Part shown: piece after piece, positions 1 to 64,000 of the stretch | Layout of the letters: the number at the start of each line of letters is the position of its first letter | Numbering within the stretch: position 1 is the stretch's first letter | DNA from: an uncultured Eubacteriales bacterium | Lineage (GTDB): Bacteria > Bacillota > Clostridia > Peptostreptococcales > Anaerovoracaceae | Length of the DNA stretch: 64,000 bases | Assembly (NCBI GenBank): GCA_902786815.1 | Contig: CADADV010000006.1 | Location: 50,344 to 114,343 of the forward strand | Direction of reading: 5' to 3' | Notes under the pieces: model-generated | Seen by the model: the letters and a program-made list of their open reading frames with translations, nothing else | Database searches by the model: none | Told to the model about the DNA's origin: nothing | Translations under genes and position numbers: made by a program

Positions 1-3000
1 TCGACCGTATCGATGATGACCGTTTCTTCACCTGCGTTTGTGATGTGCATCCCCGTATCCTCCCCTCTCGCAGTTGTGTGCAGCGCGGGAAAGTAGATGG
101 ACTGATCCTCATTGTCCGCTTCGGAGTGGGTTGCGATGACGGAATCGCCGATCGGAAGTTTCGGATCTCCCAGGCTTTCGAAGATGACCGTTTTCGCTCC
201 TTCCAGTTCCGACGCATCGAAGGTGAACCGGACATCCACGGCTCCTTTCCCTTCTGCCGGTGTGAACGAAACGGTTTCCTCGACTGCTTTGCCGCCCGCG
301 ATTACCGGATCCGCGTCTTCGCTTGACGCGCTCTCCTGCGTCTGCGGCTTGAATACGAGACGACCTGTCATCGTATAGCTTTTGCCTGGCGTCAGGCCCT
401 GATACCTGACGGTGTCGATCAGTGTCACCGGACCTCCCTTTGCGTCGGACATACGCAGTCCCACTGCGGCATCCCGTGCCTGTGTGCTGATCTCGGGTGC
501 AGCGTTTTCAAGAAAGAGCGGCTCCATATCTTCCTCAAAGGTAAACGGATAGTCGACCGCGGCAGTGTATCCATCCGGGGCTTTCGTTTCAATGAGTCTG
601 TACGCAGCGTGCCGCTTAAGTCCGCGGAGCACTGCGTAATTGTATTCGACTGTTTCATCACGATCCGGATCATCTGCGGCTTCCTCCCCGGACCCCTCAG
701 CTTCCTGATCGTCTTCAGCAGCGTCTTCTGATAGTTCGCTGCCGGAAGTCTCAACGTCTTCATCTCCGGCTTCAATGCGCGACCCTTCGGCTCTCCACAG
801 GATATTTGCTTTTGCTTTACCGTCCTCTCCTCTCACGATGCTGAATGTGACGGCCTTCTCCCCGTTTTCATACAGGTCGAATTCTGCACCGTCCAAAAAC
901 ATCTGAGACTCCCGGTCCACTTTCGTGAGAAAGAGGCTTGTAATAGGATCGTTTTCAAAGGCGATCTCGATCGGCGCCTCTTCATCCCCGGTCACTGTGA
1001 AGGCTTTGGCAGGATTTTCATGCCCTTCGAGCCTGTATGCATCGTGGAAGACATAGGACGAAGGATCGAATCCGGTCTCCTCCAGAACATAGCTGCCCGC
1101 ATAAAGCTGTCCGAAATCGATCCTGCCGTCGTCCTCCGTGACGGCTGTGACCGGTTCCAGCTCGGCTCCATCGAAGGATCTTGTTCCTGTCAGTGTGAAT
1201 TCGAAACCTGCGACCTCTCCGTTTTTCCCGGCGTTAGTCTTGACCAGTGAGACGTCAGTTGACTTGGCTCTGTTTATACAATCAAAGACGAGCGGAGCCG
1301 CATCCTCACCTTCTTCAAGGGTCTTCGTCTGCGCTGCCGGCGTTTTGAAATGTCTGCTCTGTTCCTCTGTCAGTTCTTCCGTAACCGTATAGGTCCCGGG
1401 AAAAAGATCCGCGATCCTGATTATGCCGTTCTCCCCGGTCGTTGTTTCCGCGTCGCTCTTAAAGTATGTATCAGCGCTTCCTGCCCAGATCACATCGTTA
1501 TACTCAATGATCCATCCTTCCGGTTCGGAAATGCCGGTCCCCGCGACCGGATCCGTCACTTCATGCTGATCGCAGACCGAGCGGAGTGTCACCTTCACAG
1601 GAATGATGATGTTTTCCGTTTCCTCTTCCGGCTCATAGACTCTGAAGAACGCTTCATCGTCGAGCAGGCACTCTTCTCCCCCGGTGCCGCGGATCTGATC
1701 CAGGCTGTACGTTCTGGTTTCCTGTGCGATGTAGAGGGTCCCTTCATAGAGCAGTGCATCGCCCTTTGTGAAGACATAGCTGTCTTCACCCTCCAGGAAC
1801 GTCTCCAGCTGGCGGCTCTGCGGCGGCTGTGCCGGTCCAGTCGCTTCCGCCGTGATGTGCACGGTACATGTCCCTGTCTCCTTGTTTTCCGCTGCACTGT
1901 TCAGCTCCGCCAGCTCCGCTTCATTTACACGGAATTCTCCCAGCGCAAAACCATCCCGCACCGTTACAGGCGTTATGTGCGCATAGGCCAGCAGCGTTTC
2001 CTTGGTGAGTTCTCTTCCCTTGATGTCTCCCTGCACACTGAAATGGAAGCCGTCGACAGGCGAGTCGTCATCCGTTGTCTTGATAATGACCAGCCGGTTC
2101 GCTTTTGTGTAGCTGTTCTTCCATGAGATCTGCGCAGTCTTGCCATTCTCGATGATCACGGTCTGGCCCTGCTTGCTTTCATTGGCGTAACCGGCTTCCT
2201 GCTGTTTGTCAGTCAGGTTTTCCGTAACCGTATACGTCCCGGCCTTCATCTTCCTGATAACGAGTTTTCCGCTCGCATCAGTCTCAGCCGTATATTTCCT
2301 GCTGCTGTCCGCCTTGCTTCGGAGCGTGAACCGGAATCCCCCCAGAACAAATCCATCATCTGAGTCCGGCGTGAACGCCTTCTGAAGCGAGAAAGCACCT
2401 TCCGCACCATTGCTGGCTTTGACTTTGACTGTCTTCTTGCTGGCCACCTTTGCCGTGCACCACTTGTCATTTAAAAGATAGTTTGCATTGGTCTTCGTCT
2501 CCTTCACGTAATACGTGCCCGGCTGAAGAGAAAGGATGTTGGTCGTTCCGTCCGCTTTGCAGGTGAGTTTTCCGACTGCTGTTTTCTTGTCGCTCTTATA
2601 CACAGTGTATTCGCATCCGGCGAAGGATTTCTTGTATCCTTTGACAGAGGAGCTTTTCACCAGATGCAGTTTCCCGGGCGGGGTGTACTTCCAGATGACT
2701 GCCGCCTGCTTGCTCGTATCTCCCGCCGGGATCACGAACCAGCACGTAAATCCTTCCGGAACCTTCACATTCTTTGCGGTATCGACCATTTCCTTCAGTG
2801 TCTTTTCCTTGAAGTTGAATGCCTTGCCTTTGTCTTTGGCGCCGCTCTGTGTGGAAACATAATTCAGGCACCTGGCAAGTTTCGCTCCGTTGGTTCCGCT
2901 TGTCCACCCCTTCGTATATCCATAATAGTAGGCAAGCTTTGCCATGATGTTGTTTTTGCAGTAGTTTGAAGAATCGTGCAAGGTGTAACTGTGTTTTCCG

Positions 3001-3242
3001 GTGATCGCATGGTAGTGTGCTTTTGCGCAAAGGCCTTCATAACCGTTCCCCGAAAAGTACGTATTCGTGTGCCAGTCACCGTACGCGTCCTTGTACTCGA
3101 ATTTCTTGCCGGTGAGCGTGATGGTACTTGCCGCATCGACGCTCTGCGCGGAAAACAGAAGTCCGCCCGGGATCATCGTCACTATGGCTGCAATTGCCAG
3201 AAAGATGGCAAGCAGTCTTTCTTTCGCTGTCTTACTGTTCAT
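1..3242 (-). CDS. Surface adhesin/pilin-like protein, N-terminal part. It has a signal peptide, a possible thioester-type head, repeated SpaA/CnaB-type beta-sandwich domains and the first VaFE-type repeat. The 3' end lies beyond position 1.
   Basis: Absent from the ORF track because no stop codon lies in the window. Manual minus-strand translation from ATG 3242..3240 (RBS GGAGGAA 6 nt upstream) stays open to position 1, more than 1080 codons. It begins MNSKTAKERLLAIFLAIAAIVTMIPGGLLFSAQSVDA. Recurring GTY.V.E / Y.L.E.KAPDGY motifs are present (GTYYVKETKTNANY, GTYTVTENLTD, GTYTVTEELTE, GSYVLEETGFD, YRLIETKAPDGYTA). The string TVIFESLGD...IATHSEADNEDQSIYFP resembles a VaFE repeat. Confidence 0.75.
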   Translation of the reverse strand, partial: MNSKTAKERLLAIFLAIAAIVTMIPGGLLFSAQSVDAASTITLTGKKFEYKDAYGDWHTNTYFSGNGYEGLCAKAHYHAITGKHSYTLHDSSNYCKNNIMAKLAYYYGYTKGWTSGTNGAKLARCLNYVSTQSGAKDKGKAFNFKEKTLKEMVDTAKNVKVPEGFTCWFVIPAGDTSKQAAVIWKYTPPGKLHLVKSSSVKGYKKSFAGCEYTVYKSDKKTAVGKLTCKADGTTNILSLQPGTYYVKETKTNANYLLNDKWCTAKVASKKTVKVKASNGAEGAFSLQKAFTPDSDDGFVLGGFRFTLRSKADSSRKYTAETDASGKLVIRKMKAGTYTVTENLTDKQQEAGYANESKQGQTVIIENGKTAQISWKNSYTKANRLVIIKTTDDDSPVDGFHFSVQGDIKGRELTKETLLAYAHITPVTVRDGFALGEFRVNEAELAELNSAAENKETGTCTVHITAEATGPAQPPQSRQLETFLEGEDSYVFTKGDALLYEGTLYIAQETRTYSLDQIRGTGGEECLLDDEAFFRVYEPEEETENIIIPVKVTLRSVCDQHEVTDPVAGTGISEPEGWIIEYNDVIWAGSADTYFKSDAETTTGENGIIRIADLFPGTYTVTEELTEEQSRHFKTPAAQTKTLEEGEDAAPLVFDCINRAKSTDVSLVKTNAGKNGEVAGFEFTLTGTRSFDGAELEPVTAVTEDDGRIDFGQLYAGSYVLEETGFDPSSYVFHDAYRLEGHENPAKAFTVTGDEEAPIEIAFENDPITSLFLTKVDRESQMFLDGAEFDLYENGEKAVTFSIVRGEDGKAKANILWRAEGSRIEAGDEDVETSGSELSEDAAEDDQEAEGSGEEAADDPDRDETVEYNYAVLRGLKRHAAYRLIETKAPDGYTAAVDYPFTFEEDMEPLFLENAAPEISTQARDAAVGLRMSDAKGGPVTLIDTVRYQGLTPGKSYTMTGRLVFKPQTQESASSEDADPVIAGGKAVEETVSFTPAEGKGAVDVRFTFDASELEGAKTVIFESLGDPKLPIGDSVIATHSEADNEDQSIYFPALHTTARGEDTGMHITNAGEETVIIDTV

Positions 3243-3280
3243 GATTGCTTCCTCCGAATAAAAATAGTTGTCGATAATAG

Positions 3281-3306
3281 AAAAAGGAGCCTCCGGCTCC
3301 TTCTTT
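3281..3306. terminator. Terminator-like GC hairpin in a divergent intergenic region
   Basis: AAAAA-GGAGCC-TCC-GGCTCC-TTCTTT. It is symmetric, so it could act on either strand. Its position between two divergent gene starts is odd. Confidence 0.35.
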
Positions 3307-3331
3307 GCGTCACCTTTTCTTCACATTTATG

Positions 3332-3340
3332 TGCTATAAT
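3332..3340 (+). promoter_or_regulatory. Extended -10 promoter candidate for the two-component operon
   Basis: TGCTATAAT (TGn + TATAAT at 3335..3340), about 50 nt upstream of the ATG at 3393. The -35 is weak. Confidence 0.4.
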
Positions 3341-3392
3341 GCAGTCAAATCATGGTAATCACAGGCCCTGCCGGGCCGGATAGGAGACTGAA

Positions 3393-4064
3393 ATGGCGAA
3401 ACTGCTCGTTGTGGATGATGAAAAAGGTATACGCGATGTGATCAGGGAGTATTCCGAATTCAATGGTCATGAAGTCACTGAAGCTGAGGACGGCATGACA
3501 GCCGTCGGTTTCTGTAAGCTCAATGAATACGATCTGATCATTATGGATATTATGATGCCGCGGCTCGATGGATTCTCCGCCTGCAAGGAGATCCGCAAGA
3601 TCTGCGATACCCCTGTGATCATGCTCTCGGCCAGAGGCGAAGAGTATGACAAGCTGTTCGGTTTTGAACTCGGCATCGATGATTATGTCGTCAAGCCGTT
3701 CAGCCCGAAGGAGCTCATGGCCAGAGTCAGCGCTGTGCTCAACAGACGCAGCGGCAGCGCCAAAACTGAATCCGATCTGCTCAAATTCGACGGACTGGAA
3801 ATCAATATCCCGGCGCGCACCGTAACGATCGACGGAGAGCGCGTGGAACTGACCCCGAAAGAATACGATCTGCTCTTTTATCTTGTGCAGAACAAGAACA
3901 TCGCTCTCTCCAGGGACAAGCTTCTGTCAGATATCTGGGGATACGATTTCTTCGGTGACGACAGGACCATCGATACCCATATCAAGAATCTCAGAAGCAG
4001 CCTCGGTCCATACCGGGACTGCATCGTGACGCTCAGAGGAGTAGGATACAAATTTGAAGTTTAA
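3393..4064 (+). CDS. OmpR/PhoB-family response regulator
   Basis: Receiver domain (LLVVDDE...DLIIMDIMMPRLDG...KPF) plus a winged-helix C-terminus (LTPKEYDLLFYL...RTIDTHIKNLR...GVGYKF). Confidence 0.95.
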   Translation: MAKLLVVDDEKGIRDVIREYSEFNGHEVTEAEDGMTAVGFCKLNEYDLIIMDIMMPRLDGFSACKEIRKICDTPVIMLSARGEEYDKLFGFELGIDDYVVKPFSPKELMARVSAVLNRRSGSAKTESDLLKFDGLEINIPARTVTIDGERVELTPKEYDLLFYLVQNKNIALSRDKLLSDIWGYDFFGDDRTIDTHIKNLRSSLGPYRDCIVTLRGVGYKFEV

Positions 4065-5562
4065 GATCGATCCCAAAAGCATCAAGTTCAAATCCTGGCT
4101 TTACTTCATTCTGTTCGCGGCTGTTCTCATGGCGGCGCTTTGGATCGTTCAGGTGCTTATGCTGAACAATCTGTACGGCACTATGAAAACCTCCCAGACC
4201 CAGAAGGTGGCCATCGACATCGAAGAGTCTTTCAAGAGCAATGATTCTGAAGACTTTTTTGATGATGTCGCAGAGTATTCCGATTCTCACGATATGTATA
4301 TCTATATCGTTTCTCTTGACGGCACGGCCATGTATTTCAGTCCTTCCTCCGGCGATTATGACATGTCTGCCCTCGGCGGTTCCGCAGATTCCGAAAGCAA
4401 AGGAGCCGATTCTTCTGCCGACAGCGACAATGTTCCAAAGGGGCCTTCGATCAATCCGCAGTACATCTCGCAGATGCAAAGGCTCAATGAAGAGATGATC
4501 AAAAAAGGCAATGCTGTCTACATGACCTTCGGTGAGGACGACGAGTCCCAGAAGGTCCTCGCGTGCGGCAACGTCCTGCATGCCGAGGACAAGGAAGATG
4601 TGATCGTCTACATCTTCTCACCCCTGTGGCCCGTATCTTCCACGATCCGGATCCTGGCGCATCAGCTTCTGATCGTAACCATCATTTCTCTCATCCTCGC
4701 CTGCCTGATCTCATTCTATCTTTCCAGCAGGATCACCAGGCCGATCAGAAAGATCAACAATTCGGCCAAGCGTCTTGCTGCCGGAGAGTACGGGATCGTG
4801 TTCAAGGGAGGCCATTATACGGAGCTCAACGATCTGGCTGACACCCTGACCGGCGCCTCCATAGAGCTGGAGAAATCCGATCTGATGCAGAAGGACCTGA
4901 TCGCAAATGTTTCACACGACCTCCGTACGCCGCTCACAATGATCAAATCCTATGCTGAAATGATCCGGGATATCTCCGGTGACGATCCCGAAAAGCGCGA
5001 GCAGCACCTGCAGGTGATCATCGATGAAACAGACCGGCTGAACAACCTCGTCGGCGATCTGCTCCAGGTCTCAAAAATCCAGTCGGGCAAAAATACGCTG
5101 GATAAAACCAGGTTTTCGCTCAGTGATTCTGTCAGATCCATCGTCGAAACCTATCGCGTCAAGGAGCTGGATGAAGGCTATACCATCGATCTGAATTGTC
5201 CTTCCGACTTCATGGTCCTTGCTGATGAAGACAAGATCAAACAGGTCGTTTCCAACCTTATCTCCAACGCAGTCAAGTTCTGCGGCGAAGACAAAACCGT
5301 GAATGTCACATTGAAAAAGCAGGGCCGCCAGGTGAAGGTTTCTGTTGAAGACCACGGCTGCGGCATTTCCGCGGACGATCTTGAACACATCTGGGAACGC
5401 TACTACAGGGCCAGTTCCAACATGGTCCGTTCTGTAGAAGGTTCCGGGCTGGGCCTGTCCATCTGCAAGGAGATCCTTGCCCTGCACAAGGCCGACTTCG
5501 GCGTCGACAGCACTCTGGGCAAAGGCTCCACGTTCTGGTTCACGCTGGACCTTGTCAAGTAA
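4054..5562 (+). CDS. Sensor histidine kinase (two TM segments, HAMP, HisKA, HATPase)
   Basis: H-box ANVSHDLRTPLT, N-box ISNAVKF, and G-boxes DHGCGI and GSGLGLSICK. It overlaps the response regulator stop by 11 nt. Confidence 0.9.
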   Translation: MKFKIDPKSIKFKSWLYFILFAAVLMAALWIVQVLMLNNLYGTMKTSQTQKVAIDIEESFKSNDSEDFFDDVAEYSDSHDMYIYIVSLDGTAMYFSPSSGDYDMSALGGSADSESKGADSSADSDNVPKGPSINPQYISQMQRLNEEMIKKGNAVYMTFGEDDESQKVLACGNVLHAEDKEDVIVYIFSPLWPVSSTIRILAHQLLIVTIISLILACLISFYLSSRITRPIRKINNSAKRLAAGEYGIVFKGGHYTELNDLADTLTGASIELEKSDLMQKDLIANVSHDLRTPLTMIKSYAEMIRDISGDDPEKREQHLQVIIDETDRLNNLVGDLLQVSKIQSGKNTLDKTRFSLSDSVRSIVETYRVKELDEGYTIDLNCPSDFMVLADEDKIKQVVSNLISNAVKFCGEDKTVNVTLKKQGRQVKVSVEDHGCGISADDLEHIWERYYRASSNMVRSVEGSGLGLSICKEILALHKADFGVDSTLGKGSTFWFTLDLVK

Positions 5563-5570
5563 GCAGTTTC

Positions 5571-7346
5571 TTATTGTTTGAACTTCACCGCGACCGAGTG
5601 GTCGGCGGTGATTTTTTTAAAGGTGTATTTTGATTTTGCTTTGACCTTCCTGCCGTCCACCTTGACATATTCCACAGGTTTTCCCGAAGCCGAAGTGTAT
5701 TTTATGGTTGGACTTTCCCCCGCCATATATATGTTTCCCGGCGTGATCGTCCCGTTGATGCAGCTGGTTCGTACCTTGAATGTCCTGATGCTGCAGACAA
5801 TGTGCACCGGCTTGTTCAGGTTCCTGCCCGTCGCCCGGTGCCCGCGGAACGCCGTGTCACTGATTTTTCCCCTGCGCCATTTCGCTCCCATCTCGTCCGA
5901 CTGCTGGATCTGCTTATTGATTTTTCCTGTCAGTTTATCCGCATGACCGCCTGAATGATGGCCCCAAATGACACATGTTCCATGCCCGATATCCCTTCGC
6001 GTGCCGCTCTCGTAGATCAGCGGATGCCCGCCGGCATCCTTGCCCATATACACAAAGGTATGACCGGATCTGCACAGGATGTCTCCGTACCGGATCATGT
6101 CGTTCTGCGCCAGATACTTCAGACTCTTATGCGGATAGGAGATGGCCAGCATTTTGGAATTCCTGCGGAGCTTCCTGACTGTCTTATTTGGTTTCGTGCC
6201 GTGGTTGGAGCTGAGCCAGATGCATCCGCTTTTGCGGGGCAAAAGCCCGATCCTTTTGAGCGCGACTGTCGACAGTGTCACGCAGCTTTGCGTGTTGCCT
6301 CTCTTCCCGGTCTTCCCGCTCCAGTGTCCGCTTTTGGTCTTCCAGTACTTTCCCGGATTCCCGTGACTGTACTTCCTGCCGTTGATGTGAAAGAACGTAT
6401 CGATCAGGATGTGCCGCCACGGCGCCAGCGCTTCCTCTCTGCTCCCGGCAGGCGGGACGGTCACCTTCAGTTTGCGGGACGCCGGCTTGTAGCTGCGATC
6501 ACCCGCCTGCCGGATCGTGATCTTCGCCGTTCCGGCCTTCTTCGCCCGCATGAGACCTTTTGCGTTTACAGTTACCACCTTGGTATTGCTCGATTTGTAC
6601 TTCAGCTTAAGACCGGATGAAGCTTTTGCACCGATCGACTTGCTCGCCCCGACTTCCGGGAATGTGTACGCTGATATGCTTTTGATTTTCTGCTTCGCTT
6701 TTGCCTTTTCTTTCGGTGCGGACGTTGTTTTGTACACGGCCGTTACCTTTGTCTTTTTCGGCGCTGCAGTCGTTGCCTTTACCGCCTTTGTCGGTTTCGT
6801 CGATTTCGTCGCTTTCGTCGGTTTTGTCGCCTTCGTTGTTTTCGTCGGTTTTGTCGGTTTCGTTGCCTTCGTCGTTTTCGGCGCTGTGGTTGTCCTCGCT
6901 GCAGTGGTTGTTTTCGCGGAAGTGGCCGGCTTTGCTTCCGGGATGCCTTTGTATGTCTTCGTCACCGCGCCTTTGAAACTTCCGGTACCCGTAACTTTCA
7001 CAGTCGATTTCCCGGCATCTTTACCCCCGCTGAAGGTAAGCTTGTAATCGGTGTTCTTCCTGAGCTTTCTCCCCTGATATGTGATCGTCACCTTTGGCAT
7101 GTGATACTCCCCGTCAACGACGAACTCCGTATATGCGAGGGTAATGATGCATTTGCTGAGATCTGTCTTTACCGCTGTCGTCTCCGGCTGTTCCTTCGCG
7201 TAGGACACAGAGGTGAACCTGAGCGGCGGCGGCACTCCGGTTTCTGCCGGTTTGTTGAGAAGCATGCAGGCTCCTGCAATGATCACTGCCGCAGCAAGAA
7301 TCATGATCAGCGTCGGCAGCGCTCTGCTTGTAATTCTCATTCTCAT
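5571..7346 (-). CDS. Membrane-anchored or secreted surface protein with an Ig-like module, a Thr/Lys/Pro linker, a Big_2-like module, a putative Cys/His hydrolase-like domain and a basic C-terminal module
   Basis: The track ORF is 5571..7430. I prefer ATG 7346 (MRMRITSRALPTLIMILAAAVIIAGA) because AAGGAG lies 8 nt upstream. The hydrolase idea rests only on QSCVTLSTVALKRIGLL ... GDILCRSGHTFVYMG, which resembles NlpC/P60- or CHAP-type Cys...His spacing. Confidence 0.6.
   Translation of the reverse strand: MRMRITSRALPTLIMILAAAVIIAGACMLLNKPAETGVPPPLRFTSVSYAKEQPETTAVKTDLSKCIITLAYTEFVVDGEYHMPKVTITYQGRKLRKNTDYKLTFSGGKDAGKSTVKVTGTGSFKGAVTKTYKGIPEAKPATSAKTTTAARTTTAPKTTKATKPTKPTKTTKATKPTKATKSTKPTKAVKATTAAPKKTKVTAVYKTTSAPKEKAKAKQKIKSISAYTFPEVGASKSIGAKASSGLKLKYKSSNTKVVTVNAKGLMRAKKAGTAKITIRQAGDRSYKPASRKLKVTVPPAGSREEALAPWRHILIDTFFHINGRKYSHGNPGKYWKTKSGHWSGKTGKRGNTQSCVTLSTVALKRIGLLPRKSGCIWLSSNHGTKPNKTVRKLRRNSKMLAISYPHKSLKYLAQNDMIRYGDILCRSGHTFVYMGKDAGGHPLIYESGTRRDIGHGTCVIWGHHSGGHADKLTGKINKQIQQSDEMGAKWRRGKISDTAFRGHRATGRNLNKPVHIVCSIRTFKVRTSCINGTITPGNIYMAGESPTIKYTSASGKPVEYVKVDGRKVKAKSKYTFKKITADHSVAVKFKQ
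6780..6885 (-). repeat. Imperfect tandem coding repeat, (T/A)K(P/A)TK units
   Basis: The protein reads TTKATKPTKPTKTTKATKPTKATKSTKPTKAVKATT. The DNA shows repeated gtcgg/gtcgc-ttt units. Confidence 0.6.
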
Positions 7347-7376
7347 TTCCCATACTCCTTTCACTGAAAACCGCGC

Positions 7377-7415
7377 ATAAAAAATGGAGAAGATACCTGC
7401 TGCGGTATCTTCTCC
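7377..7415 (-). terminator. Rho-independent terminator after radA
   Basis: GGAGAAGATACC-gcagca-GGTATCTTCTCC (12-bp perfect stem) followed by ATTTTTTAT on the minus strand. Confidence 0.85.
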
Positions 7416-7455
7416 ACAAATTGCGCTCAAATATTTGCTATTATATGTCTAAAGA

Positions 7456-8901
7456 TTATTGGAACAAATCCCTTGTCTGTGCGATGTTCCGGATGCCGAT
7501 GATCTCGATGCTGGCCGATTGTCTGTCTTTCTCGCGCAGATGCTGGGCGTTTTTGATCGGGAGCACGATCCTGCTGAATCCCAGCCGCTGCGCCTCCCGT
7601 ATGATTTTGTCGCTGTTCTGCACGGCCCGCAGATCGCCTGTCAGACCGATCTCACCGATTACCAGCGTCCTGCTGTCTATCTTCCTGCCTGTGCAGGATG
7701 AATAGACGGCGAGAGCCACAGCCAGATCTGTGTAAGTGCCTTCCGGCTTGATGCCGCCCACAACATTGACGTAGACATCCTGATCAAGGAGCCTGAGCCC
7801 CATCTTCTTCTCCAGTACTGCCAGGAGCATATTCAGCCTTGAACTGTCGATCCCGAGTGCTGTTCTTCTCGCAAAACCAATATTGCACGGGCTGGTCAGC
7901 GCCTGGACTTCCAGGATCAGCGGACGGGTCCCTTCGTACACCGCCGTTGCAACGGCGCCTTCGCTGTCTCTATCCATTTCCTCCATGAGGATGCCCGACA
8001 GATTCTCGATCTCGATCAGCCCTTCCTCGGCCATTTCGAACGCGCCGATCTCGCTGGTGGTCCCGAACCGGTTTTTCTGTGACCGCAGGATCCTCAGTTC
8101 ATGGCTTCTGTCACCGGTAAAACTCAGGACGCAGTCTACCATATGCTCCACGATCCTCGGTCCGGCCAGATCTCCGCTCTTCGTCACATGGGCGACGATA
8201 AAAACAGGGATGCTGTTGGTCTTTCCGATCCGCATGAGTTCATTGCCGCAGGCACGCACCTGTGAAACGCTTCCCGGAGCTGACTCCAGATCTGCGCTGT
8301 ACATGGTCTGTATCGAGTCTACAATAAGGAACACCGGATTCAGACTCTCGCAGACAGCGCTGACATTTTCGATGTTCGTCTCAGCCAGAATAAACAGATT
8401 CTCGCTAATCCCCGCAGGTCCGCAGACTCTGTCGGCCCGCATCCGGATCTGCTCCTCAGATTCCTCTCCGGAAACATAAAGGACAACGCCTCTCGAAGCC
8501 GCAATATGCTGGGCCGCCTGAAGGATGATCGTCGATTTGCCGATCCCGGGCTCTCCGGAAATCAGGCAAAGAGACCCCGGTACGAGTCCTCCGCCAAGTA
8601 CACGATTCAGTTCCTTGATTCCTGTGTCGATCCTGGCTGTTTCCGATGACCGCACCTGCGCCAGCCGCTCCGGCCTGCCTGCCTGGATGCTCCCGTCTCC
8701 TGCAATGGCATGCGCTCCCGCGCCGCCGGCGCCTGCAGGCGCACCTGACGTTCTGCGGCGTTTGTCCGACGCATCGAAATCTACGACCTTCTGCTCAAAC
8801 ATGGAATTCCAGGCGCCGCAGACCGGGCACTGCCCGACCCACTTGGCGCTTTCGCTTCCGCATTCGTTACAGACAAAAACTGTTTTTGCTTTTTTTGCCA
8901 T
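7456..8901 (-). CDS. radA: DNA repair protein RadA/Sms
   Basis: N-terminal zinc ribbon (FVCNECGSESAKWVGQCPVCGAWNS), Walker A (GEPGIGKST), the KNRFG motif and a Lon-like C-terminus. The preferred start is MAKKAKT at 8901; the track ORF begins at 8925. Confidence 0.95.
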   Translation of the reverse strand: MAKKAKTVFVCNECGSESAKWVGQCPVCGAWNSMFEQKVVDFDASDKRRRTSGAPAGAGGAGAHAIAGDGSIQAGRPERLAQVRSSETARIDTGIKELNRVLGGGLVPGSLCLISGEPGIGKSTIILQAAQHIAASRGVVLYVSGEESEEQIRMRADRVCGPAGISENLFILAETNIENVSAVCESLNPVFLIVDSIQTMYSADLESAPGSVSQVRACGNELMRIGKTNSIPVFIVAHVTKSGDLAGPRIVEHMVDCVLSFTGDRSHELRILRSQKNRFGTTSEIGAFEMAEEGLIEIENLSGILMEEMDRDSEGAVATAVYEGTRPLILEVQALTSPCNIGFARRTALGIDSSRLNMLLAVLEKKMGLRLLDQDVYVNVVGGIKPEGTYTDLAVALAVYSSCTGRKIDSRTLVIGEIGLTGDLRAVQNSDKIIREAQRLGFSRIVLPIKNAQHLREKDRQSASIEIIGIRNIAQTRDLFQ

Positions 8902-8942
8902 TTGCCTCTCTCCGCCCATGTGCAAACATTTGTTCTTTGTTC

Positions 8943-8971
8943 ATTCTACAGCCTTTGCCCTGCTCTGTCAA
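8943..8971 (-). promoter_or_regulatory. Sigma-70-type promoter candidate for radA
   Basis: TTGACA (8971..8966), a 17-nt spacer, then TAGAAT (8948..8943). Confidence 0.6.
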
Positions 8972-9003
8972 TACAAAACGGACCCGCATCTACTGCAGGT
9001 CCG
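8971..9003 (-). terminator. Terminator after the EF-G-like gene
   Basis: CGGACC-loop-GGTCCG followed by TTTTGTATT on the minus strand. Confidence 0.55.
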
Positions 9004-9027
9004 CCTTTCGATCGGTCTGATCGGTTT

Positions 9028-10971
9028 TTATTTCTCTTCCTGTGAAGCTTTGTACTCAGCGATGATCTTCTGAGAAATGTTTGCAGGAACAGGATCATGT
9101 CTTGAGAATTCCATCTCGAAGGAACCTCTGGCCTGTGTCATGGTTCTGAGTGCGATCGCGTAGTCAAGCAGTTCTGCCTGCGGAGCTTCCGCCATCAGTC
9201 TCTGGATTCCTCCTCCGATCGGTTCCATGCCCAGGACAGCGCCGCGTCTGTTCGGAAGGTCGCCCATAACAGCGCCTACGTAGTCGTCCGGAACCTTGAT
9301 TTCCAGCTTCATGATCGGCTCGAGCAGGCAAGGATTCGCTTCTGCGATACCCTTCTTGAATGCCAGTGAAGCAGCGATCTTGAATGCCATTTCGTTGGAG
9401 TCTACTTCGTGATAGGAACCATCGTAAAGGATCGCCTTGACGTTCTGGACTTTACATCCTGCGAGAGGACCCTTCTCCATGCATTCTCTGAGTCCCTTTT
9501 CAACTGCAGGTACGTAGTTCTTCGGAACGGAACCGCCGAACAGTTCTTCACCGAATTCAAACTCTTCTTCTGACGGTGAGAATTTGATCCATACATCACC
9601 GTACTGTCCTGCACCGCCGGTCTGCTTCTTGTGCTTACCCTGAACATCGGATGTGCCCTTGATCGTTTCTCTGTAAGCGATCTTCTGCGGTACTGTGTTG
9701 ACATCAACACCGAACTTGTCTTTGAGCTTATCCTTCATGATGTTCAGCTGGATGTCGCCCTGACCTCCGATGAGTGTCTGGTGTGTTTCAATATTGTTCT
9801 CGAGAACGAAGGACGGATCTTCTTCCATGAGTCTCTTCAGACCTGTACCCATCTTCTCATCGTCGCCGCTCTTTGCAGGTTCAACAGCCTGATACAGAGT
9901 TGGTGAAGGGAAGTGAATTTTAGGGAATTTGATGATGTTTGCCTTCTCACAGAGTGTATCGCCTGTCTTTGTGTTCTGGAGCTTACCGATCGCAACGATA
10001 TCTCCGGCAACGATTTCAGGAGCATCTTCCTGATTCTTTCCTCTGACGAAGAACAGTGATCCAAGCTTTTCATCCTTCTCGGAGTTTGCGTTGTAGATCG
10101 TCTGTCCGGACTTGATCGTTCCGCTGATGACCTTAGCCAGTGAGATCTTTCCGAGGAATGAATCTGCCAGCGTCTTGAAGATGAGAACTGCCGGCTTGCC
10201 TGCAGGATCTACTGCAACTTCGATATCCTCATCCTTGCCGTCCACTGCCGGATACGGCTCGTGGTCAGCTGGCTTTGGAACGAAGTCGATGAACTGCTGC
10301 AGTACTTCTTCGATTCCTTCGCCCTTGAGTGAGGAGCACTTGAATACCGGAACGATATCTCCGGTTCCGATGCCCTTCGACAGGCCCTTTGCAAACTGCT
10401 CGTCTGTCAGTTCCATATTCTCGAAATAGTACTCCATGAGTTCCTCATCGGTACCTGCGATTTCTTCTTCCAGCGCTTCTCTGTCATCCAGTGTAACGAC
10501 GGATGAACCGAACTTCGCCTTCAGCTGTCCAACCAGCTCGTCCAGATCAACGTTGTCTTTGTCTGTCTTGTTGATCAGGAAAAACTTCGGTACTGAGAAT
10601 TCCTTGCAGGAATCCCATGCTTTTTCAGTTCCAACCTGGATTCCGGATGCCGCATCAACAACGATCGCTGCAGCCTCGACTGCTCTAAGTGCTGAGTTGA
10701 CTTCGCCTACAAAGTCAAAGGATCCCGGTGTATCAACAAAGTTGATCTTGACTTTGTTGTACTCAACAGGTACAACTGTGCAGTTGATAGAATAACCCTT
10801 CTCGATTTCCATCTTGTCATAGTCGGAAACCGTCTGGCCATCCTCAACTTTACCAAGTCTTGAAATCACGCCTGTCGCAAGCAGTGCCGCCTCGAGGAAA
10901 GTAGTTTTTCCGCAGCCGCCGTGTCCTACCAGCGCGACGTTTCTAATGTTTTCGCTTTTATAGCCCTTCAT
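9028..10971 (-). CDS. Elongation factor G family GTPase (short EF-G paralog, 647 aa)
   Basis: G1 is GHGGCGKT, G3 is DTPG and G4 is NKTD. EF-G domain II to V-like sequence follows (GDIVAIGKL..., ETIKG..., GQYGDVWI). Confidence 0.88.
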   Translation of the reverse strand: MKGYKSENIRNVALVGHGGCGKTTFLEAALLATGVISRLGKVEDGQTVSDYDKMEIEKGYSINCTVVPVEYNKVKINFVDTPGSFDFVGEVNSALRAVEAAAIVVDAASGIQVGTEKAWDSCKEFSVPKFFLINKTDKDNVDLDELVGQLKAKFGSSVVTLDDREALEEEIAGTDEELMEYYFENMELTDEQFAKGLSKGIGTGDIVPVFKCSSLKGEGIEEVLQQFIDFVPKPADHEPYPAVDGKDEDIEVAVDPAGKPAVLIFKTLADSFLGKISLAKVISGTIKSGQTIYNANSEKDEKLGSLFFVRGKNQEDAPEIVAGDIVAIGKLQNTKTGDTLCEKANIIKFPKIHFPSPTLYQAVEPAKSGDDEKMGTGLKRLMEEDPSFVLENNIETHQTLIGGQGDIQLNIMKDKLKDKFGVDVNTVPQKIAYRETIKGTSDVQGKHKKQTGGAGQYGDVWIKFSPSEEEFEFGEELFGGSVPKNYVPAVEKGLRECMEKGPLAGCKVQNVKAILYDGSYHEVDSNEMAFKIAASLAFKKGIAEANPCLLEPIMKLEIKVPDDYVGAVMGDLPNRRGAVLGMEPIGGGIQRLMAEAPQAELLDYAIALRTMTQARGSFEMEFSRHDPVPANISQKIIAEYKASQEEK

Positions 10972-11030
10972 CTAATGAGACCTCCCTAAAAATTATTTAC
11001 TGTTTCTTGTATGCCCGCGCATACGCAAAT

Positions 11031-11059
11031 AGTATAACATTTCGGAAAATCTATAGCAA
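11031..11059 (-). promoter_or_regulatory. Promoter candidate for the EF-G paralog
   Basis: TTGCTA, a 17-nt spacer, then TATACT. The palindrome GTATGCGCGGGCATAC lies just downstream. Confidence 0.5.
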
Positions 11060-11158
11060 TCAGTTTTTTACGCTTCGCGCATGGTTTTATAGTGCATTTT
11101 CCGCACTTTTGGTTGTACACATTTTAGCATAGGTAATTTTTGGAATCAAGACCATTTT

Positions 11159-12121
11159 TTAACAAATTGCTTTGTTTTGGTTTTCAATAGCCGCGATCAT
11201 CGCTGCTACTTCCAAAAACAGGTCCTTCAGTTTCTCCTCGCTCTTGGTCCAGTGGAAGGACATGATCCGTTCATACTTGTCCGGCATATAGTCCCTGACT
11301 GCTGTCATGATGCTGTATATTTCATACATCCAGTCTATGAGAATACTGCTGCGGCCTTCCCCGACTTTGTTTTCGATTCCGGAAAGCGCCTGCCCGGTTC
11401 CCGCTTCCTGCATGATAAACATGTCTGCAATCAGTTCGTTCCGGCCGGAAGCTCCCGCATATCCTCCCGCTGGCCGGCCCGTTTTTTCACAGAACTCCTG
11501 CAGTGATTCGTTATATATGATTCCCTGTTTCCCGTTCCGGAACAGTTTCATGCTGGAAACCGCCTTCATCAGCAGCGTCGGGGAGCCATCTTCTCCTTTT
11601 GCCGCTGCTTCCTGCAGAAACGACATTATTTTCCTGACAACCGGAAGACCTTCCGCTGCAAAGTCATACTCTCCATACCACCAGTTTCCTTCATTGCACC
11701 ATTTCTCAATTGCACGGAGCGCTCCTGCGAGGGCGTTTTCTGCAGTCCTCTTGCGTATGCCGGTTCCGTTTCCTCTTGTTTTGATGCATCTGCCGAACTT
11801 GTTGTCGATCACTTCTCCCCAGTTGTGTGGAAGTCCGCGGAGCAGCACGAACAGCGCATTATCCAGATCATAGATGTCGTTGATTTTGCATATTTCATCT
11901 GCAGCTCTCCATCTGACATAAGCCTGCTCCGTATAAACGCCGTTCTGCAGCCGCATCAGTCCGACCACATCCAGGTCTTCTGCCTCGACGTCGACTTCGA
12001 TCTCTGCCTTGACAACCAAAAGCTTCATAAGCCTGTAGCCGCCTTCCCTGAAAAACGCCGCGTACTCCTCCTTCAGCGATTCCATGTTCTGCTGCTCATT
12101 GCTCATCATTTCGTTATTCAT
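11159..12121 (-). CDS. Hypothetical cytoplasmic protein (320 aa); no family recognised
   Basis: A long ORF with its own promoter and RBS (AGGAGAGAG, then 4 nt, then ATG). It has no TM segments or signal peptide. I could not place the sequence. Confidence 0.6.
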   Translation of the reverse strand: MNNEMMSNEQQNMESLKEEYAAFFREGGYRLMKLLVVKAEIEVDVEAEDLDVVGLMRLQNGVYTEQAYVRWRAADEICKINDIYDLDNALFVLLRGLPHNWGEVIDNKFGRCIKTRGNGTGIRKRTAENALAGALRAIEKWCNEGNWWYGEYDFAAEGLPVVRKIMSFLQEAAAKGEDGSPTLLMKAVSSMKLFRNGKQGIIYNESLQEFCEKTGRPAGGYAGASGRNELIADMFIMQEAGTGQALSGIENKVGEGRSSILIDWMYEIYSIMTAVRDYMPDKYERIMSFHWTKSEEKLKDLFLEVAAMIAAIENQNKAIC

Positions 12122-12194
12122 TTTCTCTCTCCTATCTGCCCCTTTTTCTTTCCCTTACATGTGCATTTCCGCACATGTTATACTTTATTTACCA

Positions 12195-12224
12195 ATAATA
12201 CCATTTATTTACTATTCTGGTCAA
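12195..12224 (-). promoter_or_regulatory. Promoter candidate for the orphan gene
   Basis: TTGACC, an 18-nt spacer, then TATTAT. It is followed by the perfect palindrome ACATGTGC-GGAAAT-GCACATGT (12158..12179). Confidence 0.5.
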
Positions 12225-12237
12225 GATAAAGAAACCA

Positions 12238-12285
12238 TAAAGAAAACCCTTAGGGGCCAGTCTGTCTATTTGCTGTCCCTAAGGG
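12238..12285 (-). terminator. Terminator overlapping the rnmV stop codon
   Basis: CCCTTAGGG pairs with CCCTAAGGG (9-bp perfect stem, 21-nt loop containing the stop codon), followed by TTTTCTTT. Confidence 0.55.
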
Positions 12286-12835
12286 CTGTTTCCACTTCTT
12301 CCCGGCTTATGCCGAAGTGATTGAGTCTGCGTAGAAAGGTTTTGCTGCTTGCCATGCCGATCCCGAGCCTGCTTCCGACTTCCTGCCTTCGCCGCGCGGC
12401 TCCGGGCATCCCGTCGAGTCCCCAGCGGAAGAGATCGTCGCGGGTGAACACATCAGCGGATCCTGTTTCCTGTACTGTCCGGTCTGCCGACATTGGCCGG
12501 TGTGCTTTTGCGAGGGCTTCCCGGATACTCTCCGGTGAGGCGTTCTCGATGCCGATGTCTCCGTCCTTTTCGGCCAGACTTCTGTCGAGAAAGGCGTGCT
12601 CTGCGTTCGGATAGCGCTCCGCGAGGCGGCGCCGGATCTGCTCGCCAGCCGTATCAGGATCCGTGAAGATGATGATGCCCGCCGTTTCATAGGCCTTATC
12701 TATCACATCCCAGGTAGACGGCCGGATACCGTATCCGTGAGTCTCGATCGTGACAGCGTCCACGCTTCGGAGGATGGCAGCTGTATCGTCACGACCTTCC
12801 ACTACAATGATTTGTTCAATTCGTTTCTTTTCCAT
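12266..12835 (-). CDS. rnmV: Ribonuclease M5 (Toprim domain)
   Basis: IIVVEGRDDTAAILRSVDAVTIETHGYGI ... IIIFTDPDTAGEQIRR is the typical RNase M5 Toprim signature. The length is 189 aa. Confidence 0.88.
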   Translation of the reverse strand: MEKKRIEQIIVVEGRDDTAAILRSVDAVTIETHGYGIRPSTWDVIDKAYETAGIIIFTDPDTAGEQIRRRLAERYPNAEHAFLDRSLAEKDGDIGIENASPESIREALAKAHRPMSADRTVQETGSADVFTRDDLFRWGLDGMPGAARRRQEVGSRLGIGMASSKTFLRRLNHFGISREEVETALRDSK

Positions 12836-12897
12836 TTCAGGTCACAAAAAAGATGCCAAAAGGGGCGCTTCACCCTTCCGGCACCTTCTTCCTTTTG

Positions 12898-14061
12898 TTA
12901 TTTTCGTTCCACTTTCTGCGGGCTGTCGATTTCTTTGCTGTAGTTCTCTGATGAGATCATATCCGTATCGCTCGGGTCGCTGCACGCTGCGCCTGCTGCG
13001 CTGAGCGGATGCACGCCCTCAGAGGAGTACTTTGTAAATTCAAATTTGTTATCGTAGATTTCGCATACCGTTCCGGTCAGCGTATTGTCGGCCGCATCGG
13101 ACTTGCAGTATCCTGTGTAGCCCGCGTTCAGGTATGTGAAGTTCAGGGTCTCTTTCGTAAAGGAGTCTGTCGTTGTTTTGTTGCTGTCATATTCCGGAAT
13201 GAGGATCGTATCACCCGGCTTCTTGAAGTAGCAGCTGCCGCCCATATAGTTGTCCCATCCGTTCGAATGGTTGTGCCCTGTCACGTAGATGATGTTCAGA
13301 TCCTTCGCCGCTTCGTTGACAACGTCAAAGACGATCGAGGAATAGAGGTTGTCTCCTGTTCCGTTTTCGCTGGAAGTACGCGCCGTGAAGTGGAGCGGTA
13401 CATGCTGCGCCACTATGATCGGACGTTTTTCTCCCGCTTCGATCATTTTATTGAAACGGATCTTCATGACTTCTGCCGTATGCTTGACCTTATAAAGGCA
13501 TCCGGACGTCTTGCCCTGCATCCACGGAAAATCGATTTCTGTATTGTTGACATAGACAATGTAATCGTCGAATTCATGGATCCCCGGCGCGTTGATGGAA
13601 ATGGTCAGCGGGTCATGGTTGCCCTGTGTGAAGATCATATCGTCGTTCTCCAGATCCGGATATGCATCTTTCAGAATGGTCTCTATCTCAGAGATAGCAG
13701 GCTCCGGCGTGATCTGGAAGTTGTCTTTGCCGCTCACGTTGGAATAGTCGCCGCAGAACACGGTCCCGTCCAGCTCCGGCTTGTCTTCCTTGACTGCGTT
13801 CAGGATCCCCTTCAGATTATCGGCAGGACTCCCCTGCTCTCCCTCCTGATAATCGGAGGCGAAGAACAATGTCGCCTGCAGTTCAGACGGTTCTTCCGGC
13901 TCTTCAGGTTCTTCTGCCTCTTCCGGCTCTGTGATCACGATCGGCTGTGTCGTGGCCGGTTCTTTGTCTTTGTTTCCCGCGGCGCCTACCATAACAACGC
14001 CCAGCCCGACGACTACGATCGCCATGGCTATCGTTATTATTGCGAGTATTTTGTTTTTCAT
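12898..14061 (-). CDS. Membrane-anchored calcineurin-like metallophosphoesterase
   Basis: An N-terminal TM segment (ILAIITIAMAIVVVGLGVVMVG), an acidic PEEPEE linker, and the motifs GDYS, GNHD and GHNH. Confidence 0.8.
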   Translation of the reverse strand: MKNKILAIITIAMAIVVVGLGVVMVGAAGNKDKEPATTQPIVITEPEEAEEPEEPEEPSELQATLFFASDYQEGEQGSPADNLKGILNAVKEDKPELDGTVFCGDYSNVSGKDNFQITPEPAISEIETILKDAYPDLENDDMIFTQGNHDPLTISINAPGIHEFDDYIVYVNNTEIDFPWMQGKTSGCLYKVKHTAEVMKIRFNKMIEAGEKRPIIVAQHVPLHFTARTSSENGTGDNLYSSIVFDVVNEAAKDLNIIYVTGHNHSNGWDNYMGGSCYFKKPGDTILIPEYDSNKTTTDSFTKETLNFTYLNAGYTGYCKSDAADNTLTGTVCEIYDNKFEFTKYSSEGVHPLSAAGAACSDPSDTDMISSENYSKEIDSPQKVERK

Positions 14062-14223
14062 ATGCGCCTCACCCCGATTCTGCCGTTACTCACTATCGTT
14101 TTCACTGTAGTTTTTACTGTAGTATTGATGTAGTTTTATACATGTATATTTTCTCATACACAACGCAAAATCATCAACAACAATACTCTTAAAATATGTT
14201 AACCAAAACAGGGTTCTAAAAAC

Positions 14224-14502
14224 ATGTTGGGTGGCTCACGTAATGCGGGCCATCGGCGGATGTCCGGCGAGCGGATGGCCACAGTTATTCCTGCTTTTGC
14301 GCCTGATTTCTGCGGGATTTCACTCACGGAAGTCTCGCGGCAAGTGAACGGTCGCAGTTTTTTCGGTTCAACGACAAATTACTGCGGGTCTGCCCCGATG
14401 AGGCCGGTCCGCACCCTTTATTCCCGCAGAATATGACAGGATTTTGCTGCTTTTCTGCGGCGGTTCGCTCGCTGAAGAGTCAAGAAGCAGCCACCCCAAC
14501 AT
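14224..14502. ncRNA. Candidate structured RNA or unknown structured element (279 nt, GC-rich, closed by a long-range helix); strand unresolved
   Basis: ATGTTGGGTGGCT (14224..14236) pairs with AGCCACCCCAACAT (14489..14502) as 13 bp with one bulge. An internal 10-bp helix pairs TTCTGCGGGA (14308..14317) with TCCCGCAGAA (14421..14430). A hairpin pairs GGCCATC with GATGGCC (14249..14280). GCGAGCG (14268..14274) and CGCTCGC (14466..14472) are complementary. No convincing ORF is present. The element is flanked by AT-rich DNA and a terminator. Confidence 0.35.
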
Positions 14503-14515
14503 TCTTTACAGAATC

Positions 14516-14549
14516 CAAAAAAGGGACGACGCCTTTCAGACGAAGTCCC
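14516..14549 (-). terminator. Terminator after the DUF819 gene
   Basis: Hairpin GGGAC...GTCCC (plus 2 further bp) followed by TTTTTT on the minus strand. Confidence 0.6.
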
Positions 14550-14579
14550 TTCGTTCAATTCGTATTGTGCGCATTGCCG

Positions 14580-15788
14580 TTACAGTCCGATCATGGTTCC
14601 GGCGAAGATGCCGTAGTAGTTGCCGAGGACGTAGCCCAGGGTCCCTACCAGGATGGCAGGCACGATGAGGCCGTTCCAGCCTTTGGCGATGGCCATGGCT
14701 GCGGCAGTGGTCGGTCCGCCGATGTTGGCGTTGGACGCGATGATGATCTCCTCCAGACCGAAACGGAAAAGCTTTCCGAACACGAAGGAGAACAGCATGT
14801 TCACGAACACGATGATCGCGCAGAACAATAGCAGCAGCGGCGCCTTTGTCACGATCATGTAGATCGACGCCGGCACGCCGATGACTGCGAAGAAGATGTG
14901 GATCAGATATGTGCCGATTTCCTGCGCGCCCGGCATGTCGCCGATCTGCTTCGGGAACAGGGTCGCCACCAGCATGGTCAGCGTGGTGATGATCAGATAC
15001 TTGTTCCCCAGCAGTCCGTTCAGAAGGGACAGCCCGAAGTTCGATGTGGGAATAACTCCCGCAAATACTTCGGCGATCTTAACGGACACTGCCACAATCA
15101 CAAGTGACAAAGCAACACATAATGCGATGTCTTTGAGTGAGATCTGCTTCGGCGTCCAGAATGTCGCTGCGCCTTTCACTTCGCCGTCCGCGCTCTGCAT
15201 CTCGATCTCGTCGATGATCGGGTGACGGTACGCTTTCAGGAAGAACTTCGATCCGGCTGCCGCGATCAGAGCGAAGAAATAGAGCGCCATCAGCAGGTTA
15301 TCTGCAACTACGGAGGAGGAAACCAGTTCCCCGCCCACGCTGTACGCGTCGGACATGGCGACCAGATTCACGCTGCCGCCTGTGTAGGTTCCGATCATCA
15401 TCGGGGTCACGAGACCCAGATCCGCGAAAGAACCCTTCAGCAGATTGTACGCTGCAATACCGCCGGCAACGGTCCCCAGCCCGCTGATCAGATAGATGAT
15501 GAGCAGACGTCCGCTCTCTCGGCCGATCCGCTTGATGTCTGCGTTGAACAGAAGCATCGGGATCGCCAGCGGGATGATATAATCCCACACGAAATCATAG
15601 GCCGGCGCGTCGAGCGGGATGATCCCCACGTTCGACAGGATCATGGCGCCGATCAGCGCCATTACGCAGCCTGTGATCTTCGATCCGATTTTTGTCTTTT
15701 GCTCCAGATAAACAGCCAGCGTTGCGATCGCCGCGAGGATCGCAAACAACGCCCATGTGTTTTCTGCGCTGATCAAAGTGTGTTCCAT
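14580..15788 (-). CDS. DUF819-family polytopic membrane protein
   Basis: 402 aa with about 11 TM segments. The N-terminus WALFAILAAIATLAVYLEQKTKIGSKITG ... IIPLAIPMLLFNADIKRI matches my recollection of DUF819. Confidence 0.8.
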   Translation of the reverse strand: MEHTLISAENTWALFAILAAIATLAVYLEQKTKIGSKITGCVMALIGAMILSNVGIIPLDAPAYDFVWDYIIPLAIPMLLFNADIKRIGRESGRLLIIYLISGLGTVAGGIAAYNLLKGSFADLGLVTPMMIGTYTGGSVNLVAMSDAYSVGGELVSSSVVADNLLMALYFFALIAAAGSKFFLKAYRHPIIDEIEMQSADGEVKGAATFWTPKQISLKDIALCVALSLVIVAVSVKIAEVFAGVIPTSNFGLSLLNGLLGNKYLIITTLTMLVATLFPKQIGDMPGAQEIGTYLIHIFFAVIGVPASIYMIVTKAPLLLLFCAIIVFVNMLFSFVFGKLFRFGLEEIIIASNANIGGPTTAAAMAIAKGWNGLIVPAILVGTLGYVLGNYYGIFAGTMIGL

Positions 15789-15812
15789 AATAATCTCCAG
15801 TCAGCTTTCTTC

Positions 15813-16796
15813 TTAGCCGATCTTTCCTTCGTCAATCATTTTCGCCAGTTCTTTCGCGAAATACGTGATGTACATGCCGGCTCCGGCACGGTACGCGCCG
15901 ACCGCCATCTCTCCGATGATTCTTTCTTCGTCGATCCAGCCGTTCATGGCAGCTGCCTTGACCATGGAGTACTCGCCGCTGACGCTGTATGTTGCAACCG
16001 GAATGTTAGTCGCGCTGACGACTCTCTCCAGCAGATCATAGAAAGCCATCGCCGGTTTGACGATCAGGAAGTCCGTTCCTTCCTCTACGTCGAGGAGCGC
16101 TTCCTTCATCGCTTCCCTTCCGTTGTGGTAATCCATCTGGTAGCTTTTGCGGTCGCCGAAGTGCGGTGCGGAATCCGCCGCGTCACGGAACGGCCCATAA
16201 AATGCGGATGCGAATTTCACTGCGTAGGACATGATCGGAATGTTCTTGAACCCGTCCTCGTCAAGTTTCTGACGGATCGCTGTAACGTGACCGTCCATCA
16301 TATCGGAAGGCGCCACGATGTCCGCGCCGGCTTCTGCCTGGGAGCTTGCGATTTCCGCCAGTTTCATCAGGGTCTTGTCATTGTCGACATATTCTCCGTC
16401 AAGGATCCCGCAGTGTCCGTGGGATGTGTACTCGCACATGCAGACGTCTGCGATGAACAGCATATCCGGGAAGTTCTTTTTGCCTTCCCTAAGCGCCCGC
16501 TGCACGATACCGTCATGGGCATAGGCCTGGCTGCCGCATTCGTCCTTGTGATCCGGAATGCCGAACAGCAGAACGTTGTTCACGCCCAGTTTCGCCGCTT
16601 CTTCCAGTGCATACGGAAACTGATCCACACTGTAACGGTACTGCCCCGGCATGGACGGAATCTCTTCCTTGATTCCGGTTCCGTCGATGGTAAAAATCGG
16701 GTAGATGAGAGACGCCTTGTCGACTCGTGTCTCCCGCACCATCTTTCTCATTGCTTCTGTTGTACGTAATCTCCTTGGTCTGTTGATCAGTTCCAT
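15813..16796 (-). CDS. hemB: Porphobilinogen synthase (ALA dehydratase), Zn type
   Basis: RPRRLR, the Cys-rich Zn site DVCMCEYTSHGHCG, and the active-site region VKPA. Confidence 0.97.
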   Translation of the reverse strand: MELINRPRRLRTTEAMRKMVRETRVDKASLIYPIFTIDGTGIKEEIPSMPGQYRYSVDQFPYALEEAAKLGVNNVLLFGIPDHKDECGSQAYAHDGIVQRALREGKKNFPDMLFIADVCMCEYTSHGHCGILDGEYVDNDKTLMKLAEIASSQAEAGADIVAPSDMMDGHVTAIRQKLDEDGFKNIPIMSYAVKFASAFYGPFRDAADSAPHFGDRKSYQMDYHNGREAMKEALLDVEEGTDFLIVKPAMAFYDLLERVVSATNIPVATYSVSGEYSMVKAAAMNGWIDEERIIGEMAVGAYRAGAGMYITYFAKELAKMIDEGKIG

Positions 16797-16800
16797 AATT

Positions 16801-18312
16801 CTATCTTCCTTTCATTGAACATTTCATTGATATCACCAGCTGAGTCAGGCTGTCCATAGTCGCCTCCTCAGAAATATATACTTCCATACCATGTGCACGT
16901 GCCTCGCGAGCTGTCTGTTTGCCGATGCAGGCAGCCCGTACAAGGCTAAAATCCAGCCCCGGGTTCCTGCTCACAAAGCCTCGCACTGTCGACGCGCTTG
17001 TGAACACGGCGCAGTCGATCTTGCCGCTTTCAAAGAGCGCCGCTTCATCGACGAGATCCTGCGATGCGTCAATCGTATCGTAGGTCTCAATGTCTGTGAC
17101 AGATGCTCCGGCGTGCTCCAGCTCTGCCACCAGCTGCCGGTTTCCAACAGCTGCACGCGGAATCAGAATGCGGTCATCGCTTCCGACCTGCTCCGCCAGT
17201 TCTTTTCCCAACGTCTCACCGTCATATACCGACGGCATAAAATCTACGAGGAGATTCTGCGCAGCGAGTTCCTTCGCGGTCCCTGTTCCGATGGCTGCGA
17301 TCCTGACGCCCGCCAGACACCGCACGTCACAGTTGCCCTTTCGCAGCACGTCGAAGAACACCCGCACGCCTGTCGGCGAAGTGAACACGAGCCAATCGTA
17401 TTCTCCAATCGAATCGAGCGCTTCCGTAAGTTCGCTCTGGTCCGCTCTTGCCACCGTCTCGATCGAAGGCAGTTCCAAAACTTCTGCGCCCATTTTCCGC
17501 AGGCGCGCCGCCATGCCGGAGATCATCCCCCGCGGACGGGTGACGATCACTCTGCTACCCGCAAGCGGCAGTTTCTCGTACCATGCAAAAGCATCCGCAA
17601 GGCTGCAGACTTTGCCGACGATGATGATAGCCGGTGTCTCAACGCCCTGCTTAGCCACCTCATCTGCCAGCGTGCCCACCGTGGCGACAATACGTTTCTG
17701 CCCCGCTGTCGTTCCCTGCTGCAGGACGGCAGCCGGTATATCCGGATCCATGCCTGCCTCCAGCAGTCCGCCGCAGATGAAGGACAGCCGCGCGATCCCC
17801 ATCAGGAACACCAGCGTCCCCTCCGTGCGGACCAGCGCCTCGAAATCGATATCCTCGTCGGAGCCCTTCCTTCTGTGCCCCGTGATGATATGCAGTGACG
17901 ATGTAAAATCCCTGTGTGTGACCGGGATCCCGTTATAGGCCGGCACCGCGATAGGCGATGTGATGCCCGGCACGATCTCATAAGGCACATCATGCTCTGC
18001 CAGAAGTTCCAGTTCTTCGCCGCCCCGTCCGAAGAGGAACGGGTCGCCTCCTTTCAGACGGACTACCTTCTTCCCCTTCTGCGCCTCCTCAAGCAAAAGC
18101 ACATCGATCTGTTCCTGGGGCATAGTGTGGTTCCCTGACCGCTTGCCGACGCTGATATACTCTGCTTCCTTCGGAAACAGCGAGAAGATCGAATCGCCGA
18201 TAAGGGCGTCATAAACAATCAGGTCCGCGTCTTTTATGATTTCCACTGCCTTGACAGTGAGAAGTCCCGGATCCCCGGGGCCGGCACCTACAAGCCATAC
18301 TTTTCCTGTCAT
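16801..18312 (-). CDS. cobA-hemD: Fused uroporphyrinogen-III C-methyltransferase / uroporphyrinogen-III synthase
   Basis: The N-terminal VWLVGAGPGDPGLLT is SAM-methyltransferase-like, and the C-terminal half is HemD-like. The preferred start is MTGKV at 18312, which forms a TAATG junction with the hemC stop. The track ORF extends to 18402. Confidence 0.92.
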   Translation of the reverse strand: MTGKVWLVGAGPGDPGLLTVKAVEIIKDADLIVYDALIGDSIFSLFPKEAEYISVGKRSGNHTMPQEQIDVLLLEEAQKGKKVVRLKGGDPFLFGRGGEELELLAEHDVPYEIVPGITSPIAVPAYNGIPVTHRDFTSSLHIITGHRRKGSDEDIDFEALVRTEGTLVFLMGIARLSFICGGLLEAGMDPDIPAAVLQQGTTAGQKRIVATVGTLADEVAKQGVETPAIIIVGKVCSLADAFAWYEKLPLAGSRVIVTRPRGMISGMAARLRKMGAEVLELPSIETVARADQSELTEALDSIGEYDWLVFTSPTGVRVFFDVLRKGNCDVRCLAGVRIAAIGTGTAKELAAQNLLVDFMPSVYDGETLGKELAEQVGSDDRILIPRAAVGNRQLVAELEHAGASVTDIETYDTIDASQDLVDEAALFESGKIDCAVFTSASTVRGFVSRNPGLDFSLVRAACIGKQTAREARAHGMEVYISEEATMDSLTQLVISMKCSMKGR

Positions 18313-19187
18313 TACTCGTACCGTCCCTTCATGATCTTCGCAAGCCGGATGCCCAGTTCCTCGGCCTCCTCCGGGTTTCCTGTGATCGATTCCCTGTGCC
18401 ACTTGCCCGTCGGATCGTCATAGTACAGTCCCTCGATCGTAAGTTCTTCGTCCCCACATACTGCAAATGCTGCAATGGGGGAGGAACATCCGCCGTCGAG
18501 CCAGCGGACAAAGGCACGCTCCGCCAGAACTTCCCGTTCTGTCTTCTTATCGTTGAAACCATCAGCCCAGCTGTAATCCTCCCCGCGTCTTCCCTGCACA
18601 GCCAGAACGCCCTGTCCTGCTGCCGGAAGGATCTCGGACGGTTCGAAATATTTGTAGATGCGTCCCTCCAGACCGAGACGGACCAGCCCTGCGGCTGCCA
18701 GCACCAGTGCGCCGTACTGTCCTTCATCAAGTTTTCTGAGCCGCGTCTGCACGTTTCCTCTGACGCTTTCCACCCTCGCCTGGGGATAAAGTTTTTCGAT
18801 CTGGATCCTCCTGCGGAAGCTGGAACTTCCGATTGGTTTGCTGAAGTCGATCTCATCTGCACCCTCCGGCAGGACCAGCACGTCCCTGGGATCCTCCCGT
18901 CCGGAGAACGCAATGACCGGCAGTTCTTCAGACACCTCCATCGGCAGATCCTTCAGCGAGTGGACGGAAATGTCGCTGCGTCCGTCCAGCAGCGCATGAT
19001 CCAGTTCCTTCACAAAGAGGCCTTTGCCGCCGATTTTATCCAGCGTCTTGTTCAGGATCTTATCGCCTGTTGTCTTCATTTTGACGAGCTCGTACTCCAT
19101 GCCGATCCCTGTCAGGTAATCTCCGACCATCTCACTCTGGATGACTGCGAGCACGCTCTCTCTGGTTCCGATTCTTACCGGTTTCAT
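18312..19187 (-). CDS. hemC: Hydroxymethylbilane synthase (porphobilinogen deaminase)
   Basis: IGTRESVLAVIQSE, GKGLFVKELD, HSLKDLP, and a C-terminal Cys in GGCSSPIAA. Confidence 0.95.
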   Translation of the reverse strand: MKPVRIGTRESVLAVIQSEMVGDYLTGIGMEYELVKMKTTGDKILNKTLDKIGGKGLFVKELDHALLDGRSDISVHSLKDLPMEVSEELPVIAFSGREDPRDVLVLPEGADEIDFSKPIGSSSFRRRIQIEKLYPQARVESVRGNVQTRLRKLDEGQYGALVLAAAGLVRLGLEGRIYKYFEPSEILPAAGQGVLAVQGRRGEDYSWADGFNDKKTEREVLAERAFVRWLDGGCSSPIAAFAVCGDEELTIEGLYYDDPTGKWHRESITGNPEEAEELGIRLAKIMKGRYE

Positions 19188-19200
19188 ATTACTTCCTCTT

Positions 19201-19668
19201 TCATATCCCTTCCTCTGTCAGTATTTCCTGAATGCGTTCCCGGACCCTTTTGGCTTTTGCGTGATCCTTGCCAGATGCCGTGATGCCGATGACGGTATCT
19301 CCCTGCCGGACGATGCCCGGGAAGTAGAAGTCGCACAGATTCTTATCGCTGGACACATTGACCAAAATGCCTTTCCGGCGGCACATCAGAGCGATCTGCT
19401 CATTCAGTTCCTCATCATCCGTCGCAACGAAAACAAGATCTTTCTCTTCCAGATCTTCGTCATCAAACTCCCGCATGATCCAGCTGACCTCCCCTTCTTC
19501 TGTGAGGGCGAGGATGCTGCCGTCCGCTTCCGGCGCCACGATGGTGATCCGCTGGATGAACGGCGCAAGAGCGTTGATTCTCCGAGCAGCGATCTTGCCG
19601 CCTCCGACGAAGAGGATCTCCTTCTCGCTGATGTCCACAAATAGTGGGAAATACTGTCTTTCTGTCAT
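19201..19668 (-). CDS. sirC: Precorrin-2 dehydrogenase / sirohydrochlorin ferrochelatase (CysG N-terminal type)
   Basis: FPLFVDISEKEILFVGGGKIAARRI is an NAD-binding motif. The length is 155 aa. Confidence 0.82.
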   Translation of the reverse strand: MTERQYFPLFVDISEKEILFVGGGKIAARRINALAPFIQRITIVAPEADGSILALTEEGEVSWIMREFDDEDLEEKDLVFVATDDEELNEQIALMCRRKGILVNVSSDKNLCDFYFPGIVRQGDTVIGITASGKDHAKAKRVRERIQEILTEEGI

Positions 19669-20795
19669 TGTCTCTTCCTCCTCTTCAGCACCAGATTCAG
19701 GATACCGCCGCCGATGATGATGAGCAGCGCGATATAGATCACTCGCTTCGCCGCTTCCTGCGGTACCTTCGTCACGGAGTTGATTGTGTCTTTATAAAAT
19801 GTCAGTTCATATTCGATCTCCACCGGATCGCCCATAGCTGTCGTATCCGCAATGACACGGATCGGCTGATCGAACAGCGCTACCGGGATCGTGAATGTGG
19901 AGTTGCCTCCGTCTTTGGATTCGTTTTCGTATTTGATGCCGTTGATCTTCATGTAGTCGTAGTGGGAGCTGCTCCAGAGAAGTCTGGCGTACGCCTTGCC
20001 GCCCCTGACGATGAACCAGGTCGGCGAGCTGACCGAAGCTCTTCCCGAGCCGCCTATCATATTGACCTCGATGGAATAGGTGTCGTCCTCCATGTCTATC
20101 TCCGCCGGAATCAGAAACGATGCATTGCTCTCTGCTTTTTCTTTGCCTTCTTCCGCCGGATTCTGGTCCGCAGCGGAGCCTTTGCCCTCGTCATACTGCT
20201 CTACAGCCTTGTCGATCAGGTCGTAATCAGGCAGTTTGATCTTGAGCGCCTTCTCAGGCAGGCCGGACGCATCGATCAGGATGTCCCTGTCGTACCACTG
20301 TTTTTCTTTTTTGCTGAAGGCTGCGCAGGCGATCGGCGCGTTCAGCGCCTCCACCGGGATGGTGAAACTGCCCCGCGCATCCTTTTCGTCTGCGAAGATA
20401 TAGTCCTTTTCCGGAGCCTTTGCTGCGTCAACTGCTTTGCCCATGTATACGCACTTGTAGCTGGTGCTGTCGATGGTCATGACCGCCGTCATCCGGCCGC
20501 CCTTGACCGTCAGTTTGCAGGCGTAGATGCTGAAAAAGCTGGAGCTGCTCTCCATGTCGACATCGTAGGTGCCGTCCTCGATGCTCCTACCGTAGACCGG
20601 CGTCATGCCGTACTTACCTACGTCCTTGGTTTCGGCAGTTTCTGCGCCGGAAGCAACATCCTCGTAGCCTTCGGCGGCCCATGTATGATCCAAGCATGCC
20701 GGGCAGAACATTATCATGGACACTGCAAGCAGCGCAGCGATAAAGACAGCCGCGATGCTCCCCCCTATGGAATTGTGTCCTCTGCATTCAGTCAT
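19665..20795 (-). CDS. Extracytoplasmic protein with an N-terminal signal/anchor, two unknown beta-rich domains and a C-terminal TM anchor. It is a paralog of 28997..29833.
   Basis: The N-terminus is hydrophobic (IAAVFIAALLAVSMIMF). The C-terminus is RVIYIALLIIIGGGILNLVLKRRKRQ. Domain 2 (WSSSHYDYMKINGIKYE...FTIPVALFDQPIRVIADTTAMGDPVEIEYELTF) aligns with WSSPHYDYMIVDGEKYE...FEIPVSVMNEPFTVIADTTAMSEPHEIEYKLTV in the plus-strand lipoprotein. Confidence 0.7.
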   Translation of the reverse strand: MTECRGHNSIGGSIAAVFIAALLAVSMIMFCPACLDHTWAAEGYEDVASGAETAETKDVGKYGMTPVYGRSIEDGTYDVDMESSSSFFSIYACKLTVKGGRMTAVMTIDSTSYKCVYMGKAVDAAKAPEKDYIFADEKDARGSFTIPVEALNAPIACAAFSKKEKQWYDRDILIDASGLPEKALKIKLPDYDLIDKAVEQYDEGKGSAADQNPAEEGKEKAESNASFLIPAEIDMEDDTYSIEVNMIGGSGRASVSSPTWFIVRGGKAYARLLWSSSHYDYMKINGIKYENESKDGGNSTFTIPVALFDQPIRVIADTTAMGDPVEIEYELTFYKDTINSVTKVPQEAAKRVIYIALLIIIGGGILNLVLKRRKRQ

Positions 20796-20816
20796 GTTCT
20801 GTTTCCTATATGTTTC

Positions 20817-21590
20817 CTAAATCTTCTCTGCATGCTCCGCGTGCTCCGCGAACATGTCCTGTATCTCTTCGTATTCTCCCAAGCCTGCCAGGATCACTTC
20901 TGTTGTGTATCCCACTGCTTCCAACTGTTTCTGCCAGGAATCCGGTGCATCCCCTGCCAGATCGTTGACGGCGTGGTCCCCTGCCACGATCATCAGCGGC
21001 GCGAGGATGACCTTCCTGTATCCTGACTGCTCCAGCAGCGCCTTCGCGTCCTCGAATGCCGGCGTTCCTTCGACAGTCCCCACGAACACATTGTCCGCAC
21101 CTGCAGAGGCGAGGCTGTCCTGCAGCTGTTCGTAGACCGGCACCGGATGTTTTTCCGATCCGTGTCCCATCAGAAGCAGGGCTTCGTCACCGCGGCAAAG
21201 AGTCCGCATGATCTGCGCCACGCGCGCCCTGTCCTCTTCGTTGTCCAGCAGCGGACGTCCCACGGCGATACGCTCGAACCGGTCCGCGAACGTTCTGACG
21301 ATTCCCAGCATGCGCCGGTTCTCGTAGCCGTCCGACAGGTGGGTCGGCTGAACGATCACATCCGTGACGCCGGCATCGGCCAGTTTTTCCAGCGCTTCCT
21401 CCGGCGTATCGATCGCCAGCCCTTCTGCCTTTGCAACTTTCCTTATAATAAAGCTGCTGGTCCACGCACGCCGCACATCCCTGTCCGGGAAACGTTCTGC
21501 CAGTTTCCGCTCGATCGCACCGATCGTACGCTCGCGCGTCTGCGCATATGAAGTTCCGAAGCTGATGACCAGCAATGCTTTTTCTTTCAT
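20817..21590 (-). CDS. cbiK: Sirohydrochlorin cobaltochelatase (anaerobic pathway), cytoplasmic
   Basis: ALLVISFGTS, VIVQPTHLSDGYE, LLLMGHGSEKH, and VAGDHAVNDLAGD. No signal peptide is present. Confidence 0.92.
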   Translation of the reverse strand: MKEKALLVISFGTSYAQTRERTIGAIERKLAERFPDRDVRRAWTSSFIIRKVAKAEGLAIDTPEEALEKLADAGVTDVIVQPTHLSDGYENRRMLGIVRTFADRFERIAVGRPLLDNEEDRARVAQIMRTLCRGDEALLLMGHGSEKHPVPVYEQLQDSLASAGADNVFVGTVEGTPAFEDAKALLEQSGYRKVILAPLMIVAGDHAVNDLAGDAPDSWQKQLEAVGYTTEVILAGLGEYEEIQDMFAEHAEHAEKI

Positions 21591-21592
21591 TG

Positions 21593-22324
21593 TTATAAGT
21601 TCTTCTTTTTATATACAAAGGCCACGGAGATGGCCGAGAATACTGCCAGGTACAAAAGCAGCACGATCCAACCGAACACGCCTGTCGTTCCTCCTGCTGA
21701 TACGCTCCGGATCATTTCGCATGCCTGTGACAGGGGCAGAAGTTCCACGAACTGCCGGATCCCCATGGGCATCTGCTCCGTGGAGAAGAAGGTGTTGCAC
21801 AGGAAGGACATGGGCATGATGATATACGATGTGAAACGCGGTGCGTCCGTGTAGCTCTTCGCCAGGAACGACAGCACCAGCGCGATCGTCGAGAACACGA
21901 GCCCGTTCAGGAACATGACCAGGAAGGACCAGCCGTTGAAGGTCAGATCCGCCGCGATGGGCATCGTAATGAGCAGGATGATGCATGCTGCGTACATGCC
22001 CCGCAGGCTCCCGCCGATGACCTGCCCCAGGATGAACTGCCACAGCGGCGTCGGCGAGACCATAACCTGATCGAGGGCCTTCTCGTACAGCCGCTGCACG
22101 CTCATGTTCTGTGCCACGGCGCTGAAGCTTCCGGTCATGGTGGACATGGCTACGATGCCGGGGACCAGGAAGTTCAGGTACGGCTCCCCGTGGGAGGTGG
22201 TCTGGATCCCGAGTCCGAACACGATAAGATACATCAGCGGTGTGATAGTCGCCGCCAATGTGATCTTATAGAAGTCCCTCCGGAACTCTCTCCATTTTTC
22301 CCACAATACTGCAATGATTCCCAT
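21593..22324 (-). CDS. ABC-2-type transporter permease
   Basis: Six predicted TM segments of ABC-2 style. The start is uncertain: ATG 22324 (MGIIAVLWEKW) or the track start 22393, which would overlap the ATPase gene by 44 nt. Confidence 0.78.
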   Translation of the reverse strand: MGIIAVLWEKWREFRRDFYKITLAATITPLMYLIVFGLGIQTTSHGEPYLNFLVPGIVAMSTMTGSFSAVAQNMSVQRLYEKALDQVMVSPTPLWQFILGQVIGGSLRGMYAACIILLITMPIAADLTFNGWSFLVMFLNGLVFSTIALVLSFLAKSYTDAPRFTSYIIMPMSFLCNTFFSTEQMPMGIRQFVELLPLSQACEMIRSVSAGGTTGVFGWIVLLLYLAVFSAISVAFVYKKKNL

Positions 22325-22349
22325 ATATGAAACGCCTTTGCTTTCGCCT

Positions 22350-23192
22350 CTATTTTCCTCCAAGCCCTCTGCCGATCCGGTAGATGAACACATCCTCCAG
22401 CGTAGTGTTTCGCATGGACGCTTCCTTGTCGGATCCGCGCAGGTACTCGATGGCTTCTTCCTTGCTGTGGAAGTGGGAGGAATGCAAAGTCTCCTCCGCT
22501 GTCTCGTCCACTGTATACCGGCCGAGTTCCTCGATCAGATTCGCCGGCGTGTCGATCGTATTCAGGCTGCCCTTGTTGATGAGCGCGATGCGCTCGCACA
22601 GGGACTGGGCCTCTTCAATGTAGTGCGTCGTCAGGAGGATCGTAATGCCCTCTGCGTGGAGCTGCCGCAGCAGGTTCCACATCTGCCGTCTGGAGATGGC
22701 GTCCATCCCGGCTGTCGGCTCATCGAGCAGCAGGATCTGCGGCTCTGTCATAAGGGCGCGGCAAATCATGAGCTTCCGCTTCATGCCGCCCGAAAGGTGG
22801 CGCACCACCCTGTGCCTGTACTCACTCAGGCCGGCAAATTCCAGAAGTTCTGCGCTTTTCTGTTTGATGACTTTCTTCGGCAGATAATACAGCCTGCCCT
22901 GATACTCCATCACTTCATCCATGGTCATATCCTGACGCATGGAGTACTCCTGGGTGATAACGCTCAGTTTGCTCTTTTCGACGGAGGCCTTTCGGTCCAG
23001 TTTCTTCCCGTCGATGAAGATCTGCCCTTCCGTCGGCAGCAGAACAGTGGAGAGCATGCTGATGGTCGTGGTCTTGCCGGCGCCGTTGGGTCCGAGCAGA
23101 CCGAAGAACTCTCCTGTTTCGATGGTCATATTCAGGTGATCCACTGCCGTGAAGTCACCGAATTTTTTAGTAACATCTTTTAATTCGATCAT
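22350..23192 (-). CDS. ABC transporter ATP-binding protein (ABC-2/DrrA-like)
   Basis: Walker A is GPNGAGKTT, the signature is LSGGMKRKL and Walker B is LLLDEPTAGMD. Confidence 0.9.
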   Translation of the reverse strand: MIELKDVTKKFGDFTAVDHLNMTIETGEFFGLLGPNGAGKTTTISMLSTVLLPTEGQIFIDGKKLDRKASVEKSKLSVITQEYSMRQDMTMDEVMEYQGRLYYLPKKVIKQKSAELLEFAGLSEYRHRVVRHLSGGMKRKLMICRALMTEPQILLLDEPTAGMDAISRRQMWNLLRQLHAEGITILLTTHYIEEAQSLCERIALINKGSLNTIDTPANLIEELGRYTVDETAEETLHSSHFHSKEEAIEYLRGSDKEASMRNTTLEDVFIYRIGRGLGGK

Positions 23193-23226
23193 GATTTATG
23201 ATTCATGGCTGTGATGCTTTTGCAGC

Positions 23227-23925
23227 TTACAGATCCCTTTCGTCTTCTTTGGCGATGATCAGGGAGAAGTACCCCGCTTCATCCGGGATCTCGTCCACGC
23301 CTCTGTAGATTTTCTCTCCGGGCATGCCGCAGTTTTCGACGACATTCACATCCCTGCCGCTTGCCCTGAGGATCTCCTTGACCTCAGCCATGTGGCTGCC
23401 GGATTTCATGAGCACGTAGTTGCCCGGCAGGCTCAGGTCATCGCCCAGCTTGTGCAGCGCCGGCATGATGTGGAGCGGTTCGTTCCACTCGCACAGAGGA
23501 ATGTTCACGCGGGCCGCCGCCGCGCAGAAGGATGTGATGCCCGGCACCAGTTCTGTCTCATAGCCGTCCTCTTCCATGATGGCCTGCAGGTAGGTGAAGG
23601 TACAGTAAACGGTCGAGTCTCCCAGTGTCAGGTAGACGACATTCTTTCCCTCATCCAGGTATTTCTCGATGATCTGCGCCCCCGCCTTGTGCTGCCGGCG
23701 GATCTCATCCTTGTCCATCTTCATGGGCATGTACACCGGGACCAGTTCCTTCTCTGCCAGCTCCGGCACCGCCGCACAGGCGATCTTGTATGCGACTGTT
23801 TCCTTCGGTTCCTTGCCCGGGAAACAGAACACGTCGTTTTCTTTGATCAGTTCTACTGCTCGCAGCGTCATGAGTTTCGGATCTCCCGGACCCACGCCGA
23901 CGCCGTATGCTTTTCCTTTTGCCAT
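23227..23925 (-). CDS. cbiL: Precorrin-2 / cobalt-factor II C20-methyltransferase
   Basis: AYGVGVGPGDPKLMTLRA ... TLGDSTVYCTF. The preferred start is MAKGKAY at 23925, with GAGGAAGAAGG immediately upstream. Confidence 0.9.
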   Translation of the reverse strand: MAKGKAYGVGVGPGDPKLMTLRAVELIKENDVFCFPGKEPKETVAYKIACAAVPELAEKELVPVYMPMKMDKDEIRRQHKAGAQIIEKYLDEGKNVVYLTLGDSTVYCTFTYLQAIMEEDGYETELVPGITSFCAAAARVNIPLCEWNEPLHIMPALHKLGDDLSLPGNYVLMKSGSHMAEVKEILRASGRDVNVVENCGMPGEKIYRGVDEIPDEAGYFSLIIAKEDERDL

Positions 23926-23959
23926 CCTTCTTCCTCGTTTCTTCCTAAACACGACAAAA

Positions 23960-24085
23960 ACGACCGCCCCATCTCAGAAGACGGTATTTGATTCTGACAG
24001 GTACCCCGACTTGGTTCTTATTGATTTCACGGTTGCTGAGACACAGTGCCGGATTCGCACCGGCTTCCCCTGCATCAGAATGACT
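23960..24085 (-). promoter_or_regulatory. Cobalamin riboswitch no. 2 (short form lacking the peripheral extension), leader of the cbiL operon
   Basis: The minus strand reads GGGGAAGCCGGTGCGAATCCGGCACTGTGTCTCAGCAACCGTGAAATCAATAAGAACCAAGTCGGGGTACCTGTCAGAATC. It has the conserved GGTG.GAATCC core and a B12-box-like AAGTCGGGGTACCTGTCAG. A T-rich tract (GGTCGTTTTTGTCG) precedes the cbiL RBS. Confidence 0.8.
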
Positions 24086-24103
24086 CTTTTATTCTTGTTG
24101 TCT

Positions 24104-24132
24104 ATGTTATACGTATGAGACAGTAATGTCAA
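24104..24132 (-). promoter_or_regulatory. Promoter candidate driving riboswitch no. 2
   Basis: TTGACA (24132..24127), a 17-nt spacer, then TAACAT (24109..24104). Confidence 0.5.
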
Positions 24133-24190
24133 TGCTGTATAGTTTTCACATCCCACATCTGATGACAAGAACACTTCGTACTTCACACAC

Positions 24191-24313
24191 TTCTTGTACG
24201 ACAGTACAAGAAAGACAGGATCAACGCTTTTTTCTTGTACAAAAGTCGTGATAATCCTGTCTTTATCGTTCTGTTAATGCAAGAGATTGTCTGTTTTCCC
24301 TCATTTCTTGTAC
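24191..24313. repeat. Cluster of TTCTTGTAC motifs with nested inverted repeats
   Basis: TTCTTGTAC occurs at 24191..24199, 24232..24240 and 24305..24313, and inverted (GTACAAGAA) at 24204..24212. CTTCTTGTAC-gaca-GTACAAGAAG forms a 10-bp hairpin. AAGACAGGAT (24212..24221) and ATCCTGTCTT (24254..24263) are perfect complements. Confidence 0.5.
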
Positions 24314-24400
24314 CCGCGGCGTCTATGATCCGCAGCAACGCCTCTGGCTCACTCTTGAACGACCCACCAACACTAGTGTATCATTTCATTCTCTTCCTGA

Positions 24401-33798: not shown

Positions 33799-34478
33799 TA
33801 TTTCTGCCATCCTCTCTTCATCGGGTCAACCATGTCTACAGCCGAGTACAGCAACGCATTGCAGATCGACGCCGCCACGTTGCTGCCGCCTTTTCTTCCA
33901 AAGGCAACAATTGCCGGGATATCATGCTCTTTGCAGATCTCAAAAATCTCTTCCTTGCTCTCCACGACATTGACGAATCCTACCGGCACGCCGATTACCA
34001 AGGCCGGTTTCAGACCGTCCCGGATCATCTCTGACAGAGCGATCAGCGCCGTGGGCGCGTTGCCGGAAACGAAGATCCCGTTCGGATACTCCGCTGCGCC
34101 TCTTCGCATGGATGCGTAGGCACGCGTCGTCCCTTCCTCCTTTGCCTGCTGCATGATCGCAGCATCGGCCATGTAGCAGATAGCCTGCGAAGACAGTTTC
34201 TGAAGAGACGGTTTGCTGATTCCTGAAAGAGCCATGTTCGTATCGGTGATGAACGTGCAGCCGCCCTTCTGCAAAGCCTCGACGGCGCGCTTGACCGCGC
34301 CTTCCGTGAATTTCAGATTCGTTCCGTAATCGAAGTCCGCGCTCGTATGGATGACGCGTTTCACCACCGTCAGATTCTCCTGCGGGACCTCGATACCGCG
34401 CTCCGCAAGCTCTGCCTCGATGATCCGCATGCTTTCTTTTTCGATGTCCGCCGGGCGGACGTATTCATAAGTACTCAT
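33798..34478 (-). CDS. cbiC: Cobalt-precorrin-8 methylmutase
   Basis: IEKESMRIIE...VKRVIHTSADFDY ... GNAPTAL matches the CbiC/CobH signature. Confidence 0.93.
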   Translation of the reverse strand: MSTYEYVRPADIEKESMRIIEAELAERGIEVPQENLTVVKRVIHTSADFDYGTNLKFTEGAVKRAVEALQKGGCTFITDTNMALSGISKPSLQKLSSQAICYMADAAIMQQAKEEGTTRAYASMRRGAAEYPNGIFVSGNAPTALIALSEMIRDGLKPALVIGVPVGFVNVVESKEEIFEICKEHDIPAIVAFGRKGGSNVAASICNALLYSAVDMVDPMKRGWQK

Positions 34479-34501
34479 TCCATCTTCTCCTGTGCCTTGT
34501 T

Positions 34502-36004
34502 TTATCTGTCCGTGATCTCATACCGATCCATGATCTCGTAGATTTTGCCGATATCCAGCACCTTCCGTACGCCTTCTGCCAGAATGTCGTACTGCTGCTG
34601 GACATACACTTCATGGGGGATGATCTGCATCTCGCCCGGATCGATCCCTTTGCGCTGGGCCAGCCACCGGATCAGCGTCTCCGTCAGCTCGCCCGTGTCG
34701 AACAGCCCGTGGAGATACGTGCCGAACACATTGCCTCTCACGCAGCCGTCTGTCTTTCTGTCCGTTGTGCCGTCCGTCAGCTCGCAGAAAGGATCGCCCT
34801 TGACTGTGCTGACGCCCATGTGTATTTCATATCCGTCCAGCTGCACGCCCGCGAACTGGGTTGCCTGAACGGTCCCCTGCACTCTCGTTCTGGACTTGTC
34901 TGCCGTGAACACCGTGTCCACCGGCAAGAGTCCCATGCCCTTGAGATATTCTGTCTTGCCTTCATAATGGTCCGGATTGAAGAGCTGCTCGCCCAGCATC
35001 TGGTAGCCGCCGCACACGCCCAGAACGGGCTTACCTGCAGCCGCGTGTTTCAGGATCGACGCCTCCAGTCCGTTCTGCCGCATCCATAAAAGATCGTCCA
35101 TGGTGTTCTTCGTGCCCGGTATAATGATCAGGTCTGGCTCACCCAGTTCTTTGACCTCCCGGACATAACGCACCCCGGACAGGTCTTCCATCTCCAGTGC
35201 GTTGAAGTCGGTGAAGTTGGAAAGCCGCGGCAGCCGGATGACCGCAATGTCGATAGGGCTATGGCCGCCGGTTTTCGTCAGGCGTGAGGACAGTGAATCC
35301 TCATCATCCAGATCCACGTGGAGCATGGGGATCACGCCGAGCACAGGGATGCCTGTCTTCTCCTCCAGCATCTCCAGTCCCGGTTCCAGGATCTTCACAT
35401 CCCCGCGGAACTTGTTGATGATCATGCCCTCGATGCGTGCCCGATCTTCTTCCGTCATGAGTTCCGCCGTTCCGTACAGCTGCGCGAAGACGCCGCCCCG
35501 GTCAATATCGCCGACCAGCAGGACCGGCGCGTTCAAGTACGCGGCCAGACCCATATTGACGATGTCGTTTTCCGCCAGATTGATCTCTGCCGGACTGCCC
35601 GCTCCCTCAATGACGATGATATCGTTCTCCGCCGCCAGCTCGTCAAAGGCCTTCCGGACTTCCGGCAGCAGCTGTTTCTTGTAATTATGGTATTCCATGG
35701 CGGACATCTCATCCCGGATCTCACCCAGAACGATGACCTGGCTTCCTGTATCGCTGGAGGGCTTGAGGAGCACCGGGTTCATGCGCACGTCCGGCTCGAT
35801 GCCGGCCGCTTCGGCCTGCATGACCTGGGCCCTTCCCATCTCGAAACCGTCTCTTGTAATGTAGCTGTTCAGGGCCATGTTCTGACTCTTGAACGGCGCG
35901 ACCTTGTAGCCGTCCTGCTTGAAGATCCGGCACAGCGCCGCGCAGACAACGCTCTTGCCCGCATCGGACATGGTGCCCTGTATCATGATGCATCTTGTTT
36001 TCAT
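34502..36004 (-). CDS. cbiP: Cobyric acid synthase
   Basis: IMIQGTMSDAGKS, followed by a C-terminal GATase domain (LGVCGGYQMLG). Confidence 0.95.
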   Translation of the reverse strand: MKTRCIMIQGTMSDAGKSVVCAALCRIFKQDGYKVAPFKSQNMALNSYITRDGFEMGRAQVMQAEAAGIEPDVRMNPVLLKPSSDTGSQVIVLGEIRDEMSAMEYHNYKKQLLPEVRKAFDELAAENDIIVIEGAGSPAEINLAENDIVNMGLAAYLNAPVLLVGDIDRGGVFAQLYGTAELMTEEDRARIEGMIINKFRGDVKILEPGLEMLEEKTGIPVLGVIPMLHVDLDDEDSLSSRLTKTGGHSPIDIAVIRLPRLSNFTDFNALEMEDLSGVRYVREVKELGEPDLIIIPGTKNTMDDLLWMRQNGLEASILKHAAAGKPVLGVCGGYQMLGEQLFNPDHYEGKTEYLKGMGLLPVDTVFTADKSRTRVQGTVQATQFAGVQLDGYEIHMGVSTVKGDPFCELTDGTTDRKTDGCVRGNVFGTYLHGLFDTGELTETLIRWLAQRKGIDPGEMQIIPHEVYVQQQYDILAEGVRKVLDIGKIYEIMDRYEITDR

Positions 36005-37113
36005 ATGCCTGTCTCCCTTGTGCGTTCCAGCGCTTCGACGAGCTGCACGTTCTCGTCATGGGTCCTGACCGCGATGCGGAACCATCCGTCGCCCAGTCCT
36101 TCATAATTATCGCAGCTGCGTATCAGGATTCCCTGCGCCCGCATCTGCTCCTCCAGATCTTCCTGTCCGCGGAACAAAATGTAATTCGCGTCGCCGCAGA
36201 CGCCTGCAAAGCCCAGTCCGGTCAGTTCCTCTTTGATCCACTGGCGCTCTTCACGAACGATGCTCCGCCCTTCCTGCACGTGCTCCCGATCCTGCAGTGC
36301 CGCCAGTCCGGCTTCCTGCGCCAGGCTCGAAACGTTCCACGGCGGTCCGGCCTGGGCAAGGGTTTCCGCGGTTTCCGCTTTTGCACAAAGGCAGTATCCC
36401 AGGCGCACGCCGGCCATGCCGTAGATCTTGGTAAAGGCCTTCAGGATGATCAGGTTGTCGTAGTCCTGCAGGTACCCTTTCATCGTATGCCCTTCCGGAT
36501 CGTCAAGGAATCCGTTGAAACACTCGTCGATGACCAGCAGTGTGCCGGCTTGCCGGCACGCCTTAAGGATTTCCTCCAAAAGCGCCCGGTCTGTAGCGAT
36601 GCCGGTCGGGTTGTTCGGCTCGCACAAAAACAGCACATCCGCACCGCCGTCCTTTTCGCGGTCGATCACTTCGATTGCACGCGGAAGCTCCTCGCCGATC
36701 CGGAAATCCGTCTCTTCCGACAGCAGCCATTGCTCCACCTTCCAGCCTTCGGACGCAAAAGCTTCCTCGTACTCGGAAAAAGTCGGTGCTGTTACCAGAA
36801 GCCGCGGCTCCTCAGCCTGTTGTTCCGCCGGCTTTATTGCCTTCGCCAGTCTGTAGATGATATCCGCCGCGCCCGCGCCACAGAACACCTGCTCTGCTGT
36901 CACGCCTTCTGCTTCCGCGATGGCTGCGCGCAGTTTCCGGCATTCCGGATCCGGATACCGCTCCGCAGTCTGCGCCGCCTCCGCGATCGCCTGCTTCACG
37001 CACCCGGACATGCCGAGAGGATTGACGTTCATAGAGAAGTCAAGAGGCTCTTTTCCGTATTCGATTTCGTAGGAAGCCCAGTCGCCTCCGTGTTTGTTCT
37101 TTTGTTTGGTCAT
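36001..37113 (-). CDS. cobD: Threonine-phosphate decarboxylase (class I/II aminotransferase fold)
   Basis: HGGD at the N-terminus, LDFSMNVNPLG, and the PLP lysine region ILKAFTKIYGMAGVRLGY. The preferred start is MTKQKNKHGGD at 37113. Confidence 0.85.
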   Translation of the reverse strand: MTKQKNKHGGDWASYEIEYGKEPLDFSMNVNPLGMSGCVKQAIAEAAQTAERYPDPECRKLRAAIAEAEGVTAEQVFCGAGAADIIYRLAKAIKPAEQQAEEPRLLVTAPTFSEYEEAFASEGWKVEQWLLSEETDFRIGEELPRAIEVIDREKDGGADVLFLCEPNNPTGIATDRALLEEILKACRQAGTLLVIDECFNGFLDDPEGHTMKGYLQDYDNLIILKAFTKIYGMAGVRLGYCLCAKAETAETLAQAGPPWNVSSLAQEAGLAALQDREHVQEGRSIVREERQWIKEELTGLGFAGVCGDANYILFRGQEDLEEQMRAQGILIRSCDNYEGLGDGWFRIAVRTHDENVQLVEALERTRETGI

Positions 37114-37115
37114 AG

Positions 37116-38099
37116 TCAAATTCCTGCGATGATGAGGCACGCACTCACCGCCATGGCCAGAAGCAGCGCGATGATCGACGCCATATACATCATTCTGTTT
37201 GTTTTCAATATATCGTCCGGCTCAATGGCGCGGGTCTTATCGCCGATGGTCGGTTTCTCATAGAGTTCCCCGAAGTAGTAGGCCGGCCCTGCCAGCTGCA
37301 CGCCCAGCGCTCCCGCGCAGGCGGATTCTGTCTGGGCCGAATTGGGACTCGGATGATTGCGGTTGTCCCGCCGCCAGATTTTCCAGGCGTTCTTCGCGCG
37401 CCGCTCACACAGTCCCGCCGCCGCGATCCACATGAGCGCTGCCAGCCGAGCCGGAATGTATCCCGCAAAATCGTCCAAATGCGCCGGTCCGCGTCCGAAG
37501 TTGATATACCGCTCGTTTTTATATCCCACCATGCTGTCCATGGTGTTGATTGCCTTGTAAGTAAGCGCCAGCGGCGCGCCGCCGATCATCATGTAGAAGA
37601 ACGGCACTGCCACACCGTCGGAAAAGCTCTCCGCCACGGTCTCCACCGCAGCCTTCGTCACGCCCTCCGCTGTCAGTTCCTGCGTGTCCCTTCCGACGAT
37701 CCTGGACACAGCCTTCCGCGCGCCCTCGATGTCGCACTCCGGACTCAGATACGAATAAACATTCTTTGCCTCATTGGCAAGGCCCCGCACGGCGATCGCC
37801 TGCCAGCACCATAGCGTATGCAAAAGCAGGAACACGATCGGATGCACGATCCAGGCCAGGACACACAGACCCATCGTCACGACGAAAGTCGTCAGGACGA
37901 TCAGCGTCGCCATCACGCGCCCCGCTGCCCGCTCGCCGCCGGGAGACTTCGGAAAAATGTTCCGCAGATTCCGCTCCAACAGCGTGATGCCTTTGCCGAT
38001 GATCACCACCGGGTGCGGCAGCTTCGCCGGATCTGCGAAGAGCAAGTCCAGCAGGAAGCCGAATATGATCGATAATTCAAACAGTAACAAAAACAACAT
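37116..38099 (-). CDS. cbiB: Adenosylcobinamide-phosphate synthase
   Basis: A polytopic membrane protein with HPVVIIGKGITLLE and SPNSAQTESACAGALGVQLGGP-like motifs. Confidence 0.92.
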   Translation of the reverse strand: MLFLLLFELSIIFGFLLDLLFADPAKLPHPVVIIGKGITLLERNLRNIFPKSPGGERAAGRVMATLIVLTTFVVTMGLCVLAWIVHPIVFLLLHTLWCWQAIAVRGLANEAKNVYSYLSPECDIEGARKAVSRIVGRDTQELTAEGVTKAAVETVAESFSDGVAVPFFYMMIGGAPLALTYKAINTMDSMVGYKNERYINFGRGPAHLDDFAGYIPARLAALMWIAAAGLCERRAKNAWKIWRRDNRNHPSPNSAQTESACAGALGVQLAGPAYYFGELYEKPTIGDKTRAIEPDDILKTNRMMYMASIIALLLAMAVSACLIIAGI

Positions 38100-38112
38100 T
38101 ATCTTCTATACG

Positions 38113-39546
38113 TTATCTTCTACACCTTCTGCACGCTTCAATAAACCGCTCTGCCAGCTGCCCGCCGCCAAGATACAGGTGCGGGAATCCGGCGTAGAGT
38201 GTCTCGCCTGCGTAACCGAAGTCCCACTTGGCGCCGGTCGACAATTTCGTCAGGGTCATGTCGGATCCACCTGCAGTCGTGTCCCAGTAATGGAACTCAT
38301 GGACAGGCGCCTTCTCCCCGGCCCGCAAAAGCATGGTATCCTTCGTTGCGCTGATAGTCCCGTAACCGAAGCGCACCAGCTTGCCTGCGTTGCTTCCGCT
38401 GCCCGGAAGCACGCCGACCATGGGCCAGCTGACTCCATCGGTGTCTTCCAGCTGCGCAGACAGATACAGGAATCCGCCGCACTCAGCGATGGTCGGAAGT
38501 CCGGCTGTGACAGCTTCACGGATCTGCTCCCGCATGGATGCGTTCTCTGCAAGCTGTCTGCCGTAAAGCTCCGGATATCCGCCCGGCAGGTACAGTCCGT
38601 CTATGTTCTCCGGCAGCCCTGCGTCATGGACCGGGCTGAAGAACACGATCTCCGCGCCGGCGTCCTCCAGAGCCGTCAGTGTTTCCGCGTAGATAAAGTT
38701 GAAAGCCTCGTCCCGGGCGACAGCGATGCGGACGTCTGCTGCACCGGCAGCCTTCGCATTGTCCTGAACGCCTGCTCCGGAAGCTTCCTGCGCATCCGGC
38801 GAACTTCCTGCCAGCGCGAGCAGTCTCTCCAGATCAATCGTCTCTTCCATCTTCTGCCCGATCCTGTCGATGCGTTCCGCAAGGTCCGTGATCTCTTCGG
38901 CGGTCATCAGACCCAGATGACGGCTCTCGAAGTTCGCCTCCTCCATGTGAGGAACGTATCCCAGCACCGGAACGCCGCTCGCTTCTTCGATGGCCGGGCC
39001 ATACATTTTGTAGTACATCTCGCTGCAGTCGTTGAAGATGACGCCGCAGATGCGGCTGTCGTCTCTGAACTCCGCAACGCCTTTGATGACGGCTGCCAGC
39101 GTGAGCGCCGCGCCCTTCGGGCGCACCACAAGTATCGCCGGAATATCCAACAGGCTTGCCACGTGGTAGGCGCTGGCATAATCGCCCGCAGACCCTGCAG
39201 GAAACTGCGCCGCACCGGTTCCCATGCTCTGCTGCATCCCGCCGGTTCCCTCGCCGCGCCGCACGCCGTCGTAGTATCCCATCACGCCTTCGCACACCGC
39301 GGCGCCGTGGCCTTTGCTGTTCCTCTCGAACACGTCTTTCACACCGTTCTCTCCTGCCAGGAACACATCCAGATTGTTGCTGGAGATGCCCAAAACGGAA
39401 CGGTGGAACATGGGATCGATATAGTCCGGCCCGCACTTGAATGCGCAGGGGTCGTATTCTTTTCTTTTGAGCAGTGACAGCAGCCCGCAGGTCACGGCGG
39501 TCTTGCCGCTGTTCGATGCCGCTGCTGTGATCATCACTTTAAGCAT
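38113..39546 (-). CDS. cbiA: Cobyrinate a,c-diamide synthase
   Basis: VMITAAASNSGKTAVTCGL, KCGPDYIDPMFH, and C-terminal GATase sequence AECGGFLYL. Confidence 0.93.
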   Translation of the reverse strand: MLKVMITAAASNSGKTAVTCGLLSLLKRKEYDPCAFKCGPDYIDPMFHRSVLGISSNNLDVFLAGENGVKDVFERNSKGHGAAVCEGVMGYYDGVRRGEGTGGMQQSMGTGAAQFPAGSAGDYASAYHVASLLDIPAILVVRPKGAALTLAAVIKGVAEFRDDSRICGVIFNDCSEMYYKMYGPAIEEASGVPVLGYVPHMEEANFESRHLGLMTAEEITDLAERIDRIGQKMEETIDLERLLALAGSSPDAQEASGAGVQDNAKAAGAADVRIAVARDEAFNFIYAETLTALEDAGAEIVFFSPVHDAGLPENIDGLYLPGGYPELYGRQLAENASMREQIREAVTAGLPTIAECGGFLYLSAQLEDTDGVSWPMVGVLPGSGSNAGKLVRFGYGTISATKDTMLLRAGEKAPVHEFHYWDTTAGGSDMTLTKLSTGAKWDFGYAGETLYAGFPHLYLGGGQLAERFIEACRRCRR

Positions 39547-40795
39547 TCTTCTTACCTGTTATGATGTAGATCGGGTTGCCCGCCATCATCATGTGGCGGT
39601 CCCTGATCTGTTTCGATGTGTTGACGCACACCTGTATGATGTCCGTGTCCATGCCGCGATCGGCCATGGCCTTGACGGTGTCCGCCATGGTTTCCAGCAC
39701 GATGGCGGAGACGCAGATCAGCGCGTCGCCATTCTTCTCCAGTGCAGCGTCTATGATTTCTTCCAGCGTTCCGTCCGATCCGCCGATGAACACCCGGTCC
39801 GGTGCCGGCAGATCAGCCAGCGCTTCCGGCGCGCTGCCGGAAACAACATGCAGGTTCCATACGCCGAATTTCTTTTTATTATCCTCGATCAGCTCGCATC
39901 CTTCCGGCTCCCGTTCCACAGCCCAGACGCTGCCCCGGTTTGCCTTCATGGCCAGTTCCACGGACACGCTGCCCGTCCCGGCGCCCACATCCCAGGCGGT
40001 GTCTGTCTTTTTGACTGCCATCTTCGAGAGGATCGCGGCGCGAACCGTCTGTTTCGTCATGGGGATGTCTCCGCGGATGAACGCGCTGTCATCGATTCCC
40101 GGCGTCCTGTCTGTAAACTCTGCAGGCTCCGCCAGCATCACGGACAGGGAATCAAACTGCCGCTCTGCAAAGTCCGCCGCCTTGCCCACGGAGATCTTTT
40201 CGTCCGCATAGGACAGACGCTCTCCGATGATGACCCGAAGCTCGCCCAGCCCCGCGTCCGCAAGCTTCGCACAAAGCTCCGCAGGTCCCAGAGCGCCCCC
40301 TGTCAGGAAGAACACTTCTCTTCCCTCCATGACTTCATGCACCGGGTCGCAGTCCGTTCCGTGCGCGGATACCAGTTTCCAGTCCTGCCACGGCACCTGC
40401 AGGCGCGCGGCCATGACCTGGATGCTCGAGATACCCGGCATCACATCGGCCTCGATGCCTGCCTGGTGAAGCAAAGGCAGCAGGCTCCGTGTACCGGAAT
40501 AGAATCCGGAATCCCCGCTGTAGGCTACGCAGACGTTGATTTCGATTCTTCCGTCTTGCGTTCCTTTGATGGCTGCGACGGCGTCTTCGGCCGCGCCGGT
40601 TCTCTGGATCGCATCCAGGATCTCTGCCGGCTTGATTTCTGCCACCTTCAAGATGCCCGGATCTGCGTAACCTTCCACTGCTTCCAACAGACGCGGTGCG
40701 CCGATGAGAACGTCCGCTTCCGCGATCGTCTGCTTCACTTCTTCGGTCATTGTGCCCGGATCGCCGCATCCGGTTCCAACAAGTGTCACTTTCAT
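39539..40795 (-). CDS. cbiET: Fused cobalt-precorrin-7 C5-methyltransferase / cobalt-precorrin-6B C15-methyltransferase (decarboxylating)
   Basis: The CbiE half contains VTLVGTGCGDPGTMT. The CbiT half contains IPMTKQTVRAAILSKM...WDVGAGTGSVSVE. The start has an ATGA junction with the cbiJ stop. Confidence 0.9.
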   Translation of the reverse strand: MKVTLVGTGCGDPGTMTEEVKQTIAEADVLIGAPRLLEAVEGYADPGILKVAEIKPAEILDAIQRTGAAEDAVAAIKGTQDGRIEINVCVAYSGDSGFYSGTRSLLPLLHQAGIEADVMPGISSIQVMAARLQVPWQDWKLVSAHGTDCDPVHEVMEGREVFFLTGGALGPAELCAKLADAGLGELRVIIGERLSYADEKISVGKAADFAERQFDSLSVMLAEPAEFTDRTPGIDDSAFIRGDIPMTKQTVRAAILSKMAVKKTDTAWDVGAGTGSVSVELAMKANRGSVWAVEREPEGCELIEDNKKKFGVWNLHVVSGSAPEALADLPAPDRVFIGGSDGTLEEIIDAALEKNGDALICVSAIVLETMADTVKAMADRGMDTDIIQVCVNTSKQIRDRHMMMAGNPIYIITGKKNA

Positions 40796-41544
40796 TGTAT
40801 TATCTCCCTGCAATACGCAAGTATCTGATCAAAGGGCAGTCCCTCTTCTTCCGGTCTTCTGATGACAATGATCGATACGCCGCAGCTGCGCGCGGCGTTG
40901 ATCTTCTCGGCAAACCCGCCGGCTCTGCCGCTGTCCTTGGTGATCATCTGATCGATCCGGTAATCCCGCATGACCGCCTTGTTCAGTTCCTCCGAAAACG
41001 GTCCCTGCACTGCGATGATGTTCCGGTGCGGGATGCCTGCATCCTCACAGGCCTGTATGCTCGATACGACCGGCAGCACCCGCGGATACAAGAGCTCGGG
41101 ATCGAGAATCTCCGCGTAAACGCCAAGTTCCTTCGACCCTGTGGTCAGCAGCACCCGTCCGCCGACCGCGTATGCAGCATTCGCGGCCTCCTGCGCGGTC
41201 TTGACATAAAGGATATCCTCAACGCCCTGTGCTTCGCTGTCGGATTCGTCCCGCAAAAGCCGCAGCCGCTCTACGCCTTCTGCTTCCGCCGCGCGCCGGA
41301 TATTGTCCGTGACGATCACAGCGTAAGGATGGGTCGCGTCGATGACCAGATCCGCATCTGAGATCATGGCGCGGATCCCGTCTTCCTCCTTCGGACCGAC
41401 CTCGACCTGCACGCCGTCAAATTCGCCCTGCTCTTCTGCACCGACGTCCGACACCACGCTGACCACAACGTCAGCGCCTGCCTTTGCAAGAGCCTGGGAA
41501 AGCTCCCGTCCTTCAGATGTTCCCCCGAAAATAACTGTCTTCAT
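40792..41544 (-). CDS. cbiJ: Cobalt-precorrin-6A reductase
   Basis: VIFGGTSEGRELS ... ITKDSGRAGGFAEK matches CbiJ/CobK. Confidence 0.9.
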   Translation of the reverse strand: MKTVIFGGTSEGRELSQALAKAGADVVVSVVSDVGAEEQGEFDGVQVEVGPKEEDGIRAMISDADLVIDATHPYAVIVTDNIRRAAEAEGVERLRLLRDESDSEAQGVEDILYVKTAQEAANAAYAVGGRVLLTTGSKELGVYAEILDPELLYPRVLPVVSSIQACEDAGIPHRNIIAVQGPFSEELNKAVMRDYRIDQMITKDSGRAGGFAEKINAARSCGVSIIVIRRPEEEGLPFDQILAYCREIIQ

Positions 41545-42271
41545 GCTTTTCGTATCCTCTCGGTGTGACCATTCTCCCCGCGATGACTTTTGTCGAAGCG
41601 GAACCGATGAACACGGTCGTGAACATATCGATCGGTTCCTGCTCCAGCTGCGCGAGAGTCACGATATTGTATTCCTGTCCTTCCCTGCCGATGTTCTTCA
41701 CCCATCCGCAGACCGTGTCCGGACTCTTGTGTTCCATGATGATGCTGCAGGCCTTCTGCAGATGATCCGCCCGTTTCTTCGAACGCGGATTGTAGATGCA
41801 GATGGCGAAGTCTGCTTCCGCTGCGCAGTGCAGCCGTTTCTCGATCAGTTCCCACGGCGTGAGCAGGTCCGACAGAGAGATGAGACAGAAATCGTGTCCC
41901 AGAGGCGCACCCAGGACTGCTGCCCCGGAGTTTGCCGCTGTCACGCCGGCGACCACTTCGATCTCCACGTCCTCGTACTGGTCTGCTAGTTCAAACAAAA
42001 GCCCCGCCATTCCGTACACGCCGGCGTCACCGCTGCAGACCATGGCAACGGTCTTTCCCGTGCTTGCTTTCTCTATGGCCCATCTGCACCGCTCGATTTC
42101 CTGTTTCATCGGCGTCGTGTACGTTTCCTTGTCCGGATACAGATCCTTCACCAGATCCACGTACACGGTGTAGCCCGCGATCACGTCTGCGCGCCCCAGC
42201 GCTGCCTTTGCTTCCTGGGTGAAGAACTCCTCTCCGCCCGGTCCGATTCCTACTGCATATACTTTATTCAT
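41513..42271 (-). CDS. cbiH: Cobalt-factor III / precorrin-3B C17-methyltransferase
   Basis: VYAVGIGPGGEEFFT ... VAMVCSGDAGVYGMAG. Confidence 0.93.
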   Translation of the reverse strand: MNKVYAVGIGPGGEEFFTQEAKAALGRADVIAGYTVYVDLVKDLYPDKETYTTPMKQEIERCRWAIEKASTGKTVAMVCSGDAGVYGMAGLLFELADQYEDVEIEVVAGVTAANSGAAVLGAPLGHDFCLISLSDLLTPWELIEKRLHCAAEADFAICIYNPRSKKRADHLQKACSIIMEHKSPDTVCGWVKNIGREGQEYNIVTLAQLEQEPIDMFTTVFIGSASTKVIAGRMVTPRGYEKHEDSYFRGNI

Positions 42272-43277
42272 CTTGTTTCCACTCCCATGTTGGTCTGTAA
42301 TCTATCATTGCCACGGCCATGGTCACGCCGCCGCCGGACATTTTCCGAACGACGACCTCACCGCCTGATTTGGCGCAGGCGCTCCGCTCGCAGACGTTGT
42401 CCACGCCGGTTACGTTTTTCACCAGTTCGGAGGCAGTGAATCTGCCGCCGATACCGGCCAGTTCATTCGCGGTATAAAAATCCGCCTCCCAGCCGTGGTC
42501 CTCGCAGAATTCCAGCAGCCCGGCTTCCTCTTTCTTCAGATCGATCGAGGCCACGCCCGTTACTGATTCCGGCCGGAGGCCGGTCTTCTCGATCAGTTTC
42601 TCAAGCAAAGACTCAATAGCCTCTTTCGGGGTGCCTTTGCGGCAGCCGATGCCGAGGGTACATACCGGCGGAACGATGTGCAGGGTATCTGTGTCCTTGC
42701 TGAAGGCATCCAATGTCACGTCCGCAGATGCGTCCGCGTCCGCGCAGGCGTCGACCACGCGGATCCCTTCCGGAACTTCCCCTGTGATTTCCCAGGGGCT
42801 TTTCACGGTCACGGTGCCGCCGCCCAGCAGCGCGCCCGAAACGCGCACGATGCGTTCTTTCTCTATGAGCTTGCATCCCTGCCGTTTCGACCATTCGTCC
42901 ACGGCAAAGACGCCGTTGATGTCGGTGGCCGTCGTGATGACGCAGTTCGCGCCGGATGCTTTTGCGATAGCACGGGCAAGGTCATTGGCGCCGCCCAGAT
43001 GCCCCGACAGAATCGGGATGACGTTCAAGGCCTTTTCGTCGATGACCACAACGGCGGGATCCGTCGTCTTGTCCGCGACGTATGGCGCAATGGCACGCAC
43101 GGCAATTCCCGCCGCGCCGACGAACACGAGTCCGTCGTCCGATGCGAAGTGCTCCTCCGTCCACTCGGACAGACTCTGTGTCTGCCCGCTGCGGAAGGCG
43201 GTTCCGCCCAGTTCATCCGCCAGTCTGACCGCCAGCTCATATCCAGTTTCTGAAAACGCCAGATACGCCAGTTTCAT
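42264..43277 (-). CDS. cbiG: Cobalt-precorrin-5A hydrolase
   Basis: Two-domain CbiG pattern (LVFVGAAGIAVRAIAP ... LGIGCRKG ... ASIDLKKEE). Confidence 0.9.
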   Translation of the reverse strand: MKLAYLAFSETGYELAVRLADELGGTAFRSGQTQSLSEWTEEHFASDDGLVFVGAAGIAVRAIAPYVADKTTDPAVVVIDEKALNVIPILSGHLGGANDLARAIAKASGANCVITTATDINGVFAVDEWSKRQGCKLIEKERIVRVSGALLGGGTVTVKSPWEITGEVPEGIRVVDACADADASADVTLDAFSKDTDTLHIVPPVCTLGIGCRKGTPKEAIESLLEKLIEKTGLRPESVTGVASIDLKKEEAGLLEFCEDHGWEADFYTANELAGIGGRFTASELVKNVTGVDNVCERSACAKSGGEVVVRKMSGGGVTMAVAMIDYRPTWEWKQDE

Positions 43278-43301
43278 GATGCAATCCTGCTTGATTCTTC
43301 C

Positions 43302-44057
43302 CTATTTGCTCGCCTGCCGGAACTCCGTTGTGAATCCCGGATCGTAGAGCTTGCTTCTTTCGTATTTGTCGCCCAGGAATCCTCCGACGAGAATCAGGGC
43401 AGTCTTGGTGATGTTGTTTTCCTTTGCGGCCTGCGCCAGTGTGCTGACGGTGCAGTGCACGACCTTTTCCTCCGGCCATGTCGCCTTGTAGACGATGGCT
43501 GCCGGAGCATCTGCCGCGTAGCCTCCATCCATGAGTTCTGCGCTGACCTCCTCCAGAAGTCCGGTCGACAGGAAGATGACCATGGTGCAGCCATGGGCTG
43601 CGAAAGAGCGGATGCTTTCCTTTTCCGGAACCGGCGTCCTGCCTGCCATACGCGTGATGACCACACTCTGGCTCACGCTGGGCAGAGTGTACTCTGCATT
43701 CAGGGCAGCTGCTGCGCCGCTGAAGCTGGAGACGCCGGGGACATCCTCGTATTTGATGCCGAGCTCATCCAGCAAATCCATCTGCTCCCGGATGGCGCCG
43801 TACAGGCTGGCGTCGCCCGTATGCAGCCGGACCGTATCCAGACCTTTGCTCTCCGCGTCTTTCATCTCTTCGATGACTTCTTCCAAAGTCATCTCGGCGC
43901 TGTTGAAGATCCGGCATCCGGGTTTCGCGTATTCCAGAAGCGCCGGGTTGACCAGGCTTCCAGCGTAGATGATGACGTCTGTCTCCTGCAGGAGACGGGC
44001 GCCTCTCATTGTGATCAGATCGGCCGCTCCCGGGCCTGCTCCTACGAAATGTATCAT
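43302..44057 (-). CDS. cbiF: Cobalt-precorrin-4 C11-methyltransferase
   Basis: IHFVGAGPGAADLITMRG ... RLHTGDASLYGA. The start has an ATGA junction with the cbiD stop. Confidence 0.95.
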   Translation of the reverse strand: MIHFVGAGPGAADLITMRGARLLQETDVIIYAGSLVNPALLEYAKPGCRIFNSAEMTLEEVIEEMKDAESKGLDTVRLHTGDASLYGAIREQMDLLDELGIKYEDVPGVSSFSGAAAALNAEYTLPSVSQSVVITRMAGRTPVPEKESIRSFAAHGCTMVIFLSTGLLEEVSAELMDGGYAADAPAAIVYKATWPEEKVVHCTVSTLAQAAKENNITKTALILVGGFLGDKYERSKLYDPGFTTEFRQASK

Positions 44058-45190
44058 TTGTCTTCCTCCCATTTGCTAAGAATGATATCTGCTTCTTCTG
44101 TTGTGCCGAGCAATCCGTATACATTGGAGAACATGACCGCTCCAATGTCATATTTGCCTTTAACTCTGTGCTCGAGTTTCTGCTGGACAGCGTGCAGGAT
44201 GCTCTCCAGTACCTGTTCGCGAATCCCTGCTTCCTCAAGGATCTCGATGCAGGCGTCCGTCGTCGCTGCGTCCATCAGTTTCCTGCAAGTTTCTGTATCC
44301 GCGCCGCAAATGGCCGCATGGGCGCAGAAGATTTCGTTTCGTCCGTCCGCGTATTTCGAGTGGGTGTTCATGATGCCCGCCGCCACCTTGGACAGTTTGC
44401 CCACGTGGGCCACCAGCAGGACTTCGCGAACGTCCAGCCCCGACAGAATGTCCAGCGTCTCGCCGAGGAAGTTCGAGAACTTCTGGATCGGCACGTCCAT
44501 CTGGTCCAGCCCGCGTTCCGCGATGAAATCCTCGCCGTAATTGCCCGGCGTGATGATGAGCCGGTCTGACTCCAGCGCTGTCTGCTTCAGTTCTATTTCA
44601 ATGGTATCCACGAGAGCCTGCTCACTCATCGGTTCCACGATTCCCGATGTCCCCAGGATCGAGATGCCGCCCTCGATGCCCAGCTTGGCATTGAATGTCT
44701 TCTCCGCAGCTTTCTCTCCTTCCGGCGCAGTGATCAGCACATCGATCCCGCCTTCATAACGCAGTTCACTGCAGACGGTTTCGACAGCCGCTCTGATCTG
44801 CTCCCGCGGACCGGAATTGATGGCTGCGTTTCCCACCGGCTGGTTCAGCCCCGGCTTCGTGACTCTGCCGATGCCCTTGCCCCCGTCGATGGTGATGCCC
44901 TCTTCCCGGTGGGAGACATGTGCGCGGATTTCCAGTCCGTCCGTCACATCCGAGTCATCGCCTGCGTCCTTGTAAACCGACGCCCAGGCTCCGGTCTCAT
45001 CGGTTCCGAAGACTTCTATTTCCACACGGACCGGGATGCCTTTGCCTGTCATCAGTTCCTCGGCTTCCGGCGCTTTCCCGGACAGCAAAAGCCGCGTTGC
45101 CGCGGCAGCCGCCAGCGCAGCGCAGGTCCCTGTTGTATATCCATATCTGAGTAGCTTTGTTCCGCTTCTGTGATAGTATTCAAACGTCAC
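44054..45190 (-). CDS. cbiD: Cobalt-precorrin-5B C1-methyltransferase
   Basis: LRYGYTTGTCAALAAAAA ... GTSGIVEPMS. The start is GTG at 45190, with AGGAGA 8 nt upstream. Confidence 0.93.
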   Translation of the reverse strand: MTFEYYHRSGTKLLRYGYTTGTCAALAAAAATRLLLSGKAPEAEELMTGKGIPVRVEIEVFGTDETGAWASVYKDAGDDSDVTDGLEIRAHVSHREEGITIDGGKGIGRVTKPGLNQPVGNAAINSGPREQIRAAVETVCSELRYEGGIDVLITAPEGEKAAEKTFNAKLGIEGGISILGTSGIVEPMSEQALVDTIEIELKQTALESDRLIITPGNYGEDFIAERGLDQMDVPIQKFSNFLGETLDILSGLDVREVLLVAHVGKLSKVAAGIMNTHSKYADGRNEIFCAHAAICGADTETCRKLMDAATTDACIEILEEAGIREQVLESILHAVQQKLEHRVKGKYDIGAVMFSNVYGLLGTTEEADIILSKWEEDK

Positions 45191-45227
45191 TGTTAACTTC
45201 TCCTATATGCCCCTGTTACCCCATGAT

Positions 45228-45256
45228 AATCTACCATAATCGGCCCGAACCGTCAA
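45228..45256 (-). promoter_or_regulatory. Candidate second promoter downstream of the riboswitch terminator
   Basis: TTGACG (45256..45251), a 17-nt spacer, then TAGATT (45233..45228). The direct repeat GGTCGGAAA(T)A-GGTCGGAAA lies just upstream of the -35. Confidence 0.3.
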
Positions 45257-45404
45257 TTTACCGGACCTGTTTCCGACCTATTTCCGACCGTGTTCACGCC
45301 CCTAAAAATAAGGAAAAGCAGGAACAGATATCCGGCGTTTGCGGGCCACCAGGATATCTGCGCCTGCGGATGAAAAGGCTTCTCCACGATTCCGGCCGGA
45401 CCGG

Positions 45405-45434
45405 AATAAAAAACGCACTCTCTTCTGAGTGCGT
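45405..45434 (-). terminator. Intrinsic terminator; probable expression platform of riboswitch no. 1
   Basis: ACGCACTC-agaaga-GAGTGCGT followed by TTTTTTATT on the minus strand. Confidence 0.65.
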
Positions 45435-45504
45435 GTACGTTTCGTATAAATCGTTTTTTGCTCTTACACAAAAAACACCGCCGTCCTACCTCAGAAGACT
45501 AACT

Positions 45505-45665
45505 CCTTCAATCTGACAGGTCTACCGACTTAACCTTTATAACCTACTTGGGCGCCTTCCCAGAGCCTTGGCTCCAGTGACTTGCTTTGATGCCAGCCCG
45601 TTCGTCGATATCACGGTTGCTGAGACACAGTGCCGGAATTTCACCGGCTTCCGATAATGTCCAGA
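45505..45665 (-). promoter_or_regulatory. Cobalamin riboswitch no. 1 (long form), leader of the cbiD...btuD operon
   Basis: The minus strand reads GGAAGCCGGTGAAATTCCGGCACTGTGTCTCAGCAACCGTGA ... GTCACTGGAGCCAAGGCTCTGGGAAGGCG ... the B12 box TAAGTCGGTAGACCTGTCAG. Confidence 0.85.
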
Positions 45666-45709
45666 TCTATTCTATTGAATTGTCTTTGGGCTCCTATAAA
45701 CCCATTAAT

Positions 45710-45738
45710 ATTGTACTGACAAAGACGCATTCTGTCAA
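45710..45738 (-). promoter_or_regulatory. Promoter driving riboswitch no. 1
   Basis: TTGACA (45738..45733), a 17-nt spacer, then TACAAT (45715..45710). Confidence 0.6.
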
Positions 45739-45928
45739 TACAAACATCGTATAGAATCAACTGTCGCGAGTCCGTTTTTAGATTTGCAAAGAGCGAATAG
45801 TCATAGTATCAAGATCATTTCAATTCAGCAATTACGATACGTCGCTTATGGTTCTCTATTCATTGACAAACAGTTTGTTTTCATGATACCATGATTTTCC
45901 ATATAATAACAATATTGTAATTAAAAGG

Positions 45929-45969
45929 TTGTCACCCCAGTTGACAAGTGTGTATTTAATGTGTATTAT
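45929..45969 (+). promoter_or_regulatory. hicAB promoter with an overlapping palindrome (possible HicB operator)
   Basis: TTGACA (45941..45946), a 17-nt spacer, then TATTAT (45964..45969). The inverted repeat TTGTCA-ccccagt-TGACAA overlaps the -35. Confidence 0.6.
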
Positions 45970-45987
45970 CAATGAGGAGTATCCGGG

Positions 45988-46158
45988 ATGAGACGCAGAG
46001 ATCTTATCAGAAGGCTCAAGAAAGTCGGCTTTGTATTTGAACGCCACGGCGGCGAGCACGATATCTATCGCAAAGGCAAGTATATAGAATCAATACCCCG
46101 GCATTCTGAAATCAACGAACGATTGGCAAACGCCATACTGAAGAAGTGGAACGCATAA
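45988..46158 (+). CDS. hicA: HicA-family mRNA interferase toxin (56 aa)
   Basis: Below the track's length cutoff. The sequence is MRRRDLIRRLKKVGFVFERHGGEHDIYRKGKYIESIPRHSEINERLANAILKKWNA, which fits the HicA pattern (L.K.GF...R..GSH). GAGGAG lies upstream. Confidence 0.85.
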   Translation: MRRRDLIRRLKKVGFVFERHGGEHDIYRKGKYIESIPRHSEINERLANAILKKWNA

Positions 46159-46173
46159 TAAGGAGGACCGATA

Positions 46174-46581
46174 ATGAAACGAGTATATCCAACGATTCTC
46201 ACTGTAACCGATGACGCGGTTCTCGTAGAAGTGCCTGATCTGGAAATACTGACGGAGGGAACTGACATCAGCAATGCAATCGAAATGGCAAGAGACGCTA
46301 TTGGAATTGCCGGAATCTCCATCCAGGATCATGGTGACGAGATTCCTGAACCATCAGAATGCAAAAGCATCAAAATCAAGAAAGGAACATTTGCCAAGGA
46401 TGGTCCCGGAATACTTACACTCGTCGATGTAGACTTTGATGTTTATCGTAAGAGACTCGACCAGAAGATGGTCCGCCGTAATGTTACCCTGCCTAGCTGG
46501 CTGAACGCCGCGGCAGATAAAGCAAACCTCAACGTCTCACGCGTCCTGCAGGAAGCCCTCAAATCGAAACTCGGATTCTGA
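46174..46581 (+). CDS. hicB: HicB-family antitoxin with a C-terminal RHH/CopG-like tail
   Basis: The HicB fold signature YPTILTVTDDAVLVEVPDLEILTEGTDISNAIEMARDAI is followed by RRNVTLPSWLNAAADKANLNVSRVLQEALK. AAGGAGGA lies 6 nt upstream. Confidence 0.85.
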   Translation: MKRVYPTILTVTDDAVLVEVPDLEILTEGTDISNAIEMARDAIGIAGISIQDHGDEIPEPSECKSIKIKKGTFAKDGPGILTLVDVDFDVYRKRLDQKMVRRNVTLPSWLNAAADKANLNVSRVLQEALKSKLGF

Positions 46582-46594
46582 TTGAATCATTCTC

Positions 46595-47632
46595 TCATCG
46601 ATATATCCCGTACTTGATCTTCACCCGTTCGAGTTTGCGGATAATCAAGTCACCGAAGAGGAAAATGAAGATGGCCGCCGTCGCTGCATGTACCGCATCG
46701 TATGGAGCACCGGTGATGTACAGGAGCCGCAGTGTGTTCAGACTGATAGGGTCTCCGCCCGGCATGATCGAGGCGTTGACCATGGCGCAAACATTCATGA
46801 TCCCGCCATAGACGATAAAGGTCACAAAGAATGTGAACAGAGCCATGGTAAGTCCATCTGCCGGAAGCCGCTTTCGCTGCAAAAGCACCCCTGCCAGAAG
46901 TCCTCCTGCGCCGAAGATGTACAGGCGCCATCCGATAAAGCCGCTGTTCTCACCTGAACCCGGCCAGATGAGCCAGCACACATAGGCCAGTGCGATGGCG
47001 AACAGGATGCAGATCACCGGTCCCATTACAACACGGAAACTTCTGGAATTCACTTTCATCAGAGGTCCCGGCAGTTTCCGGGTGCCGGCGTTGATCTTTT
47101 CTGACGCCAGCTGCCGGTACTTTCGCAGATCCTCCGGATCGACTTTGTTGAACGCCAGTCCGGCGAGAAATCCCAGCAGCCCCCAGCAGAACATCTGCCA
47201 CGGTGTCCATGGTCCCTGCCCAATGTAGAAATTACAGACCAGTCTGGCCAGCGCACCCACCAAAAACCCCGCTTCCGGGCCCAGGGCGATGCCGGAGATG
47301 ATCACCATCGCCGTGCCTGCCTGGATCGGGACCGTCACATGAAAGAACAACTGCAGAACGACCGTCAAAGCTGCCATCATAGCGATCAGAACGATTTCCC
47401 GCGCCTTTGGTTTGCGCGCTTCGAACACCATGAAGAACGGGATCAGGGTGTAGATCACCACCAAGAGGCTGATGATCATATACATATTCTGATCCAGCAC
47501 AACAATGCCGAACACCATGGTCGCAGGAATCAGAACAAAGATCATAAAGGACGCCATCAGTGCACGCTTCCGTCGGAAGACTTCATACTGCGTGGCCTGC
47601 AGCGCGGTCCGGGAAGCACGCGGCGCTGTCAT
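46595..47632 (-). CDS. ECF-transporter S-component-like membrane protein, atypically large (about 345 aa, about 10 TM segments)
   Basis: Last gene of the ECF module. The preferred start is MTAPRA at 47632 (ATGA junction with the ATPase stop). The first roughly 6 TM segments resemble an S component, and 4 extra TM segments follow a basic loop. Confidence 0.65.
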   Translation of the reverse strand: MTAPRASRTALQATQYEVFRRKRALMASFMIFVLIPATMVFGIVVLDQNMYMIISLLVVIYTLIPFFMVFEARKPKAREIVLIAMMAALTVVLQLFFHVTVPIQAGTAMVIISGIALGPEAGFLVGALARLVCNFYIGQGPWTPWQMFCWGLLGFLAGLAFNKVDPEDLRKYRQLASEKINAGTRKLPGPLMKVNSRSFRVVMGPVICILFAIALAYVCWLIWPGSGENSGFIGWRLYIFGAGGLLAGVLLQRKRLPADGLTMALFTFFVTFIVYGGIMNVCAMVNASIMPGGDPISLNTLRLLYITGAPYDAVHAATAAIFIFLFGDLIIRKLERVKIKYGIYR

Positions 47633-49341
47633 CGGATCCTGCGGATGCATGCCGCCACCTCCTCCCAAGTGATCGCGCCGGGGAAGTATTCCCGCGCGAT
47701 CCGGTTGGCTGTCGTCGTATAGAAGTTGTTGCCCGTGAAGAAGCTCTCCGCTTCGCCTTCCGAAATAATGCCACCGTCAAAGAACATGGCGCAGCGGTCT
47801 GCGTACGCAGCGCAGAATTCAATGTCGTGGGAGACCATCAGGATGGTGATTCCCTGTGCGGCGAGATCTTTCAGGATCTCTGCCAGCGTGATCTTAAAGA
47901 AAGGATCCAACCCCTTGGTCGGCTCATCCAGAAGCAAAATCTCCGGTTCCAGCAGAAGCACTTTGCCAAGCGCCAGCCGCTGCTGCTCTCCGCCGGACAG
48001 ATCGTATGGATGGACCTGGCGGAGATGTTCGATCTGCAGCAGCTGCAGCATGGACTCTACTGCGGCTACTTTTTCCTCATCTGTTTTCTCTGCGTAGTGC
48101 AGTGCCTCCAGCAGATCGTCCTCCACCGTGATCTCTGAGAACAGAGCCTGCGGATTCTGTGGCAGCATCGCCGCCCTGCCGCTGATCTGCACCGATCCCC
48201 GCCGCGGCTTCAGGATTCCCTGCAAAACCTTCAGGAGGGTGCTTTTGCCGACGCCGTTTCCACCCAGCAGAGAGTACAATGTGCCGCGCTCCACCTGCAG
48301 GTTCAGATCCCGCAGCACATCCGGCGCGTCCTTTCTGTAACGGAACCACAGGTCCTTTGTCCGGATCGCGAGATCCGTGTCCGCTCTGCGCGGTGCAGGC
48401 GGGCGCGTTTCTGTTTTCTCTTCCCGCACTTCACGCAGGATCTGCCCGGCAGTCTGCACGTCAAGTTCTGCGGTCGCGGCTTCTTCCTTCAGCCAGAGTC
48501 TGCCCTCACGGACCGTCAGCGGACCAGCCTCGCCGGCATATGTCTCCGCTGTTTCCGGATGCTCCTCCCTGTCCGTCATGACAGTATGATAAATCTTCGT
48601 CACGGCGGGCAGTCCGTAAAACATCGGGTGCTGCAGCTGCGCGAGCTTCGCGCCGATGCTCCGCGGAGCATCACAGGAGAGCACGCCTCCATGATCCATG
48701 ACCACAACACGGTCTGCCATGGTAAACGCCTCTTCCAGGCGGTGCTCCGAAAGGATGACGGTTACACCCAGATCACGGTTGATCCTGCGCACCGTCTGCA
48801 GAAATTCCGACGCCGCGATTGGGTCCAGTTGTGAGGTGGGCTCGTCCAGCACCAAGAGCCTTGGCTGCATCACCATGACGGATGCCAGATTCAGAAGCTG
48901 CTTCTGTCCTCCGGACAATTCGCTCACATCCTTTCGGAACCAGCTCTGGATATCAAAATAACTGGCCATTTCCGCCACGCGGCGGCGGATGGTCGCATTA
49001 TCCAGGCCCAGACTCTCCAGCCCGAAGGCCAGTTCGTGCCAAACCTTATCCGTCACGATCTGGTTGTCCGGATTTTGCTGTACGAATCCGATCTCCGATG
49101 CGCTCCTGCGGTCATCCAACGACTCCACCGGTTCCCCGCAATAGAGAACCTCACCTGTCAGTTCCCCGTATGGAATGAGGTTCTTCTTCATCTGGCGCAG
49201 CAAGGTGGTTTTGCCGCAGCCGGACTTGCCGCATACCACGAGGAATTCGGATTCAGACACCGAAAAACTGACCTCCGACAAGGCCGGACGGTCCGCCAGC
49301 GGATAGGTGAAGCTTACATTGTCAAATCGGATCATTTCCAT
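47629..49341 (-). CDS. ECF transporter duplicated ATPase (EcfA1-EcfA2 fusion type)
   Basis: Two complete ABC cassettes: GKSGCGKTT/LSGGQKQ/LVLDEPTSQLD and GGNGVGKST/LSGGEQQR/LLLDEPTKGLD. Confidence 0.9.
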   Translation of the reverse strand: MEMIRFDNVSFTYPLADRPALSEVSFSVSESEFLVVCGKSGCGKTTLLRQMKKNLIPYGELTGEVLYCGEPVESLDDRRSASEIGFVQQNPDNQIVTDKVWHELAFGLESLGLDNATIRRRVAEMASYFDIQSWFRKDVSELSGGQKQLLNLASVMVMQPRLLVLDEPTSQLDPIAASEFLQTVRRINRDLGVTVILSEHRLEEAFTMADRVVVMDHGGVLSCDAPRSIGAKLAQLQHPMFYGLPAVTKIYHTVMTDREEHPETAETYAGEAGPLTVREGRLWLKEEAATAELDVQTAGQILREVREEKTETRPPAPRRADTDLAIRTKDLWFRYRKDAPDVLRDLNLQVERGTLYSLLGGNGVGKSTLLKVLQGILKPRRGSVQISGRAAMLPQNPQALFSEITVEDDLLEALHYAEKTDEEKVAAVESMLQLLQIEHLRQVHPYDLSGGEQQRLALGKVLLLEPEILLLDEPTKGLDPFFKITLAEILKDLAAQGITILMVSHDIEFCAAYADRCAMFFDGGIISEGEAESFFTGNNFYTTTANRIAREYFPGAITWEEVAACIRRIR

Positions 49342-49372
49342 CTATCTATGCTCTCCTACGATCTATGCTCTC

Positions 49373-50293
49373 CTACTGTTCTCCATTCTCCAGTCGCTCC
49401 CACCGGAGCTCCCCGGCGATGTCCATGATCAGCGGTGTTGCCGCCATCAGGATAAATGCGATCAACGTTACGGCTGTCATCATGTCGAAAGGATGCAGTT
49501 TGTAGACGGGATAGAACCAGGCTTCTGTCTTATGCAGGGCGCATCCGGCGATGCACAGCGCGCCCAGCACGCAAAGCCAGACCATCATCGCGGTATCCCG
49601 GCGCGAAAAACGGTACAGATTGAAGCTGGTACGTCCCCGCAGTCCGTATCCCCGCGCCTCCATGGAATCCGCGCTTTCGATGGAGGACTCCAAAGACCAG
49701 GAAATCAGGATCGACGCGTTCTTGCCGGCCTGCCGCAAGCGCATTTTAAGCGGCGGCTTCGTATCTTCTACTTTGCCCCGTCCCAGACACCGCTGTCCCA
49801 TGCTGATCTCGCCGTACCGGGCGCGCAGCAGCGGAATGTAGCGAAAGATCATGGACAGGGTCAGGCCCAGCACCGGCGCAGCCCGGCCGAAGAGAAAAAT
49901 CAGTTTCTCGGCGGTCATGACGCAGTTGAAGCTGGTGAACCAGATGAGGACGGAACTGAGCATGACGGCTGCCGAAATCCCGTAAATCAGAGCTTCCGCC
50001 GTGATCCGGTTGCCGTGGATAAAGCACAGAACCGTATCGCCGTCGTGGACGAACAGCACGTTGATCAGCGCCATCACCACTACGATCCAGAAGACGAACA
50101 CCAGATTCAGACGGAGAGCCGCCCTGCCTTTGAGCAAAAGAGAGTAAAACCACGACAGGATAAACGTGGCCGCAAGAAACCAGGGCGACATACTGAACAT
50201 GGTGATTCCGATCACCAGCGCGTAGTACACCAGATTGACCCATGGATGGTATTCCGCAAATTCCGTGCGCTCTCCGATTCCTTCCCTGAACAT
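49373..50293 (-). CDS. ECF transporter T component (CbiQ/EcfT family)
   Basis: A polytopic protein with the conserved ARG motifs (MEARGY, and a preceding SLESSIESA helix). The preferred start is MFREG at 50293 (TAATG junction). Confidence 0.85.
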   Translation of the reverse strand: MFREGIGERTEFAEYHPWVNLVYYALVIGITMFSMSPWFLAATFILSWFYSLLLKGRAALRLNLVFVFWIVVVMALINVLFVHDGDTVLCFIHGNRITAEALIYGISAAVMLSSVLIWFTSFNCVMTAEKLIFLFGRAAPVLGLTLSMIFRYIPLLRARYGEISMGQRCLGRGKVEDTKPPLKMRLRQAGKNASILISWSLESSIESADSMEARGYGLRGRTSFNLYRFSRRDTAMMVWLCVLGALCIAGCALHKTEAWFYPVYKLHPFDMMTAVTLIAFILMAATPLIMDIAGELRWERLENGEQ

Positions 50294-50832
50294 TATTTGC
50301 CGCTTCCCCCGCCGGCTTCGCTCTTTGTGTAATCCACTACGTAGACCCAACGGATCTGATCGCCGTCCTTCAGTTCGTATTTCGAACATCCGACATCGGG
50401 CATTTCATCATTCACATAATAGGTCCAGCCGCTCCGTTTGCCTGCGTCCATTTCATACAGATGCCCGATGCCTTCCACATACCTGGATCGGTATACGGAA
50501 TCCTCGCTGCTCTCCATCTGGATGTCCCGGTCACGGCATGTGTTGTACAGGCAGTCGTAGACCGTCTCCCCCTCCGCGAACTTGTACGGAGTCGGCGCGA
50601 GGATCACGCCGTCCGATGGAATGTAATCCCGGATGGATTCCTTCTGCAGCTGGTCCATCTGCTGCGACAGGTCGCTGCAGTCCACCGAAATGGTCACCGT
50701 CCCGGCACTGCCGCCGCCCTGTTTCACGACAAGGCCCGCGAACCCAAGCGCCGCCAGCACCACAAGCACCACGATGATGATAATCGACCGCGCTCTCTTT
50801 TTCTTTGTTTTTTTCAGAAGCTGCTGGCTCAT
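50293..50832 (-). CDS. Membrane-anchored DUF4430 (transcobalamin-like C-terminal domain) protein
   Basis: The preferred start is MSQQLLKKTKKKRARSIIIIVVLVVLAALGFAG, an N-terminal anchor. The C-terminus SGWTYYVNDEMPDVGCSKYELKDGDQIRWVYV is the DUF4430 hallmark (GW.Y.VN...Y.L.DGD.I). Confidence 0.8.
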   Translation of the reverse strand: MSQQLLKKTKKKRARSIIIIVVLVVLAALGFAGLVVKQGGGSAGTVTISVDCSDLSQQMDQLQKESIRDYIPSDGVILAPTPYKFAEGETVYDCLYNTCRDRDIQMESSEDSVYRSRYVEGIGHLYEMDAGKRSGWTYYVNDEMPDVGCSKYELKDGDQIRWVYVVDYTKSEAGGGSGK

Positions 50833-53800
50833 TTTGTCTTTACCTTCCTGACGACAGGCTCTCCCCAATAGGTCTTTCCGCTGACCACTTTATAAGGCGT
50901 GACCTGAACATAATACAGTTTTTTCTTCTTCAGTTTCTTGATAGTATAGGTTATCTTTTTTGTCTTCACCGTCTTCGATGACGACAGATTCTTCTTCAGG
51001 CTGTACTTGATCCGGTATCCGGTCGCCGCCTTGATCTTCTTGACCGAAACAGCGATGGACTTTTTCTTTCCTTTCAGTTTCGGTGCTGTCTTCGAGATTA
51101 TGCAGAAGGAGGATGCGCTGTATGTCCCTTGTCCGCCTGCATTGACGGCGCAGACCTTCACCTCATAGCTGCCGTTTGCCGCAAGACCCGTGATCTTACG
51201 GGATGTGCTCTTGGACGTCAGATACTTCCAGGCGCCGCCCGCCTTTCGGTAAGCGATGCGGTAGGAACTTGCCCTGGCTGCTTTCTTGTATTTGACTGTG
51301 ATCGTCCTGGCAGACGCACTGACGGACGCAGTCTGGCCGGTGACCTTCGCCGGTTTCGCAGGTTTCGGCGGCTCCGGCTGCGGCTGCGGCATAGCGCAGA
51401 CCTTCACCGGCAGCAGGAGTTCCATGCTCCTGCCCCGGGCGTCGATGCCATCCGGCAGGACCGCCTCGCCGCAGATCACAAACTGCTGCTCTTTCTGATC
51501 GACCGGATCATACGCATAGCCGCCTTCCGTTTCCCAGACGATTTCCGTCGTTATCTCAGCTTCGCCGGTTTCCTCTGCGTACGCCTCGTTCATTTTCAGA
51601 TGTGCCTGCACGGACGACAGCATCTCCGTGACCGCATCGTATCCGGTTCCGTTCGGCAGCTCGCTGAAAGCGGCCTGGTCCTCCGGCGCGATATAGACGC
51701 TGTCCGGATCCAGACTGACGCCCGGTGAGGATGGTTCTTCTCCTGTCAGATCCACCGTGTAGATGAAGTCCTCCGGGAAGCTCTTTGCGTAGCCTTTTCC
51801 GCAGGCGATGGCGCGGATCTTCACGGTGACCACCTGGCCCTCTTCACCGATGGAGAGCGGCTGCTCATACAAGGTGCCGCCTGTGGAAGACGGTGCCGGA
51901 AGATCCTCGTCCTCCGTTCCGGTCACGTAGCGGACCTGCGCACCGCTGCCCAGCGCCTGCAGGGCGACCCGGATCGGTTCTGTGTAAGTTCCCGGAGCCA
52001 GACTTGCCACCGGCGGGCGCAGCGTCGGATCGGCTACCTCTACGTGCACCCGCGCGCGGCGGTTCTCCTGGGGATAGGTCACCCAGATCTCTGCCTCGCC
52101 CCGCGTAGCAGCGGTTATGACGCCATAGGAGTCGACTGCCGCAACCTGCGGATCCGAACTTTCGAAGGAGCAGTTCTCCGTCACGTCCACGCCCCCGAAG
52201 GATGCCGATACGGCAGCAGTCCTGCCCTGACCGCTGGTGTACAGCGTAACCGAAGACGGTGACAGGCGGAGCGGCGTATCACCTGTTTCGATGTATTTCT
52301 CACTGCGCTGCAGTGTGACATGATAGGTTCTGGTGACTTTGCCGCTTGGCGATGTCACTTCAACATCCACCTCGGCAGTAGTTCCTCCCTTGACCCAGTA
52401 CACAGGATAATACGAGCTATTGGACGCCCTTTTGATCGTTCCGTCCTCGTTCAGACGGCTCTGTGTATTTCCAACATTATCTACAGGAATGACACGTATG
52501 GCAGCTTCCGGATCCGCCGTCTCCAGCCAGAGCCTGAGGAAGGCTTTCCCCGCATCGACCTCGCAGATCCTGCCAACATAGTCTTCGATTCCGGGATCAA
52601 ATGTCGGATCATATCCGATGCCTTTGTTGGCGGAGACCCAGTCACCGCTGTCCGCAATCTGCGCCGGAGCCGTATTGGATGCGCTGATGTACAGTCCTGC
52701 CAGATTCGCGTTGTTGGACAGGGTCGTCGTATTCAGCGTATAAGTCCTGGTATAGGTTTTCTCACCAACGATCCTGGATACGGTGATCGGTATGGCCGCT
52801 GCGTCCTCTCCTACGGAAACGGAGATCTTCGATCCGGTGTACTCCTCACCGTCCACGCGGGCCGTCATGCCATCGGGCACCTGCAGCCGCACATCTACTG
52901 CAGCGGCATCGTTCGGCGCCTGCAGACTGTAGTTCAGGATCCCCGGTTCAAACGGATAATCCCATACCAGTTCCTGCTGCCCGTACTTCACGCTGATGTC
53001 ATTCAGATAGGCTTTATTAAGAGCGACCGCCATCAGGTGACCGCTGTCGTTTTTGTAGTAGAAGGTTCCTTCCCGGTCGCAGCAGAGCGGGCTGATGCAG
53101 TACTGCTGCATGGATAATTCCGGGCGGAACAGGAGCTGCGGAGACGCATGACTTTCTGCGGTCGCCTCCGGGCTGTCCTCCAGACAGTAGATCCCGCCGG
53201 GAAATGCGTTGAATGTAAAGTACAGACGGACCTTGCCATCCGTTTTCTCTGTCGCCGTCGAAAGCAGCGGCGATGCCTGCGGATAACCGGAGATCGGGAC
53301 CGTATAGATCAGCGAACGGTCGGAAAGTGTGTCGTCATCCCGGATCACCGCGAACATGTGGCCGCCGTCCGCACTGAACTGGCCGCCGGCGCCCGCCGCG
53401 CCGACGTAGATCCTGCCCTTATATACGACCGGCGTGGAGGTCATCATCGCGTCCACCTTGTCTGTGGTGCTTTTGCCTCTTACCTGTAATTGGATATAGG
53501 ATGTATTGCGGAACTTTCCGTCCGTTCCGAAGTCCGCCTTATACAGCCGTCCGCCTTTGGATACGAAATAGATGTGTCCGTTGTCGTACACTACCGTGCT
53601 GCGGATGTCTCCCTTGACGCCCGTGATCCGGTCCACGACCTCACCGGTCCGGCGGTCGAAGCTGTAGACAATGGCAGTCTCTGTATATCCCCCGGCTTCC
53701 GAGAAGAGGTTGTCGGTACCGTCATCGGATCCGACAACGACGTAGTTCTCATCAACGTAACTTCCGGCCCAGTAGAAACCGTGCGGCGTTTCGCCGTGCT

Positions 53801-54443
53801 CCGACGGAACGTACTTCCATTTGGCTTCACCGGTCGCTGCGTCCAGACAGAAGAAAACGCCATCCTTTGTTTCGGTCTCCCAGATCCCGGTGTAGACGCA
53901 GCCGTCCTGATAGCTGATGGGCGACAGCGTCTGACTGTACCGGTATTCATCGGAGATCCACTTGGAGCGGAGCGTGTCCGCATCCAGGCACTGCACGCGG
54001 CCTTTCATGATCGGAACAAAGAGCTGGTCGTTGTCCGCATCGTAAGTGATCGGGTTCATGCCGTATCCTACGTTCAGTTTCAGTTCTTCACTTTCCTTCA
54101 CGATCTCTCCGGTATTCTTGTTGATCCGGTACACGTGGGTGCTGGACGCAGTGTACAGATACCCGTCGATGATGAGCGGCGGTGTGAAAGAAGTGGTATA
54201 TCCAGAAACCATCTTACGGCTCCACTTCAGCGCAGTCTCCTCATAGACCGACGGCGTTTCGATCTCACCGATGACGCCGTTGTTCGTCGGACTGTTCTGG
54301 TACTGTCCCCACTCCACATCGCGCTCTGTCGCATAACTGTCCGATGCAAAAGCAATCCAGGCCATGCCCAGAAACAGAAGCAGTACCACCCCTGCTTTGA
54401 AATAGAATCTGTTTTGTCTCGCGTGTTCCCTCATGTTGCTCAT
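50829..54443 (-). CDS. 1204-aa secreted multidomain protein. From N- to C-terminus: PQQ/BamB-like beta-propeller, two cadherin-like beta-sandwiches, Big_2, an Fn3-associated module, and two highly basic FN3/Ig-like modules.
   Basis: The signal peptide is FYFKAGVVLLLFLGMAWIAFASDSYA. Repeated W/Y-rich blades span roughly aa 40 to 480. LNDISVKYGQQELVWDYPFEPGILNYSL and LAGLYISAS... are cadherin-like. LRLSPSSVTLYTSGQGRTAAV...AEIWVTY is Big_2-like. The C-terminus is KK-rich. No LPXTG motif and no C-terminal TM segment. The start may be the ATG at 54434. Confidence 0.8.
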   Translation of the reverse strand: MSNMREHARQNRFYFKAGVVLLLFLGMAWIAFASDSYATERDVEWGQYQNSPTNNGVIGEIETPSVYEETALKWSRKMVSGYTTSFTPPLIIDGYLYTASSTHVYRINKNTGEIVKESEELKLNVGYGMNPITYDADNDQLFVPIMKGRVQCLDADTLRSKWISDEYRYSQTLSPISYQDGCVYTGIWETETKDGVFFCLDAATGEAKWKYVPSEHGETPHGFYWAGSYVDENYVVVGSDDGTDNLFSEAGGYTETAIVYSFDRRTGEVVDRITGVKGDIRSTVVYDNGHIYFVSKGGRLYKADFGTDGKFRNTSYIQLQVRGKSTTDKVDAMMTSTPVVYKGRIYVGAAGAGGQFSADGGHMFAVIRDDDTLSDRSLIYTVPISGYPQASPLLSTATEKTDGKVRLYFTFNAFPGGIYCLEDSPEATAESHASPQLLFRPELSMQQYCISPLCCDREGTFYYKNDSGHLMAVALNKAYLNDISVKYGQQELVWDYPFEPGILNYSLQAPNDAAAVDVRLQVPDGMTARVDGEEYTGSKISVSVGEDAAAIPITVSRIVGEKTYTRTYTLNTTTLSNNANLAGLYISASNTAPAQIADSGDWVSANKGIGYDPTFDPGIEDYVGRICEVDAGKAFLRLWLETADPEAAIRVIPVDNVGNTQSRLNEDGTIKRASNSSYYPVYWVKGGTTAEVDVEVTSPSGKVTRTYHVTLQRSEKYIETGDTPLRLSPSSVTLYTSGQGRTAAVSASFGGVDVTENCSFESSDPQVAAVDSYGVITAATRGEAEIWVTYPQENRRARVHVEVADPTLRPPVASLAPGTYTEPIRVALQALGSGAQVRYVTGTEDEDLPAPSSTGGTLYEQPLSIGEEGQVVTVKIRAIACGKGYAKSFPEDFIYTVDLTGEEPSSPGVSLDPDSVYIAPEDQAAFSELPNGTGYDAVTEMLSSVQAHLKMNEAYAEETGEAEITTEIVWETEGGYAYDPVDQKEQQFVICGEAVLPDGIDARGRSMELLLPVKVCAMPQPQPEPPKPAKPAKVTGQTASVSASARTITVKYKKAARASSYRIAYRKAGGAWKYLTSKSTSRKITGLAANGSYEVKVCAVNAGGQGTYSASSFCIISKTAPKLKGKKKSIAVSVKKIKAATGYRIKYSLKKNLSSSKTVKTKKITYTIKKLKKKKLYYVQVTPYKVVSGKTYWGEPVVRKVKTK

Positions 54444-54467
54444 CTCCGCTTACATTCTTTGTCTTTA

Positions 54468-55685
54468 TCAGTAGACCCCGTCCGCCAAGGAAAAAATCAG
54501 GTTCAGTTCGTCGCCGTCCTCCAGCTTATAGGATCCCAGTCCACGTTCCGGGAAGGTTCCGTTCACGCTGTAGATCCATCCGGAGGAGTCATAGAAATCA
54601 TGTTCTTTCAACTTGTTCGGATCCTGGTCTGCCGGATCTTTCTCGGTCTTTCGCAGTTCCTCCATGGTCGTCCGGACCTCGTCGGTGATATAGGCCCCCT
54701 GTGCGATGCCGCTGCGGCTGATTCCTGACAGATATCCGCCGCGGAAAGTTGGATCGATCCCTGCCTGGGAAAGAGCCGTCTCCAGTACATCCTTGGCCGT
54801 ATCCCCGCGGGTGATCTCAATGGTCCCCTCATAGAAGGCTCCCAGATTCAGAATCTCCGCACTGACAGAAACGTAGACTTCCCCGGTGACCTCCGCCGCG
54901 GCAGAAGTGTTTCCTGTGAAGTTCACTGTCTTTGTTTTATCATGGCCTTCCCGGTCCACTGCAGTGACGGCGATGGTGTTCTTTCCGTCTTTGAGGGCGG
55001 TCCTGAACCAGGTCTTCGACCCGTCCGCGCCTTCGCTGGAAAGGGGCTCGCCATTACAGCTGACCATAAAACTGCCGTCGCTTTCGGAGAACACGGGGAT
55101 GTTCCTGCCTTTGTAATCTGTGACGGTCACCGAAAAGTCCAGCCGGGTCCCATTGACCACTTCCCCGCCGGCAACGCTGATTTTGATCGTGGGCTCCATC
55201 GCCCGCTCTTCCTCTGACTTTGTGGGGTCTGTGGGATCGGTGGGATCTTCTGTCTTTGAAGGTTTCGTCGGCTCTTCCTTTGTCGGGTCAGTAGGCTCCG
55301 TTCTTTTATCTGGTTTCTTTTTGCCGCTATCCGGTTTCTTCTTGTTGCCGGACCCCGGGTTCGCGGGCTTCACGCTGCCGGGACGGATCCGCTTTGGTGC
55401 AGTTTTCTGATCCTTCTGTGTTTCCTGCTTTTGCTTGAGTTTTTCTTCCCGCTGCTTTTCCTGCTGTTTGTGGATCTTCTCCTGCTGTTTGTCCAGCTTG
55501 TATCCTTTGCCATCCAGATAGACCTGCGAACGTTCCACATTCATCTGCGCCGCCTGGACCTGGGGCACATACTCTTCCTGACCATTGAGAATGACCGCCA
55601 GAGCGCACACGATAAGGAGGGTCATTGCTGCCGCAGCGACCAGAAAAATCCGTCTCCTGTTTGTGCGCCCTTTGTTCTTTCTCAA
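54468..55685 (-). CDS. Membrane-anchored protein with a charged linker, an Ig-like domain and a C-terminal DUF4430 domain
   Basis: The N-terminal anchor is IFLVAAAAMTLLIVCALAVIL. A KQQEK / PTDPTK low-complexity region follows. The C-terminus is SSGWIYSVNGTFPERGLGSYKLEDGDELNLIFS. Confidence 0.8.
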   Translation of the reverse strand: MRKNKGRTNRRRIFLVAAAAMTLLIVCALAVILNGQEEYVPQVQAAQMNVERSQVYLDGKGYKLDKQQEKIHKQQEKQREEKLKQKQETQKDQKTAPKRIRPGSVKPANPGSGNKKKPDSGKKKPDKRTEPTDPTKEEPTKPSKTEDPTDPTDPTKSEEERAMEPTIKISVAGGEVVNGTRLDFSVTVTDYKGRNIPVFSESDGSFMVSCNGEPLSSEGADGSKTWFRTALKDGKNTIAVTAVDREGHDKTKTVNFTGNTSAAAEVTGEVYVSVSAEILNLGAFYEGTIEITRGDTAKDVLETALSQAGIDPTFRGGYLSGISRSGIAQGAYITDEVRTTMEELRKTEKDPADQDPNKLKEHDFYDSSGWIYSVNGTFPERGLGSYKLEDGDELNLIFSLADGVY

Positions 55686-56662
55686 AACAGTTTCTCTCCC
55701 TGCGCCGCCAGCAGCGCACTGTCAATAGCACAGAGCGCCTGCTCTGTGGCCATCACATCCATTTCATCTCCATGCAGATGGGAGAACCCATCTGCGCATC
55801 TGTACAGCATCAACCCATCAAGAAGGGTGCTGCCCTTCGCAAAATCCTCCGCTTTCGCGGGATCCTCTCCGAGTGCCGCTACTGCCATGACCACCTGGGA
55901 GGTGGATTCGCTGTTGCCGTAGTCTCCGCCCGGATGCTGCTGGGTGGCAAGCCACCCCTTTGCGGCTGCCAGCGCATCTGCGATCTGCTGATTTTCCCCT
56001 GCAAAGGGCGCCAGGGCCTGCATGGCCATGGCTGTGATATCCACATCCGCAGTCTGTCCGTCATAAGTGATGCTGCCGTCCTCCAGCTGCATTCCGAGGA
56101 TATCTTCGATATATGTTTCCCGGGCTTTCAGTTCTCTCCCGCAGCAGGCCGCTGCGTTCAGCGCCCAGATCTCGGCGTTGATTCCCTGCGCTTTTACAGT
56201 TTCCGTATCCTCCTGCTGCGCCAGAAGATCGAAGCCTTCCACATCCTGCGGATCGCCGCCGATCATCTGCAGGGCGATGGCTGCTTTTGCATTATCTGTA
56301 GGCCGATCCGGATCCAGCACGCCGTCTGCCCGCTTCACCGCGAGACGCAAGGATTCTTCGTACTGCATGAACAGAGACTGCGCCTCTGCTTCCTTCCCCA
56401 TGGAAGACCCGGCGATGCCGATGATGCTCCATTCATTACCTGGTCCGACCTCTTCTCCTGAAAGCAGCCGGATCAGCTGGACTGCGGTTTCCTTTTCGAC
56501 CTGCGCCAGATCTGCAGTCTGCGCTGCCGCAGCCTGCTCCGTATTCCCGGATGCAGGATCAGGACTGTCTGTACTGTCATTTCCTCCGCAGCCTGCCAAA
56601 AGCAGCAGCAATACGCTCAGGCAGAGTGCCGCGATCCAGTTTTTCGTTTGCTTTCTTTTCAT
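55682..56662 (-). CDS. Lipoprotein with a prenyltransferase/terpene-cyclase-like alpha/alpha-toroid domain
   Basis: The preferred start is MKRKQTKNWIAALCLSVLLLLLAGCGG (lipobox) at 56662. Periodic helical-hairpin repeats carry W/G-rich turns (EWSIIGIA, NAEIWALNA, DITAMAMQAL, TSQVVMAVAAL, MATEQALCAI). Confidence 0.72.
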   Translation of the reverse strand: MKRKQTKNWIAALCLSVLLLLLAGCGGNDSTDSPDPASGNTEQAAAAQTADLAQVEKETAVQLIRLLSGEEVGPGNEWSIIGIAGSSMGKEAEAQSLFMQYEESLRLAVKRADGVLDPDRPTDNAKAAIALQMIGGDPQDVEGFDLLAQQEDTETVKAQGINAEIWALNAAACCGRELKARETYIEDILGMQLEDGSITYDGQTADVDITAMAMQALAPFAGENQQIADALAAAKGWLATQQHPGGDYGNSESTSQVVMAVAALGEDPAKAEDFAKGSTLLDGLMLYRCADGFSHLHGDEMDVMATEQALCAIDSALLAAQGEKLF

Positions 56663-58769
56663 ACATCCCCCGTTCATATTCTTTCCAGATGGCGGTACGT
56701 TCGTCCTCCTCGACCGGAAGCTCACTGAACGCCGCCCGTTCACCGATCTCAACTGTCTCCGCAGACAATTGCAGGCCTTCATCCATCATGCTTCCATAGA
56801 TGGCGCAGATCCCCTTTCGTATGTCCGGATCGGCGAACGATCTCATCCGCCTGCGATAGGCGATCCGGCGCCGGATCACTTTCTGCAGGATCCACACAAG
56901 TAGCAGGAGAAGCAGAATCAGTCCTGCTGTGAGCAGGAAGCGCAATAGCTTTTTCCCGTAATTAACGGCCGGTTCCTCCTCTTCTTCCATCGGAGGAATG
57001 TCCAGCTGCTGGTCGTTCTGTTTCTTATAATTCACCGACTCCAGGCCTCGTGTGAGATCTGCCTGCGGCATGACATCCTGCCATCCCGGCGTAAACTCCA
57101 TCGGCACCCATCCGAAGCCGTCGACATAGATTTCCGTCCACGCGTGGGCGTGGCTGAAGCCGATATCGTAAGGCTGTCCTGCTTTTGCAGCTGCGGCATC
57201 GGCCGGCGTGAAGAGATAGCCTTCCACATAGCGGGCCGGAATGCCGTAGTACCGCATCAGCATTGTCGCCAGAGAAGCATAGTGCGCGTCGCAGCCTTTG
57301 CCTGAAATCAGGAAGCGCTCGATGGGATCCTCCCCCTTCTTCGGAGATTTGAACTTCTCCGTATAGATGAAGTTTCCATCCAGATAATCCCGGACTGCAG
57401 TAATGGCCCGCCTGTAATCCGCATGGTCGCGTGTCAGATCTCCGGGATCGCCCATGGCCATGTACAGCGTGCCCGCAAGCTCCTCGGGTACGTCGGTATA
57501 ATGTTCATAACACCACACGTTGTAGTGGCTCTCACTTGTATAATAGTTCTGCAGCTGCGGACTGCTGTCCGTGCTGTAAAGTCTCCCTACCCAGTCCGTC
57601 CAGCTGCCTGTCATATCCGGCAGAGCCTGATAGACCGCAGTCTTTGTCCCGAACAGTTTGTCTGTTCTGAGAAATCCACCGGCGTAATTCTGCGCGCCCT
57701 GCGGAATCGCTTCACTCGTCCCCGTTATTTCGTAAGGTGTGTAGATGCAGGAACAGTCGGCTTTTTTCGTCTGTACGGTGCACGCGAACGGCTCACCCGC
57801 CTGCTGCGGGTCGGATAACTGCGCCGTCAGCGCGAGCTGCGACAGGCCGTCGAAGCCATTCCGGTTCAGCCAGTACTGGATATCCCGCCGGCTGTAATAG
57901 GTTTCATTGCCCAGGTCCGTCCACTGGTGACCGCGGTAGGTTTCGCCGACAAATCCGCGAAGCCAGCAGGACTGCAGCGCGCCGTTCTTCTGATCTATTG
58001 TCAAGGTCAACGCTGTCTTTGTCTTGTCTTTGCCTCCTGCACTGAGCAGCTGCAGTACCTGATCTGAACTTCCCCGCAGATCAGTCAGTGATTCTCCGGT
58101 AAGCCCTTCCAGATCTCCTTTACCCAGCGGATTCTTCCCGTAGCGCTTATCGAGCTGTTTCGTGATGGCCGTCTGGGTCTGCTTCTGCAGCGCGCTCTGG
58201 GAAAGCCCCGCCGTGTGATCGATCAGCATGCCTGCTGCAAATGTGATGATCAGCGCCGCCAGCGGGATCGCCAGCAGGAGAATGTGCCCTCCCTCTGTCT
58301 GCTGCATACAGGCAAACGCGCACACCAATGCAAATCCAAAAACCAATGCGGTCCATGCTCCGGGCGCGGCTCCGGTAAGAAGCAGCAGCCCCGTGCCGGG
58401 CAGTGCGAAAACCAGGAGCAGCCACTTGCATCCGCTGCGCAGGATCAGATACGACAGCACGCATAGCAAAAGCAACGCGATGGTCAGGAAGATTCCCTGG
58501 GGATGATAGCTTCCGTCTGCCGCTGCACCGCCTGCGAATTTACGCAGGATAATGTAGTCGGTGGTTCCCAACCGGTCTGCGATGCTGTTGCAGACACTGA
58601 GCAGTCCCTGCAGCGGTGCGCCGCTGAAAGCCCCGGCCGGACTCCACTGCAGCCCGAATGCGGAGCATCCTGCTGCGAAGGTGCTCCCGCCGAGCAGGCA
58701 TGCGCACAGGACTGCCAGGACCTGCTGACTTCCACCCTTACTCGATTGTTCCGAATACGTTAACTGCAC
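56577..58769 (-). CDS. Transglutaminase-like (papain-fold) polytopic membrane protein, TgpA-like
   Basis: About 6 N-terminal TM segments, a large extracytoplasmic region with GCDAHYASLATMLMRYYGIPARYVEGY...HAWTEIY (the Cys-His-Asp transglutaminase core), and a C-terminal TM segment. Its last 86 nt overlap the next gene. Confidence 0.85.
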   Translation of the reverse strand: MQLTYSEQSSKGGSQQVLAVLCACLLGGSTFAAGCSAFGLQWSPAGAFSGAPLQGLLSVCNSIADRLGTTDYIILRKFAGGAAADGSYHPQGIFLTIALLLLCVLSYLILRSGCKWLLLVFALPGTGLLLLTGAAPGAWTALVFGFALVCAFACMQQTEGGHILLLAIPLAALIITFAAGMLIDHTAGLSQSALQKQTQTAITKQLDKRYGKNPLGKGDLEGLTGESLTDLRGSSDQVLQLLSAGGKDKTKTALTLTIDQKNGALQSCWLRGFVGETYRGHQWTDLGNETYYSRRDIQYWLNRNGFDGLSQLALTAQLSDPQQAGEPFACTVQTKKADCSCIYTPYEITGTSEAIPQGAQNYAGGFLRTDKLFGTKTAVYQALPDMTGSWTDWVGRLYSTDSSPQLQNYYTSESHYNVWCYEHYTDVPEELAGTLYMAMGDPGDLTRDHADYRRAITAVRDYLDGNFIYTEKFKSPKKGEDPIERFLISGKGCDAHYASLATMLMRYYGIPARYVEGYLFTPADAAAAKAGQPYDIGFSHAHAWTEIYVDGFGWVPMEFTPGWQDVMPQADLTRGLESVNYKKQNDQQLDIPPMEEEEEPAVNYGKKLLRFLLTAGLILLLLLLVWILQKVIRRRIAYRRRMRSFADPDIRKGICAIYGSMMDEGLQLSAETVEIGERAAFSELPVEEDERTAIWKEYERGMYEKKANEKLDRGTLPERIAAAFGRLRRK

Positions 58770-59862
58770 CGTAACGTTCCAGCCTTTCTGTATCTCGCTC
58801 TCCCTGGGCGCTCACCAGGAAGTGGTTCGTGAAGTTCACGCCTTCCGGACTCTCCAGATACCGGATCACTGTTGAGACATCGCTTACTGCGAACCCGCAT
58901 CCCAGTACATCCGGCACGCTCGCCCAGAGTTCTTCTTCTGAACGCACCTGCCGCCGCATAAACATCTCCTCCCTGCTGTCATACCAGCCGATGCTGTGGG
59001 GAATGGATTTCTCCAGCAGCGCCGCAGACATGGAGTACATCAGTTCCACCAGTGCGCTTCGCTGTGCCGGCGGCACCTGTGCCTGCGGATCCAACAGATT
59101 ATCCAGGATCACCAGTATGTTGTTCTCTATCGGAAAGGACGGGATCTTGACCGTCACTTCGCCCAGTTTCGCCGTCAGTTTCCAGTGGATCTGTTTCAGA
59201 CTGTCGCCTTCCTGGTATTCCCGTACGCCGAACACTTCACCCGGATCGCTTCCCTTCTCATACTGGGAATACTGGTAGCTCTCCATATTGTAGGAATCCA
59301 GAAACTCCGCCGGAATCTGCGCCGGATGCAGCTGCGGCGCGAAGTAGCAGGCGGCCGTGGATGTATCCGGCCCATGCTCATCCTGCCCCGCAGTTCCGAC
59401 TTCCGCCGGCGCTGCGAACAGACGCAGCGGGTCAAGGACTGTCATCTCCGGCATCTTCAGTTCGACTTTGCCGCAGTACTGATCCGTCAGGTCAAAGTTA
59501 TAGCGCCGGTTTCCTCCCGGCGGCAGACTGAAGGACACCGGAATGCGTCTGCTTTCTCCAGTGAGAAGATTCACCGCTTCCGCCTCTCCTGTACCACAAA
59601 ATACCGGTAGTTTCCCCCGGTTTTGCAATTCCATTTTGATTGTCATGGTCTCGCCTTTGCTGACCATGTCGCCGCCTGTGAATCCTGCTGTCAGTTTCCG
59701 TCCGCTCAGGCGTGTCAGCAAATACGCCGCAACGGCGTAGATTACTGTAAACAGCAGGAGCGCGCTCACCGCTGCCTGCCCTTTGAAAAAGAACAGGATC
59801 AGCAGAACGAGTGTCCACAGGGCAAACAGAATGCGGTTTCGCCTTATCTGTGTGTTCTGCAT
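58738..59862 (-). CDS. DUF58 protein (vWA-like), the usual MoxR partner
   Basis: Two N-terminal TM segments and the DUF58 motif GVREYQEGDSLKQIHWKLTAK. Confidence 0.85.
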   Translation of the reverse strand: MQNTQIRRNRILFALWTLVLLILFFFKGQAAVSALLLFTVIYAVAAYLLTRLSGRKLTAGFTGGDMVSKGETMTIKMELQNRGKLPVFCGTGEAEAVNLLTGESRRIPVSFSLPPGGNRRYNFDLTDQYCGKVELKMPEMTVLDPLRLFAAPAEVGTAGQDEHGPDTSTAACYFAPQLHPAQIPAEFLDSYNMESYQYSQYEKGSDPGEVFGVREYQEGDSLKQIHWKLTAKLGEVTVKIPSFPIENNILVILDNLLDPQAQVPPAQRSALVELMYSMSAALLEKSIPHSIGWYDSREEMFMRRQVRSEEELWASVPDVLGCGFAVSDVSTVIRYLESPEGVNFTNHFLVSAQGERDTERLERYGAVNVFGTIE

Positions 59863-59887
59863 CCCTCCTGTTTCCTAACTGCGTTCT

Positions 59888-60823
59888 TTATTTCCTTACA
59901 TCCGGCTGCGGTACGCTCTGCAGGATTTCCCCAATGATCGTTTCCGCATCCTTGCTTTGTACATTTGCCTTCGAACTGAGCATAAGCCGATGCCTTGCGA
60001 TATCCGGAAATACGTCCTGCACGTCCTGCGGGGTGACGAATTCCCGACCGTGCAGATAAGTCCATGCCTGCGCCATGGCGGTCAGGGACAGCGCCCCGCG
60101 CGGGCTGATTCCCAGCCGGATCAGCGGATGCTGCCTTGTCCTGCGGCACAGCACCGTAACATACTGATAGATCCTGTCATGGACATAGATTTCCTTCGCC
60201 TGACTGCGCATAGCCAGAATAGCCTGGGCTCCCGCTACACGTTCGATGCTCTGCAGTGGATCCGTCCTCCTGCGGTCTTTCAGGATATCGATCTCTGCCT
60301 TCTCATCCGGATACCCGATAGACAGCTGCACCATGAACCGGTCCAGCTGCGCCTCCGGCAGCATCTGGGTTCCCGCCGTTCCGATCGGATTCTGGGTCGC
60401 AATGACAATGAATGGTTCCGGGACCTTCGTCGTCCGTCCGTCCACAGTAATGTTTCCTTCCTGCATGACTTCCAGCAGAGACGATTGGGTTTTGCTGGAT
60501 GTCCGGTTGATCTCATCAGCCAGGAGAATGTTGCACATGGCTGCGCCCGGCCGGTACATGAGTTTACCGCTTTCCTTGTTATATACCGTAAAACCTGTGA
60601 TGTCCGACGGCACGACGTCCGGCGTGAACTGCACCCGGTTGAACTTCAGATCCATGGCTTTGCTGAAGGCCAGCGCCAGGGTGGTCTTGCCCACTCCCGG
60701 AATGTCCTCCAACAGAATGTGTCCTCCGGCGATGATCACCGTAAGCACCTTGCGGATGATTTCTTCTTTTCCCAGAATGGCCTTGCCGACTTCTGTTTCA
60801 ATTCTGTGTAGCGTTGGATTCAT
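59888..60823 (-). CDS. moxR: MoxR-family AAA+ ATPase
   Basis: ILLEDIPGVGKTTLA (Walker A), ILLADEINR (Walker B), and the VIATQNP sensor region. The length is 311 aa. Confidence 0.93.
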   Translation of the reverse strand: MNPTLHRIETEVGKAILGKEEIIRKVLTVIIAGGHILLEDIPGVGKTTLALAFSKAMDLKFNRVQFTPDVVPSDITGFTVYNKESGKLMYRPGAAMCNILLADEINRTSSKTQSSLLEVMQEGNITVDGRTTKVPEPFIVIATQNPIGTAGTQMLPEAQLDRFMVQLSIGYPDEKAEIDILKDRRRTDPLQSIERVAGAQAILAMRSQAKEIYVHDRIYQYVTVLCRRTRQHPLIRLGISPRGALSLTAMAQAWTYLHGREFVTPQDVQDVFPDIARHRLMLSSKANVQSKDAETIIGEILQSVPQPDVRK

Positions 60824-60840
60824 ACTCTGTCTCCTATGTC

Positions 60841-60878
60841 AAACAAAAAGACGCAACGAAATCAATGCTCGTTACGTC
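60841..60878 (-). terminator. Intrinsic terminator; expression platform of riboswitch no. 4
   Basis: GACGTAACGA-gcattgatt-TCGTTGCGTC (10 bp including one G-U pair) followed by TTTTTGTTT. It lies 17 nt before the moxR ATG, with the RBS AGGAGA between them. Confidence 0.7.
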
Positions 60879-60934
60879 CGATATTTTGCGCAAGCTGTGT
60901 GATGCGCAACCCAAGTCGCGCACCTGCTATTTCC

Positions 60935-61130
60935 CTATCATAGGTCTTCTGGCTCGCACGGTTGGTAAAACCTGCCGTCCATTCGCCTTCTCAAGGGATT
61001 TCCCTCAATGACTGACTTTCGTCCTGAATGGCGGCCTGCCGCGCTCACAGCACCGGTCAAATGCCCAGGATTTTCACCTGATTCCCTCATCCCTGCAGCC
61101 ATACGCCGCAAGGTCATGACAGTTTTTTTG
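60935..61130 (-). promoter_or_regulatory. Cobalamin riboswitch no. 4 (long form), leader of the moxR...ECF operon
   Basis: The minus strand reads GAGGGAATCAGGTGAAAATCCTGGGCATTTGACCGGTGCTGTGAGC ... GTCAGTCATTGAGGGAAATCCCTTGAGAAGGCG ... the B12-box-like GAGCCAGAAGACCTATG. Confidence 0.8.
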
Positions 61131-61138
61131 TCATGATT

Positions 61139-61167
61139 ATTGTACCAAATTATTGCTTGATATACAA
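61139..61167 (-). promoter_or_regulatory. Promoter candidate driving riboswitch no. 4
   Basis: TTGTAT (61167..61162), a 17-nt spacer, then TACAAT (61144..61139). Confidence 0.5.
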
Positions 61168-61222
61168 CCATTCCAGGCACTTGGAAACCACAATACATCA
61201 GCGTGATCTCCGGTCCCGGGTA

Positions 61223-62833
61223 CTATTTCACCACTACCTTCACGATGATATTCCTGGCTGCTGCTTTGTAGTTGGTGTTTGCAGCCGAAGTGACTTTCAC
61301 TTTGATTTTATAGGTTCCTTTTTTGGTCTTTTTCTTGACCGTGATCTTACCGGTCTTACTGTTGATGGAGAGTCTGGAGGAGCCGCTGAGTTTCCTGTAC
61401 TTCACTGCGCCGCCCCGTTTCTTGACAGTGATGGCGGAGACTGTCCGGGCCTTCTTCTTCAGTTTCGACGCCTTCAGCGTCTTCTTCGTCGCCTTTACTG
61501 TCATCTTCTGCCCGGCTCTGGCAATCTTATAGGTCGCCTTGGTAACACCGGTATAAGCGCCTTTGCCCGTGATGGTTACCGTGTAGGTGCCGGCGTTCTT
61601 TGAGGAGGAATTGGACCAGGTAGCGGTGTAATCGGTCCCCGCCTTCAGGGCCTTGCCACCAACGGTCTTGATTGATGGCCTCTGTACCTTGCCGTTGTAG
61701 GTGAAAGAAGCATCGGACAGAACGACCTTCGCGTCTTTGATGCTGCACTCCCACTTTGCTTTCAGGGTGATATCCTCTGTAACCGCCCATGCAAAATCAT
61801 ACAATTTCGTTTCGACCCCATTGAGAGTCCAGCCTAGGAAAGTGTAGCCTTCTCTTATCGGATCTGCCGGCTTTCGCACCTGCGCATAACGAGGAACGGT
61901 CATGACATTCGGCATCGTTCCGTTGTCCGGATCAAATGTCACTGTCGGGTCATCTGATGGAATCGCGTCTCCTGTCACATTGATGATCGAAATGGCGGGC
62001 GCGGCATTCGGATAATTCATGTGCTGCGGTCCGCTGGCGATGTAATATGTTCCCGGTGCTGTGAAACGGAACGTGCAGCCACCGTGTTCGTCTGTTACTG
62101 CAGCCAATTTAGACCAGGTGCTTCCCTGATCTGAAGAAACCCTGATCGCCTCACCGGCAAGGGGTGCCAGGGATGATGTGTTTCCAGACAATCCCGCATT
62201 CGTCGATGCACCTTTTAAATTGAATGTTGCTGTCTCCCCTATTCTCATGCTTTTGCTTTCCGGTTCGAAACAGCAGAAACCCCCTGAATTGTGGAATGTC
62301 CAGTCCTTGAACATTCCGATATCAATGGTGTCGCCTTCCTCCAGAACGATCTGGTCGCAGGTTGCGCCAATCCCCGGAGCCTTGACCGGATATGCGTGAT
62401 TGACAAAGTACATGAGGTTCTCGTCATGGCCCCAGAAATGCTTCAGATACAGGCTGCCCGGATTATTCGTGATCTCCATGGCGCTGCCTGCAAAATCTTC
62501 CGGCGTCATCGTCCTACCGAGGTAATACTGCTCCGTGATCCGGATGAACATATGGAGCAACGTCGGGTACTTCCCTTCCGCCCCGCTGTACTCAAACCGC
62601 TCAAGGCCATACGCGGCCAGATCGAAATACTCTACCGTAACAGGTGTTTCCGCGAGCAGGGTCCCCTCTGTTCCCCGCACGAAATCACCGTCCTCGCTCA
62701 CGGTCAGATAGACCGTCACAGCATCGCTCTCCGTCTGTGCATGCACCGACGGCGCATGAACAAGGAACAGCAAAAGCAACAATGCTGCGGTTATGATCAC
62801 GTGTATCGTTTTCTTTGCATCTATACAGATCAT
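61223..62833 (-). CDS. Secreted protein with an N-terminal DUF4430-like domain, an unknown beta domain, a Listeria-Bacteroides (Flg_new) repeat, an Ig-like module and a basic C-terminal module
   Basis: The signal peptide is IITAALLLLLFLVHAPSVHA. The DUF4430-like string is LYLKHFWGHDENLMYFVNHAYPVKAPGIGATCDQIVLEEGDTIDIGMF. VTFDPDNGTMP...REGYTFLGWTL...DITLKAKW is Flg_new-like. The C-terminus is KKKTKKGTYKIKVKVTSAANTNYKAAARNIIVKVVVK. Confidence 0.7.
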   Translation of the reverse strand: MICIDAKKTIHVIITAALLLLLFLVHAPSVHAQTESDAVTVYLTVSEDGDFVRGTEGTLLAETPVTVEYFDLAAYGLERFEYSGAEGKYPTLLHMFIRITEQYYLGRTMTPEDFAGSAMEITNNPGSLYLKHFWGHDENLMYFVNHAYPVKAPGIGATCDQIVLEEGDTIDIGMFKDWTFHNSGGFCCFEPESKSMRIGETATFNLKGASTNAGLSGNTSSLAPLAGEAIRVSSDQGSTWSKLAAVTDEHGGCTFRFTAPGTYYIASGPQHMNYPNAAPAISIINVTGDAIPSDDPTVTFDPDNGTMPNVMTVPRYAQVRKPADPIREGYTFLGWTLNGVETKLYDFAWAVTEDITLKAKWECSIKDAKVVLSDASFTYNGKVQRPSIKTVGGKALKAGTDYTATWSNSSSKNAGTYTVTITGKGAYTGVTKATYKIARAGQKMTVKATKKTLKASKLKKKARTVSAITVKKRGGAVKYRKLSGSSRLSINSKTGKITVKKKTKKGTYKIKVKVTSAANTNYKAAARNIIVKVVVK

Positions 62834-62854
62834 GCTATTCCCTCATCAGATCAC

Positions 62855-64000
62855 TCACTTAACCTTGATTTTTACGGTTACAGTCTTGCTGCCTGCTTTA
62901 TATTTCGCATTTCCGGCAGCGGTTACCTTCACTTTGATCTTATATGTTCCTTTTTTCGTTTTCTTCTTGACTGTGATATTGCCATTCTTGGCATTGATCG
63001 TCAGCTTGCTTGAAGAACCCTTCAGTTTCTTATATGTGACTTTGCCCTGATTCTTCTTGACGACCAGAGCCTTCTTGGCGATCTGTTTTTTCTTTTTCAG
63101 TTTCTTGTAGGATACCTTCTTTGTGACCGCCTTGACTGTCATCGGCTGCGTCTTCTTGACGACAGTCGGCTTTTCACTCTTTACGATATTGAACGTCACT
63201 TCTTTGGTTCCATAATAATCACCGATGCCAGTTACCGTAACCGTCGCCTTGCCAAGTTTTATGTTGTTCTTATACTCAACTGTGTAATCAACATTCTTCT
63301 TAAGCACACCTTCTGAATTAGCTGATCTTCCATACTTCTCACCTACAACAGATATCTTTGGCGTTATTGGTTTGCCAGTATACTTTTGGTCTGCAATTGC
63401 TGATACAGAAGTTATTGGCAATTTCCCATAGTTGTCAGTAAAGTACTGCGGATAATTCTGCTGGTATTTTTCATGTGCAATCTCAAAGCATGACTTACCA
63501 TTATATAAATCAACCAAAGCGCCTAAAGTCTGATATGTCGCCATACGGTTAGGACTGCCATATAGAACGCCACCATCGACTATCTCTCCACAAAGACAAG
63601 TCAGAAGACTCCCGTATTCTTCTTGAAAATCTCCTGTATTAAGATCTTCCGCAGACAATCCGGCCAGAACCAGTGTATTAACAGCAACGGCGCTACTGTC
63701 AGCATTATTACCTTTCCATATTTTACTGATATCTTCTGATTCTGAAGGATTCCATGTCATAGCGCCATTTATGCTAATATTATGGCCCGCTACCATCCTT
63801 ACGTATTTTGACAATGCATCTTTACATTGCTTGCCATACATAATATCATTTTCAAAAAATCGAAGCGCCATAAGTGACATTGAAAAGCTATCGCTTATAC
63901 CTTTATTTTCTGAACACCCACTGATCCAATCAACTTGTTTTTTGATTTGAGATCTTCTCATCTCACTGGTATATCCTTCTTCTGGCGTCGCTCCTGCGAT
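62855..64000 (-). CDS. Surface protein, C-terminal part: alpha/alpha-toroid-like domain, Ig-like module and basic C-terminal module. The 5' end lies beyond 64000.
   Basis: The frame stays open from 63961 to 64000 (IAGATPEEGYTSE precedes the track's Met). Helical-repeat sequence is present (FSMSLMALRFF, SSAVAVNTLVLAGL, MATYQTLGALVDL). The C-terminus KKKTKKGTYKIKVKVTAAGNAKYKAGSKTVTVKIKVK is nearly identical to that of 61223..62833. Confidence 0.65.
   Translation of the reverse strand: MAGATPEEGYTSEMRRSQIKKQVDWISGCSENKGISDSFSMSLMALRFFENDIMYGKQCKDALSKYVRMVAGHNISINGAMTWNPSESEDISKIWKGNNADSSAVAVNTLVLAGLSAEDLNTGDFQEEYGSLLTCLCGEIVDGGVLYGSPNRMATYQTLGALVDLYNGKSCFEIAHEKYQQNYPQYFTDNYGKLPITSVSAIADQKYTGKPITPKISVVGEKYGRSANSEGVLKKNVDYTVEYKNNIKLGKATVTVTGIGDYYGTKEVTFNIVKSEKPTVVKKTQPMTVKAVTKKVSYKKLKKKKQIAKKALVVKKNQGKVTYKKLKGSSSKLTINAKNGNITVKKKTKKGTYKIKVKVTAAGNAKYKAGSKTVTVKIKVK

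Follow-up and report, generated by a model that had tools for sequence, protein, structure and literature searches.

Tandem NEAT-like surface proteins encoded beside a secreted CbiK homologue and a BtuFCD-like importer: a candidate module for corrinoid capture in Gram-positive gut bacteria

What could be the role of two related surface proteins that are each encoded directly after a CbiK homologue, in units preceded by a cobalamin riboswitch? A sequence-only reading of this locus had noticed the pair, had suspected a distant resemblance to NEAT domains and had left the domains without a family. The window, meaning here the whole stretch of 64,000 nucleotides that was analysed, contains the two genes, which we call W1 and W2, with the following parts.

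19665..20795, minus strand: W1, membrane-anchored tandem NEAT-like surface protein of 376 aa (ORF)
20709..20768, minus strand: N-terminal signal/anchor helix of W1, aa 10-29 (model helix; hydrophobic AAVFIAALLAVSMIMF)
20271..20573, minus strand: domain D1 of W1, aa 75-175, NEAT-like, with a DGTY start and a WYD end (model strands)
19776..20084, minus strand: domain D2 of W1, aa 238-340, NEAT-like (Pfam NEAT match at aa 236-336; residue conservation)
19671..19763, minus strand: C-terminal transmembrane anchor and basic tail of W1, aa 345-375 (model helix)
28997..29833, plus strand: W2, tandem NEAT-like lipoprotein of 278 aa (ORF)
29099-29461, plus strand: domain D1 of W2
29492-29821, plus strand: domain D2 of W2

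The shared architecture of the two proteins was borne out, as BLASTP of W1 against W2 showed that they are paralogues with 33% identity over both domains (E 1e-32). This alignment is far beyond chance and spans the blocks WSSxHYDYM, FxIPV and VIADTTAM..P.EIEY.LT, which D2 of W1 carries as WSSSHYDYM and DTTAM..PVEIEY together with a GGSG lip. The different anchors proposed for the two proteins are also present: W1 has the N-terminal helix and the transmembrane helix at aa 345-375, ending in an RRKRQ tail, and W2 has the lipobox LTG|C. Proteins of both types are anchored at the surface, with a lipobox in 113 of 120 W2-type proteins and a C-terminal transmembrane segment with basic tail in all 120 listed W1-type homologues; LPXTG was found in none of these 240 homologues (120 of each type).

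Fold and conserved residues of the two domains

W1 and W2 are extracytoplasmic proteins consisting of two tandem, strongly diverged NEAT-fold domains, D1 and D2. Single-sequence phmmer searches of both proteins against PDB sequences gave nothing useful, and therefore profiles and fold comparison were needed. Pfam NEAT (PF05031, gathering threshold 32.8 bits) matched W1 with 26.2 bits (E 1.2e-5) and W2 with 24.5 bits (E 3.8e-5), in both cases significantly but under the gathering threshold and over D2 only, and no Pfam match was found for D1 of either protein. Over D1, the family profile matched IsdX2-NEAT5, weakly (E 0.014), and D1 and D2 are homologous to each other (HHalign probability 97.9%, E 4.8e-13). 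The AlphaFold2 models (pLDDT 85.4 for W2 and 84.5 for W1) have eight strands per domain, arranged as the Ig-like NEAT beta-sandwich, and in the model of W1 a helix links D1 to D2, an arrangement shared with IsdH and IsdB. Foldseek comparison of the two models with the PDB returned NEAT proteins as all 10 top matches in each case, with IsdH, IsdB and IsdX leading. At E <= 0.001, NEAT proteins accounted for 21 of 22 matches for W1 and 11 of 11 for W2, each listed NEAT match having a probability of 1.00 with either model and a TM-score, normalised to the target, of 0.6-0.69 (W2 up to 0.69); the best matches of W1 were IsdH-N2N3 and IsdB (E 2e-8).

The earlier hunch of a NEAT-type domain is therefore supported by the Pfam matches (E 1e-5), by the D1 profile match to IsdX2-NEAT5 and by the Foldseek search, a check that had been suggested with it. 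The statement that the domain belongs to no known family had to be abandoned: the fold is NEAT, and many homologues carry precomputed PF05031 hits. Some homologues are named 'iron transporter' by NCBI.

The haem motifs of canonical NEAT domains are lacking. YxxxY is absent from W1 and W2, as had been read from the letters, and a Tyr four residues before the invariant Tyr of D2 (YxxxY-like) occurs in only 9 of 177 D2 domains. From the YxxxY of NEAT beta8, formed by an axial Tyr and a hydrogen-bonding Tyr, D1 keeps the second Tyr only, as WYD. The SxxxxY motif of the 3-10 helix lip was found neither in D1, which has SSS[MF]F at the lip, nor in D2, whose lip is a GG[ST]G[KR] loop, about five residues shorter, aligned to the lip SSRMNRY of the IsdX1 3-10 helix.

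Universally conserved residues of D2 are, in W2 numbering, G179, G180, G182, S207, P244, T258, M261 and Y269; the His of HYDYM, previously counted among the conserved residues, is not kept family-wide. The informative positions are on the beta7-beta8 hairpin: an invariant Met, an invariant Tyr and a His or Val that depends on the subfamily. At the position four residues ahead of this Tyr, His occurs in 104 of the 105 lipoprotein-type sequences that yielded the motif (out of 120), and Val, Leu or Ile in 98 of 100 of the membrane-anchored type (again out of 120), so that the W2 type reads HxxxY and the W1 type VxxxY. HHalign aligned D2 with IsdX2-NEAT5 at a probability of 40%, a low-confidence match, and placed the NEAT Tyr residues otherwise than an alignment made by hand around the conserved Tyr. 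As the two alignments conflict, we limit our claim to the location of M261, H265 and Y269 on the beta7-beta8 hairpin.

Operons, riboswitches and conserved gene order

W1 lies in a minus-strand operon with genes of tetrapyrrole synthesis.

24132-24104, minus strand: promoter-like site
23979-24094, minus strand: cobalamin riboswitch RF00174 (38.4 bits)
23985-23963, minus strand: terminator-like stem
23227..23952, minus strand: cbiL-type tetrapyrrole methylase, first gene of the unit (Pfam TP_methylase, 163 bits)
22350..23192, minus strand: DrrA-type ABC ATPase (Pfam ABC_tran)
21593..22393, minus strand: ABC-2 permease (Pfam ABC2_membrane)
20817..21590, minus strand: cbiK, cytoplasmic sirohydrochlorin cobaltochelatase, signal-less (Pfam CbiK, 266 bits)
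19201..19668, minus strand: sirC (Pfam NAD_binding_7)
18312..19187, minus strand: hemC (Pfam)
16801..18402, minus strand: cobA-hemD fusion (Pfam)
15813..16796, minus strand: hemB (Pfam)

The order under the riboswitch is cbiL-ABC-cbiK-W1-sirC-hemC-cobA/hemD-hemB, and the Pfam and RF00174 matches agree with the position first given to W1, between a cytoplasmic cbiK and sirC in a B12-riboswitch operon. W1 starts 21 nt downstream of the signal-less cbiK, whose product matches PDB 1qgo with E 5e-51, and is directly upstream of sirC. The ABC ATPase and the ABC-2 permease form an exporter-type pair (DrrA/DrrB/NodIJ-like by NCBIfam) that keeps its operon position in relatives.

W2 closes a two-gene unit on the plus strand, and genes for a BtuFCD-like transporter stand beyond its terminator.

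27266-27294, plus strand: promoter-like site of the secreted-CbiK/W2 unit (match 11/12, TG extension)
27299-27485, plus strand: cobalamin riboswitch RF00174 of this unit (109.9 bits)
27642..28871, plus strand: secreted CbiK-like lipoprotein, lipobox VTG|C (Pfam CbiK, 213.6 bits)
29856..29893, plus strand: intrinsic terminator closing the unit (16-bp stem and T run)
30360..31526, minus strand: BtuD-like ATPase (Pfam)
31523..32617, minus strand: BtuC-like FecCD permease (Pfam)
32644..33810, minus strand: BtuF-like lipoprotein binding protein (Pfam)

Here too the original description holds, with W2 following a secreted CbiK-like gene (Pfam CbiK, 214 bits) and RF00174 upstream. The secreted CbiK combines a helical N-terminal extension of ~85 aa with a complete chelatase core, and its best PDB match is FetB (9b86, E 6e-28), then 1qgo and 2xvx. 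Its chelatase site is intact: GHG, VEG and GDHA are invariant in 114 of 114 orthologues, and so are the residues aligned to the metal-binding His, Glu and His of Salmonella CbiK (1qgo). This conservation hints at metal chemistry outside the cell. The NCBIfam equivalog score is 148 with a cut-off of 400, and therefore the secreted CbiK is not the canonical enzyme.

In the window the BtuF/C/D-like genes converge on W2, and in most genomes they are directly downstream of the W2 orthologue. The best NCBIfam matches are BtuC for the permease and a corrinoid ABC ATPase for the ATPase, both under their cut-offs. The BtuF-like protein had no NCBIfam match and, as a single sequence, no PDB match; its profile matched only Lmo2184 in the PDB (5joq, E 1e-7), a protein encoded in the NEAT/haem locus of Listeria. 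Within the window, we identified no cobalt importer of the cbiMNQO type. One ECF system is encoded in the third riboswitch operon of the window.

Across genomes, the association with B12 genes proved far stronger and more general than had been supposed. Clustered at 90% identity, the W1/W2 family forms more than 8000 clusters, and it is present in at least 597 species genomes, with Blautia, Roseburia, Agathobacter, Fusicatenibacter and rumen Anaerovoracaceae among them; in at least several hundred gut and rumen Firmicutes species, the NEAT-like gene has a secreted chelatase gene on one side and genes of a B12-type importer on the other. Among 80 genome loci, which were picked by W2 similarity, so that their synteny is partly shared descent, the secreted CbiK lipoprotein is directly upstream in 78 and the BtuF/C/D-like importer genes are directly downstream in 71-73. 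Metagenome loci from the human gut show this order again, with the importer in most. A cobalamin riboswitch precedes 58 of the 59 testable loci (47/47 genome and 11/12 metagenome loci), and in one locus group, L152, no riboswitch was found even at permissive thresholds. A Roseburia locus continues after the unit with cbiP and cobT. In the lineage of the window, a single ancestral operon unites the genes of the secreted CbiK and the NEAT-like lipoprotein with cbiL, the ABC ATPase and ABC-2 permease genes, cbiK, the membrane-anchored NEAT-like gene, sirC, hemC, cobA/hemD and hemB.

True fusions of NEAT-like and BtuF-like parts exist in the protein library. A BtuF-like domain comes after the NEAT-like module in 53 of the 150 top representative clusters, and 9 of 10 junctions inspected are free of an internal signal peptide; large members have up to eight D1 repeats, then one D2 and the BtuF-like part. 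CbiK is fused to the NEAT-like module in two clusters. The putative fusions of metagenome loci are mostly adjacent genes, a single spanning ORF being found in 1 of 56 metagenome and 1 of 71 genome loci, and one library protein, P0302, looks like a read-through of two genes, as it has an internal signal peptide.

What the module may capture

We lean slightly towards the W1/W2 system being a surface relay of the Isd kind, which would carry corrinoids or cobalt-tetrapyrroles to a BtuFCD-type importer. The NEAT-like module is a strong candidate for the capture of B12-like molecules in Gram-positive gut bacteria, and the context of W1 and W2, namely the riboswitch, the BtuFCD-like neighbours and the fusions, suggests corrinoid binding as their candidate function; we infer that they ligate a tetrapyrrole or its cobalt. 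As for the ligand, the direction of its transfer and the role of each domain, we infer the following sequence of events. Low intracellular adenosylcobalamin would let the riboswitch permit expression, and a macrocycle would be bound at the cell surface by the secreted CbiK and by the NEAT-like protein. The ligand probably binds to D2, which has an invariant Gly-rich lip and whose invariant Met and Tyr, joined by His in lipoproteins of the W2 type, lie on the beta7-beta8 hairpin, the site at which haem is held in canonical NEAT domains. D1 probably serves for docking or as a spacer, in the manner of the N-terminal NEAT domain of IsdH and IsdB. The cargo would then be passed to the BtuF-like lipoprotein and enter through the BtuCD-like transporter.

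Our doubts on this corrinoid relay are of several kinds. For the NEAT fold, haem and haemoproteins are the only known ligands, the best solved relatives of the BtuF-like protein and of the secreted CbiK are Lmo2184 and the haem-binding FetB, and the transporter family matches are all under curated cut-offs. A strictly conserved chelatase site in the secreted CbiK is needless for simple corrinoid binding, W1 adjoins an exporter-type ABC-2 pair that pure uptake leaves unexplained, and the L152 locus group shows no riboswitch.

Ordinary haem or iron acquisition, in which an IsdEF-like importer would receive haem from divergent NEAT haemophore receptors and the secreted CbiK would act on haem like FetB/IhtB or the periplasmic CbiK of Desulfovibrio, would agree with the NEAT fold, with the name 'iron transporter' of some homologues, with Lmo2184 and haem-binding FetB as the best PDB matches of the BtuF-like profile and the secreted CbiK, and with the YxxxY-like motif in 9/177 D2 domains. 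However, the regulatory element found before 58 of 59 testable units is a cobalamin riboswitch, the units share operons with cbiL, cbiK, sirC and hem genes, or with cbiP and cobT, most members are devoid of both YxxxY and SxxxxY, and the permease and ATPase best match BtuC and a corrinoid ATPase; we consider a haem system very unlikely. Very little credence is also given to the NEAT-like domains being a scaffold, that is, Ig-like spacers or docking modules that would bind no tetrapyrrole themselves and would anchor the secreted CbiK and the BtuF-like protein or hold them further out across the cell wall. In IsdH and IsdB, the N-terminal NEAT domains do bind protein and not haem, and up to eight D1 repeats before D2 and the BtuF-like part give a stalk-like look, but D2 has invariant polar or ligating residues (S207, T258, M261 and Y269) and a Gly-rich lip at the canonical elements of the NEAT pocket, a conservation unusual in a spacer, and the D1-D2 pair is kept even in minimal lipoproteins.

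The chelatase site and the exporter pair could both have a place in an extracellular cobalt-chelation cycle, which we regard as rather unlikely and in which the tetrapyrrole would be a cobalt-scavenging carrier that is exported, loaded and re-imported. A metal-free early tetrapyrrole, e.g. sirohydrochlorin, would leave through the ABC-2 exporter, the membrane-anchored W1, whose presumed axial residue is aliphatic, would hold this metal-free macrocycle, the secreted CbiK would insert scarce environmental Co2+, and W2, with His at the presumed axial site, would take the product, the BtuFCD-like importer returning it to the CbiL step. In its favour, FetB, the solved protein closest to the secreted CbiK, is itself a CbiK homologue of the cell surface and has been shown to insert metals into tetrapyrroles (PMC13065792). 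The metal-site His-Glu-His is kept in 114/114 secreted CbiK, the ancestral operon of the window lineage is exactly the sirohydrochlorin branch plus an exporter, the paralogue types differ systematically (His versus Val/Leu/Ile four residues before the invariant Tyr), and the window has no identified cbiMNQO-type importer, although a cobalt transporter could lie outside it. On the contrary, most loci, those of Lachnospiraceae, consist of secreted cbiK, the NEAT-like gene and btuFCD without ABC-2 exporter or W1-type protein, and therefore have no evident source of metal-free macrocycle; moreover, the substrate of the ABC-2 pair is assumed in such a cycle, the mapping of the 'axial' position is ambiguous, and we know of no precedent for exported sirohydrochlorin. 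It is quite unlikely that gut and rumen Firmicutes in general perform the first cobalt insertion of B12 synthesis extracellularly by a tetrapyrrole 'cobaltophore' cycle, with exported metal-free tetrapyrrole held on NEAT-like proteins, cobalt inserted by secreted CbiK and re-import of BtuFCD type, where the Val-type paralogue would serve the metal-free and the His-type the cobalt-loaded macrocycle at the presumed axial site.

Surface capture of cobamides by Gram-positive bacteria was called 'entirely uncharacterized' in a September 2026 review (PMC13616437), and literature searches on NEAT proteins together with cobalamin/corrinoid or CbiK/Btu systems turned up no description of the present family or module. 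For Bacteroides, relays in which surface lipoproteins bind B12 are established (PMC8941943; bioRxiv 10.1101/2025.07.01.662609). The equivalent lipoproteins there decide competitive fitness. The set of riboswitch, secreted CbiK, NEAT-like lipoprotein and BtuFCD is a concrete and widespread candidate for cobamide capture. If the corrinoid relay is true, the NEAT fold, so far haem-only, would extend to the B12 world, and a cobalt chelatase, catalytically intact by sequence, would be placed outside the cell, so that extracellular metal chemistry on tetrapyrroles becomes conceivable. The practical stakes are the cobalt/B12 supply of ruminants and cross-feeding in the human gut.

Comparison with known systems

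The Isd-type NEAT haem relays include the NEAT-linker-NEAT receptors IsdH and IsdB and the chain from IsdC to IsdE and IsdF, as well as IsdX1/X2 of B. anthracis and Hbp1/2 of Listeria with Lmo2184. The W1/W2 system is similar to them in its beta-sandwich fold, tandem domains, helical linker (in W1) and surface anchoring, in the adjacent class-III binding protein, FecCD permease and ATPase (71-73/80 genome loci), and in having Lmo2184 as the nearest solved relative of the binding protein. In contrast to them, W1 and W2 are under the Pfam NEAT gathering threshold, D2 has a shorter GGxG lip and [H/V]xxxY with an invariant Met in place of YxxxY and SxxxxY, anchoring is by lipobox or C-terminal transmembrane segment and not by LPXTG/sortase, the setting is a cobalamin riboswitch with B12 genes where theirs is iron regulation, and the protein is partnered with a secreted CbiK.

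The folds of the Bacteroides proteins are unrelated to that of W1 and W2: BtuG is a beta-propeller, BtuJ a jellyroll, and BtuH joins a novel globular domain to Ig-like domains. Pfam and NCBIfam gave W1 and W2 no match to BtuG/BtuH/BtuJ or DUF4430, and the 50 best Foldseek PDB matches listed for each model include none of them. The likeness is one of setting, as these are surface lipoproteins in B12-regulated uptake loci adjoining a transporter, and of the role in capture and hand-over, which is proposed for W1/W2 (PMC8941943; bioRxiv 10.1101/2025.07.01.662609; PMC13616437). BtuG/H/J act in a Gram-negative outer membrane with BtuB and their B12 binding is proven, whereas that of W1/W2 is predicted.

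The secreted CbiK resembles FetB/IhtB of P. gingivalis (9b86) and the periplasmic CbiK of D. vulgaris (2xvx) as an extracytoplasmic CbiK with conserved catalytic motifs, and the insertion of metals into tetrapyrroles by FetB takes place outside the cytoplasm (PMC13065792). Unlike these two, it is under a B12 riboswitch, always with a NEAT-like protein and usually with btuFCD, and carries the additional N-terminal helical extension; its activity is predicted. The CobN-like BtuS/HmuS of the btu and hmu loci of Bacteroidetes are likewise chelatase homologues inside a B12-related tetrapyrrole-uptake locus (PMC6460266), but they belong to the CobN class and not to CbiK, are periplasmic proteins of Gram-negative bacteria, and are implicated in the removal of iron from haem.

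W1 and W2 in riboswitch-controlled operons

We identified four cobalamin riboswitches in the window with Rfam, two of which head the units containing W1 and W2, paralogous surface proteins that each have a first and a second domain (D1 and D2).

Features of the W1 and W2 units
19665..20795, minus: W1, ORF of 376 aa, N-terminal hydrophobic helix, C-terminal transmembrane helix then RRKRQ
23979-24094, minus: cobalamin riboswitch of the W1 unit (Rfam)
27266-27294, plus: promoter-like site, 5' bracket of the secreted cbiK and W2 unit
27299-27485, plus: cobalamin riboswitch of the W2 unit (Rfam, 110 bits)
28997..29833, plus: W2, ORF of 278 aa, lipobox LTG|C
29856-29893, plus: terminator with a 16-bp stem, 3' bracket of the same unit

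The two proteins share 33% identity over both domains (BLASTP, E 1e-32). Anchoring is conserved among homologues, as a lipobox was found in 113/120 W2-type (lipoprotein) proteins and a C-terminal transmembrane segment with a basic tail in 120/120 W1-type (membrane-anchored) proteins, while LPXTG was found in none of these two sets of 120.

On the minus strand, the order of the unit is riboswitch, cbiL, ABC ATPase, ABC-2 permease, cbiK, W1, sirC, hemC, cobA/hemD and hemB, with a signal-less cbiK (Pfam CbiK, 266 bits) 21 nt upstream of W1 and sirC directly downstream. W2 is preceded by the gene of a CbiK-like lipoprotein (secreted CbiK; Pfam CbiK, 214 bits; likely start ATG at 27642), and the two form a clean plus-strand unit between the promoter-like site and the terminator. 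The sequence-only reading had therefore correctly placed each copy after a CbiK paralog in a B12-riboswitch operon, and W1 between cytoplasmic cbiK and sirC; the anchors that it described are present, and all the blocks that it quoted as shared lie inside the BLASTP alignment.

In relatives of W1, a single co-directional operon holds secreted cbiK, the NEAT-like lipoprotein, cbiL, ABC ATPase and ABC-2 permease, followed by cbiK, the membrane-anchored NEAT-like gene, sirC (or a hemA-sirC fusion), hemC, cobA/hemD and hemB. The two divergent units of the window are therefore a rearranged form of this operon, broken in two around a gene of the clostripain family (Peptidase_C11; 24401..27067, minus), which marks a rearrangement or insertion, since the relatives' units are contiguous without it. 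Its 888-aa product is rich in Lys and Glu at the N-terminus and contains a membrane segment.

A DUF819 membrane protein, whose gene comes after hemB and closes the riboswitch-controlled operon, is a conserved member of this B12 regulon in the window (14580-15788, minus) and in relatives (L083 13038-14249; L084 13042-14250). We also noticed a 149-aa ORF (29914-30363, minus) that converges on the W2 terminator and overlaps the stop codon of the BtuD-like gene by 4 nt, and so is probably transcribed with the cob/btu operon as its last gene.

A NEAT fold with replaced haem motifs

Pfam NEAT (PF05031) matched D2 with significant E-values in W1 (26.2 bits) and W2 (24.5 bits), but under the gathering threshold of 32.8 bits. 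A family profile of 121 members matched IsdX2-NEAT5 (PDB 4h8p, 4h8q) across D1, IsdX1 was aligned by the N-terminal half of a D2-only profile, and D1 is homologous to D2 (HHalign probability 97.9%, E 4.8e-13). AlphaFold2 models, confident within domains (pLDDT 85.4 for W2 and 84.5 for W1), contain eight strands in each domain, W1 having in addition a helix separating D1 and D2 and helical termini. Foldseek results against the PDB showed only NEAT proteins among the top ten for either model, and 32/33 matches at E <= 0.001 in the pooled searches were NEAT proteins; the tandem-NEAT receptors IsdH-N2N3 and IsdB were found at E 2e-6 to 2e-8, and single NEAT domains at TM-scores (normalised to target) of 0.6-0.69. 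On these sequence and model comparisons, W1 and W2 are built of tandem NEAT-fold domains that have diverged strongly.

Both hallmark haem motifs (SxxxxY and YxxxY) are absent. The 3-10 helix lip with SxxxxY is replaced in D2 by a GG[ST]G[KR] loop about 5 residues shorter, and YxxxY by [H/V]xxxY in D2 and xxxxWYD in D1. Among 177 D2 instances, G179, G180, G182, S207, P244, T258, M261 and Y269 (W2 numbering) are near-universal (M261 177/177, Y269 175/177), and His265 occurs in 137/177. The residue four positions ahead of the invariant Tyr is His in 104/105 W2-type sequences and Val, Leu or Ile in 98/100 W1-type sequences (those with a locatable motif, of 120 each). By sequence, NEAT membership is contradicted by the gathering score, the missing YxxxY and SxxxxY and the lack of sortase anchoring, whereas the fold agrees with it. 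The earlier suspicion of a NEAT-type beta-sandwich without YxxxY is thus supported by Foldseek and by the replaced motifs, while two other statements of the same reading fail: the domain can be assigned to a known fold, and the His of 'HYDYM' varies among the 177 instances.

A conserved module with secreted CbiK and a BtuFCD-like transporter

Scanning one genome per species gave at least 597 species-genome matches, including Anaerovoracaceae, Mogibacterium and Lachnospiraceae (Blautia, Roseburia, Agathobacter, Fusicatenibacter). Of the best 80 loci (tblastn), 78 have a secreted-type CbiK gene immediately upstream, the other two being truncated, and in 71-73 of the 80 BtuF-, BtuC- and BtuD-like genes follow directly on the same strand. 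A same-strand cobalamin-class riboswitch precedes secreted cbiK in 47/47 loci with an upstream region (Rfam gathering thresholds). Human-gut metagenomes, a second and independent sample, showed the same gene order, with the riboswitch in 11/12 loci tested; the co-occurrence with cbiK and riboswitch that had been proposed for checking is therefore general in these samples.

The family comprises at least 8000 clusters at 90% identity in a word-indexed search, every one significant, and 2660 clusters at 50% identity in an exhaustive profile search. Some homologues are named 'iron transporter' at NCBI, and many have precomputed PF05031 hits. Among the best 150 of the 2660 clusters, 98 have the D1-D2 architecture and the remainder are (D1)n-D2 arrays with D1 repeated up to eight times. 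A BtuF-like (Peripla_BP_2) region is C-terminal to the NEAT-like module in 53 of the best 150 clusters of the representative library; 9/10 inspected junctions pass from D2 through a low-complexity linker into the binding protein in its mature form, without a signal peptide in between, and the tenth, P0302, resembles two genes read through as one. CbiK-NEAT-like fusions form two clusters. At the DNA level, a genuine fusion in one ORF is rare (2/127 loci fetched).

Among solved structures, the best matches of secreted CbiK are P. gingivalis FetB (9b86), CbiK of Salmonella (1qgo) and the chelatase of D. vulgaris (2xvx); FetB, itself a CbiK homologue at the cell surface, reportedly inserts metals into tetrapyrroles (PMC13065792). 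The residues that align with the CbiK metal site (motifs GHG, VEG and GDHA) do not vary in 114/114 secreted-type orthologues. Unlike cytoplasmic CbiK, secreted CbiK continues after the lipobox with an N-terminal extension of ~85 aa that is acidic and helical and contains two Cys (27642-27990, plus; …ECAALIEAIQV…QCEAAKAAYDALTDEQKE…). The permease and ATPase have BtuC and corrinoid ABC ATPase as best families, both under cut-offs, and the binding-protein profile matches only Lmo2184 (5joq). The BtuD-like ATPase (30360-31526, minus) has a C-terminal extension of ~130 aa and is matched best by the archaeal-type 'corrinoid ABC transporter ATPase' PRK09536, not by E. coli BtuD.

Some loci differ around the module. 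In Roseburia zhanii (L049 693-4102), an ECF set (fused double ATPase, S component, CbiQ-like T component) directly precedes the unit of riboswitch, secreted cbiK, NEAT-like gene and btuFCD, and cbiP and cobT come after that unit. A variant (L152 3783-9277; similar at L150-L159, L162 and L164) encodes D1 alone in one lipoprotein (211 aa) and D2 fused to a BtuF-like part in another (524 aa), with BtuC- and BtuD-like genes after them; no riboswitch was detected at L152, and its CbiK-like lipoprotein has a twin-arginine (Tat) signal, suggesting export of the chelatase in folded form. L084 and L085 each start with the gene of a 394-aa ABC ATPase with a PF27219 (MJ0874) domain, and downstream of their operon (14672-17137) is encoded a protein of >1891 aa with LRR_5, Big_3 and DUF4430 domains, another putative B12-binding surface protein adjoining the module.

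The window also contains a third such operon:
46595-61132, minus: third cobalamin-riboswitch operon (riboswitch 60926-61132)

Its products are a MoxR-type AAA ATPase, a protein with a transglutaminase core, two proteins without any Pfam match, a DUF4430 protein (54468-55685), a 1204-aa protein (50829-54443) that combines beta-propeller (PQQ_2-like), cadherin-like and fn3 domains, and an ECF set made up of a T component, a fused double ATPase and an S component that is unusually long at 357 aa. The operon appears to specify a further surface system for corrinoid capture in this genome, different from the first.

Proposed role and comparison with known systems

The best-supported reading, which we favour with moderate confidence, is an Isd-like surface relay acting on a corrinoid or cobalt-tetrapyrrole. 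The analysis establishes the fold, the surface anchors, the riboswitch regulation, the gene order, the fusions and the intact chelatase site; from these we infer which ligand is bound, in which direction it is transferred and what each domain does. In this model the relay would be expressed at low B12, with D2 binding the ligand and D1 serving as docking or spacer domain, and cargo would pass to the BtuF-like protein and then to the BtuCD-like transporter. An extracellular cobalt-chelation cycle would account for the invariant chelatase site of secreted CbiK, for the ABC-2 exporter and for the difference (His or Val) between the two paralogue types; most loci, however, have no exporter, and we regard this cycle as unlikely. 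Haem uptake appears improbable, being opposed by both the cobalamin riboswitch and the B12 gene context, and we would give equally little credit to a pure scaffold role.

Our literature search found no publication describing the NEAT-like/secreted-CbiK module, and a 2026 review considers cobamide capture at the Gram-positive surface uncharacterised (PMC13616437). By analogy, the surface relay proposed here may work like the Isd/NEAT relay and would functionally resemble the BtuG/H/J surface relay of Bacteroides, while the fold of known B12 binders is unrelated to that of W1 and W2.

Follow-up and report, generated by a model that had tools for sequence, protein, structure and literature searches.

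What work could a MoxR ATPase, a DUF58 protein and a transglutaminase-like membrane protein perform behind a cobalamin riboswitch? In the window, the whole 64,000-nt stretch of DNA from a gut Clostridia bacterium analysed here, this triad leads a run of ten tightly packed minus-strand open reading frames (g1–g10; Table 1) downstream of such a riboswitch. We consider it probable that the run forms an operon under corrinoid repression and that its products make up a Gram-positive apparatus for capturing and importing corrinoids, with the triad as its ATP-driven assembly or remodelling device; the corrinoid-uptake reading of the operon is well supported. The core of ECF transporter, split transcobalamin and propeller is already known, having been predicted by Burroughs et al. 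2007 (PMC1796856), and its parts also occur in Lactobacillus sakei lsa1836-1840 (bioRxiv 10.1101/864751). The presence of the triad within a B12 regulon appears to be new: our literature searches returned no description linking a MoxR-DUF58-transglutaminase triad to B12, in agreement with an earlier sequence-only reading of this DNA. The B12 link offers this poorly understood triad a testable job.

Table 1. Operon genes, upstream surface-protein genes and regulatory elements in the window.
Feature	Description	Coordinates	Strand	Evidence
g1	MoxR-type AAA+ ATPase, 311 aa, cytoplasmic	59888..60823	-	AAA_3 2.5e-55, AAA_lid_2 6.7e-23
g2	DUF58-family protein, 374 aa	58738..59862	-	PF01882 23.0 bits, two N-terminal TM helices, cytoplasmic body
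g3	Polytopic TgpA-like membrane protein, 730 aa	56577..58769	-	Transglut_core 9e-22, TM scan
g4	Alpha/alpha-toroid lipoprotein, 326 aa from MKRKQTK	55682..56662	-	Lipobox LLAGC, AF2 fold
g5	Membrane-anchored long DUF4430 protein, 405 aa, TTG start	54468..55685	-	DUF4430 1.5e-08
g6	Secreted giant, 1204 aa	50829..54443	-	Pfam PQQ_2, Cadherin-like, fn3
g7	Membrane-anchored short DUF4430 protein, 179 aa	50293..50832	-	DUF4430 5.4e-19, 69 bits
g8	EcfT, 306 aa	49373..50293	-	CbiQ 28.8 bits (cut-off 25), TIGR02454 1e-06
g9	Fused EcfA-EcfA' ATPase, 570 aa	47629..49341	-	Two ABC_tran domains
g10	Enlarged CbrT-like S-component, 345 aa	46595..47632	-	ECF-ribofla_trS 3e-18, 66.8 bits
u1	Upstream surface protein, 536 aa	61223-62833	-	Flg_new/Cadherin matches among u1-u2
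u2	Upstream surface protein, 368 aa	62855-63961	-	Flg_new/Cadherin matches among u1-u2
Aptamer	Cobalamin riboswitch (RF00174)	60926..61132	-	56.5 bits, E 2.4e-11
Promoter	Putative sigma-A promoter	61139..61167	-	TTGTAT, 17-nt spacer, TACAAT, TGn extended -10; sequence reading
Terminator	Intrinsic terminator of expression platform	60841..60879	-	12-pair hairpin + T-tract; terminator scan

The regulatory region bears out most of what the sequence-only reading had described. The aptamer scores well above the RF00174 gathering cut-off of 31.5 bits and spans the full model (1–189), so that its presence stands, and only the bounds proposed earlier (60935–61105) were too narrow. The promoter hexamers TTGTAT (61167–61162) and TACAAT (61144–61139) are found as described, directly 5' of the aptamer and ending 7 nt before its start. 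By consensus this putative promoter is weak (3/6 matches in the −35 hexamer), a generic promoter scan of the region missed it, and the number of promoter-like sites there did not exceed that in shuffled sequences (9 found versus 10.0 expected); it is its position that makes the call plausible. A T-tract hairpin does lie between the aptamer and moxR, where the terminator scan places the stem at 60879–60849 followed by TTTTTGTTT, and a minimum-free-energy fold of 60838–60945 recovers it (z = −3.1); the ribosome-binding site (GGAG) and ATG of moxR come after it. From how such elements work, the terminator would make the riboswitch a transcriptional OFF switch, and plentiful coenzyme B12 would thereby shut off all ten genes.

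Rereading of the junctions likewise agrees with one minus-strand run, in which genes with sensible starts are separated by 24–31 nt or overlap. Of four start/stop overlaps claimed earlier, ATGA at 50829–50832 (g6/g7) and at 47629–47632 and TAATG at 50291–50295 (g7/g8) are confirmed, and the fourth, at 55682–55685 (g4/g5), reads TTGA rather than ATGA, the start codon of g5 being TTG. No internal terminator had been noticed, and a scan inside the operon gave no candidate combining a strong stem with a good T-tract. At the 3' boundary, a convergent hicAB pair begins 13 nt past the g10 stop. The ten genes would be transcribed as one unit.

The genes at the distal end specify the importer. The fused ATPase scores 343 bits against TIGR04520 (cut-off 315) and, with the CbiQ match of g8 and the CbrT-like g10, substantiates the dedicated ECF transporter proposed from the sequence. 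The S-component g10, with ~8 TM segments predicted by the TM scan, has a sole sequence match in the PDB, chain 6fnp_A of ECF-CbrT (E 2.3e-07), to which both of its ends align, flanking a ~130-aa insertion. That its only PDB sequence relative is B12-specific supports the corrinoid-import reading, in which the ECF complex would move the corrinoid across the membrane.

The surface proteins suggest how the corrinoid might be captured. The toroid protein g4 itself has no Pfam match; PF00432 and PF13243 are found in its homologues, as is PF01122 in one of them, and the family includes members with PF01122 or a DUF4430-toroid fusion (P0006, P0053). Its AF2 model (pLDDT 91.7) confirms the alpha6/alpha6-type toroid expected earlier, matching in Foldseek both terpene cyclases (E 2.6e-4) and transcobalamin (2bb6_A, E 7.4e-4, TM 0.54), so that the predicted fold lies about equally near the two. 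The sequence profile of the toroid family matches squalene-hopene cyclases (9e-15), nearer than transcobalamin, and the DUF4430-family profile found no transcobalamin chain in the PDB. Because the sequence profiles point elsewhere or find none, the transcobalamin likeness draws on the Pfam/InterPro assignment, the fold and the literature. DUF4430 was correctly recognized in both g5 (35 bits) and g7; g5 consists of a signal-anchor, a K/E/P/T-rich linker, an Ig-like region and the C-terminal DUF4430, and scores 82 bits against the g7-family profile. In the giant g6, a PQQ-type beta-propeller of eight blades is combined with cadherin-like, Big and FN3 domains, and the C-terminal module is rich in lysine. 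Its residues 36–478 are modelled with a pLDDT of 93.1, and the best Foldseek matches of the propeller are quinoprotein ADH and BamB. The surface beta-propeller that had been compared with BtuG is therefore present, but it is of the PQQ/BamB type with no specific relation to BtuG detectable, and the parallel is one of analogy. We propose that g4 would pair with the DUF4430/SLBB proteins tethered to the membrane, the short g7 and the long-stalked g5, to clamp the corrinoid as transcobalamin does with its alpha and beta domains and to hand it over for import, and that g6, anchored at the surface by its lysine-rich module, would reach outwards for capture.

All three triad families named in the sequence-only reading were found. 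The translation of g1 (AAA_3 186 bits, bpMoxR 34 bits) shows Walker A (GVGKT) and Walker B (LLADE) motifs. The match of g2 to PF01882 falls narrowly below the 23.4-bit cut-off and is backed by full-length homology (BLASTP 8e-26) to a protein whose own PF01882 match is confident. In g3 (Transglut_core 77.8 bits), TM scans and positive-inside residues, from which the topology of the triad proteins was derived, indicate that an N-terminal TM bundle is followed by a ~420-aa ectodomain, which contains the transglutaminase-like core, and then by a C-terminal TM helix that leads into a basic tail on the cytoplasmic side. The window protein retains Cys-His-Glu at the Transglut_core positions, and the His and acidic residue are conserved across 20 orthologues; the Cys column holds C in five and S, V, H, Y, R or T in the other 15. 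Loss of the nucleophile from 15 of these 20 makes a non-catalytic, ATP-driven assembly or remodelling role for the triad most likely; since most orthologues can dispense with it, the ectodomain is most likely a scaffold rather than an obligatory enzyme. MoxR, as a hexamer in the cytoplasm, and the vWA-like DUF58 protein tethered to the membrane would work on g3 through its TM bundle and cytoplasmic tail, and the large g3 ectodomain would hold or remodel the toroid and the g5/g6 partners of the capture complex.

Could the gene neighbourhood tell which partners the triad serves? Comparison of toroid loci showed the neighbourhood to be conserved across Clostridia, as had been anticipated, and the riboswitches recur: nhmmer placed one on the coding strand 5' of the cluster in at least 35 of 83 toroid loci, about half, a count that is a lower bound. 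The triad adjoins the toroid in 20 of these 83 loci and in two more (L092, L094), in at least seven gene orders and in Blautia, Oscillospiraceae, Eubacterium nodatum and others. In the window the g4 start sits within the 3' end of g3, and gene calls in L001, L002, L004, L092 and L094 show the same overlap. The toroid is the single partner present in all 22 of these further triad loci, which were anchored on g4 or picked from g3 relatives and are not an unbiased sample. In three lineages moxR comes immediately after an RF00174 element, namely in the window, in L092 (39 bits) and in L094 (60.5 bits). Such elements also precede the triad clusters of L002, L019, L071 and L079, which brings the total to only 7 of 23 triad-plus-toroid loci; 14 triad loci had no RF00174 at the gathering threshold within ~10 kb. 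L092 is a minimal riboswitch-MoxR-DUF58-transglutaminase-toroid unit. Proteins like g6 occur in 15 of 20 triad loci versus 0 of 63 triad-less ones (Fisher p 1e-12, the significance of which is overstated because the loci are not phylogenetically independent), and g5-like proteins in 11/20 versus 2/63. On the other hand, ECF genes within 10 kb are negatively associated with the triad (6/20 versus 42/63, a count biased by flank length), which fits a triad role separate from transport.

An unlikely alternative is that the triad unloads the carrier, MoxR ATP hydrolysis acting via DUF58 and g3 to open the g4-g5/g7 clamp and free an essentially irreversibly bound corrinoid to the S-component; this would be a functional counterpart of TonB-driven release in Gram-negatives or of the lysosomal proteolysis of transcobalamin and intrinsic factor in mammals. 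AAA+/vWA pairs power tetrapyrrole chemistry in CobNST and BchHID, and g1 weakly matches BchD/ChlD and cobaltochelatase models. Furthermore, g3 spans both sides of the membrane and needs no catalytic Cys; the overlap of the g3 and g4 genes is conserved; the toroid accompanies every triad in the above, not unbiased, sample; and L092 and L094 carry the four genes from moxR to the toroid directly 3' of the riboswitch. However, MoxR systems are not known to transmit force across a membrane, the triad follows g5 and g6 rather than the ECF genes, and most toroid, DUF4430 and ECF loci (42/63) function without a triad, so that unloading cannot generally need it. The same association with g6 and not with ECF genes would suit a module for giant surface proteins or adhesins, of the PFNA or yeaCD-yebA kind, in which the triad and g6 (perhaps g5) share the transcript and have no corrinoid role. 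Triads outside the clade do adjoin giant or FN3 surface proteins, a theme that also agrees with an assembly or remodelling role: those of distant Clostridia precede giants of 1409–1462 aa, with neither toroid nor ECF genes, and the bifidobacterial PFNA cluster couples a triad to an FN3 surface protein. Genes 3' of c-di-GMP riboswitches are enriched in Bacillota yebA (COG1305). We nevertheless give this module little credence, because the toroid gene overlaps g3 and stays with the triad even where g6 is missing (L004, L012, L013, L045, L061), because the propeller family is fused to DUF4430 (P0088) and, as a stand-alone homologue, encoded within a propeller-EcfT-EcfAA'-S-DUF4430 operon (L089), and because the B12 riboswitch directly precedes moxR in three lineages.

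It is highly improbable that g3 works as a papain-fold enzyme, a cysteine peptidase or transglutaminase that processes or cross-links g4, g5 and g6 at the wall, or that breaks down the host B12 carriers intrinsic factor and haptocorrin to release what they carry. Mammalian release of B12 from its carriers is proteolytic, the relatives recovered all come from gut, rumen or oral samples, and the window protein keeps Cys, His and an acidic residue; however, orthologues in the same gene context have mostly replaced the nucleophile, and the third residue is Glu, not Asp. The ligand could also be heme or another tetrapyrrole, which we consider improbable. The homologous Lactobacillus sakei system lsa1836-1840 encodes the same parts, ECF S, AA' and T with split transcobalamin alpha- and beta-like proteins (Lsa1839/1840 being the binder precedent), which were tied experimentally to heme content and for which its authors proposed heme (bioRxiv 10.1101/864751), and hem genes also occur in the window. 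Against heme, this operon and many relatives are gated by a cobalamin riboswitch, its neighbours are genes for cobamide biosynthesis rather than heme uptake, and CbrT, the only solved relative of g10, belongs to a B12/cobinamide transporter for which hemin does not compete (PMC5997447).

The window as a whole is a cobamide island: it contains three more RF00174 elements as well as anaerobic cbi/hem genes. Since the host encodes its own cobamide synthesis and btuFCD-like genes, its need for the g1–g10 system is not obvious.

Two further surface-protein genes, u1 and u2, lie 5' of the operon riboswitch. A lysine-rich C-terminal module is common to both (56% identity, 3e-35) and, more weakly, to g6 (1e-07), and u1 and u2 are probably associated with the uptake system. 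Genes like u1 come before moxR in each of L001, L002 and L008; the one immediately 5' of moxR in L002 sits 3' of the riboswitch.

A cobalamin riboswitch directly ahead of moxR, as the sequence-only reading had proposed, was recovered with Rfam: RF00174 matched over its full length (model positions 1–189 of 189) at 56.5 bits (E 2.4e-11), above the gathering score of 31.5 bits. The promoter proposed with it (TTGTAT, a 17-nt spacer, and TACAAT with a TGn extended −10) lies directly 5' of the aptamer and is a candidate supported by that position; it is weak by consensus, it was absent from the list returned by a generic promoter scan, and promoter-like sites around the operon start occurred at chance frequency (9 found, 10.0 expected). 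On the other side of the aptamer, a terminator scan called a 12-pair hairpin with a TTTTTGTTT tail, which also came out as the minimum-free-energy structure when the expression platform was folded (z = −3.1). Placed 47 nt past the aptamer and 18 nt ahead of the start codon, the hairpin and T-tract form a candidate expression platform through which the ligand could be coupled to expression; a GGAG ribosome-binding site and the moxR ATG follow 3' of the hairpin.

Ten minus-strand ORFs make up the operon: g1 (MoxR), g2 (DUF58), g3 (transglutaminase-like), g4 (toroid lipoprotein), g5 (long DUF4430 protein), g6 (1204-aa propeller giant), g7 (short DUF4430 protein), g8 (EcfT), g9 (fused EcfA-A') and g10 (S-component). 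With sensible starts, their junctions are overlaps or gaps of 24–31 nt. Three of the four start/stop overlap motifs listed in the sequence-only reading were exact, but that at 55682–55685 is TTGA with a TTG start, not ATGA. The same reading had seen no internal terminator, and indeed no candidate in the operon combines a strong stem with a good T-tract. The 3' boundary is a convergent hicA/hicB pair, which starts 13 nt beyond the g10 stop codon; as no terminator separates g10 from hicB, operon read-through would be antisense to hicAB. A HicA gene also lies 3' of g10, beyond two small unannotated ORFs, in a 98% identical strain (L093).

The domain calls previously made for the operon genes were confirmed by Pfam and NCBIfam. 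EcfT (g8) scored 28.8 bits with CbiQ (cut-off 25), the fused EcfA-A' (g9) 343 bits with TIGR04520 (cut-off 315) and the S-component (g10) 66.8 bits with ECF-ribofla_trS (cut-off 26.7); the genes are adjacent and overlapping and supply an EcfT, two EcfA domains and an S-component, as in a dedicated (group I) ECF module. Pfam and NCBIfam class g10 solely as a generic riboflavin/folate-type S-component. Its sole sequence match in the PDB was 6fnp_A (E 2.3e-07), aligned at residues 77–173 and, beyond a large insertion, along a weak C-terminal stretch. 6FNP is the ECF-CbrT vitamin B12 transporter of Lactobacillus delbrueckii, a biochemically proven ATP-dependent importer of cobalamin and cobinamide (Santos et al. 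2018; PMC5997447); chain A is presumably CbrT, whose length fits, and CbrT would be the sole solved protein with detectable sequence similarity to g10. However, CbrT has 182 residues, works with a shared group II ECF module and comes without surface binders, whereas g10 has 345 residues, an N-terminal extension, an insertion of ~130 aa and its own EcfT and EcfAA' in a dedicated operon.

Four of the products, g4, g5, g6 and g7, are predicted from their topology to be exported or anchored outside the cell. The g4 protein has no Pfam match, and its N-terminus is a lipoprotein signal of classical form (MKRKQTKNWIAALCLSVLLLLLAGC). PF00432 or PF13243 was found in its homologues; in one case there was PF01122 (eukaryotic cobalamin-binding protein), and one homologue is fused to DUF4430. 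The AlphaFold2 model of g4 is an alpha/alpha toroid (pLDDT 91.7), for which the best Foldseek matches were class II terpene cyclases (2.6e-4) together with bovine, human and rat transcobalamin (from 7.4e-4, TM ~0.54). PF14478 (DUF4430) matched g7 at 68.9 bits and g5 at 35.4 bits (cut-off 23.8). A tie at the sequence level between either family and transcobalamin chains of the PDB was sought and not found: the g4-family profile found squalene-hopene cyclase and no transcobalamin there, and the hmmsearch with the g7-family profile returned no transcobalamin chain; it is fold and Pfam/InterPro, and not sequence, that support the relationship. Furthermore, we observed a near-invariant D-[VAI]-D-[IM]-T-A-M motif in the toroid family (residues ~206–212 of g4, which is encoded at 55682–56662 on the minus strand); it was the pattern used for the genome scan, and it resembles the DxDDTA acid motif of squalene-hopene cyclases less one Asp.

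The giant g6 protein contains a PQQ_2 propeller, cadherin-like and fn3 domains, and its N-terminal 443 residues model as an 8-bladed propeller of the PQQ/BamB type (pLDDT 93.1). Homology to BtuG was rejected: the PDB sequence search gave no BtuG, and none was among the top 50 Foldseek matches of the propeller, which were PQQ dehydrogenases, BamB, YxaL and tetrathionate hydrolase. Upstream of the operon, the two surface proteins u1 and u2 have in common a lysine-rich C-terminal module (56% identity), which the C-terminus of g6 resembles. Two marginal matches, of u1 to an SLBB profile (iE 0.82) and of u2 to the C-terminal third of the toroid family (iE 0.037), were not accepted as evidence of a cryptic SLBB protein or a toroid fragment. 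The u2 protein has no signal peptide, and its gene may be cut short or carry a frameshift near the edge of the window.

The first three genes encode an AAA_3 MoxR, a DUF58 protein and a TgpA-like Transglut_core membrane protein, in that order, and we refer to them as the triad. MoxR (AAA_3, 186 bits) has intact Walker A and B motifs and is cytoplasmic by predicted topology. The g2 protein reached 23.0 bits with DUF58 (cut-off 23.4) and matched a confident DUF58 protein over its full length in BLASTP (8e-26); it has two N-terminal transmembrane helices and a cytoplasmic body. The g3 protein (Transglut_core, 77.8 bits; TgpA_N is carried by its homologues) consists of an N-terminal transmembrane bundle, an ectodomain of ~420 aa, a last transmembrane helix and a basic cytoplasmic tail. 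In an alignment of 20 context-matched g3 orthologues, the catalytic Cys column (GKGC in the window) held Cys in 5 and S, V, H, Y, R or T in 15, while the His (HAW) and the acidic residue were kept. The acidic residue is Glu, where Asp is canonical, so that the window protein has the Cys and His of a Cys-His-Asp catalytic triad but not its third member. Because the nucleophile has been lost in most orthologues, a function conserved across the clade cannot depend on thiol catalysis. The alignment favours the view of the g3 ectodomain as a module for binding or scaffolding, and the g3 of the window lineage possibly retains residual activity. MoxR also matched BchD/ChlD, BchI/ChlI and cobaltochelatase models weakly, far under the family cut-offs. 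A conflict-system or anti-phage reading of its bpMoxR match was rejected, since bpMoxR scored 34 bits versus 186 for AAA_3 and the propeller is secreted, not intracellular; PADLOC returned nothing for g1, g2, g3 or g6.

A scan with the g4 alignment over one genome per GTDB species returned more than 567 relatives, and 80 loci, nearly all from Clostridia of gut, rumen or oral samples, were fetched and their six-frame ORFs searched with the window proteins. The ten-gene order of the window (g1 g2 g3 g4 g5 g6 g7 g8 g9 g10) is kept around the g4 homologues of L001 and L002 (55–67% identity) and of the L093 strain. In most loci, the toroid adjoins a DUF4430 gene and EcfT/EcfAA', with or without S, which is the module predicted by Burroughs et al. 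2007 (PMC1796856). The toroid adjoins the triad in 20 of 83 non-redundant loci, and searches with g3 yielded two more triad loci, L092 and L094. Triad loci show at least seven distinct gene orders, among them g8 g9 g10 g4 g1 g2 g3 g5 g6 and g7 g4 g1 g2 g3 g5 g6 in Blautia, g1 g2 g3 g6 g4 g7 g8 g9 in Oscillospiraceae and g1 g2 g3 g4 alone in Eubacterium nodatum. These orders indicate that triad and toroid have stayed linked through repeated rearrangement. In the window, g4 begins within the 3' end of g3, and the gene calls of L001, L002, L004, L092 and L094 show the same overlap.

Co-occurrence separated the triad loci from the others: a g6-like giant was found in 15 of 20 triad loci versus 0 of 63 non-triad loci (Fisher p 1e-12), and a g5-like long DUF4430 gene in 11 of 20 versus 2 of 63, both exceptions being cut off at a contig edge. 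On the other hand, ECF genes within 10 kb were negatively associated with the triad (6 of 20 versus 42 of 63); all these figures give a direction and not an exact probability, because the loci are phylogenetically dependent and a fixed flank penalises long operons. Distant g3 relatives (~25% identity) keep MoxR-DUF58-TG, some with a giant of 1409–1462 aa after and a hybrid His-kinase before, another adjoining a V-ATPase operon; no toroid and no ECF genes were found among those distant triads examined.

In L066 (8099–11011), g3-like and g4-like sequences share one stop-free frame of 971 codons, which could be a read-through fusion or an in-frame overlap; this was not counted as a transglutaminase–toroid fusion, as the lipoprotein signal of g4 (LAGC) is kept. 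Elsewhere, toroid homologues are often domains of single ORFs of 2000–2700 codons (L034, for example at 3035–11116, L038, L040, L044, L065 and others), and in several of those loci the toroid-bearing giant ORF lies directly 3' of a riboswitch, which suggests that some giant surface proteins have the toroid built in and are regulated by B12.

With an iterated nhmmer profile, cobalamin-riboswitch-like elements were found in ~45 of 87 loci, or in 35 of 83 at a stricter score, the latter being a lower bound because the profile is less sensitive than Rfam (the L092 elements were caught only partially). All but one of the elements, the third of those in L079 (minus strand), lie on the coding strand, and they are placed upstream of the cluster. 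Among triad loci, RF00174 scored 85.6 bits in L002, 53–91 bits in L019, L071 and L079, 39 and 40 bits in L092, and 60.5 and 51.4 bits in L094. A riboswitch is immediately 5' of moxR in the window, L092 and L094. In L092, the first riboswitch gates a MoxR-DUF58-TG-toroid unit and the second gates g5-like, giant and propeller genes; in L094, the second lies further downstream, past the toroid, a 360-aa protein and a PQQ/fn3 gene. In L002, the riboswitch is upstream of a u1-like gene that directly precedes moxR, so that the gated unit differs among relatives. Fourteen other triad loci (Blautia, the E. nodatum group and Oscillospiraceae) had no RF00174 match at the gathering score within ~10 kb, L050 of Blautia showing a sub-threshold match alone (17.4 bits); B12 control of the triad clade is therefore recurrent and not universal. 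The riboswitches in the window and in dozens of relatives argue that the family belongs to the B12 regulon.

Several loci carried further arrangements. L047 has three consecutive cobalamin riboswitches ~1 kb apart (1242–4911; 99–110 bits by nhmmer). Behind each of the first two is a small ORF weakly similar to DUF4430; the third leads into a larger DUF4430-like ORF, after which comes a giant ORF that contains the toroid. A fourth riboswitch precedes the ECF genes. In L079, downstream of the triad cluster, two cobalamin riboswitches of divergent orientation face each other (15117–15660), and a NiCo (nickel/cobalt) riboswitch (20762–20839; 47 bits) lies ~5 kb beyond them. Immediately upstream of the riboswitch-led triad and toroid unit of L092 are nrdA and nrdB (3915–7552), which encode a class I, B12-independent ribonucleotide reductase.

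How does the system compare with those already described? The lsa1836–1840 operon of L. sakei encodes an ECF S-component, a fused A-A' ATPase, a T component and two exported proteins, one modelled as the beta (DUF4430-type) and the other as the alpha (toroid) domain of transcobalamin; the substrate proposed in the paper is heme, and its text never mentions a riboswitch (bioRxiv 10.1101/864751). The ECF components and the split transcobalamin-like exported proteins are common to both systems, whereas the triad, the giant propeller protein and the long-stalk DUF4430 paralogue are found in the window and not in L. sakei. The cobalamin riboswitch and the CbrT-like S-component of the window point to corrinoids rather than heme. 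Burroughs, Balaji, Iyer and Aravind described secreted SLBB (DUF4430) proteins fused to or beside alpha/alpha toroids, Ig domains and a beta-propeller, placed them in CbiO-/CbiQ-like operons and predicted them to scavenge B12 or its precursors (PMC1796856). That paper mentions neither riboswitch control nor a link to MoxR, DUF58 or transglutaminase, and its carriers are usually without B12 biosynthesis, whereas the window host has a full anaerobic cbi cluster next door.

The bifidobacterial PFNA cluster joins a triad to an FN3 surface protein, with pkb2 (a Ser/Thr kinase), fn3, MoxR, duf58 and tgm as core genes (PMC8430577). Membership of that cluster was rejected for the window, which has the triad and an FN3-bearing protein but no kinase gene in the operon. 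The window and the known triads share the gene order, the domain types (AAA_3 MoxR, DUF58 and a TgpA-like polytopic protein with an external Transglut_core) and the accompanying large FN3-bearing or giant surface protein. In contrast, the window triad is under cobalamin riboswitch control, overlaps the toroid lipoprotein gene and has no Ser/Thr kinase or His-kinase partner, and the catalytic Cys is commonly lost in its clade. Such triads are widespread, with the mycobacterial moxR1 operon, the PFNA cluster, B. subtilis yeaCD-yebA and the essential TgpA of P. aeruginosa as examples; we know of no established function and of no known substrate for any of them.

The genes of Bacteroides BtuG-BtuB likewise pair a surface beta-propeller with a B12 transporter under riboswitch control. 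The logic proposed, high-affinity capture outside followed by transfer to a transporter, would be alike, whereas the window has an 8-bladed propeller of the PQQ/BamB type, an ECF instead of a TonB-dependent transporter, and a different envelope and anchoring. The AAA+/vWA tetrapyrrole chelatases (CobN-CobS-CobT and BchH-BchI-BchD) also combine a MoxR-related ATPase and a vWA-type partner with a tetrapyrrole-binding protein. However, the window operon has no CobN/BchH-like subunit, and its predicted tetrapyrrole binders are extracytoplasmic, so that the resemblance is one of logic only. Full-text literature searches found no description in which cobalamin riboswitches or B12 uptake are tied to MoxR, DUF58 or transglutaminase-like proteins, in agreement with the sequence-only reading, which was aware of none; the sole co-mention of transglutaminase with riboswitches concerned c-di-GMP. 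Riboswitch, ECF transporter and transcobalamin-like surface binders are of already known kinds. Since this core had been predicted and the searches found no report of the link to the triad, the operon is best described as an uptake system of the B12 regulon to which a MoxR-DUF58-TgpA-like module and a giant propeller protein have been recruited.

Could the triad use cytoplasmic ATP to act on corrinoid-binding proteins outside the cell? The riboswitch with its terminator, the ECF module with a putatively CbrT-like S-component and the exported toroid, DUF4430 and propeller proteins are all present, the triad is genetically welded to the toroid, and B12-riboswitch control recurs. At low B12, the operon would be transcribed, and g4 with g7 or g5 would clamp the corrinoid as the alpha and beta domains of transcobalamin do, a two-part arrangement for which the modelled L. 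sakei pair Lsa1840/Lsa1839 is a precedent (bioRxiv 10.1101/864751). The g6 protein and the long-stalked g5 would extend capture through the wall, and the ECF module would import the ligand. On the cytoplasmic side, MoxR and the DUF58 protein would spend ATP in acting on g3, whose ectodomain would assemble, position or reset the g4/g5/g6 complex. We are confident that the operon responds to B12, and corrinoid import by the ECF system with transcobalamin-like binders is likely; the overall picture of a B12-gated capture and import apparatus with remodelling by the triad is somewhat probable, and the case for the triad in assembly or remodelling is evenly balanced. It is doubtful that the triad is a transmembrane mechano-chemical device, in which cytoplasmic ATP opens the extracellular corrinoid clamp, or assembles or resets it on the propeller scaffold.

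An energy-coupled unloader of an ultra-tight clamp would explain why the toroid is the one constant partner of the triad, but most toroid/DUF4430/ECF systems are without a triad, and we regard this role as unlikely. The triad and g6 might instead be an independent PFNA-like adhesin module that is merely co-transcribed. The generic pattern of a triad plus a giant would fit, as would the tie of Bacillota yebA to a c-di-GMP riboswitch; yet three features contradict it and make it improbable: the overlap of g3 with g4, riboswitches placed directly 5' of moxR, and fusions of DUF4430 to the propeller. Heme, claimed as the ligand in L. sakei (bioRxiv 10.1101/864751), is very unlikely here, as the cobalamin riboswitch and the likeness to CbrT argue otherwise. 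With the nucleophile lost in most orthologues, it is hardly credible that g3 is an active peptidase or transglutaminase working on its partners or on the B12 carriers of the host.

Corrinoid competition shapes gut communities, and B12 capture and release are much less understood in monoderm gut bacteria than for BtuG/BtuB of Bacteroides or BtuBFCD of E. coli. To our knowledge, the idea of an ECF transporter with a split transcobalamin has had no biochemical proof since 2007, and the sole experimental paper argued for heme. The triad clade is hard-wired to a defined ligand regulon, with a toroid lipoprotein, a DUF4430 protein and a propeller giant as partners, and its hosts include the cultivable Blautia and Eubacterium nodatum, in which the question becomes directly testable. 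If the mechano-chemical reading were true, monoderms would gain an energy-coupled release step analogous to TonB, and the long-sought generic function of the triad would be to remodel surface protein complexes from inside the cell at the expense of ATP.

The window is a cobamide island. Besides the riboswitch of the operon, it holds three further RF00174 elements, one of which precedes an anaerobic cbi operon running from cbiD to cbiC with a btuFCD-like transporter at its end. The riboswitch-led cbi, transporter and hem units indicate that the host makes cobamides and regulates several transport systems by B12, and the btuFCD-like genes beside the ten-gene system give it at least two candidate corrinoid importers in addition to de novo synthesis. 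The positions of these features are collected in the table.

Positions of the operon elements and of the neighbouring features in the window
Feature	Position	Strand	Remark
u1 and u2 surface proteins	61223–63961	−	upstream of the operon
Candidate promoter	61167–61162 and 61144–61139		TTGTAT and TACAAT; 61139–61167 overall
Cobalamin riboswitch (RF00174)	60926–61132	−	5' of moxR
Terminator hairpin	60879–60849
Ten operon ORFs	60823–46595	−	g1 to g10
hicA/hicB toxin–antitoxin pair	45988–46158 and 46174–46581	+	convergent with the operon
btuFCD-like transporter	30360–33810	−	Peripla_BP_2, FecCD, ABC ATPase; riboswitch-controlled
Second lipoprotein	28997–29833	+	no Pfam match; after the CbiK homologue
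CbiK cobalt-chelatase homologue	27540–28871	+	N-terminal extension of ~150 aa with lipoprotein signal (MMLVTGC)
Cobalamin riboswitch	27299–27485	+	strongest of the window, 110 bits; precedes the CbiK homologue
Clostripain-family (Peptidase_C11) protein	24401–27067	−	888 aa; between two riboswitch-controlled units
Short RF00174 match	23979–24094	−	116 nt, 38 bits; precedes the methylase/ABC-2/cbiK/hem cluster
Methylase/ABC-2/cbiK/hem cluster	15813–23952	−	tetrapyrrole methylase, ABC-2 type transporter (ATPase and permease), cbiK, 376-aa protein without Pfam match, sirC-like, hemC, cobA/hemD fusion, hemB

No riboswitch was found on the strand of the Peptidase_C11 gene. The CbiK homologue under B12 control is predicted to be extracytoplasmic, which is an unusual location.

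Follow-up and report, generated by a model that had tools for sequence, protein, structure and literature searches.

In the Isd/NEAT systems of Gram-positive bacteria, wall-spanning surface proteins hand a tetrapyrrole inward to a membrane transporter. Members of the BtuG family bind cobalamin with femtomolar to picomolar affinity on one face of a beta-propeller, and BtuG caps the TonB-dependent transporter BtuB in the outer membrane. BtuG is a surface B12-binding lipoprotein of Bacteroides thetaiotaomicron (PDB 8BMZ); both BtuG and BtuK are propellers that hold B12 on one face, and BtuK1 of Bacteroides, composed of a PKD domain and a seven-bladed propeller, binds CNCbl (PMC13616437). According to a 2026 review of this system, the BtuH/BtuJ homologues of Gram-positive Firmicutes have roles that are "entirely uncharacterized" (PMC13616437). 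The L. sakei Lsa1836-1840 operon combines an ECF module with DUF4430 (transcobalamin beta-like) and alpha/alpha-toroid (alpha-like) proteins and has no propeller; its authors argue for heme as the substrate (bioRxiv 10.1101/864751).

In this report, we describe a 1204-aa protein encoded in the window, i.e. the whole analysed stretch of 64,000 nucleotides, whose N-terminal propeller had been proposed in a preliminary description as a functional analogue of BtuG. Its locus resembles that of BtuG in placing an extracytoplasmic beta-propeller under cobalamin riboswitch control for corrinoid uptake, and resembles BtuK1 in joining a surface Ig-like domain to a propeller in a B12 locus. With Lsa1836-1840 it shares the ECF module, the DUF4430 and the toroid protein, and with Isd/NEAT the concept of a relay, which is inferred here and would use unrelated folds for an unrelated ligand. 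The propeller belongs to a large, uncharacterised group of Clostridia surface proteins, and comparative genomics shows that this family accompanies, as a core accessory, ECF corrinoid importers repressed by cobalamin riboswitches. Since the family travels with, and often fuses to, domains of B12-binding type under riboswitch control, it is probably part of B12 capture by gut Clostridia, direct binding of B12 by the propeller being a prediction.

The operon and the 1204-aa surface protein

The following features were assigned in the window, all on the minus strand:

60926..61132, minus, Cobalamin riboswitch aptamer heading the operon (Rfam RF00174, 56.5 bits, E 2.4e-11, full-length model)
60849..60879, minus, terminator-like hairpin and T-run between the aptamer and gene 1 (12-bp stem, then TTTTTGTTTGA)
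59888..60823, minus, gene 1, MoxR-type AAA+ ATPase (Pfam AAA_3, 186 bits; AAA_lid_2)
58738..59862, minus, gene 2, DUF58 protein (Pfam DUF58, 23.0 bits, just under the 23.4 cut-off)
56577..58769, minus, gene 3, membrane transglutaminase-like protein (Pfam Transglut_core, 77.8 bits)
55682..56782, minus, gene 4, alpha/alpha-toroid lipoprotein (family profile; weak Pfam Cobalamin_bind)
54468..55685, minus, gene 5, 405-aa membrane-anchored protein with C-terminal DUF4430 (Pfam, 35.4 bits)
50829..54443, minus, gene 6, 1204-aa surface protein (ORF and translation)
54345..54443, minus, gene 6 residues 1-33, predicted signal peptide, cleavage motif AFA|S (sequence reading)
53010..54323, minus, gene 6 residues ~41-478, eight-bladed PQQ-like beta-propeller (Pfam PQQ_2; AlphaFold2; Foldseek)
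52728..53003, minus, gene 6 residues 481-572, cadherin-like beta-sandwich 1 (Pfam PF12733, above cut-off)
52305..52520, minus, gene 6 residues ~642-713, cadherin-like beta-sandwich 2 (PF12733, 23.1 bits, cut-off 24.2, marginal)
52059..52175, minus, gene 6 residues ~757-795, Big_2/Big-like Ig domain (Pfam, sub-threshold)
51786..51998, minus, gene 6 residues 816-886, CHB_HEX_C_1 / Fn3-associated-type module (Pfam)
50832..51332, minus, gene 6 residues 1038-1204, two lysine-rich fn3 domains (Pfam fn3, 54.6 bits, 2 stretches)
50293..50868, minus, gene 7, small membrane-anchored DUF4430 protein (Pfam, 68.9 bits)
49373..50389, minus, gene 8, ECF transporter T component (Pfam CbiQ, 28.8 bits)
47629..49341, minus, gene 9, ECF duplicated ATPase, A-A' (Pfam ABC_tran x2, 185.8 bits)
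46595..47668, minus, gene 10, ECF S component, vitamin type (Pfam ECF-ribofla_trS 66.8 bits, ECF_trnsprt 38.4 bits)

The aptamer lies upstream of the genes on their strand and is followed by the hairpin, which is probably its expression platform. The ten genes 3' of it overlap or are separated by at most 31 nt, with no strong internal terminator, and an identical ten-gene order occurs in one close relative. Cobalamin biosynthesis genes adjoin the operon. The preliminary description had placed the propeller gene inside a riboswitch-controlled operon between two DUF4430 genes, and Rfam and Pfam agree: it is the sixth of ten, flanked by DUF4430 genes at 54468-55685 and 50293-50868. The importer is of the ECF type, and Pfam found no BtuB in the operon.

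Gene 6 starts with a signal peptide that, as read from sequence, consists of a basic n-region, a hydrophobic core and AFA|S, with no lipobox. Adhesin-type modules that had been proposed to follow the propeller were all located, namely two cadherin-like domains (the second marginal), Big_2 below threshold and Fn3_assoc at 19 bits; in the last region CHB_HEX_C_1, taken by itself, scored 22.2 bits (cut-off 22). The proposed secreted, stalked surface protein is thus upheld by the predicted signal peptide and the Ig-like domains (Pfam), and we regard export of the propeller and its separation from the membrane by ~700 residues of Ig-like domains as shown, or nearly so. Because the protein has no LPXTG motif, the lysine-rich fn3 tail is read as a possible wall-binding or cross-linking part that may serve in anchoring.

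Two kinds of transcobalamin-type part are encoded beside it. The gene 7 protein is probably 179 aa long, starting at 50832, and its AlphaFold2 model (pLDDT 84.5) includes an N-terminal helix. All 19 Foldseek matches of this model at E<=1e-3 were beta domains of intrinsic factor, transcobalamin or haptocorrin, or R. gnavus 3u7z, which we take to be a DUF4430 protein; TM against the isolated transcobalamin beta domain was 0.72-0.75. The modelled DUF4430 domain of the window accordingly has the predicted beta-domain fold of intrinsic factor/transcobalamin/haptocorrin. In the gene 5 protein a Q/K/P/T-rich linker precedes the C-terminal DUF4430. The gene 4 protein probably starts at Met41, which gives a lipobox, LLAGC. 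With its family profile, matches were obtained to toroids of the squalene-hopene cyclase/prenyltransferase type (E 1.7e-8) and, at E 0.074, to transcobalamin-2. Pfam Cobalamin_bind matched the protein itself at E 0.028, a close orthologue weakly, and 6 of 24 aligned toroid members (gene 4 protein plus 23 homologues; best E 5.9e-5). These profile matches make the toroid lipoprotein a candidate analogue of the transcobalamin alpha domain.

Fold of the propeller and its relation to known propellers

The segment 53006-54326, described earlier as a propeller, corresponds to residues ~40-480 of the 1204-aa ORF. Pfam PQQ_2 covered residues 147-243 with 40.1 bits (cut-off 27.6), Beta-prop_ACSF4 matched weakly, and PQQ_2 was also found in 28 of 31 large family members. 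Structure prediction and blade counting, both suggested in the preliminary description, were carried out by AlphaFold2 with residues 36-480 and 49 homologues as input. The model is all-beta (mean pLDDT 92.4, pTM 0.92), and its strand pattern gives eight four-stranded blades, the eighth closed by an N-terminal strand (protein residues 70-77). By this model, residues ~41-478 are confirmed as a real eight-bladed propeller of PQQ-like/BamB type, and the above-threshold profile together with the eight-bladed fold places it in the Pfam PQQ_2 / BamB-like superfamily.

Its Foldseek neighbours are eight-bladed propellers: BamB, quinohemoprotein alcohol dehydrogenases and tetrathionate hydrolase, with BamB and quinoproteins matching at E 1e-15 to 1e-16. 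BamB was the top neighbour in both Foldseek (E 5.6e-16, TM up to 0.78 on target) and the PDB-profile search (E ~1e-12). These neighbours, a mixture of non-enzymatic BamB and quinoprotein enzymes at only 12-16% identity, do not refute the earlier proposal outright.

BtuG has seven blades and the window propeller eight; when the profile was searched against all PDB sequences, neither BtuG nor BtuK matched at E<=10, and both were absent among the 50 best Foldseek matches, so that, with BamB and quinoproteins as nearest folds, homology to BtuG is ruled out. A BtuG-family outer-membrane lipoprotein capping BtuB is likewise excluded by the missing lipobox, the ECF operon devoid of BtuB and the Clostridia relatives; the window protein comes from a Gram-positive bacterium and stands beside an ECF importer and transcobalamin-like domains. 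Any likeness to BtuG would be convergent. BtuK1 differs in propeller family and blade number and shows no sequence match, and BtuK is lipid-anchored with its Ig-like domain N-terminal, unlike the window protein. With BamB and PQQ_2 propellers the fold and superfamily are shared at only 14-16% identity. As a lipoprotein of the periplasm, BamB serves the BAM machine of Gram-negative bacteria, and the Clostridia hosts have neither BAM nor an outer membrane. A BamB equivalog was rejected, as NCBIfam TIGR03300 scored 31.3 bits against a cut-off of 285.2 and Pfam found no BAM genes in the operon. Quinoprotein (PQQ) alcohol/methanol dehydrogenases share the eight-bladed scaffold and carry 120-250 extra residues and a vicinal Cys pair, whereas the window propeller is found in an anaerobic, surface-anchored, B12-regulated context. 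A PQQ-dependent dehydrogenase was rejected since PF01011 gave no match to the window protein at E<=0.01 and the family consensus does not retain the CC found at residues 454-455.

Propeller family across genomes and its conserved face

Relatives of the propeller are encoded in 460 species genomes and form at least 1572 clusters of 50% identity at E<=1e-30. They were found in Clostridia and are concentrated in abundant gut members of this class, among them Blautia, other Lachnospiraceae and Oscillospiraceae. A literature search found no paper on the family.

Gene context was read in 83 related loci. Of these, 72 contain DUF4430, 46 the toroid, 43 the ECF ATPase and 38 the S component, each nearly always on the strand of the propeller; MoxR occurred in 37, and an orthologous DUF58 gene after MoxR in 36. 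Propeller and DUF4430 are joined in one ORF or lie less than 400 nt apart in 60 of the 83. Fused ORFs, in either domain order, were read in 16 loci (L065 and L061 verified with Pfam), and 39 of the 143 best 50%-identity representatives (27%) carry DUF4430 in the same chain. Rfam detected Cobalamin riboswitches in 6 of 7 loci checked. With nhmmer, strong matches, all on the same strand, were obtained in at least 40 of the 83 loci, upstream of the propeller in 36 of the 40 and within 500 nt of it in 21; the reversed-sequence control gave 0 matches. The link of the family to B12 is strong.

Six loci (L001, L029, L035, L041, L065, L078) contain minimal operons of propeller, DUF4430 and ECF transporter, devoid of toroid, MoxR and DUF58 genes. 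A riboswitch lies upstream in all of them with the exception of L001, which has the ECF/DUF4430 context, yet no riboswitch at the Rfam gathering score.

Members differ in their wall anchors: SLH x3 is found in L065, CWB2 x3 in L067, choline-binding or dockerin modules in others, and a C-terminal helix in stand-alone forms of 446 aa. Of 31 large members, 25 combine the propeller with the cadherin-like beta-sandwich 1. Orphan members far from any B12 gene, e.g. L067, also exist.

Conservation was evaluated over the query plus 70 non-redundant homologues (71 sequences in all), among which overall identity is only 36-61%. At a threshold of >=85%, 83 propeller positions are conserved, concentrated in loops of the top face as assigned from strand topology: the D-A and B-C loops account for 39 of them and the bottom loops for 12. 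The bottom set is mostly Gly/Thr turn residues, and the top set includes invariant aromatic and polar side chains. F223-Y224-W225, D240/D241, D279/R281, Y387/Q389, N412 and N465-D466-S467 make up the putative site. The face so assigned bears conserved aromatic/acidic residues, as one face of BtuG bears the ligand.

Proposed corrinoid capture and its alternatives

The proposal of a BtuG analogue is supported in part. The family as a whole is tied to corrinoid uptake by riboswitches (at least 40/83), DUF4430 (60/83) and ECF genes; in fold detail and ancestry, with eight blades and a PQQ_2/BamB superfamily origin, the propeller is not BtuG-like. The idea of the propeller as the binder of the operon is weakened, because transcobalamin-type parts (DUF4430 beta domain, toroid) are already encoded there, and a propeller acting alongside DUF4430 is a better description than a stand-alone counterpart of BtuG.

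The best explanation, to which we would give even odds, is a surface corrinoid-capture propeller working with DUF4430 and feeding the ECF importer. Under scarce B12 the riboswitch would permit transcription of the operon. At the outer edge of the wall, the conserved aromatic/acidic residues on the top face of the propeller would take up corrinoid, whether free or bound to a carrier, and the transcobalamin-beta-like DUF4430 domain would act with the propeller by clamping the opposite side of the ligand. The corrinoid may then pass to the membrane-proximal toroid lipoprotein and the small DUF4430 protein, acting as a split transcobalamin, and from these to the S component of the ECF transporter, to be imported at the expense of ATP. 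Such a relay would match BtuG/BtuK/BtuH of Bacteroides and the Isd heme relay in function, using unrelated parts. We suggest only tentatively that propeller and DUF4430 form a two-part corrinoid clamp, in which the propeller stands where transcobalamin has its alpha/alpha-toroid domain. A clamp of this kind would represent a new high-affinity B12-capture architecture and the outermost stage of a wall-spanning relay to ECF importers in gut Clostridia, having evolved independently of BtuG and mammalian carriers.

The family bears on extracellular corrinoid capture by Gram-positive gut bacteria. Should the propeller bind corrinoids, by itself or jointly with DUF4430, it would define the Firmicutes counterpart of BtuG and explain how gut Clostridia compete for B12 with both Bacteroides and the host, and experiments on binding, structure and competition would have a protein to which they can be applied directly.

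Several observations speak against capture by the propeller: the folds closest to it belong to BamB, a protein-protein scaffold, and to redox enzymes, with no corrinoid binders among them, and the transcobalamin-type domains of the operon could do all of the binding. The orphan members such as L067, the L001 locus with no riboswitch at the Rfam gathering score, and the heme import proposed for the homologous ECF/transcobalamin-like system of L. sakei (bioRxiv 10.1101/864751) count against it as well. The propeller could instead be a scaffold or docking platform that binds proteins rather than corrinoid, either organising the DUF4430 and toroid binders at the surface or docking carrier proteins of host or dietary origin (intrinsic factor, haptocorrin) so that DUF4430 strips the B12. 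Fusion and adjacency to DUF4430 suit such a physical partnership equally well, BamB is the top neighbour, and the transcobalamin-type domains are sufficient in principle. We nevertheless hold this to be rather doubtful, as polar and aromatic side chains that stay invariant at only 36-61% overall identity cluster in loops on a single face, which is more typical of a small-molecule site than of an interface between proteins, and the propeller is kept in minimal operons that have no toroid.

It is quite unlikely that the propeller is an extracellular enzyme, a PQQ-like or cofactor-less hydrolase/oxidoreductase that would act ahead of uptake by modifying or releasing corrinoids or the carriers of these. 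Its close structural neighbours do include quinoprotein dehydrogenases and tetrathionate hydrolase, and several invariant Asp, Asn, Ser and Arg residues might form an active or metal site. The propeller, however, spans ~440 residues against 509-723 in the quinoprotein chains matched by Foldseek, the family does not preserve the vicinal Cys-Cys of quinoproteins, and no Pfam enzyme family scored above cut-off for the 1204-aa protein. The anaerobic Clostridia hosts are not known to make PQQ.

Only a slim chance is left for import of heme or another tetrapyrrole as the ligand served by the propeller. This would follow the L. sakei Lsa1836-1840 ECF system, whose transcobalamin-like proteins are linked to heme uptake (bioRxiv 10.1101/864751), but cobalamin riboswitches govern the window operon and at least 40 of the 83 related loci, and the operon adjoins cobalamin biosynthesis genes.

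A MoxR-vWA-beta-propeller ternary system, with the propeller working with the MoxR ATPase and DUF58 instead of the transporter, has a slimmer chance still. The three genes share one operon and gene 1 matches Pfam bpMoxR at 34.3 bits, but AAA_3 fits it far better (186 bits), MoxR (37/83) and DUF58 (36/83) are less frequent than DUF4430 (72/83), and minimal operons have neither. Membership was rejected on the preference for AAA_3 and on the absence of MoxR from more than half of the loci and from the minimal operons.

A generic adhesin present in the operon by chance, with no part in corrinoid uptake, as the adhesin-type stalk domains and orphan members such as L067 might suggest, is already very unlikely, since co-location, fusions and direct riboswitch control are repeated over dozens of genera.

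Operon of the propeller and its transcobalamin-type genes

Four cobalamin riboswitches were found in the window (Rfam), and one of them controls a run of ten minus-strand genes which overlap or are separated by gaps of at most 31 nt; when internal terminators were sought in this operon, no strong one was found. A plausible platform for transcription termination is the hairpin that directly precedes gene 1.

Riboswitch and genes of the propeller operon
60926-61132, minus strand: cobalamin riboswitch of the operon (Rfam)
60879..60849, minus strand: 12-bp hairpin and T-run
59888-60823, minus strand: gene 1, MoxR AAA+ ATPase
58738-59862, minus strand: gene 2, DUF58 protein
56577-58769, minus strand: gene 3, membrane transglutaminase-like protein
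55682-56782, minus strand: gene 4, lipoprotein without Pfam family
54468-55685, minus strand: gene 5, 405-aa DUF4430 protein
50829-54443, minus strand: gene 6, propeller protein
50293-50868, minus strand: gene 7, small DUF4430 protein
49373-50389, minus strand: gene 8, ECF T component
47629-49341, minus strand: gene 9, duplicated ECF ATPase
46595-47668, minus strand: gene 10, vitamin-type ECF S component

The propeller gene, sixth of the ten, indeed lies between two DUF4430 genes (5 and 7) inside the riboswitch-led operon, as the preliminary description had stated. The exact 1204-aa protein was absent from the contig collection searched. A close metagenomic relative, reached via the DUF4430 neighbour, keeps all ten genes in identical order, and after them come cbiD and further genes of B12 biosynthesis.

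The small DUF4430 protein was modelled from an alignment with 22 database homologues (pLDDT 84.5); the model shows a compact domain behind a membrane helix at the N-terminus. Foldseek gave 19 matches at E<=1e-3, every one of them either a beta domain of human intrinsic factor (IF), transcobalamin (TC) or haptocorrin, or else Ruminococcus gnavus 3u7z, an entry described on deposition as a putative metal-binding protein and taken by us to be a DUF4430 protein. TM-scores on the beta domain of transcobalamin in isolation (5no0, apo; 5np4, cyanocobalamin-bound) were 0.72-0.75. This link was visible only by fold comparison: single-sequence searches of the gene-4 and DUF4430 proteins against PDB sequences gave nothing useful, and the DUF4430 family profile had no match there. 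In a published analysis, too, TCN proteins carry DUF4430 at their C-terminus (PMC4350170).

The gene-4 family profile matched squalene-hopene cyclase (E 1.7e-8) and transcobalamin-2 (E 0.074). Pfam Cobalamin_bind was matched by 6 of the 24 aligned family members (best E 5.9e-5), including the window's protein (E 0.028), and a close orthologue carries a weak precomputed match to it. The family is an alpha/alpha toroid, and since DUF4430 models as an IF/TC beta domain, the ECF importer is accompanied in this operon by a 'split transcobalamin'. Such an arrangement was already noted in Lactobacillus sakei, with heme proposed as the substrate (bioRxiv 10.1101/864751).

Fold and domain layout of the propeller protein

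The 1204-aa protein (50829..54443, minus strand) begins, as read from sequence, with a basic n-region, the hydrophobic stretch AGVVLLLFLGMAWIAFA and then S, which we regard as a typical export signal. Positions 53006-54326 encode its residues ~40-480, where a beta-propeller had been claimed. Pfam gave a PQQ_2 match at residues 147-243 (40.1 bits, curated cut-off 27.6) and a weak one to Beta-prop_ACSF4. From 82 propeller homologues gathered, 49 were aligned with the query for structure prediction of residues 36-480, and the predicted model was all-beta, with a mean pLDDT of 92.4 and pTM of 0.92. Foldseek against PDB grouped it with eight-bladed propellers, all at 11-16% identity, so that the model and its structural neighbours, together with PQQ_2, bear out the claim. 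Grouping of the strands in the model gave eight blades of four strands each, which supplies the blade count that had been suggested as a check; the outer strand of blade 8 is the first long strand (residues 70-77), the 'velcro' closure usual in propellers. The predicted propeller is carried on a stalk, whose modules were all recovered as previously described, with partly marginal Pfam scores.

Pfam domains following the propeller in the 1204-aa protein
Residues 481-572 and ~642-713: cadherin-like domains
Residues ~757-795: Big_2/Big-like
Residues 816-886: CHB_HEX_C_1/Fn3_assoc
Residues 1038-1204: two lysine-rich fn3 domains

Just upstream of the operon's riboswitch two surface-type proteins (61223-62833 and 62855-63961, both minus strand) have a lysine-rich C-terminal module in common (46% identity over 181 aa), and a Listeria-Bacteroides repeat occurs in one of them. 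Their module shows no significant similarity to the tail of the 1204-aa protein (BLASTP, E 0.82). A Gln/Lys-rich linker is present in the 405-aa DUF4430 protein, and it is a matter of speculation that this protein and the 1204-aa protein with its Lys-rich fn3 tail could be transglutaminase cross-linking substrates.

Partners and riboswitches across the propeller family

Relatives were sought by a degenerate-pattern scan on the conserved motif GFYWAG with one genome per species, which yielded 460 genomes with a propeller relative and a best match of only 58% identity. The best 80 loci came from Blautia, Hornefia, Eubacterium minutum, Anaerovorax, Gallibacter, Faecalimonas, Lachnospiraceae, Oscillospiraceae, Christensenellaceae and Peptococcia. 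An exhaustive propeller profile search of 1.84 billion representatives gave 1572 clusters at E<=1e-30.

In 83 loci (L001-L083), each holding a family member, six-frame ORFs within ±10 kb were searched iteratively with the window operon proteins. Many of these loci end early, therefore the counts are lower bounds. Partner genes almost always share the propeller's strand.

Partner genes near the propeller (±10 kb), lower bounds
DUF4430: 72 of 83 loci
Toroid: 46 of 83 loci
ECF ATPase: 43 of 83 loci
ECF S component: 38 of 83 loci
MoxR: 37 of 83 loci
DUF58: 36 of 83 loci
Transglutaminase: 34 of 83 loci
ECF T component: 32 of 83 loci

Across the family the propeller is partnered by a domain of the transcobalamin-beta type and by an ECF importer. 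The propeller is fused to DUF4430 or lies <400 nt from a DUF4430 ORF in 60 of the 83 loci, and in 16 it shares a single ORF with DUF4430 (one or two domains, N- or C-terminal to it). Among the 143 best new representatives, DUF4430 stands in the same chain in 39 (27%; with P for propeller and D for DUF4430: DP 28, PD 7, DPD 2, PDD 2), and a toroid in only one. Cadherin-like sandwiches accompany the propeller in 25 of 31 large members, and Ig-like domains also occur. The wall anchors vary (SLH, choline-binding, dockerin, and CWB2 in L067), and stand-alone members of 446 aa combine a signal peptide with a hydrophobic/amphipathic helix at the C-terminus. As examples, L065 reads propeller-Ig-DUF4430-SLHx3 (Pfam), and L061 has DUF4430, InlB repeats, dockerin, cadherin-like and PQQ_2 in that order (Pfam), preceded by an N-terminal toroid seen by iterative search only.

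Minimal operons, e.g. L001, L029, L035, L041, L065 and L078, consist of propeller, DUF4430 and ECF genes without toroid and MoxR genes; hence neither of those modules is as tightly tied to DUF4430 and the ECF importer as the propeller is. The MoxR (AAA_3)-DUF58-transglutaminase trio, at 56577-60823 (minus strand) under the cobalamin riboswitch in the window, recurs upstream of the propeller in ~34-37 of the 83 loci, including L003 and L006-L019. As the gene-1 ATPase scores only 34 bits with bpMoxR versus 186 bits with AAA_3 (Pfam), and MoxR/DUF58 are dispensable partners, a MoxR-vWA-propeller ternary system was rejected.

Rfam detected same-strand Cobalamin riboswitches at gathering score in 6 of 7 loci tested. 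In L001, which has the ECF/DUF4430 context, none reached that score. A MAFFT alignment of 11 family-locus riboswitches looked unsuitable for a covariance model, being rough and overlong, and an nhmmer profile built from them was used instead, which makes the resulting counts lower bounds. Strong matches (E<1e-8) occurred in 40 of 83 loci, all on the propeller's strand, and the reversed-sequence control gave no match. A riboswitch precedes the propeller ORF in 36 loci, and of the minimal operons named above all but L001 have one upstream; in 21 of the 36 it lies ~40-480 nt upstream, making the propeller gene the first regulated gene. Recurrence across dozens of genera of this direct control, of co-location and of DUF4430 fusions led us to reject a generic-adhesin reading.

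Several loci deserve separate mention. L067 (9869-12967, plus strand) holds an orphan, propeller-cadherin x2-CWB2 x3, surrounded by unrelated genes, including those for a nucleoside phosphorylase and a helicase. DUF4430 genes, ECF genes and riboswitches are all lacking within 10 kb of it, which means that a B12 link does not hold for every family member. In L053 (1187-3787, plus strand) four full-length cobalamin aptamers (78-104 bits) lie on one strand within 2.6 kb, three in tandem within 700 nt and all upstream of the DUF4430/propeller cluster. In L035 (all plus strand) a fluoride riboswitch (8893-8968) is located just upstream of two cobalamin riboswitches, one immediately upstream of the propeller gene (9488-9624) and the other (12343-12494) between it and a DUF4430 gene, whose product has an N-terminal FecR domain. 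Toroid and DUF4430 domains share single ORFs of 634-1085 aa in L037, L075 and L081, giving a bacterial full-length transcobalamin-like architecture adjoining propeller-DUF4430 fusions. An unusual A-A'-S fused ECF polypeptide (~820-950 aa), with duplicated ATPase and S component in one ORF, was seen in L006, L048, L053, L054, L056, L062, L065, L078 and L083; that of L065 (14485-17112) is ABC_tran x2 plus ECF-ribofla_trS (Pfam).

Conserved face and probable role in corrinoid acquisition

Conservation was assessed by aligning the query with 70 non-redundant homologues (36-61% identical to it), and across these 71 sequences 83 positions were >=85% conserved. With faces assigned from standard propeller topology rather than model coordinates (D-to-A and B-to-C loops forming the 'top'), 'top' loops account for 39 of these, strands for 29 and 'bottom' loops for 12, which are mostly Gly/Thr turns. 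Invariant or near-invariant residues inferred for the top face include Q171, G222-F-Y-W-A-G227, D240/D241, D279/R281, K296, T335, Y387/Q389, N412-x-x-P-G-G, Y448/C449 and N465-D466-S467, an aromatic and acidic/polar pattern that looks like a putative small-molecule site. In BtuG, the Bacteroides propeller of which a functional analogue had been proposed here, B12 is also bound on one face, via Tyr/Ser/Asn/Gln/Glu contacts on a surface of negative charge (PMC13616437). BtuG and BtuK have seven blades (PMC13616437) compared with eight in the window propeller, and neither appeared at E<=10 when the family profile was searched against all PDB sequences, or among the best 50 Foldseek matches of the model.

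The propeller is very probably a dedicated component of corrinoid acquisition, and the chances that it contacts the corrinoid directly seem to us nearly even. The corrinoid would be captured on the conserved face, by the propeller alone or as a clamp with DUF4430, and its way inward would then lead over the toroid lipoprotein near the membrane, the small DUF4430 protein and the ECF S component.

The main rival, to us rather unlikely, sees the propeller as a BamB-like platform on which the DUF4430/toroid binders, or else carrier proteins of the host, would dock. BamB is among the Foldseek neighbours (best E 5.6e-16, TM up to 0.78 on target) and is matched by the family profile against PDB, as are designed 'Cake' propellers, PQQ_3 kinase-associated propellers, tetrathionate hydrolase and quinoproteins; BamB identity itself was rejected (NCBIfam BamB, 31 bits versus a cut-off of 285), and NCBIfam has no family for the propeller. 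Readings as an enzyme, a heme-related protein, a ternary system or a generic adhesin are minor; quinohemoprotein and lanthanide alcohol dehydrogenases and tetrathionate hydrolase are further Foldseek neighbours, whereas the vicinal Cys pair of quinoproteins is not conserved in the family.

A surface propeller as an accessory of B12 uptake is already known; what is new here is an unrelated propeller superfamily, coupled to transcobalamin-like domains and an ECF importer. In full-text literature we found no description of the family or of a PQQ-like propeller in Gram-positive B12/ECF loci, and a 2026 review of the Bacteroides relay calls BtuH/BtuJ homologues in Gram-positive Firmicutes 'entirely uncharacterized' in role (PMC13616437). 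The family is a well-defined target for experiment.

Two other riboswitch-led operons of the window (27540-29833, plus strand; 19665-23952, minus strand) encode CbiK cobalt chelatases, one with an N-terminal extension of ~150 aa. In each operon one more protein has a sub-threshold NEAT-domain match (24.5 and 26.2 bits, cut-off 32.8), and these two could be additional surface proteins that bind tetrapyrroles.

Follow-up and report, generated by a model that had tools for sequence, protein, structure and literature searches.

A cobalamin riboswitch-controlled operon from an uncultured Eubacteriales bacterium encodes separate toroid and SLBB proteins that may correspond to the two domains of transcobalamin

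The window analysed here is a stretch of 64,000 nucleotides from an uncultured Eubacteriales bacterium, and all of the features described below lie on its minus strand. A cobalamin riboswitch aptamer is located at the head of an operon at 60926..61132, where it matches the full-length Rfam model RF00174 with a score of 56.5 bits (gathering score 31.5). A terminator-like hairpin (60849..60879) separates the aptamer, which ends at 60926, from the first gene, which starts at 60823; its 12-bp stem is followed by a T-run (TTTTTGTTT), and it probably serves as the expression platform for an OFF switch. From this first gene, encoding MoxR, to the EcfS gene, the genes overlap or lie within approximately 30 nt of each other. 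The coordinates and gene content in the initial annotation of this DNA were correct.

Operon gene 1 (59888..60823) encodes a MoxR-type AAA+ ATPase (Pfam AAA_3, E 2.5e-55, and AAA_lid_2) and is followed by a gene for a DUF58 protein (58738..59862), the usual partner of MoxR. The Pfam DUF58 match is just under the curated cut-off (E 5.2e-5), and the gene is syntenic in related loci. The triad is completed by a multi-pass membrane protein with a transglutaminase-like core (56577..58769; Pfam Transglut_core, E 9e-22), whose gene overlaps the start of the next gene by 86 nt.

This next gene (55682..56662) has an ATG start codon with GGGGG in front of it and encodes the alpha half of the first of two protein pairs, pair A. 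The product is a lipoprotein with a canonical lipobox, LLAGC (N-terminal sequence MKRKQTKNWIAALCLSVLLLLLAGC), and its AlphaFold (AF2) model (pLDDT 91.6, pTM 0.85) is all helical and forms an alpha/alpha toroid, as the initial annotation had proposed. When this model was compared to the PDB using Foldseek, the best matches were bovine and human transcobalamin (2bb6_A and 4zrp_B, E approximately 9e-4, TMq 0.52-0.57), level with drimenyl-diphosphate synthase and squalene-hopene cyclases (TM of these fold matches about 0.5-0.57). The alpha6/alpha6 toroid domain of the transcobalamin family is thus present in the predicted structure, although terpene cyclases score equally.

At the sequence level, the toroid lipoprotein has no Pfam match at E<0.01 and so lacks the PF01122 (Cobalamin_bind) signature, which is matched by 12 of 37 toroid relatives (best E 1.8e-5). 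A PDB sequence search with the toroid alone returned nothing useful. The family profile matches squalene-hopene cyclase repeats (E 5e-15), and the conserved sequence DVDITAM can be aligned with DxDDTA of the cyclases; this motif also aligns to H172-H173-S-V-D176-T-A-A-M-A of transcobalamin. Toroid relatives carry the NCBI name 'terpene cyclase/mutase family protein'. The cyclase matches and the NCBI name would fit a reading in which the toroid functions as a member of the prenyltransferase/terpene-cyclase superfamily, either as an enzyme or in binding wall or lipid, and its association with DUF4430 has nothing to do with ligand clamping. However, the class II terpene cyclase DxDD is broken in the toroid (Asp206 and Asp208 are followed by Ile, giving D-V-D-I, in place of the third Asp), and the exported lipoprotein, located outside the cytoplasm, has one toroid of approximately 280 aa rather than the two-domain (beta-gamma) cyclase architecture. 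Together with the consistent linkage of the family to SLBB genes, ECF genes and B12 riboswitches (discussed below), these features rule against an active terpene cyclase; with the second alignment of DVDITAM also counting against it, we consider the wider reading highly improbable. The toroid lipoprotein is the predicted counterpart of the transcobalamin alpha half, and its model resembles terpene cyclases just as closely.

The beta half of pair A (54468..55685) is a TM-anchored SLBB/DUF4430 protein. Its 405-aa product comprises, in order, an N-terminal TM helix, a K/P/E/T-rich spacer of approximately 150 aa, an Ig-like domain and a C-terminal SLBB/DUF4430 domain, encoded at about 54474-54947. 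Pfam DUF4430 (PF14478; also found in the 179-aa product of 50293-50832) is matched at residues 366-396 only (E 1.5e-8), while an iterated SLBB profile matches residues 247-404 (E 7.7e-24), in agreement with the DUF4430 C-terminus originally predicted for this gene. The junction with the toroid gene reads cTGTTTTGAg: a TTG start overlaps the TGA stop (TTGA), and the ATGA coupling first described is incorrect. Unlike transcobalamin, in which both domains are in one polypeptide, the two are encoded here by separate overlapping genes.

PDB sequence searches with either SLBB protein alone returned nothing useful. When the bacterial SLBB profile was used, the top PDB match was the transcobalamin beta domain, and HHalign of this profile against the human beta domain gave 89% (E 2e-6); the C-terminal beta-grasp (SLBB/DUF4430) domain of the transcobalamin family is therefore represented. 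The proposed correspondence to transcobalamin holds for the beta domain and for the toroid fold, but the alpha half matches transcobalamin no better than it matches terpene cyclases, and HHalign of the toroid family against the human alpha domain is weak (11.6%).

Downstream of pair A, a 1204-aa surface protein (50829..54443; Pfam PQQ_2, Cadherin-like and fn3) contains a PQQ-like beta-propeller, cadherin-like and Ig-like domains, fn3 and a lysine-rich C-terminus. Homologs of this gene are present in at least nine related clusters; a PDB sequence search with the propeller region (52974-54353) gave no match at E<=1, including to BtuG. The next gene (50293..50832) encodes a small stand-alone SLBB/DUF4430 protein, as had been recognized, which is TM-anchored and contains the full domain (Pfam DUF4430, E 5.4e-19; our own SLBB profile, E 2e-45). 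It is directly upstream of the ECF T component gene, ecfT (49373..50389; Pfam CbiQ, E 1.2e-6), the true start of which is probably an internal ATG near 50293. A fused EcfA-EcfA' ATPase (47629..49341; two ABC_tran domains, E 7e-55) and a CbrT-like S component (46595..47668; Pfam ECF-ribofla_trS and ECF_trnsprt) complete the operon. The sole match of the S component in a PDB sequence search was chain A of 6FNP (E 2.4e-7), the ECF-CbrT B12 transporter of Lactobacillus delbrueckii (PMC5997447), and the T and A components of a CbrT-type importer are also present. The S component here is longer than CbrT (357 versus 182 aa), the ATPases are fused and, unlike for ECF-CbrT, the transporter genes are accompanied by genes for candidate binders outside the cytoplasm.

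The initial annotation also reported that the pairing recurs upstream, and this was confirmed for a second, more divergent pair (pair B). Its alpha half (62855..64000) is cut by the window end: the 381 C-terminal aa encoded here, comprising the second half of a divergent toroid and lysine-rich Ig-like repeats, belong to a 934-aa surface protein recovered at full length on a related locus (L081:7175-9979), where a further cobalamin riboswitch (L081:5171-5356, 102 bits) precedes its gene. Residues 371-750 of this protein match the toroid profile (HHalign 98.9%, E 1.3e-17, 241 columns). The beta half (61223..62833) is a 536-aa secreted protein with a divergent SLBB-like N-domain (approximately 62306-62728), an Ig-like domain, a Listeria-Bacteroides repeat and lysine-rich repeats. 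This N-domain matches the SLBB profile (HHalign 91%, E 1e-6, 83 columns), and its predicted order of secondary structure elements (AF2) is consistent with a beta-grasp that carries a hairpin insert; Foldseek with an N-terminal model including the Ig domain returned Ig-domain matches only. Homologs of the 536-aa protein occur in four other toroid/SLBB clusters (L003, L004, L011 and L052). The link of pair B to both families rests on profile-profile comparison (HHalign): plain HMM searches against the toroid and SLBB families gave no link (3.6 and 1.8 bits), and Pfam detected neither domain, matching only Flg_new in the 536-aa protein. The window therefore contains two canonical SLBB genes and one divergent one. 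The separate tethering proposed for the two halves is also observed, with one lipid anchor and one TM anchor in pair A and lysine-rich, Ig/fn3-like C-terminal modules in the larger partner proteins.

Conservation of the pairing was assessed in 80 related Bacillota loci. The toroid is either fused to an SLBB domain or adjoins an SLBB gene on the same strand in 71/80 loci, a pairing far beyond chance. A separate SLBB gene is directly downstream of the toroid gene at 55 loci, and natural toroid-SLBB fusions, in both domain orders and often with short linkers, are found at 31. By the Rosetta-stone argument, these fusions suggest that toroid and SLBB cooperate physically, and a B12-induced clamp of the two around one cobalamin is a plausible form of such cooperation. 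In eukaryotic transcobalamin, both domains contact a single cobalamin. Intrinsic factor that has been cleaved by proteolysis into alpha and beta fragments reportedly reassembles on cobalamin (a finding ascribed to Fedosov et al. in 2004).

The same loci bear on a different arrangement, a relay in which SLBB proteins bind corrinoid singly and the toroid acts apart from them, as a binder of its own or as a docking platform, with no shared-ligand clamp. The present cluster has three or four SLBB paralogues and fewer toroids, so that each SLBB protein could bind alone without a toroid, and at 7/80 loci no SLBB was detectable alongside the toroid. Binding of cobalamin has also been reported for the transcobalamin beta domain on its own (attributed to Bloch et al. 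in 2017). BtuG, BtuH and BtuJ of Bacteroides reportedly work as multi-protein relays of independent binders. Against this are the tight adjacency and overlap of the two genes at 55/80 loci, the fusions with their short linkers and the contact of both transcobalamin domains with one ligand, and we consider a relay of independent binders unlikely.

Several lines of evidence support the conclusion that the system is B12-related: the cobalamin riboswitch, the CbrT-like ECF transporter and the neighbouring cbi biosynthesis genes. ECF genes are present at 48/80 related loci. Cobalamin riboswitches were identified in 8 of the 15 related loci scanned; apart from these, a single NiCo riboswitch and a single T-box leader were the only cis-regulatory RNAs found in this set. 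A ligand other than a corrinoid has been proposed for a similar cluster in Lactobacillus sakei (Lsa1836-1840). In a 2019 preprint (10.1101/864751), separate beta-like and alpha-like proteins with export signals (Lsa1839 and Lsa1840), encoded beside ECF S, A-A' and T components (Lsa1836-1838), were modelled as a heterodimer that feeds the S component; heme was docked into this heterodimer, and a deletion mutant of the similar L. sakei cluster had a reduced heme content. If the same were true here, the pair would scavenge heme or another tetrapyrrole. However, the L. sakei authors mention no B12 riboswitch, whereas the present operon is headed by one, of a class that recurs in related loci. Moreover, the S component matches CbrT, hemin does not compete with cobalamin for ECF-CbrT (PMC5997447) and the genes next to the operon belong to the cbi set. 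Together, these features rule against heme as the main ligand, and there is very little likelihood that the pair is a heme scavenger. The present cluster is also far larger than that of L. sakei, with a stalked SLBB protein, a propeller, a second pair and the MoxR triad.

We therefore propose that the operon probably encodes a B12-repressed corrinoid-scavenging apparatus, in which the alpha and beta domains of transcobalamin would have their counterparts in separate toroid and SLBB proteins that most likely assemble upon ligand binding. From the observed domains, anchors and operon structure, we infer corrinoid binding, heterodimer formation and a direction of hand-over as follows. In this gut or rumen bacterium with a Gram-positive (Clostridia-type) cell, scarcity of B12 would allow the riboswitch to permit transcription through the operon of approximately 14.5 kb, giving in order the MoxR/DUF58/transglutaminase triad, the lipid-anchored toroid, the long-stalked membrane-anchored SLBB protein, the large and presumably wall-spanning propeller protein, the short and presumably membrane-proximal SLBB protein and the CbrT-type ECF importer. 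The SLBB domain would capture a corrinoid and the toroid would close over it or, alternatively, take it over from the SLBB domain in a relay. The corrinoid would then pass to the small SLBB protein and on to the S component, and ATP-driven import would follow. Pair B, carried on wall-associated proteins in the preceding riboswitch-controlled operon, may act further out in the wall. Scavenging of this type would not be obligatory, because the organism carries cbi biosynthesis genes.

The split alpha/beta arrangement is not a new idea, and the novelty implied by the initial annotation was overstated: it was predicted computationally both in the 2019 L. sakei preprint and by Burroughs et al. 2007 (PMC1796856). 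The abstract and section 7 of the latter describe bacterial transcobalamin-like SLBB domains (equivalent to DUF4430) with toroid fusions in either order, secretion or anchoring, beta-propeller association, paralogous SLBB proteins in one operon and linkage to CbiO/CbiQ (ECF-type), and predict B12 scavenging. The present operon is of this type, with an anchored SLBB protein, a second SLBB paralogue, a toroid and ECF genes. There are also differences: fusions are stressed in those sections and SLBB carriers are stated usually to lack a B12 biosynthesis pathway, whereas here the overlapping genes are separate and the organism has cbi genes; neither the MoxR/DUF58/transglutaminase triad nor a riboswitch is mentioned there.

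Mammalian transcobalamin, intrinsic factor and haptocorrin (PF01122 and DUF4430; 2BB5, 2BB6, 2PMV and 4KKI) likewise combine an alpha/alpha toroid with a beta-grasp domain with a hairpin insert. In contrast to the single soluble polypeptide of transcobalamin, the candidate halves here are two membrane-tethered polypeptides, with weak sequence similarity in the alpha domain and putative B12 binding. The resemblance to Bacteroides BtuG, BtuH and BtuJ is one of organization: several surface proteins under B12 control reportedly pass corrinoids to a transporter, as predicted here, where one component is a beta-propeller. No homology to the Btu proteins was detected, the folds of the binders differ, and there is no outer membrane or TonB transporter here.

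Much less is understood about corrinoid competition among Gram-positive bacteria of the gut and rumen than about the Bacteroides system, and the literature searched contained no experimental work on DUF4430, Gram-positive corrinoid-binding surface proteins or cbrS. A naturally split transcobalamin, if confirmed, would offer a convenient way to study how a ligand induces the two domains to assemble, whether animal B12 carriers had a bacterial origin, as has been proposed, and whether external capture proteins can serve ECF transporters, as has been claimed. To our knowledge, the textbook view is that ECF transporters usually lack such proteins.

The least expected element of the cluster is the riboswitch-controlled MoxR/DUF58/transglutaminase triad, which adjoins the toroid gene in 14/80 related loci; no discussion of, or experiment on, the triad in connection with cobalamin was found in the literature searched. 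A more speculative and rather doubtful extension of our proposal is that many Bacillota have a dedicated extracytoplasmic capture machine for their ECF B12 importers, a split transcobalamin in which the lipid-anchored toroid and the stalked SLBB protein would assemble on corrinoid and which would be built, remodelled or attached to the wall by the co-transcribed triad. Such a machine would contradict the textbook view and would be the first defined client of this widespread triad. The family described here is widespread, with no fewer than 552 loci in species-representative Bacillota genomes.

Every gene between 46.5 and 64 kb of the window lies on the minus strand. At 61132-60926 (-) there is an aptamer of the cobalamin riboswitch class (RF00174, 56.5 bits), with a hairpin and T-run resembling a terminator on its 3' side (60879-60849 (-)). 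Behind these come minus-strand genes that overlap or stand close together; they encode a MoxR AAA+ ATPase (60823-59888), a DUF58 protein (59862-58738), a membrane protein with a transglutaminase core (58769-56577), a toroid lipoprotein (56662-55682), a 405-aa DUF4430 protein (55685-54468), a 1204-aa surface protein with beta-propeller, cadherin-like and fn3 domains (54443-50829), a small TM-anchored DUF4430 protein (50832-50293), EcfT (50389-49373), a fused EcfA-EcfA' (49341-47629) and an ECF S component (47668-46595). Another riboswitch of this class follows (45685-45498 (-)) and stands in front of cbiD, a tetrapyrrole-methylase gene and cbiG. Four such riboswitches are present in the 64-kb window (23979-24094 (-), 27299-27485 (+), 45498-45685 (-) and 60926-61132 (-)), and two more lie just past its end (1-183 and 5171-5356 of L081, the same contig from the public assembly). 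The six govern units of cbi biosynthesis as well as at least three consecutive operons for surface proteins; corrinoid synthesis and corrinoid scavenging both appear to occur in this organism. With 109.9 bits, the riboswitch directly ahead of the gene for the CbiK cobalt chelatase (27540-28871 (+)) is the strongest; the enzyme has approximately 150 extra N-terminal amino acids (the Pfam match begins at residue 154). An 888-aa clostripain-family (Peptidase_C11) protein is encoded between two riboswitch-controlled cbi units (24401-27067 (-)).

The toroid gene starts with the ATG at 56662, preceded by a GGGGG ribosome-binding site, and the encoded signal peptide ends in the lipobox LLAGC. A Pfam search with this protein gave no match. 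When compared with the PDB, a profile of its family (37 sequences) matched squalene-hopene cyclase repeats, drimenyl-diphosphate synthase, complement TED domains and prenyltransferase beta subunits; 12 of the 37 members match PF01122, the eukaryotic cobalamin-binding protein family. The AlphaFold model is all helical and confident (pLDDT 91.6, pTM 0.85), with bovine and human transcobalamin (2bb6_A and 4zrp_B) as best Foldseek matches and terpene cyclases close behind at similar TM scores (0.5-0.57). Profile alignment with the alpha domain of human transcobalamin, the sequence of which was checked beforehand against PDB chain 7qbf_A, is weak (HHalign 11.6%) and involves the region HHSVDTAAMA...GHFGN. 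The most conserved motif of the family, D-V-D-I-T-A-M (residues 206-212; window approximately 56030-56050 (-)), aligns both with DxDDTA, the catalytic motif of squalene-hopene cyclase, and with H172-H173-S-V-D176-T-A-A-M-A of human transcobalamin, a segment that includes the histidine reported as cobalt ligand. Given the cyclase matches, the toroid might be considered an enzyme; this is unlikely, as the protein is exported, consists of a single domain and has an incomplete DxDD motif.

In the 405-aa protein, a TM anchor is followed by an extended spacer rich in K/P/E/T, an Ig-like domain and a C-terminal SLBB/DUF4430 (beta-grasp) domain. Pfam covers only residues 366-396 of the latter; an iterated SLBB profile extends over residues 247-404 (E 7.7e-24). 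The bacterial SLBB profile also aligns with the human transcobalamin beta domain (HHalign probability 89%, E 2e-6). The initial annotation had described a toroid lipoprotein adjoining a DUF4430 protein, and the lipobox, the modelled fold and the SLBB profile bear this out; its interpretation finds support in part, in that its equation of the two with the transcobalamin domains is well supported by the Foldseek ranking and the beta domain alignment. The gene overlap, previously described as ATGA, is in fact TTGA (a TTG start upon a TGA stop).

The proposal that this pairing occurs twice also holds. The protein cut by the window end (62855-64000 (-)) is 934 aa in full, as determined from L081, and its neighbour is 536 aa (61223-62833 (-)). 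Plain HMM searches linked neither to the toroid or SLBB families, and Pfam DUF4430 misses the divergent SLBB-like N-domain of the 536-aa protein; the second pair is accepted because profile-profile comparison ties residues 371-750 of the 934-aa protein to the toroid family (98.9%, E 1.3e-17, 241 columns) and the 536-aa N-domain to the SLBB family (91%, E 1e-6, 83 columns). This N-domain (61940-62833 (-)) contains conserved FWGHDENLMY, then GATCD..L..GD.ID, and the AlphaFold model of the protein's N-terminus has the strand-strand-helix-hairpin-strand order expected of the transcobalamin-like SLBB clade; Foldseek matches were swamped by the neighbouring Ig domain. Large protein libraries hold 32 relatives of the second toroid and 17 of the SLBB-like domain (out of 5.8 billion protein clusters), several of the latter in other toroid/SLBB clusters, and the pair is a divergent subfamily. 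It is preceded by its own cobalamin riboswitch (L081:5171-5356, 102 bits), and a further one precedes the gene for a Big_3/DUF4430 protein of 949 aa. The 934-aa, 536-aa and 1204-aa proteins terminate in lysine-rich Ig/fn3-like repeats (e.g. KKGTYKIKVKVTAAGNAKYKAGSKTVTVKIKVK; 62855-63300, 61223-61700 and 50829-51500, all (-)), which have only weak Pfam matches (Cadherin, He_PIG, MG2) and are probably wall-binding modules.

A search for toroid relatives in one genome per species yielded at least 552 loci, of which 80, all from Bacillota, were kept; the closest relative (82% identity) is from a ruminal Candidatus Copromorpha MAG. A separate SLBB gene lies directly downstream on the same strand in 55/80 loci, and both domains share a single open reading frame in 31 (SLBB first in 21, toroid first in 10). 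Counting fusions and SLBB genes directly downstream or upstream, the association is found in 71 loci; no SLBB was detected in seven. ECF genes are present in 48 loci, and the gene order is identical to that of the window in three (L001, L002 and L004) and permuted in several others. Cobalamin riboswitches were identified in eight of the 15 loci scanned with Rfam, in most cases upstream of the cluster; apart from these, a single NiCo riboswitch and a single T-box leader were the cis-regulatory RNAs detected.

The B12 link of the cluster is well supported, and the best-supported reading is a B12-repressed corrinoid-capture apparatus feeding a CbrT-type ECF importer. In the PDB, the S component matches a single entry, the B12-specific ECF-CbrT (6FNP, chain A; E 2.4e-7), for which hemin did not compete with cobalamin (PMC5997447). 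The S component itself is 357 aa, approximately twice the usual size, with an N-terminal extension of approximately 87 aa ahead of the S-component domain (its TTG start codon is uncertain). Conserved adjacency, coupled translation and many natural fusions suggest that the toroid and SLBB proteins, as separate counterparts of the two transcobalamin domains, cooperate physically. We infer that they may form a heterodimer that would clamp a corrinoid before hand-over, for which transcobalamin, with its ligand between two domains, is the structural precedent. Separated halves can reportedly reassemble on ligand, as with intrinsic factor fragments and the isolated transcobalamin beta domain. As an alternative to this clamp, a relay of proteins that each bind the ligand on their own is plausible.

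Heme is the ligand claimed for a similar arrangement in L. sakei, in which the separate beta-like Lsa1839 and alpha-like Lsa1840, adjoining an ECF transporter, were modelled as a heterodimer (10.1101/864751); heme capture is unlikely here because of the cobalamin riboswitch class and the CbrT match. Burroughs et al. 2007 (PMC1796856), who defined the SLBB superfamily, describe bacterial transcobalamin-like members with signal peptides, alpha/alpha toroid fusions in either order, a second paralogous SLBB protein in the operon, a beta-propeller fusion and CbiO/CbiQ linkage, and predict that these proteins scavenge B12 and that animal transcobalamin is of bacterial origin. Because these two reports described the arrangement beforehand, novelty is limited, and the cluster is a well-supported new case of a computationally known arrangement; our literature search yielded no experiment on B12 binding by any bacterial member. 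The 1204-aa protein, which has a PQQ-like beta-propeller and is encoded between two SLBB genes, recurring in at least nine related clusters, is functionally reminiscent of BtuG, the B12-binding propeller of Bacteroides; since a PDB sequence search with its propeller gave no match, homology is not claimed.

This locus stands out for the two pairs in tandem riboswitch-controlled operons, the MoxR/DUF58/transglutaminase triad within the operon and the presence of cbi genes in the same host. The main value of the cluster lies in an experimentally tractable putative split transcobalamin and in the unexplained triad. The triad genes, the first three behind the riboswitch (56577-60823 (-)), adjoin the toroid gene in 14/80 related loci (including L001, L002, L004, L006, L007, L010, L011, L013, L057, L061 and L065); in the literature searched, the triad is known solely from the PFNA cluster of Bifidobacterium, without a link to B12. 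At L057, the NiCo riboswitch (20762-20839) lies at the edge of a toroid/SLBB/MoxR cluster with three cobalamin riboswitches.
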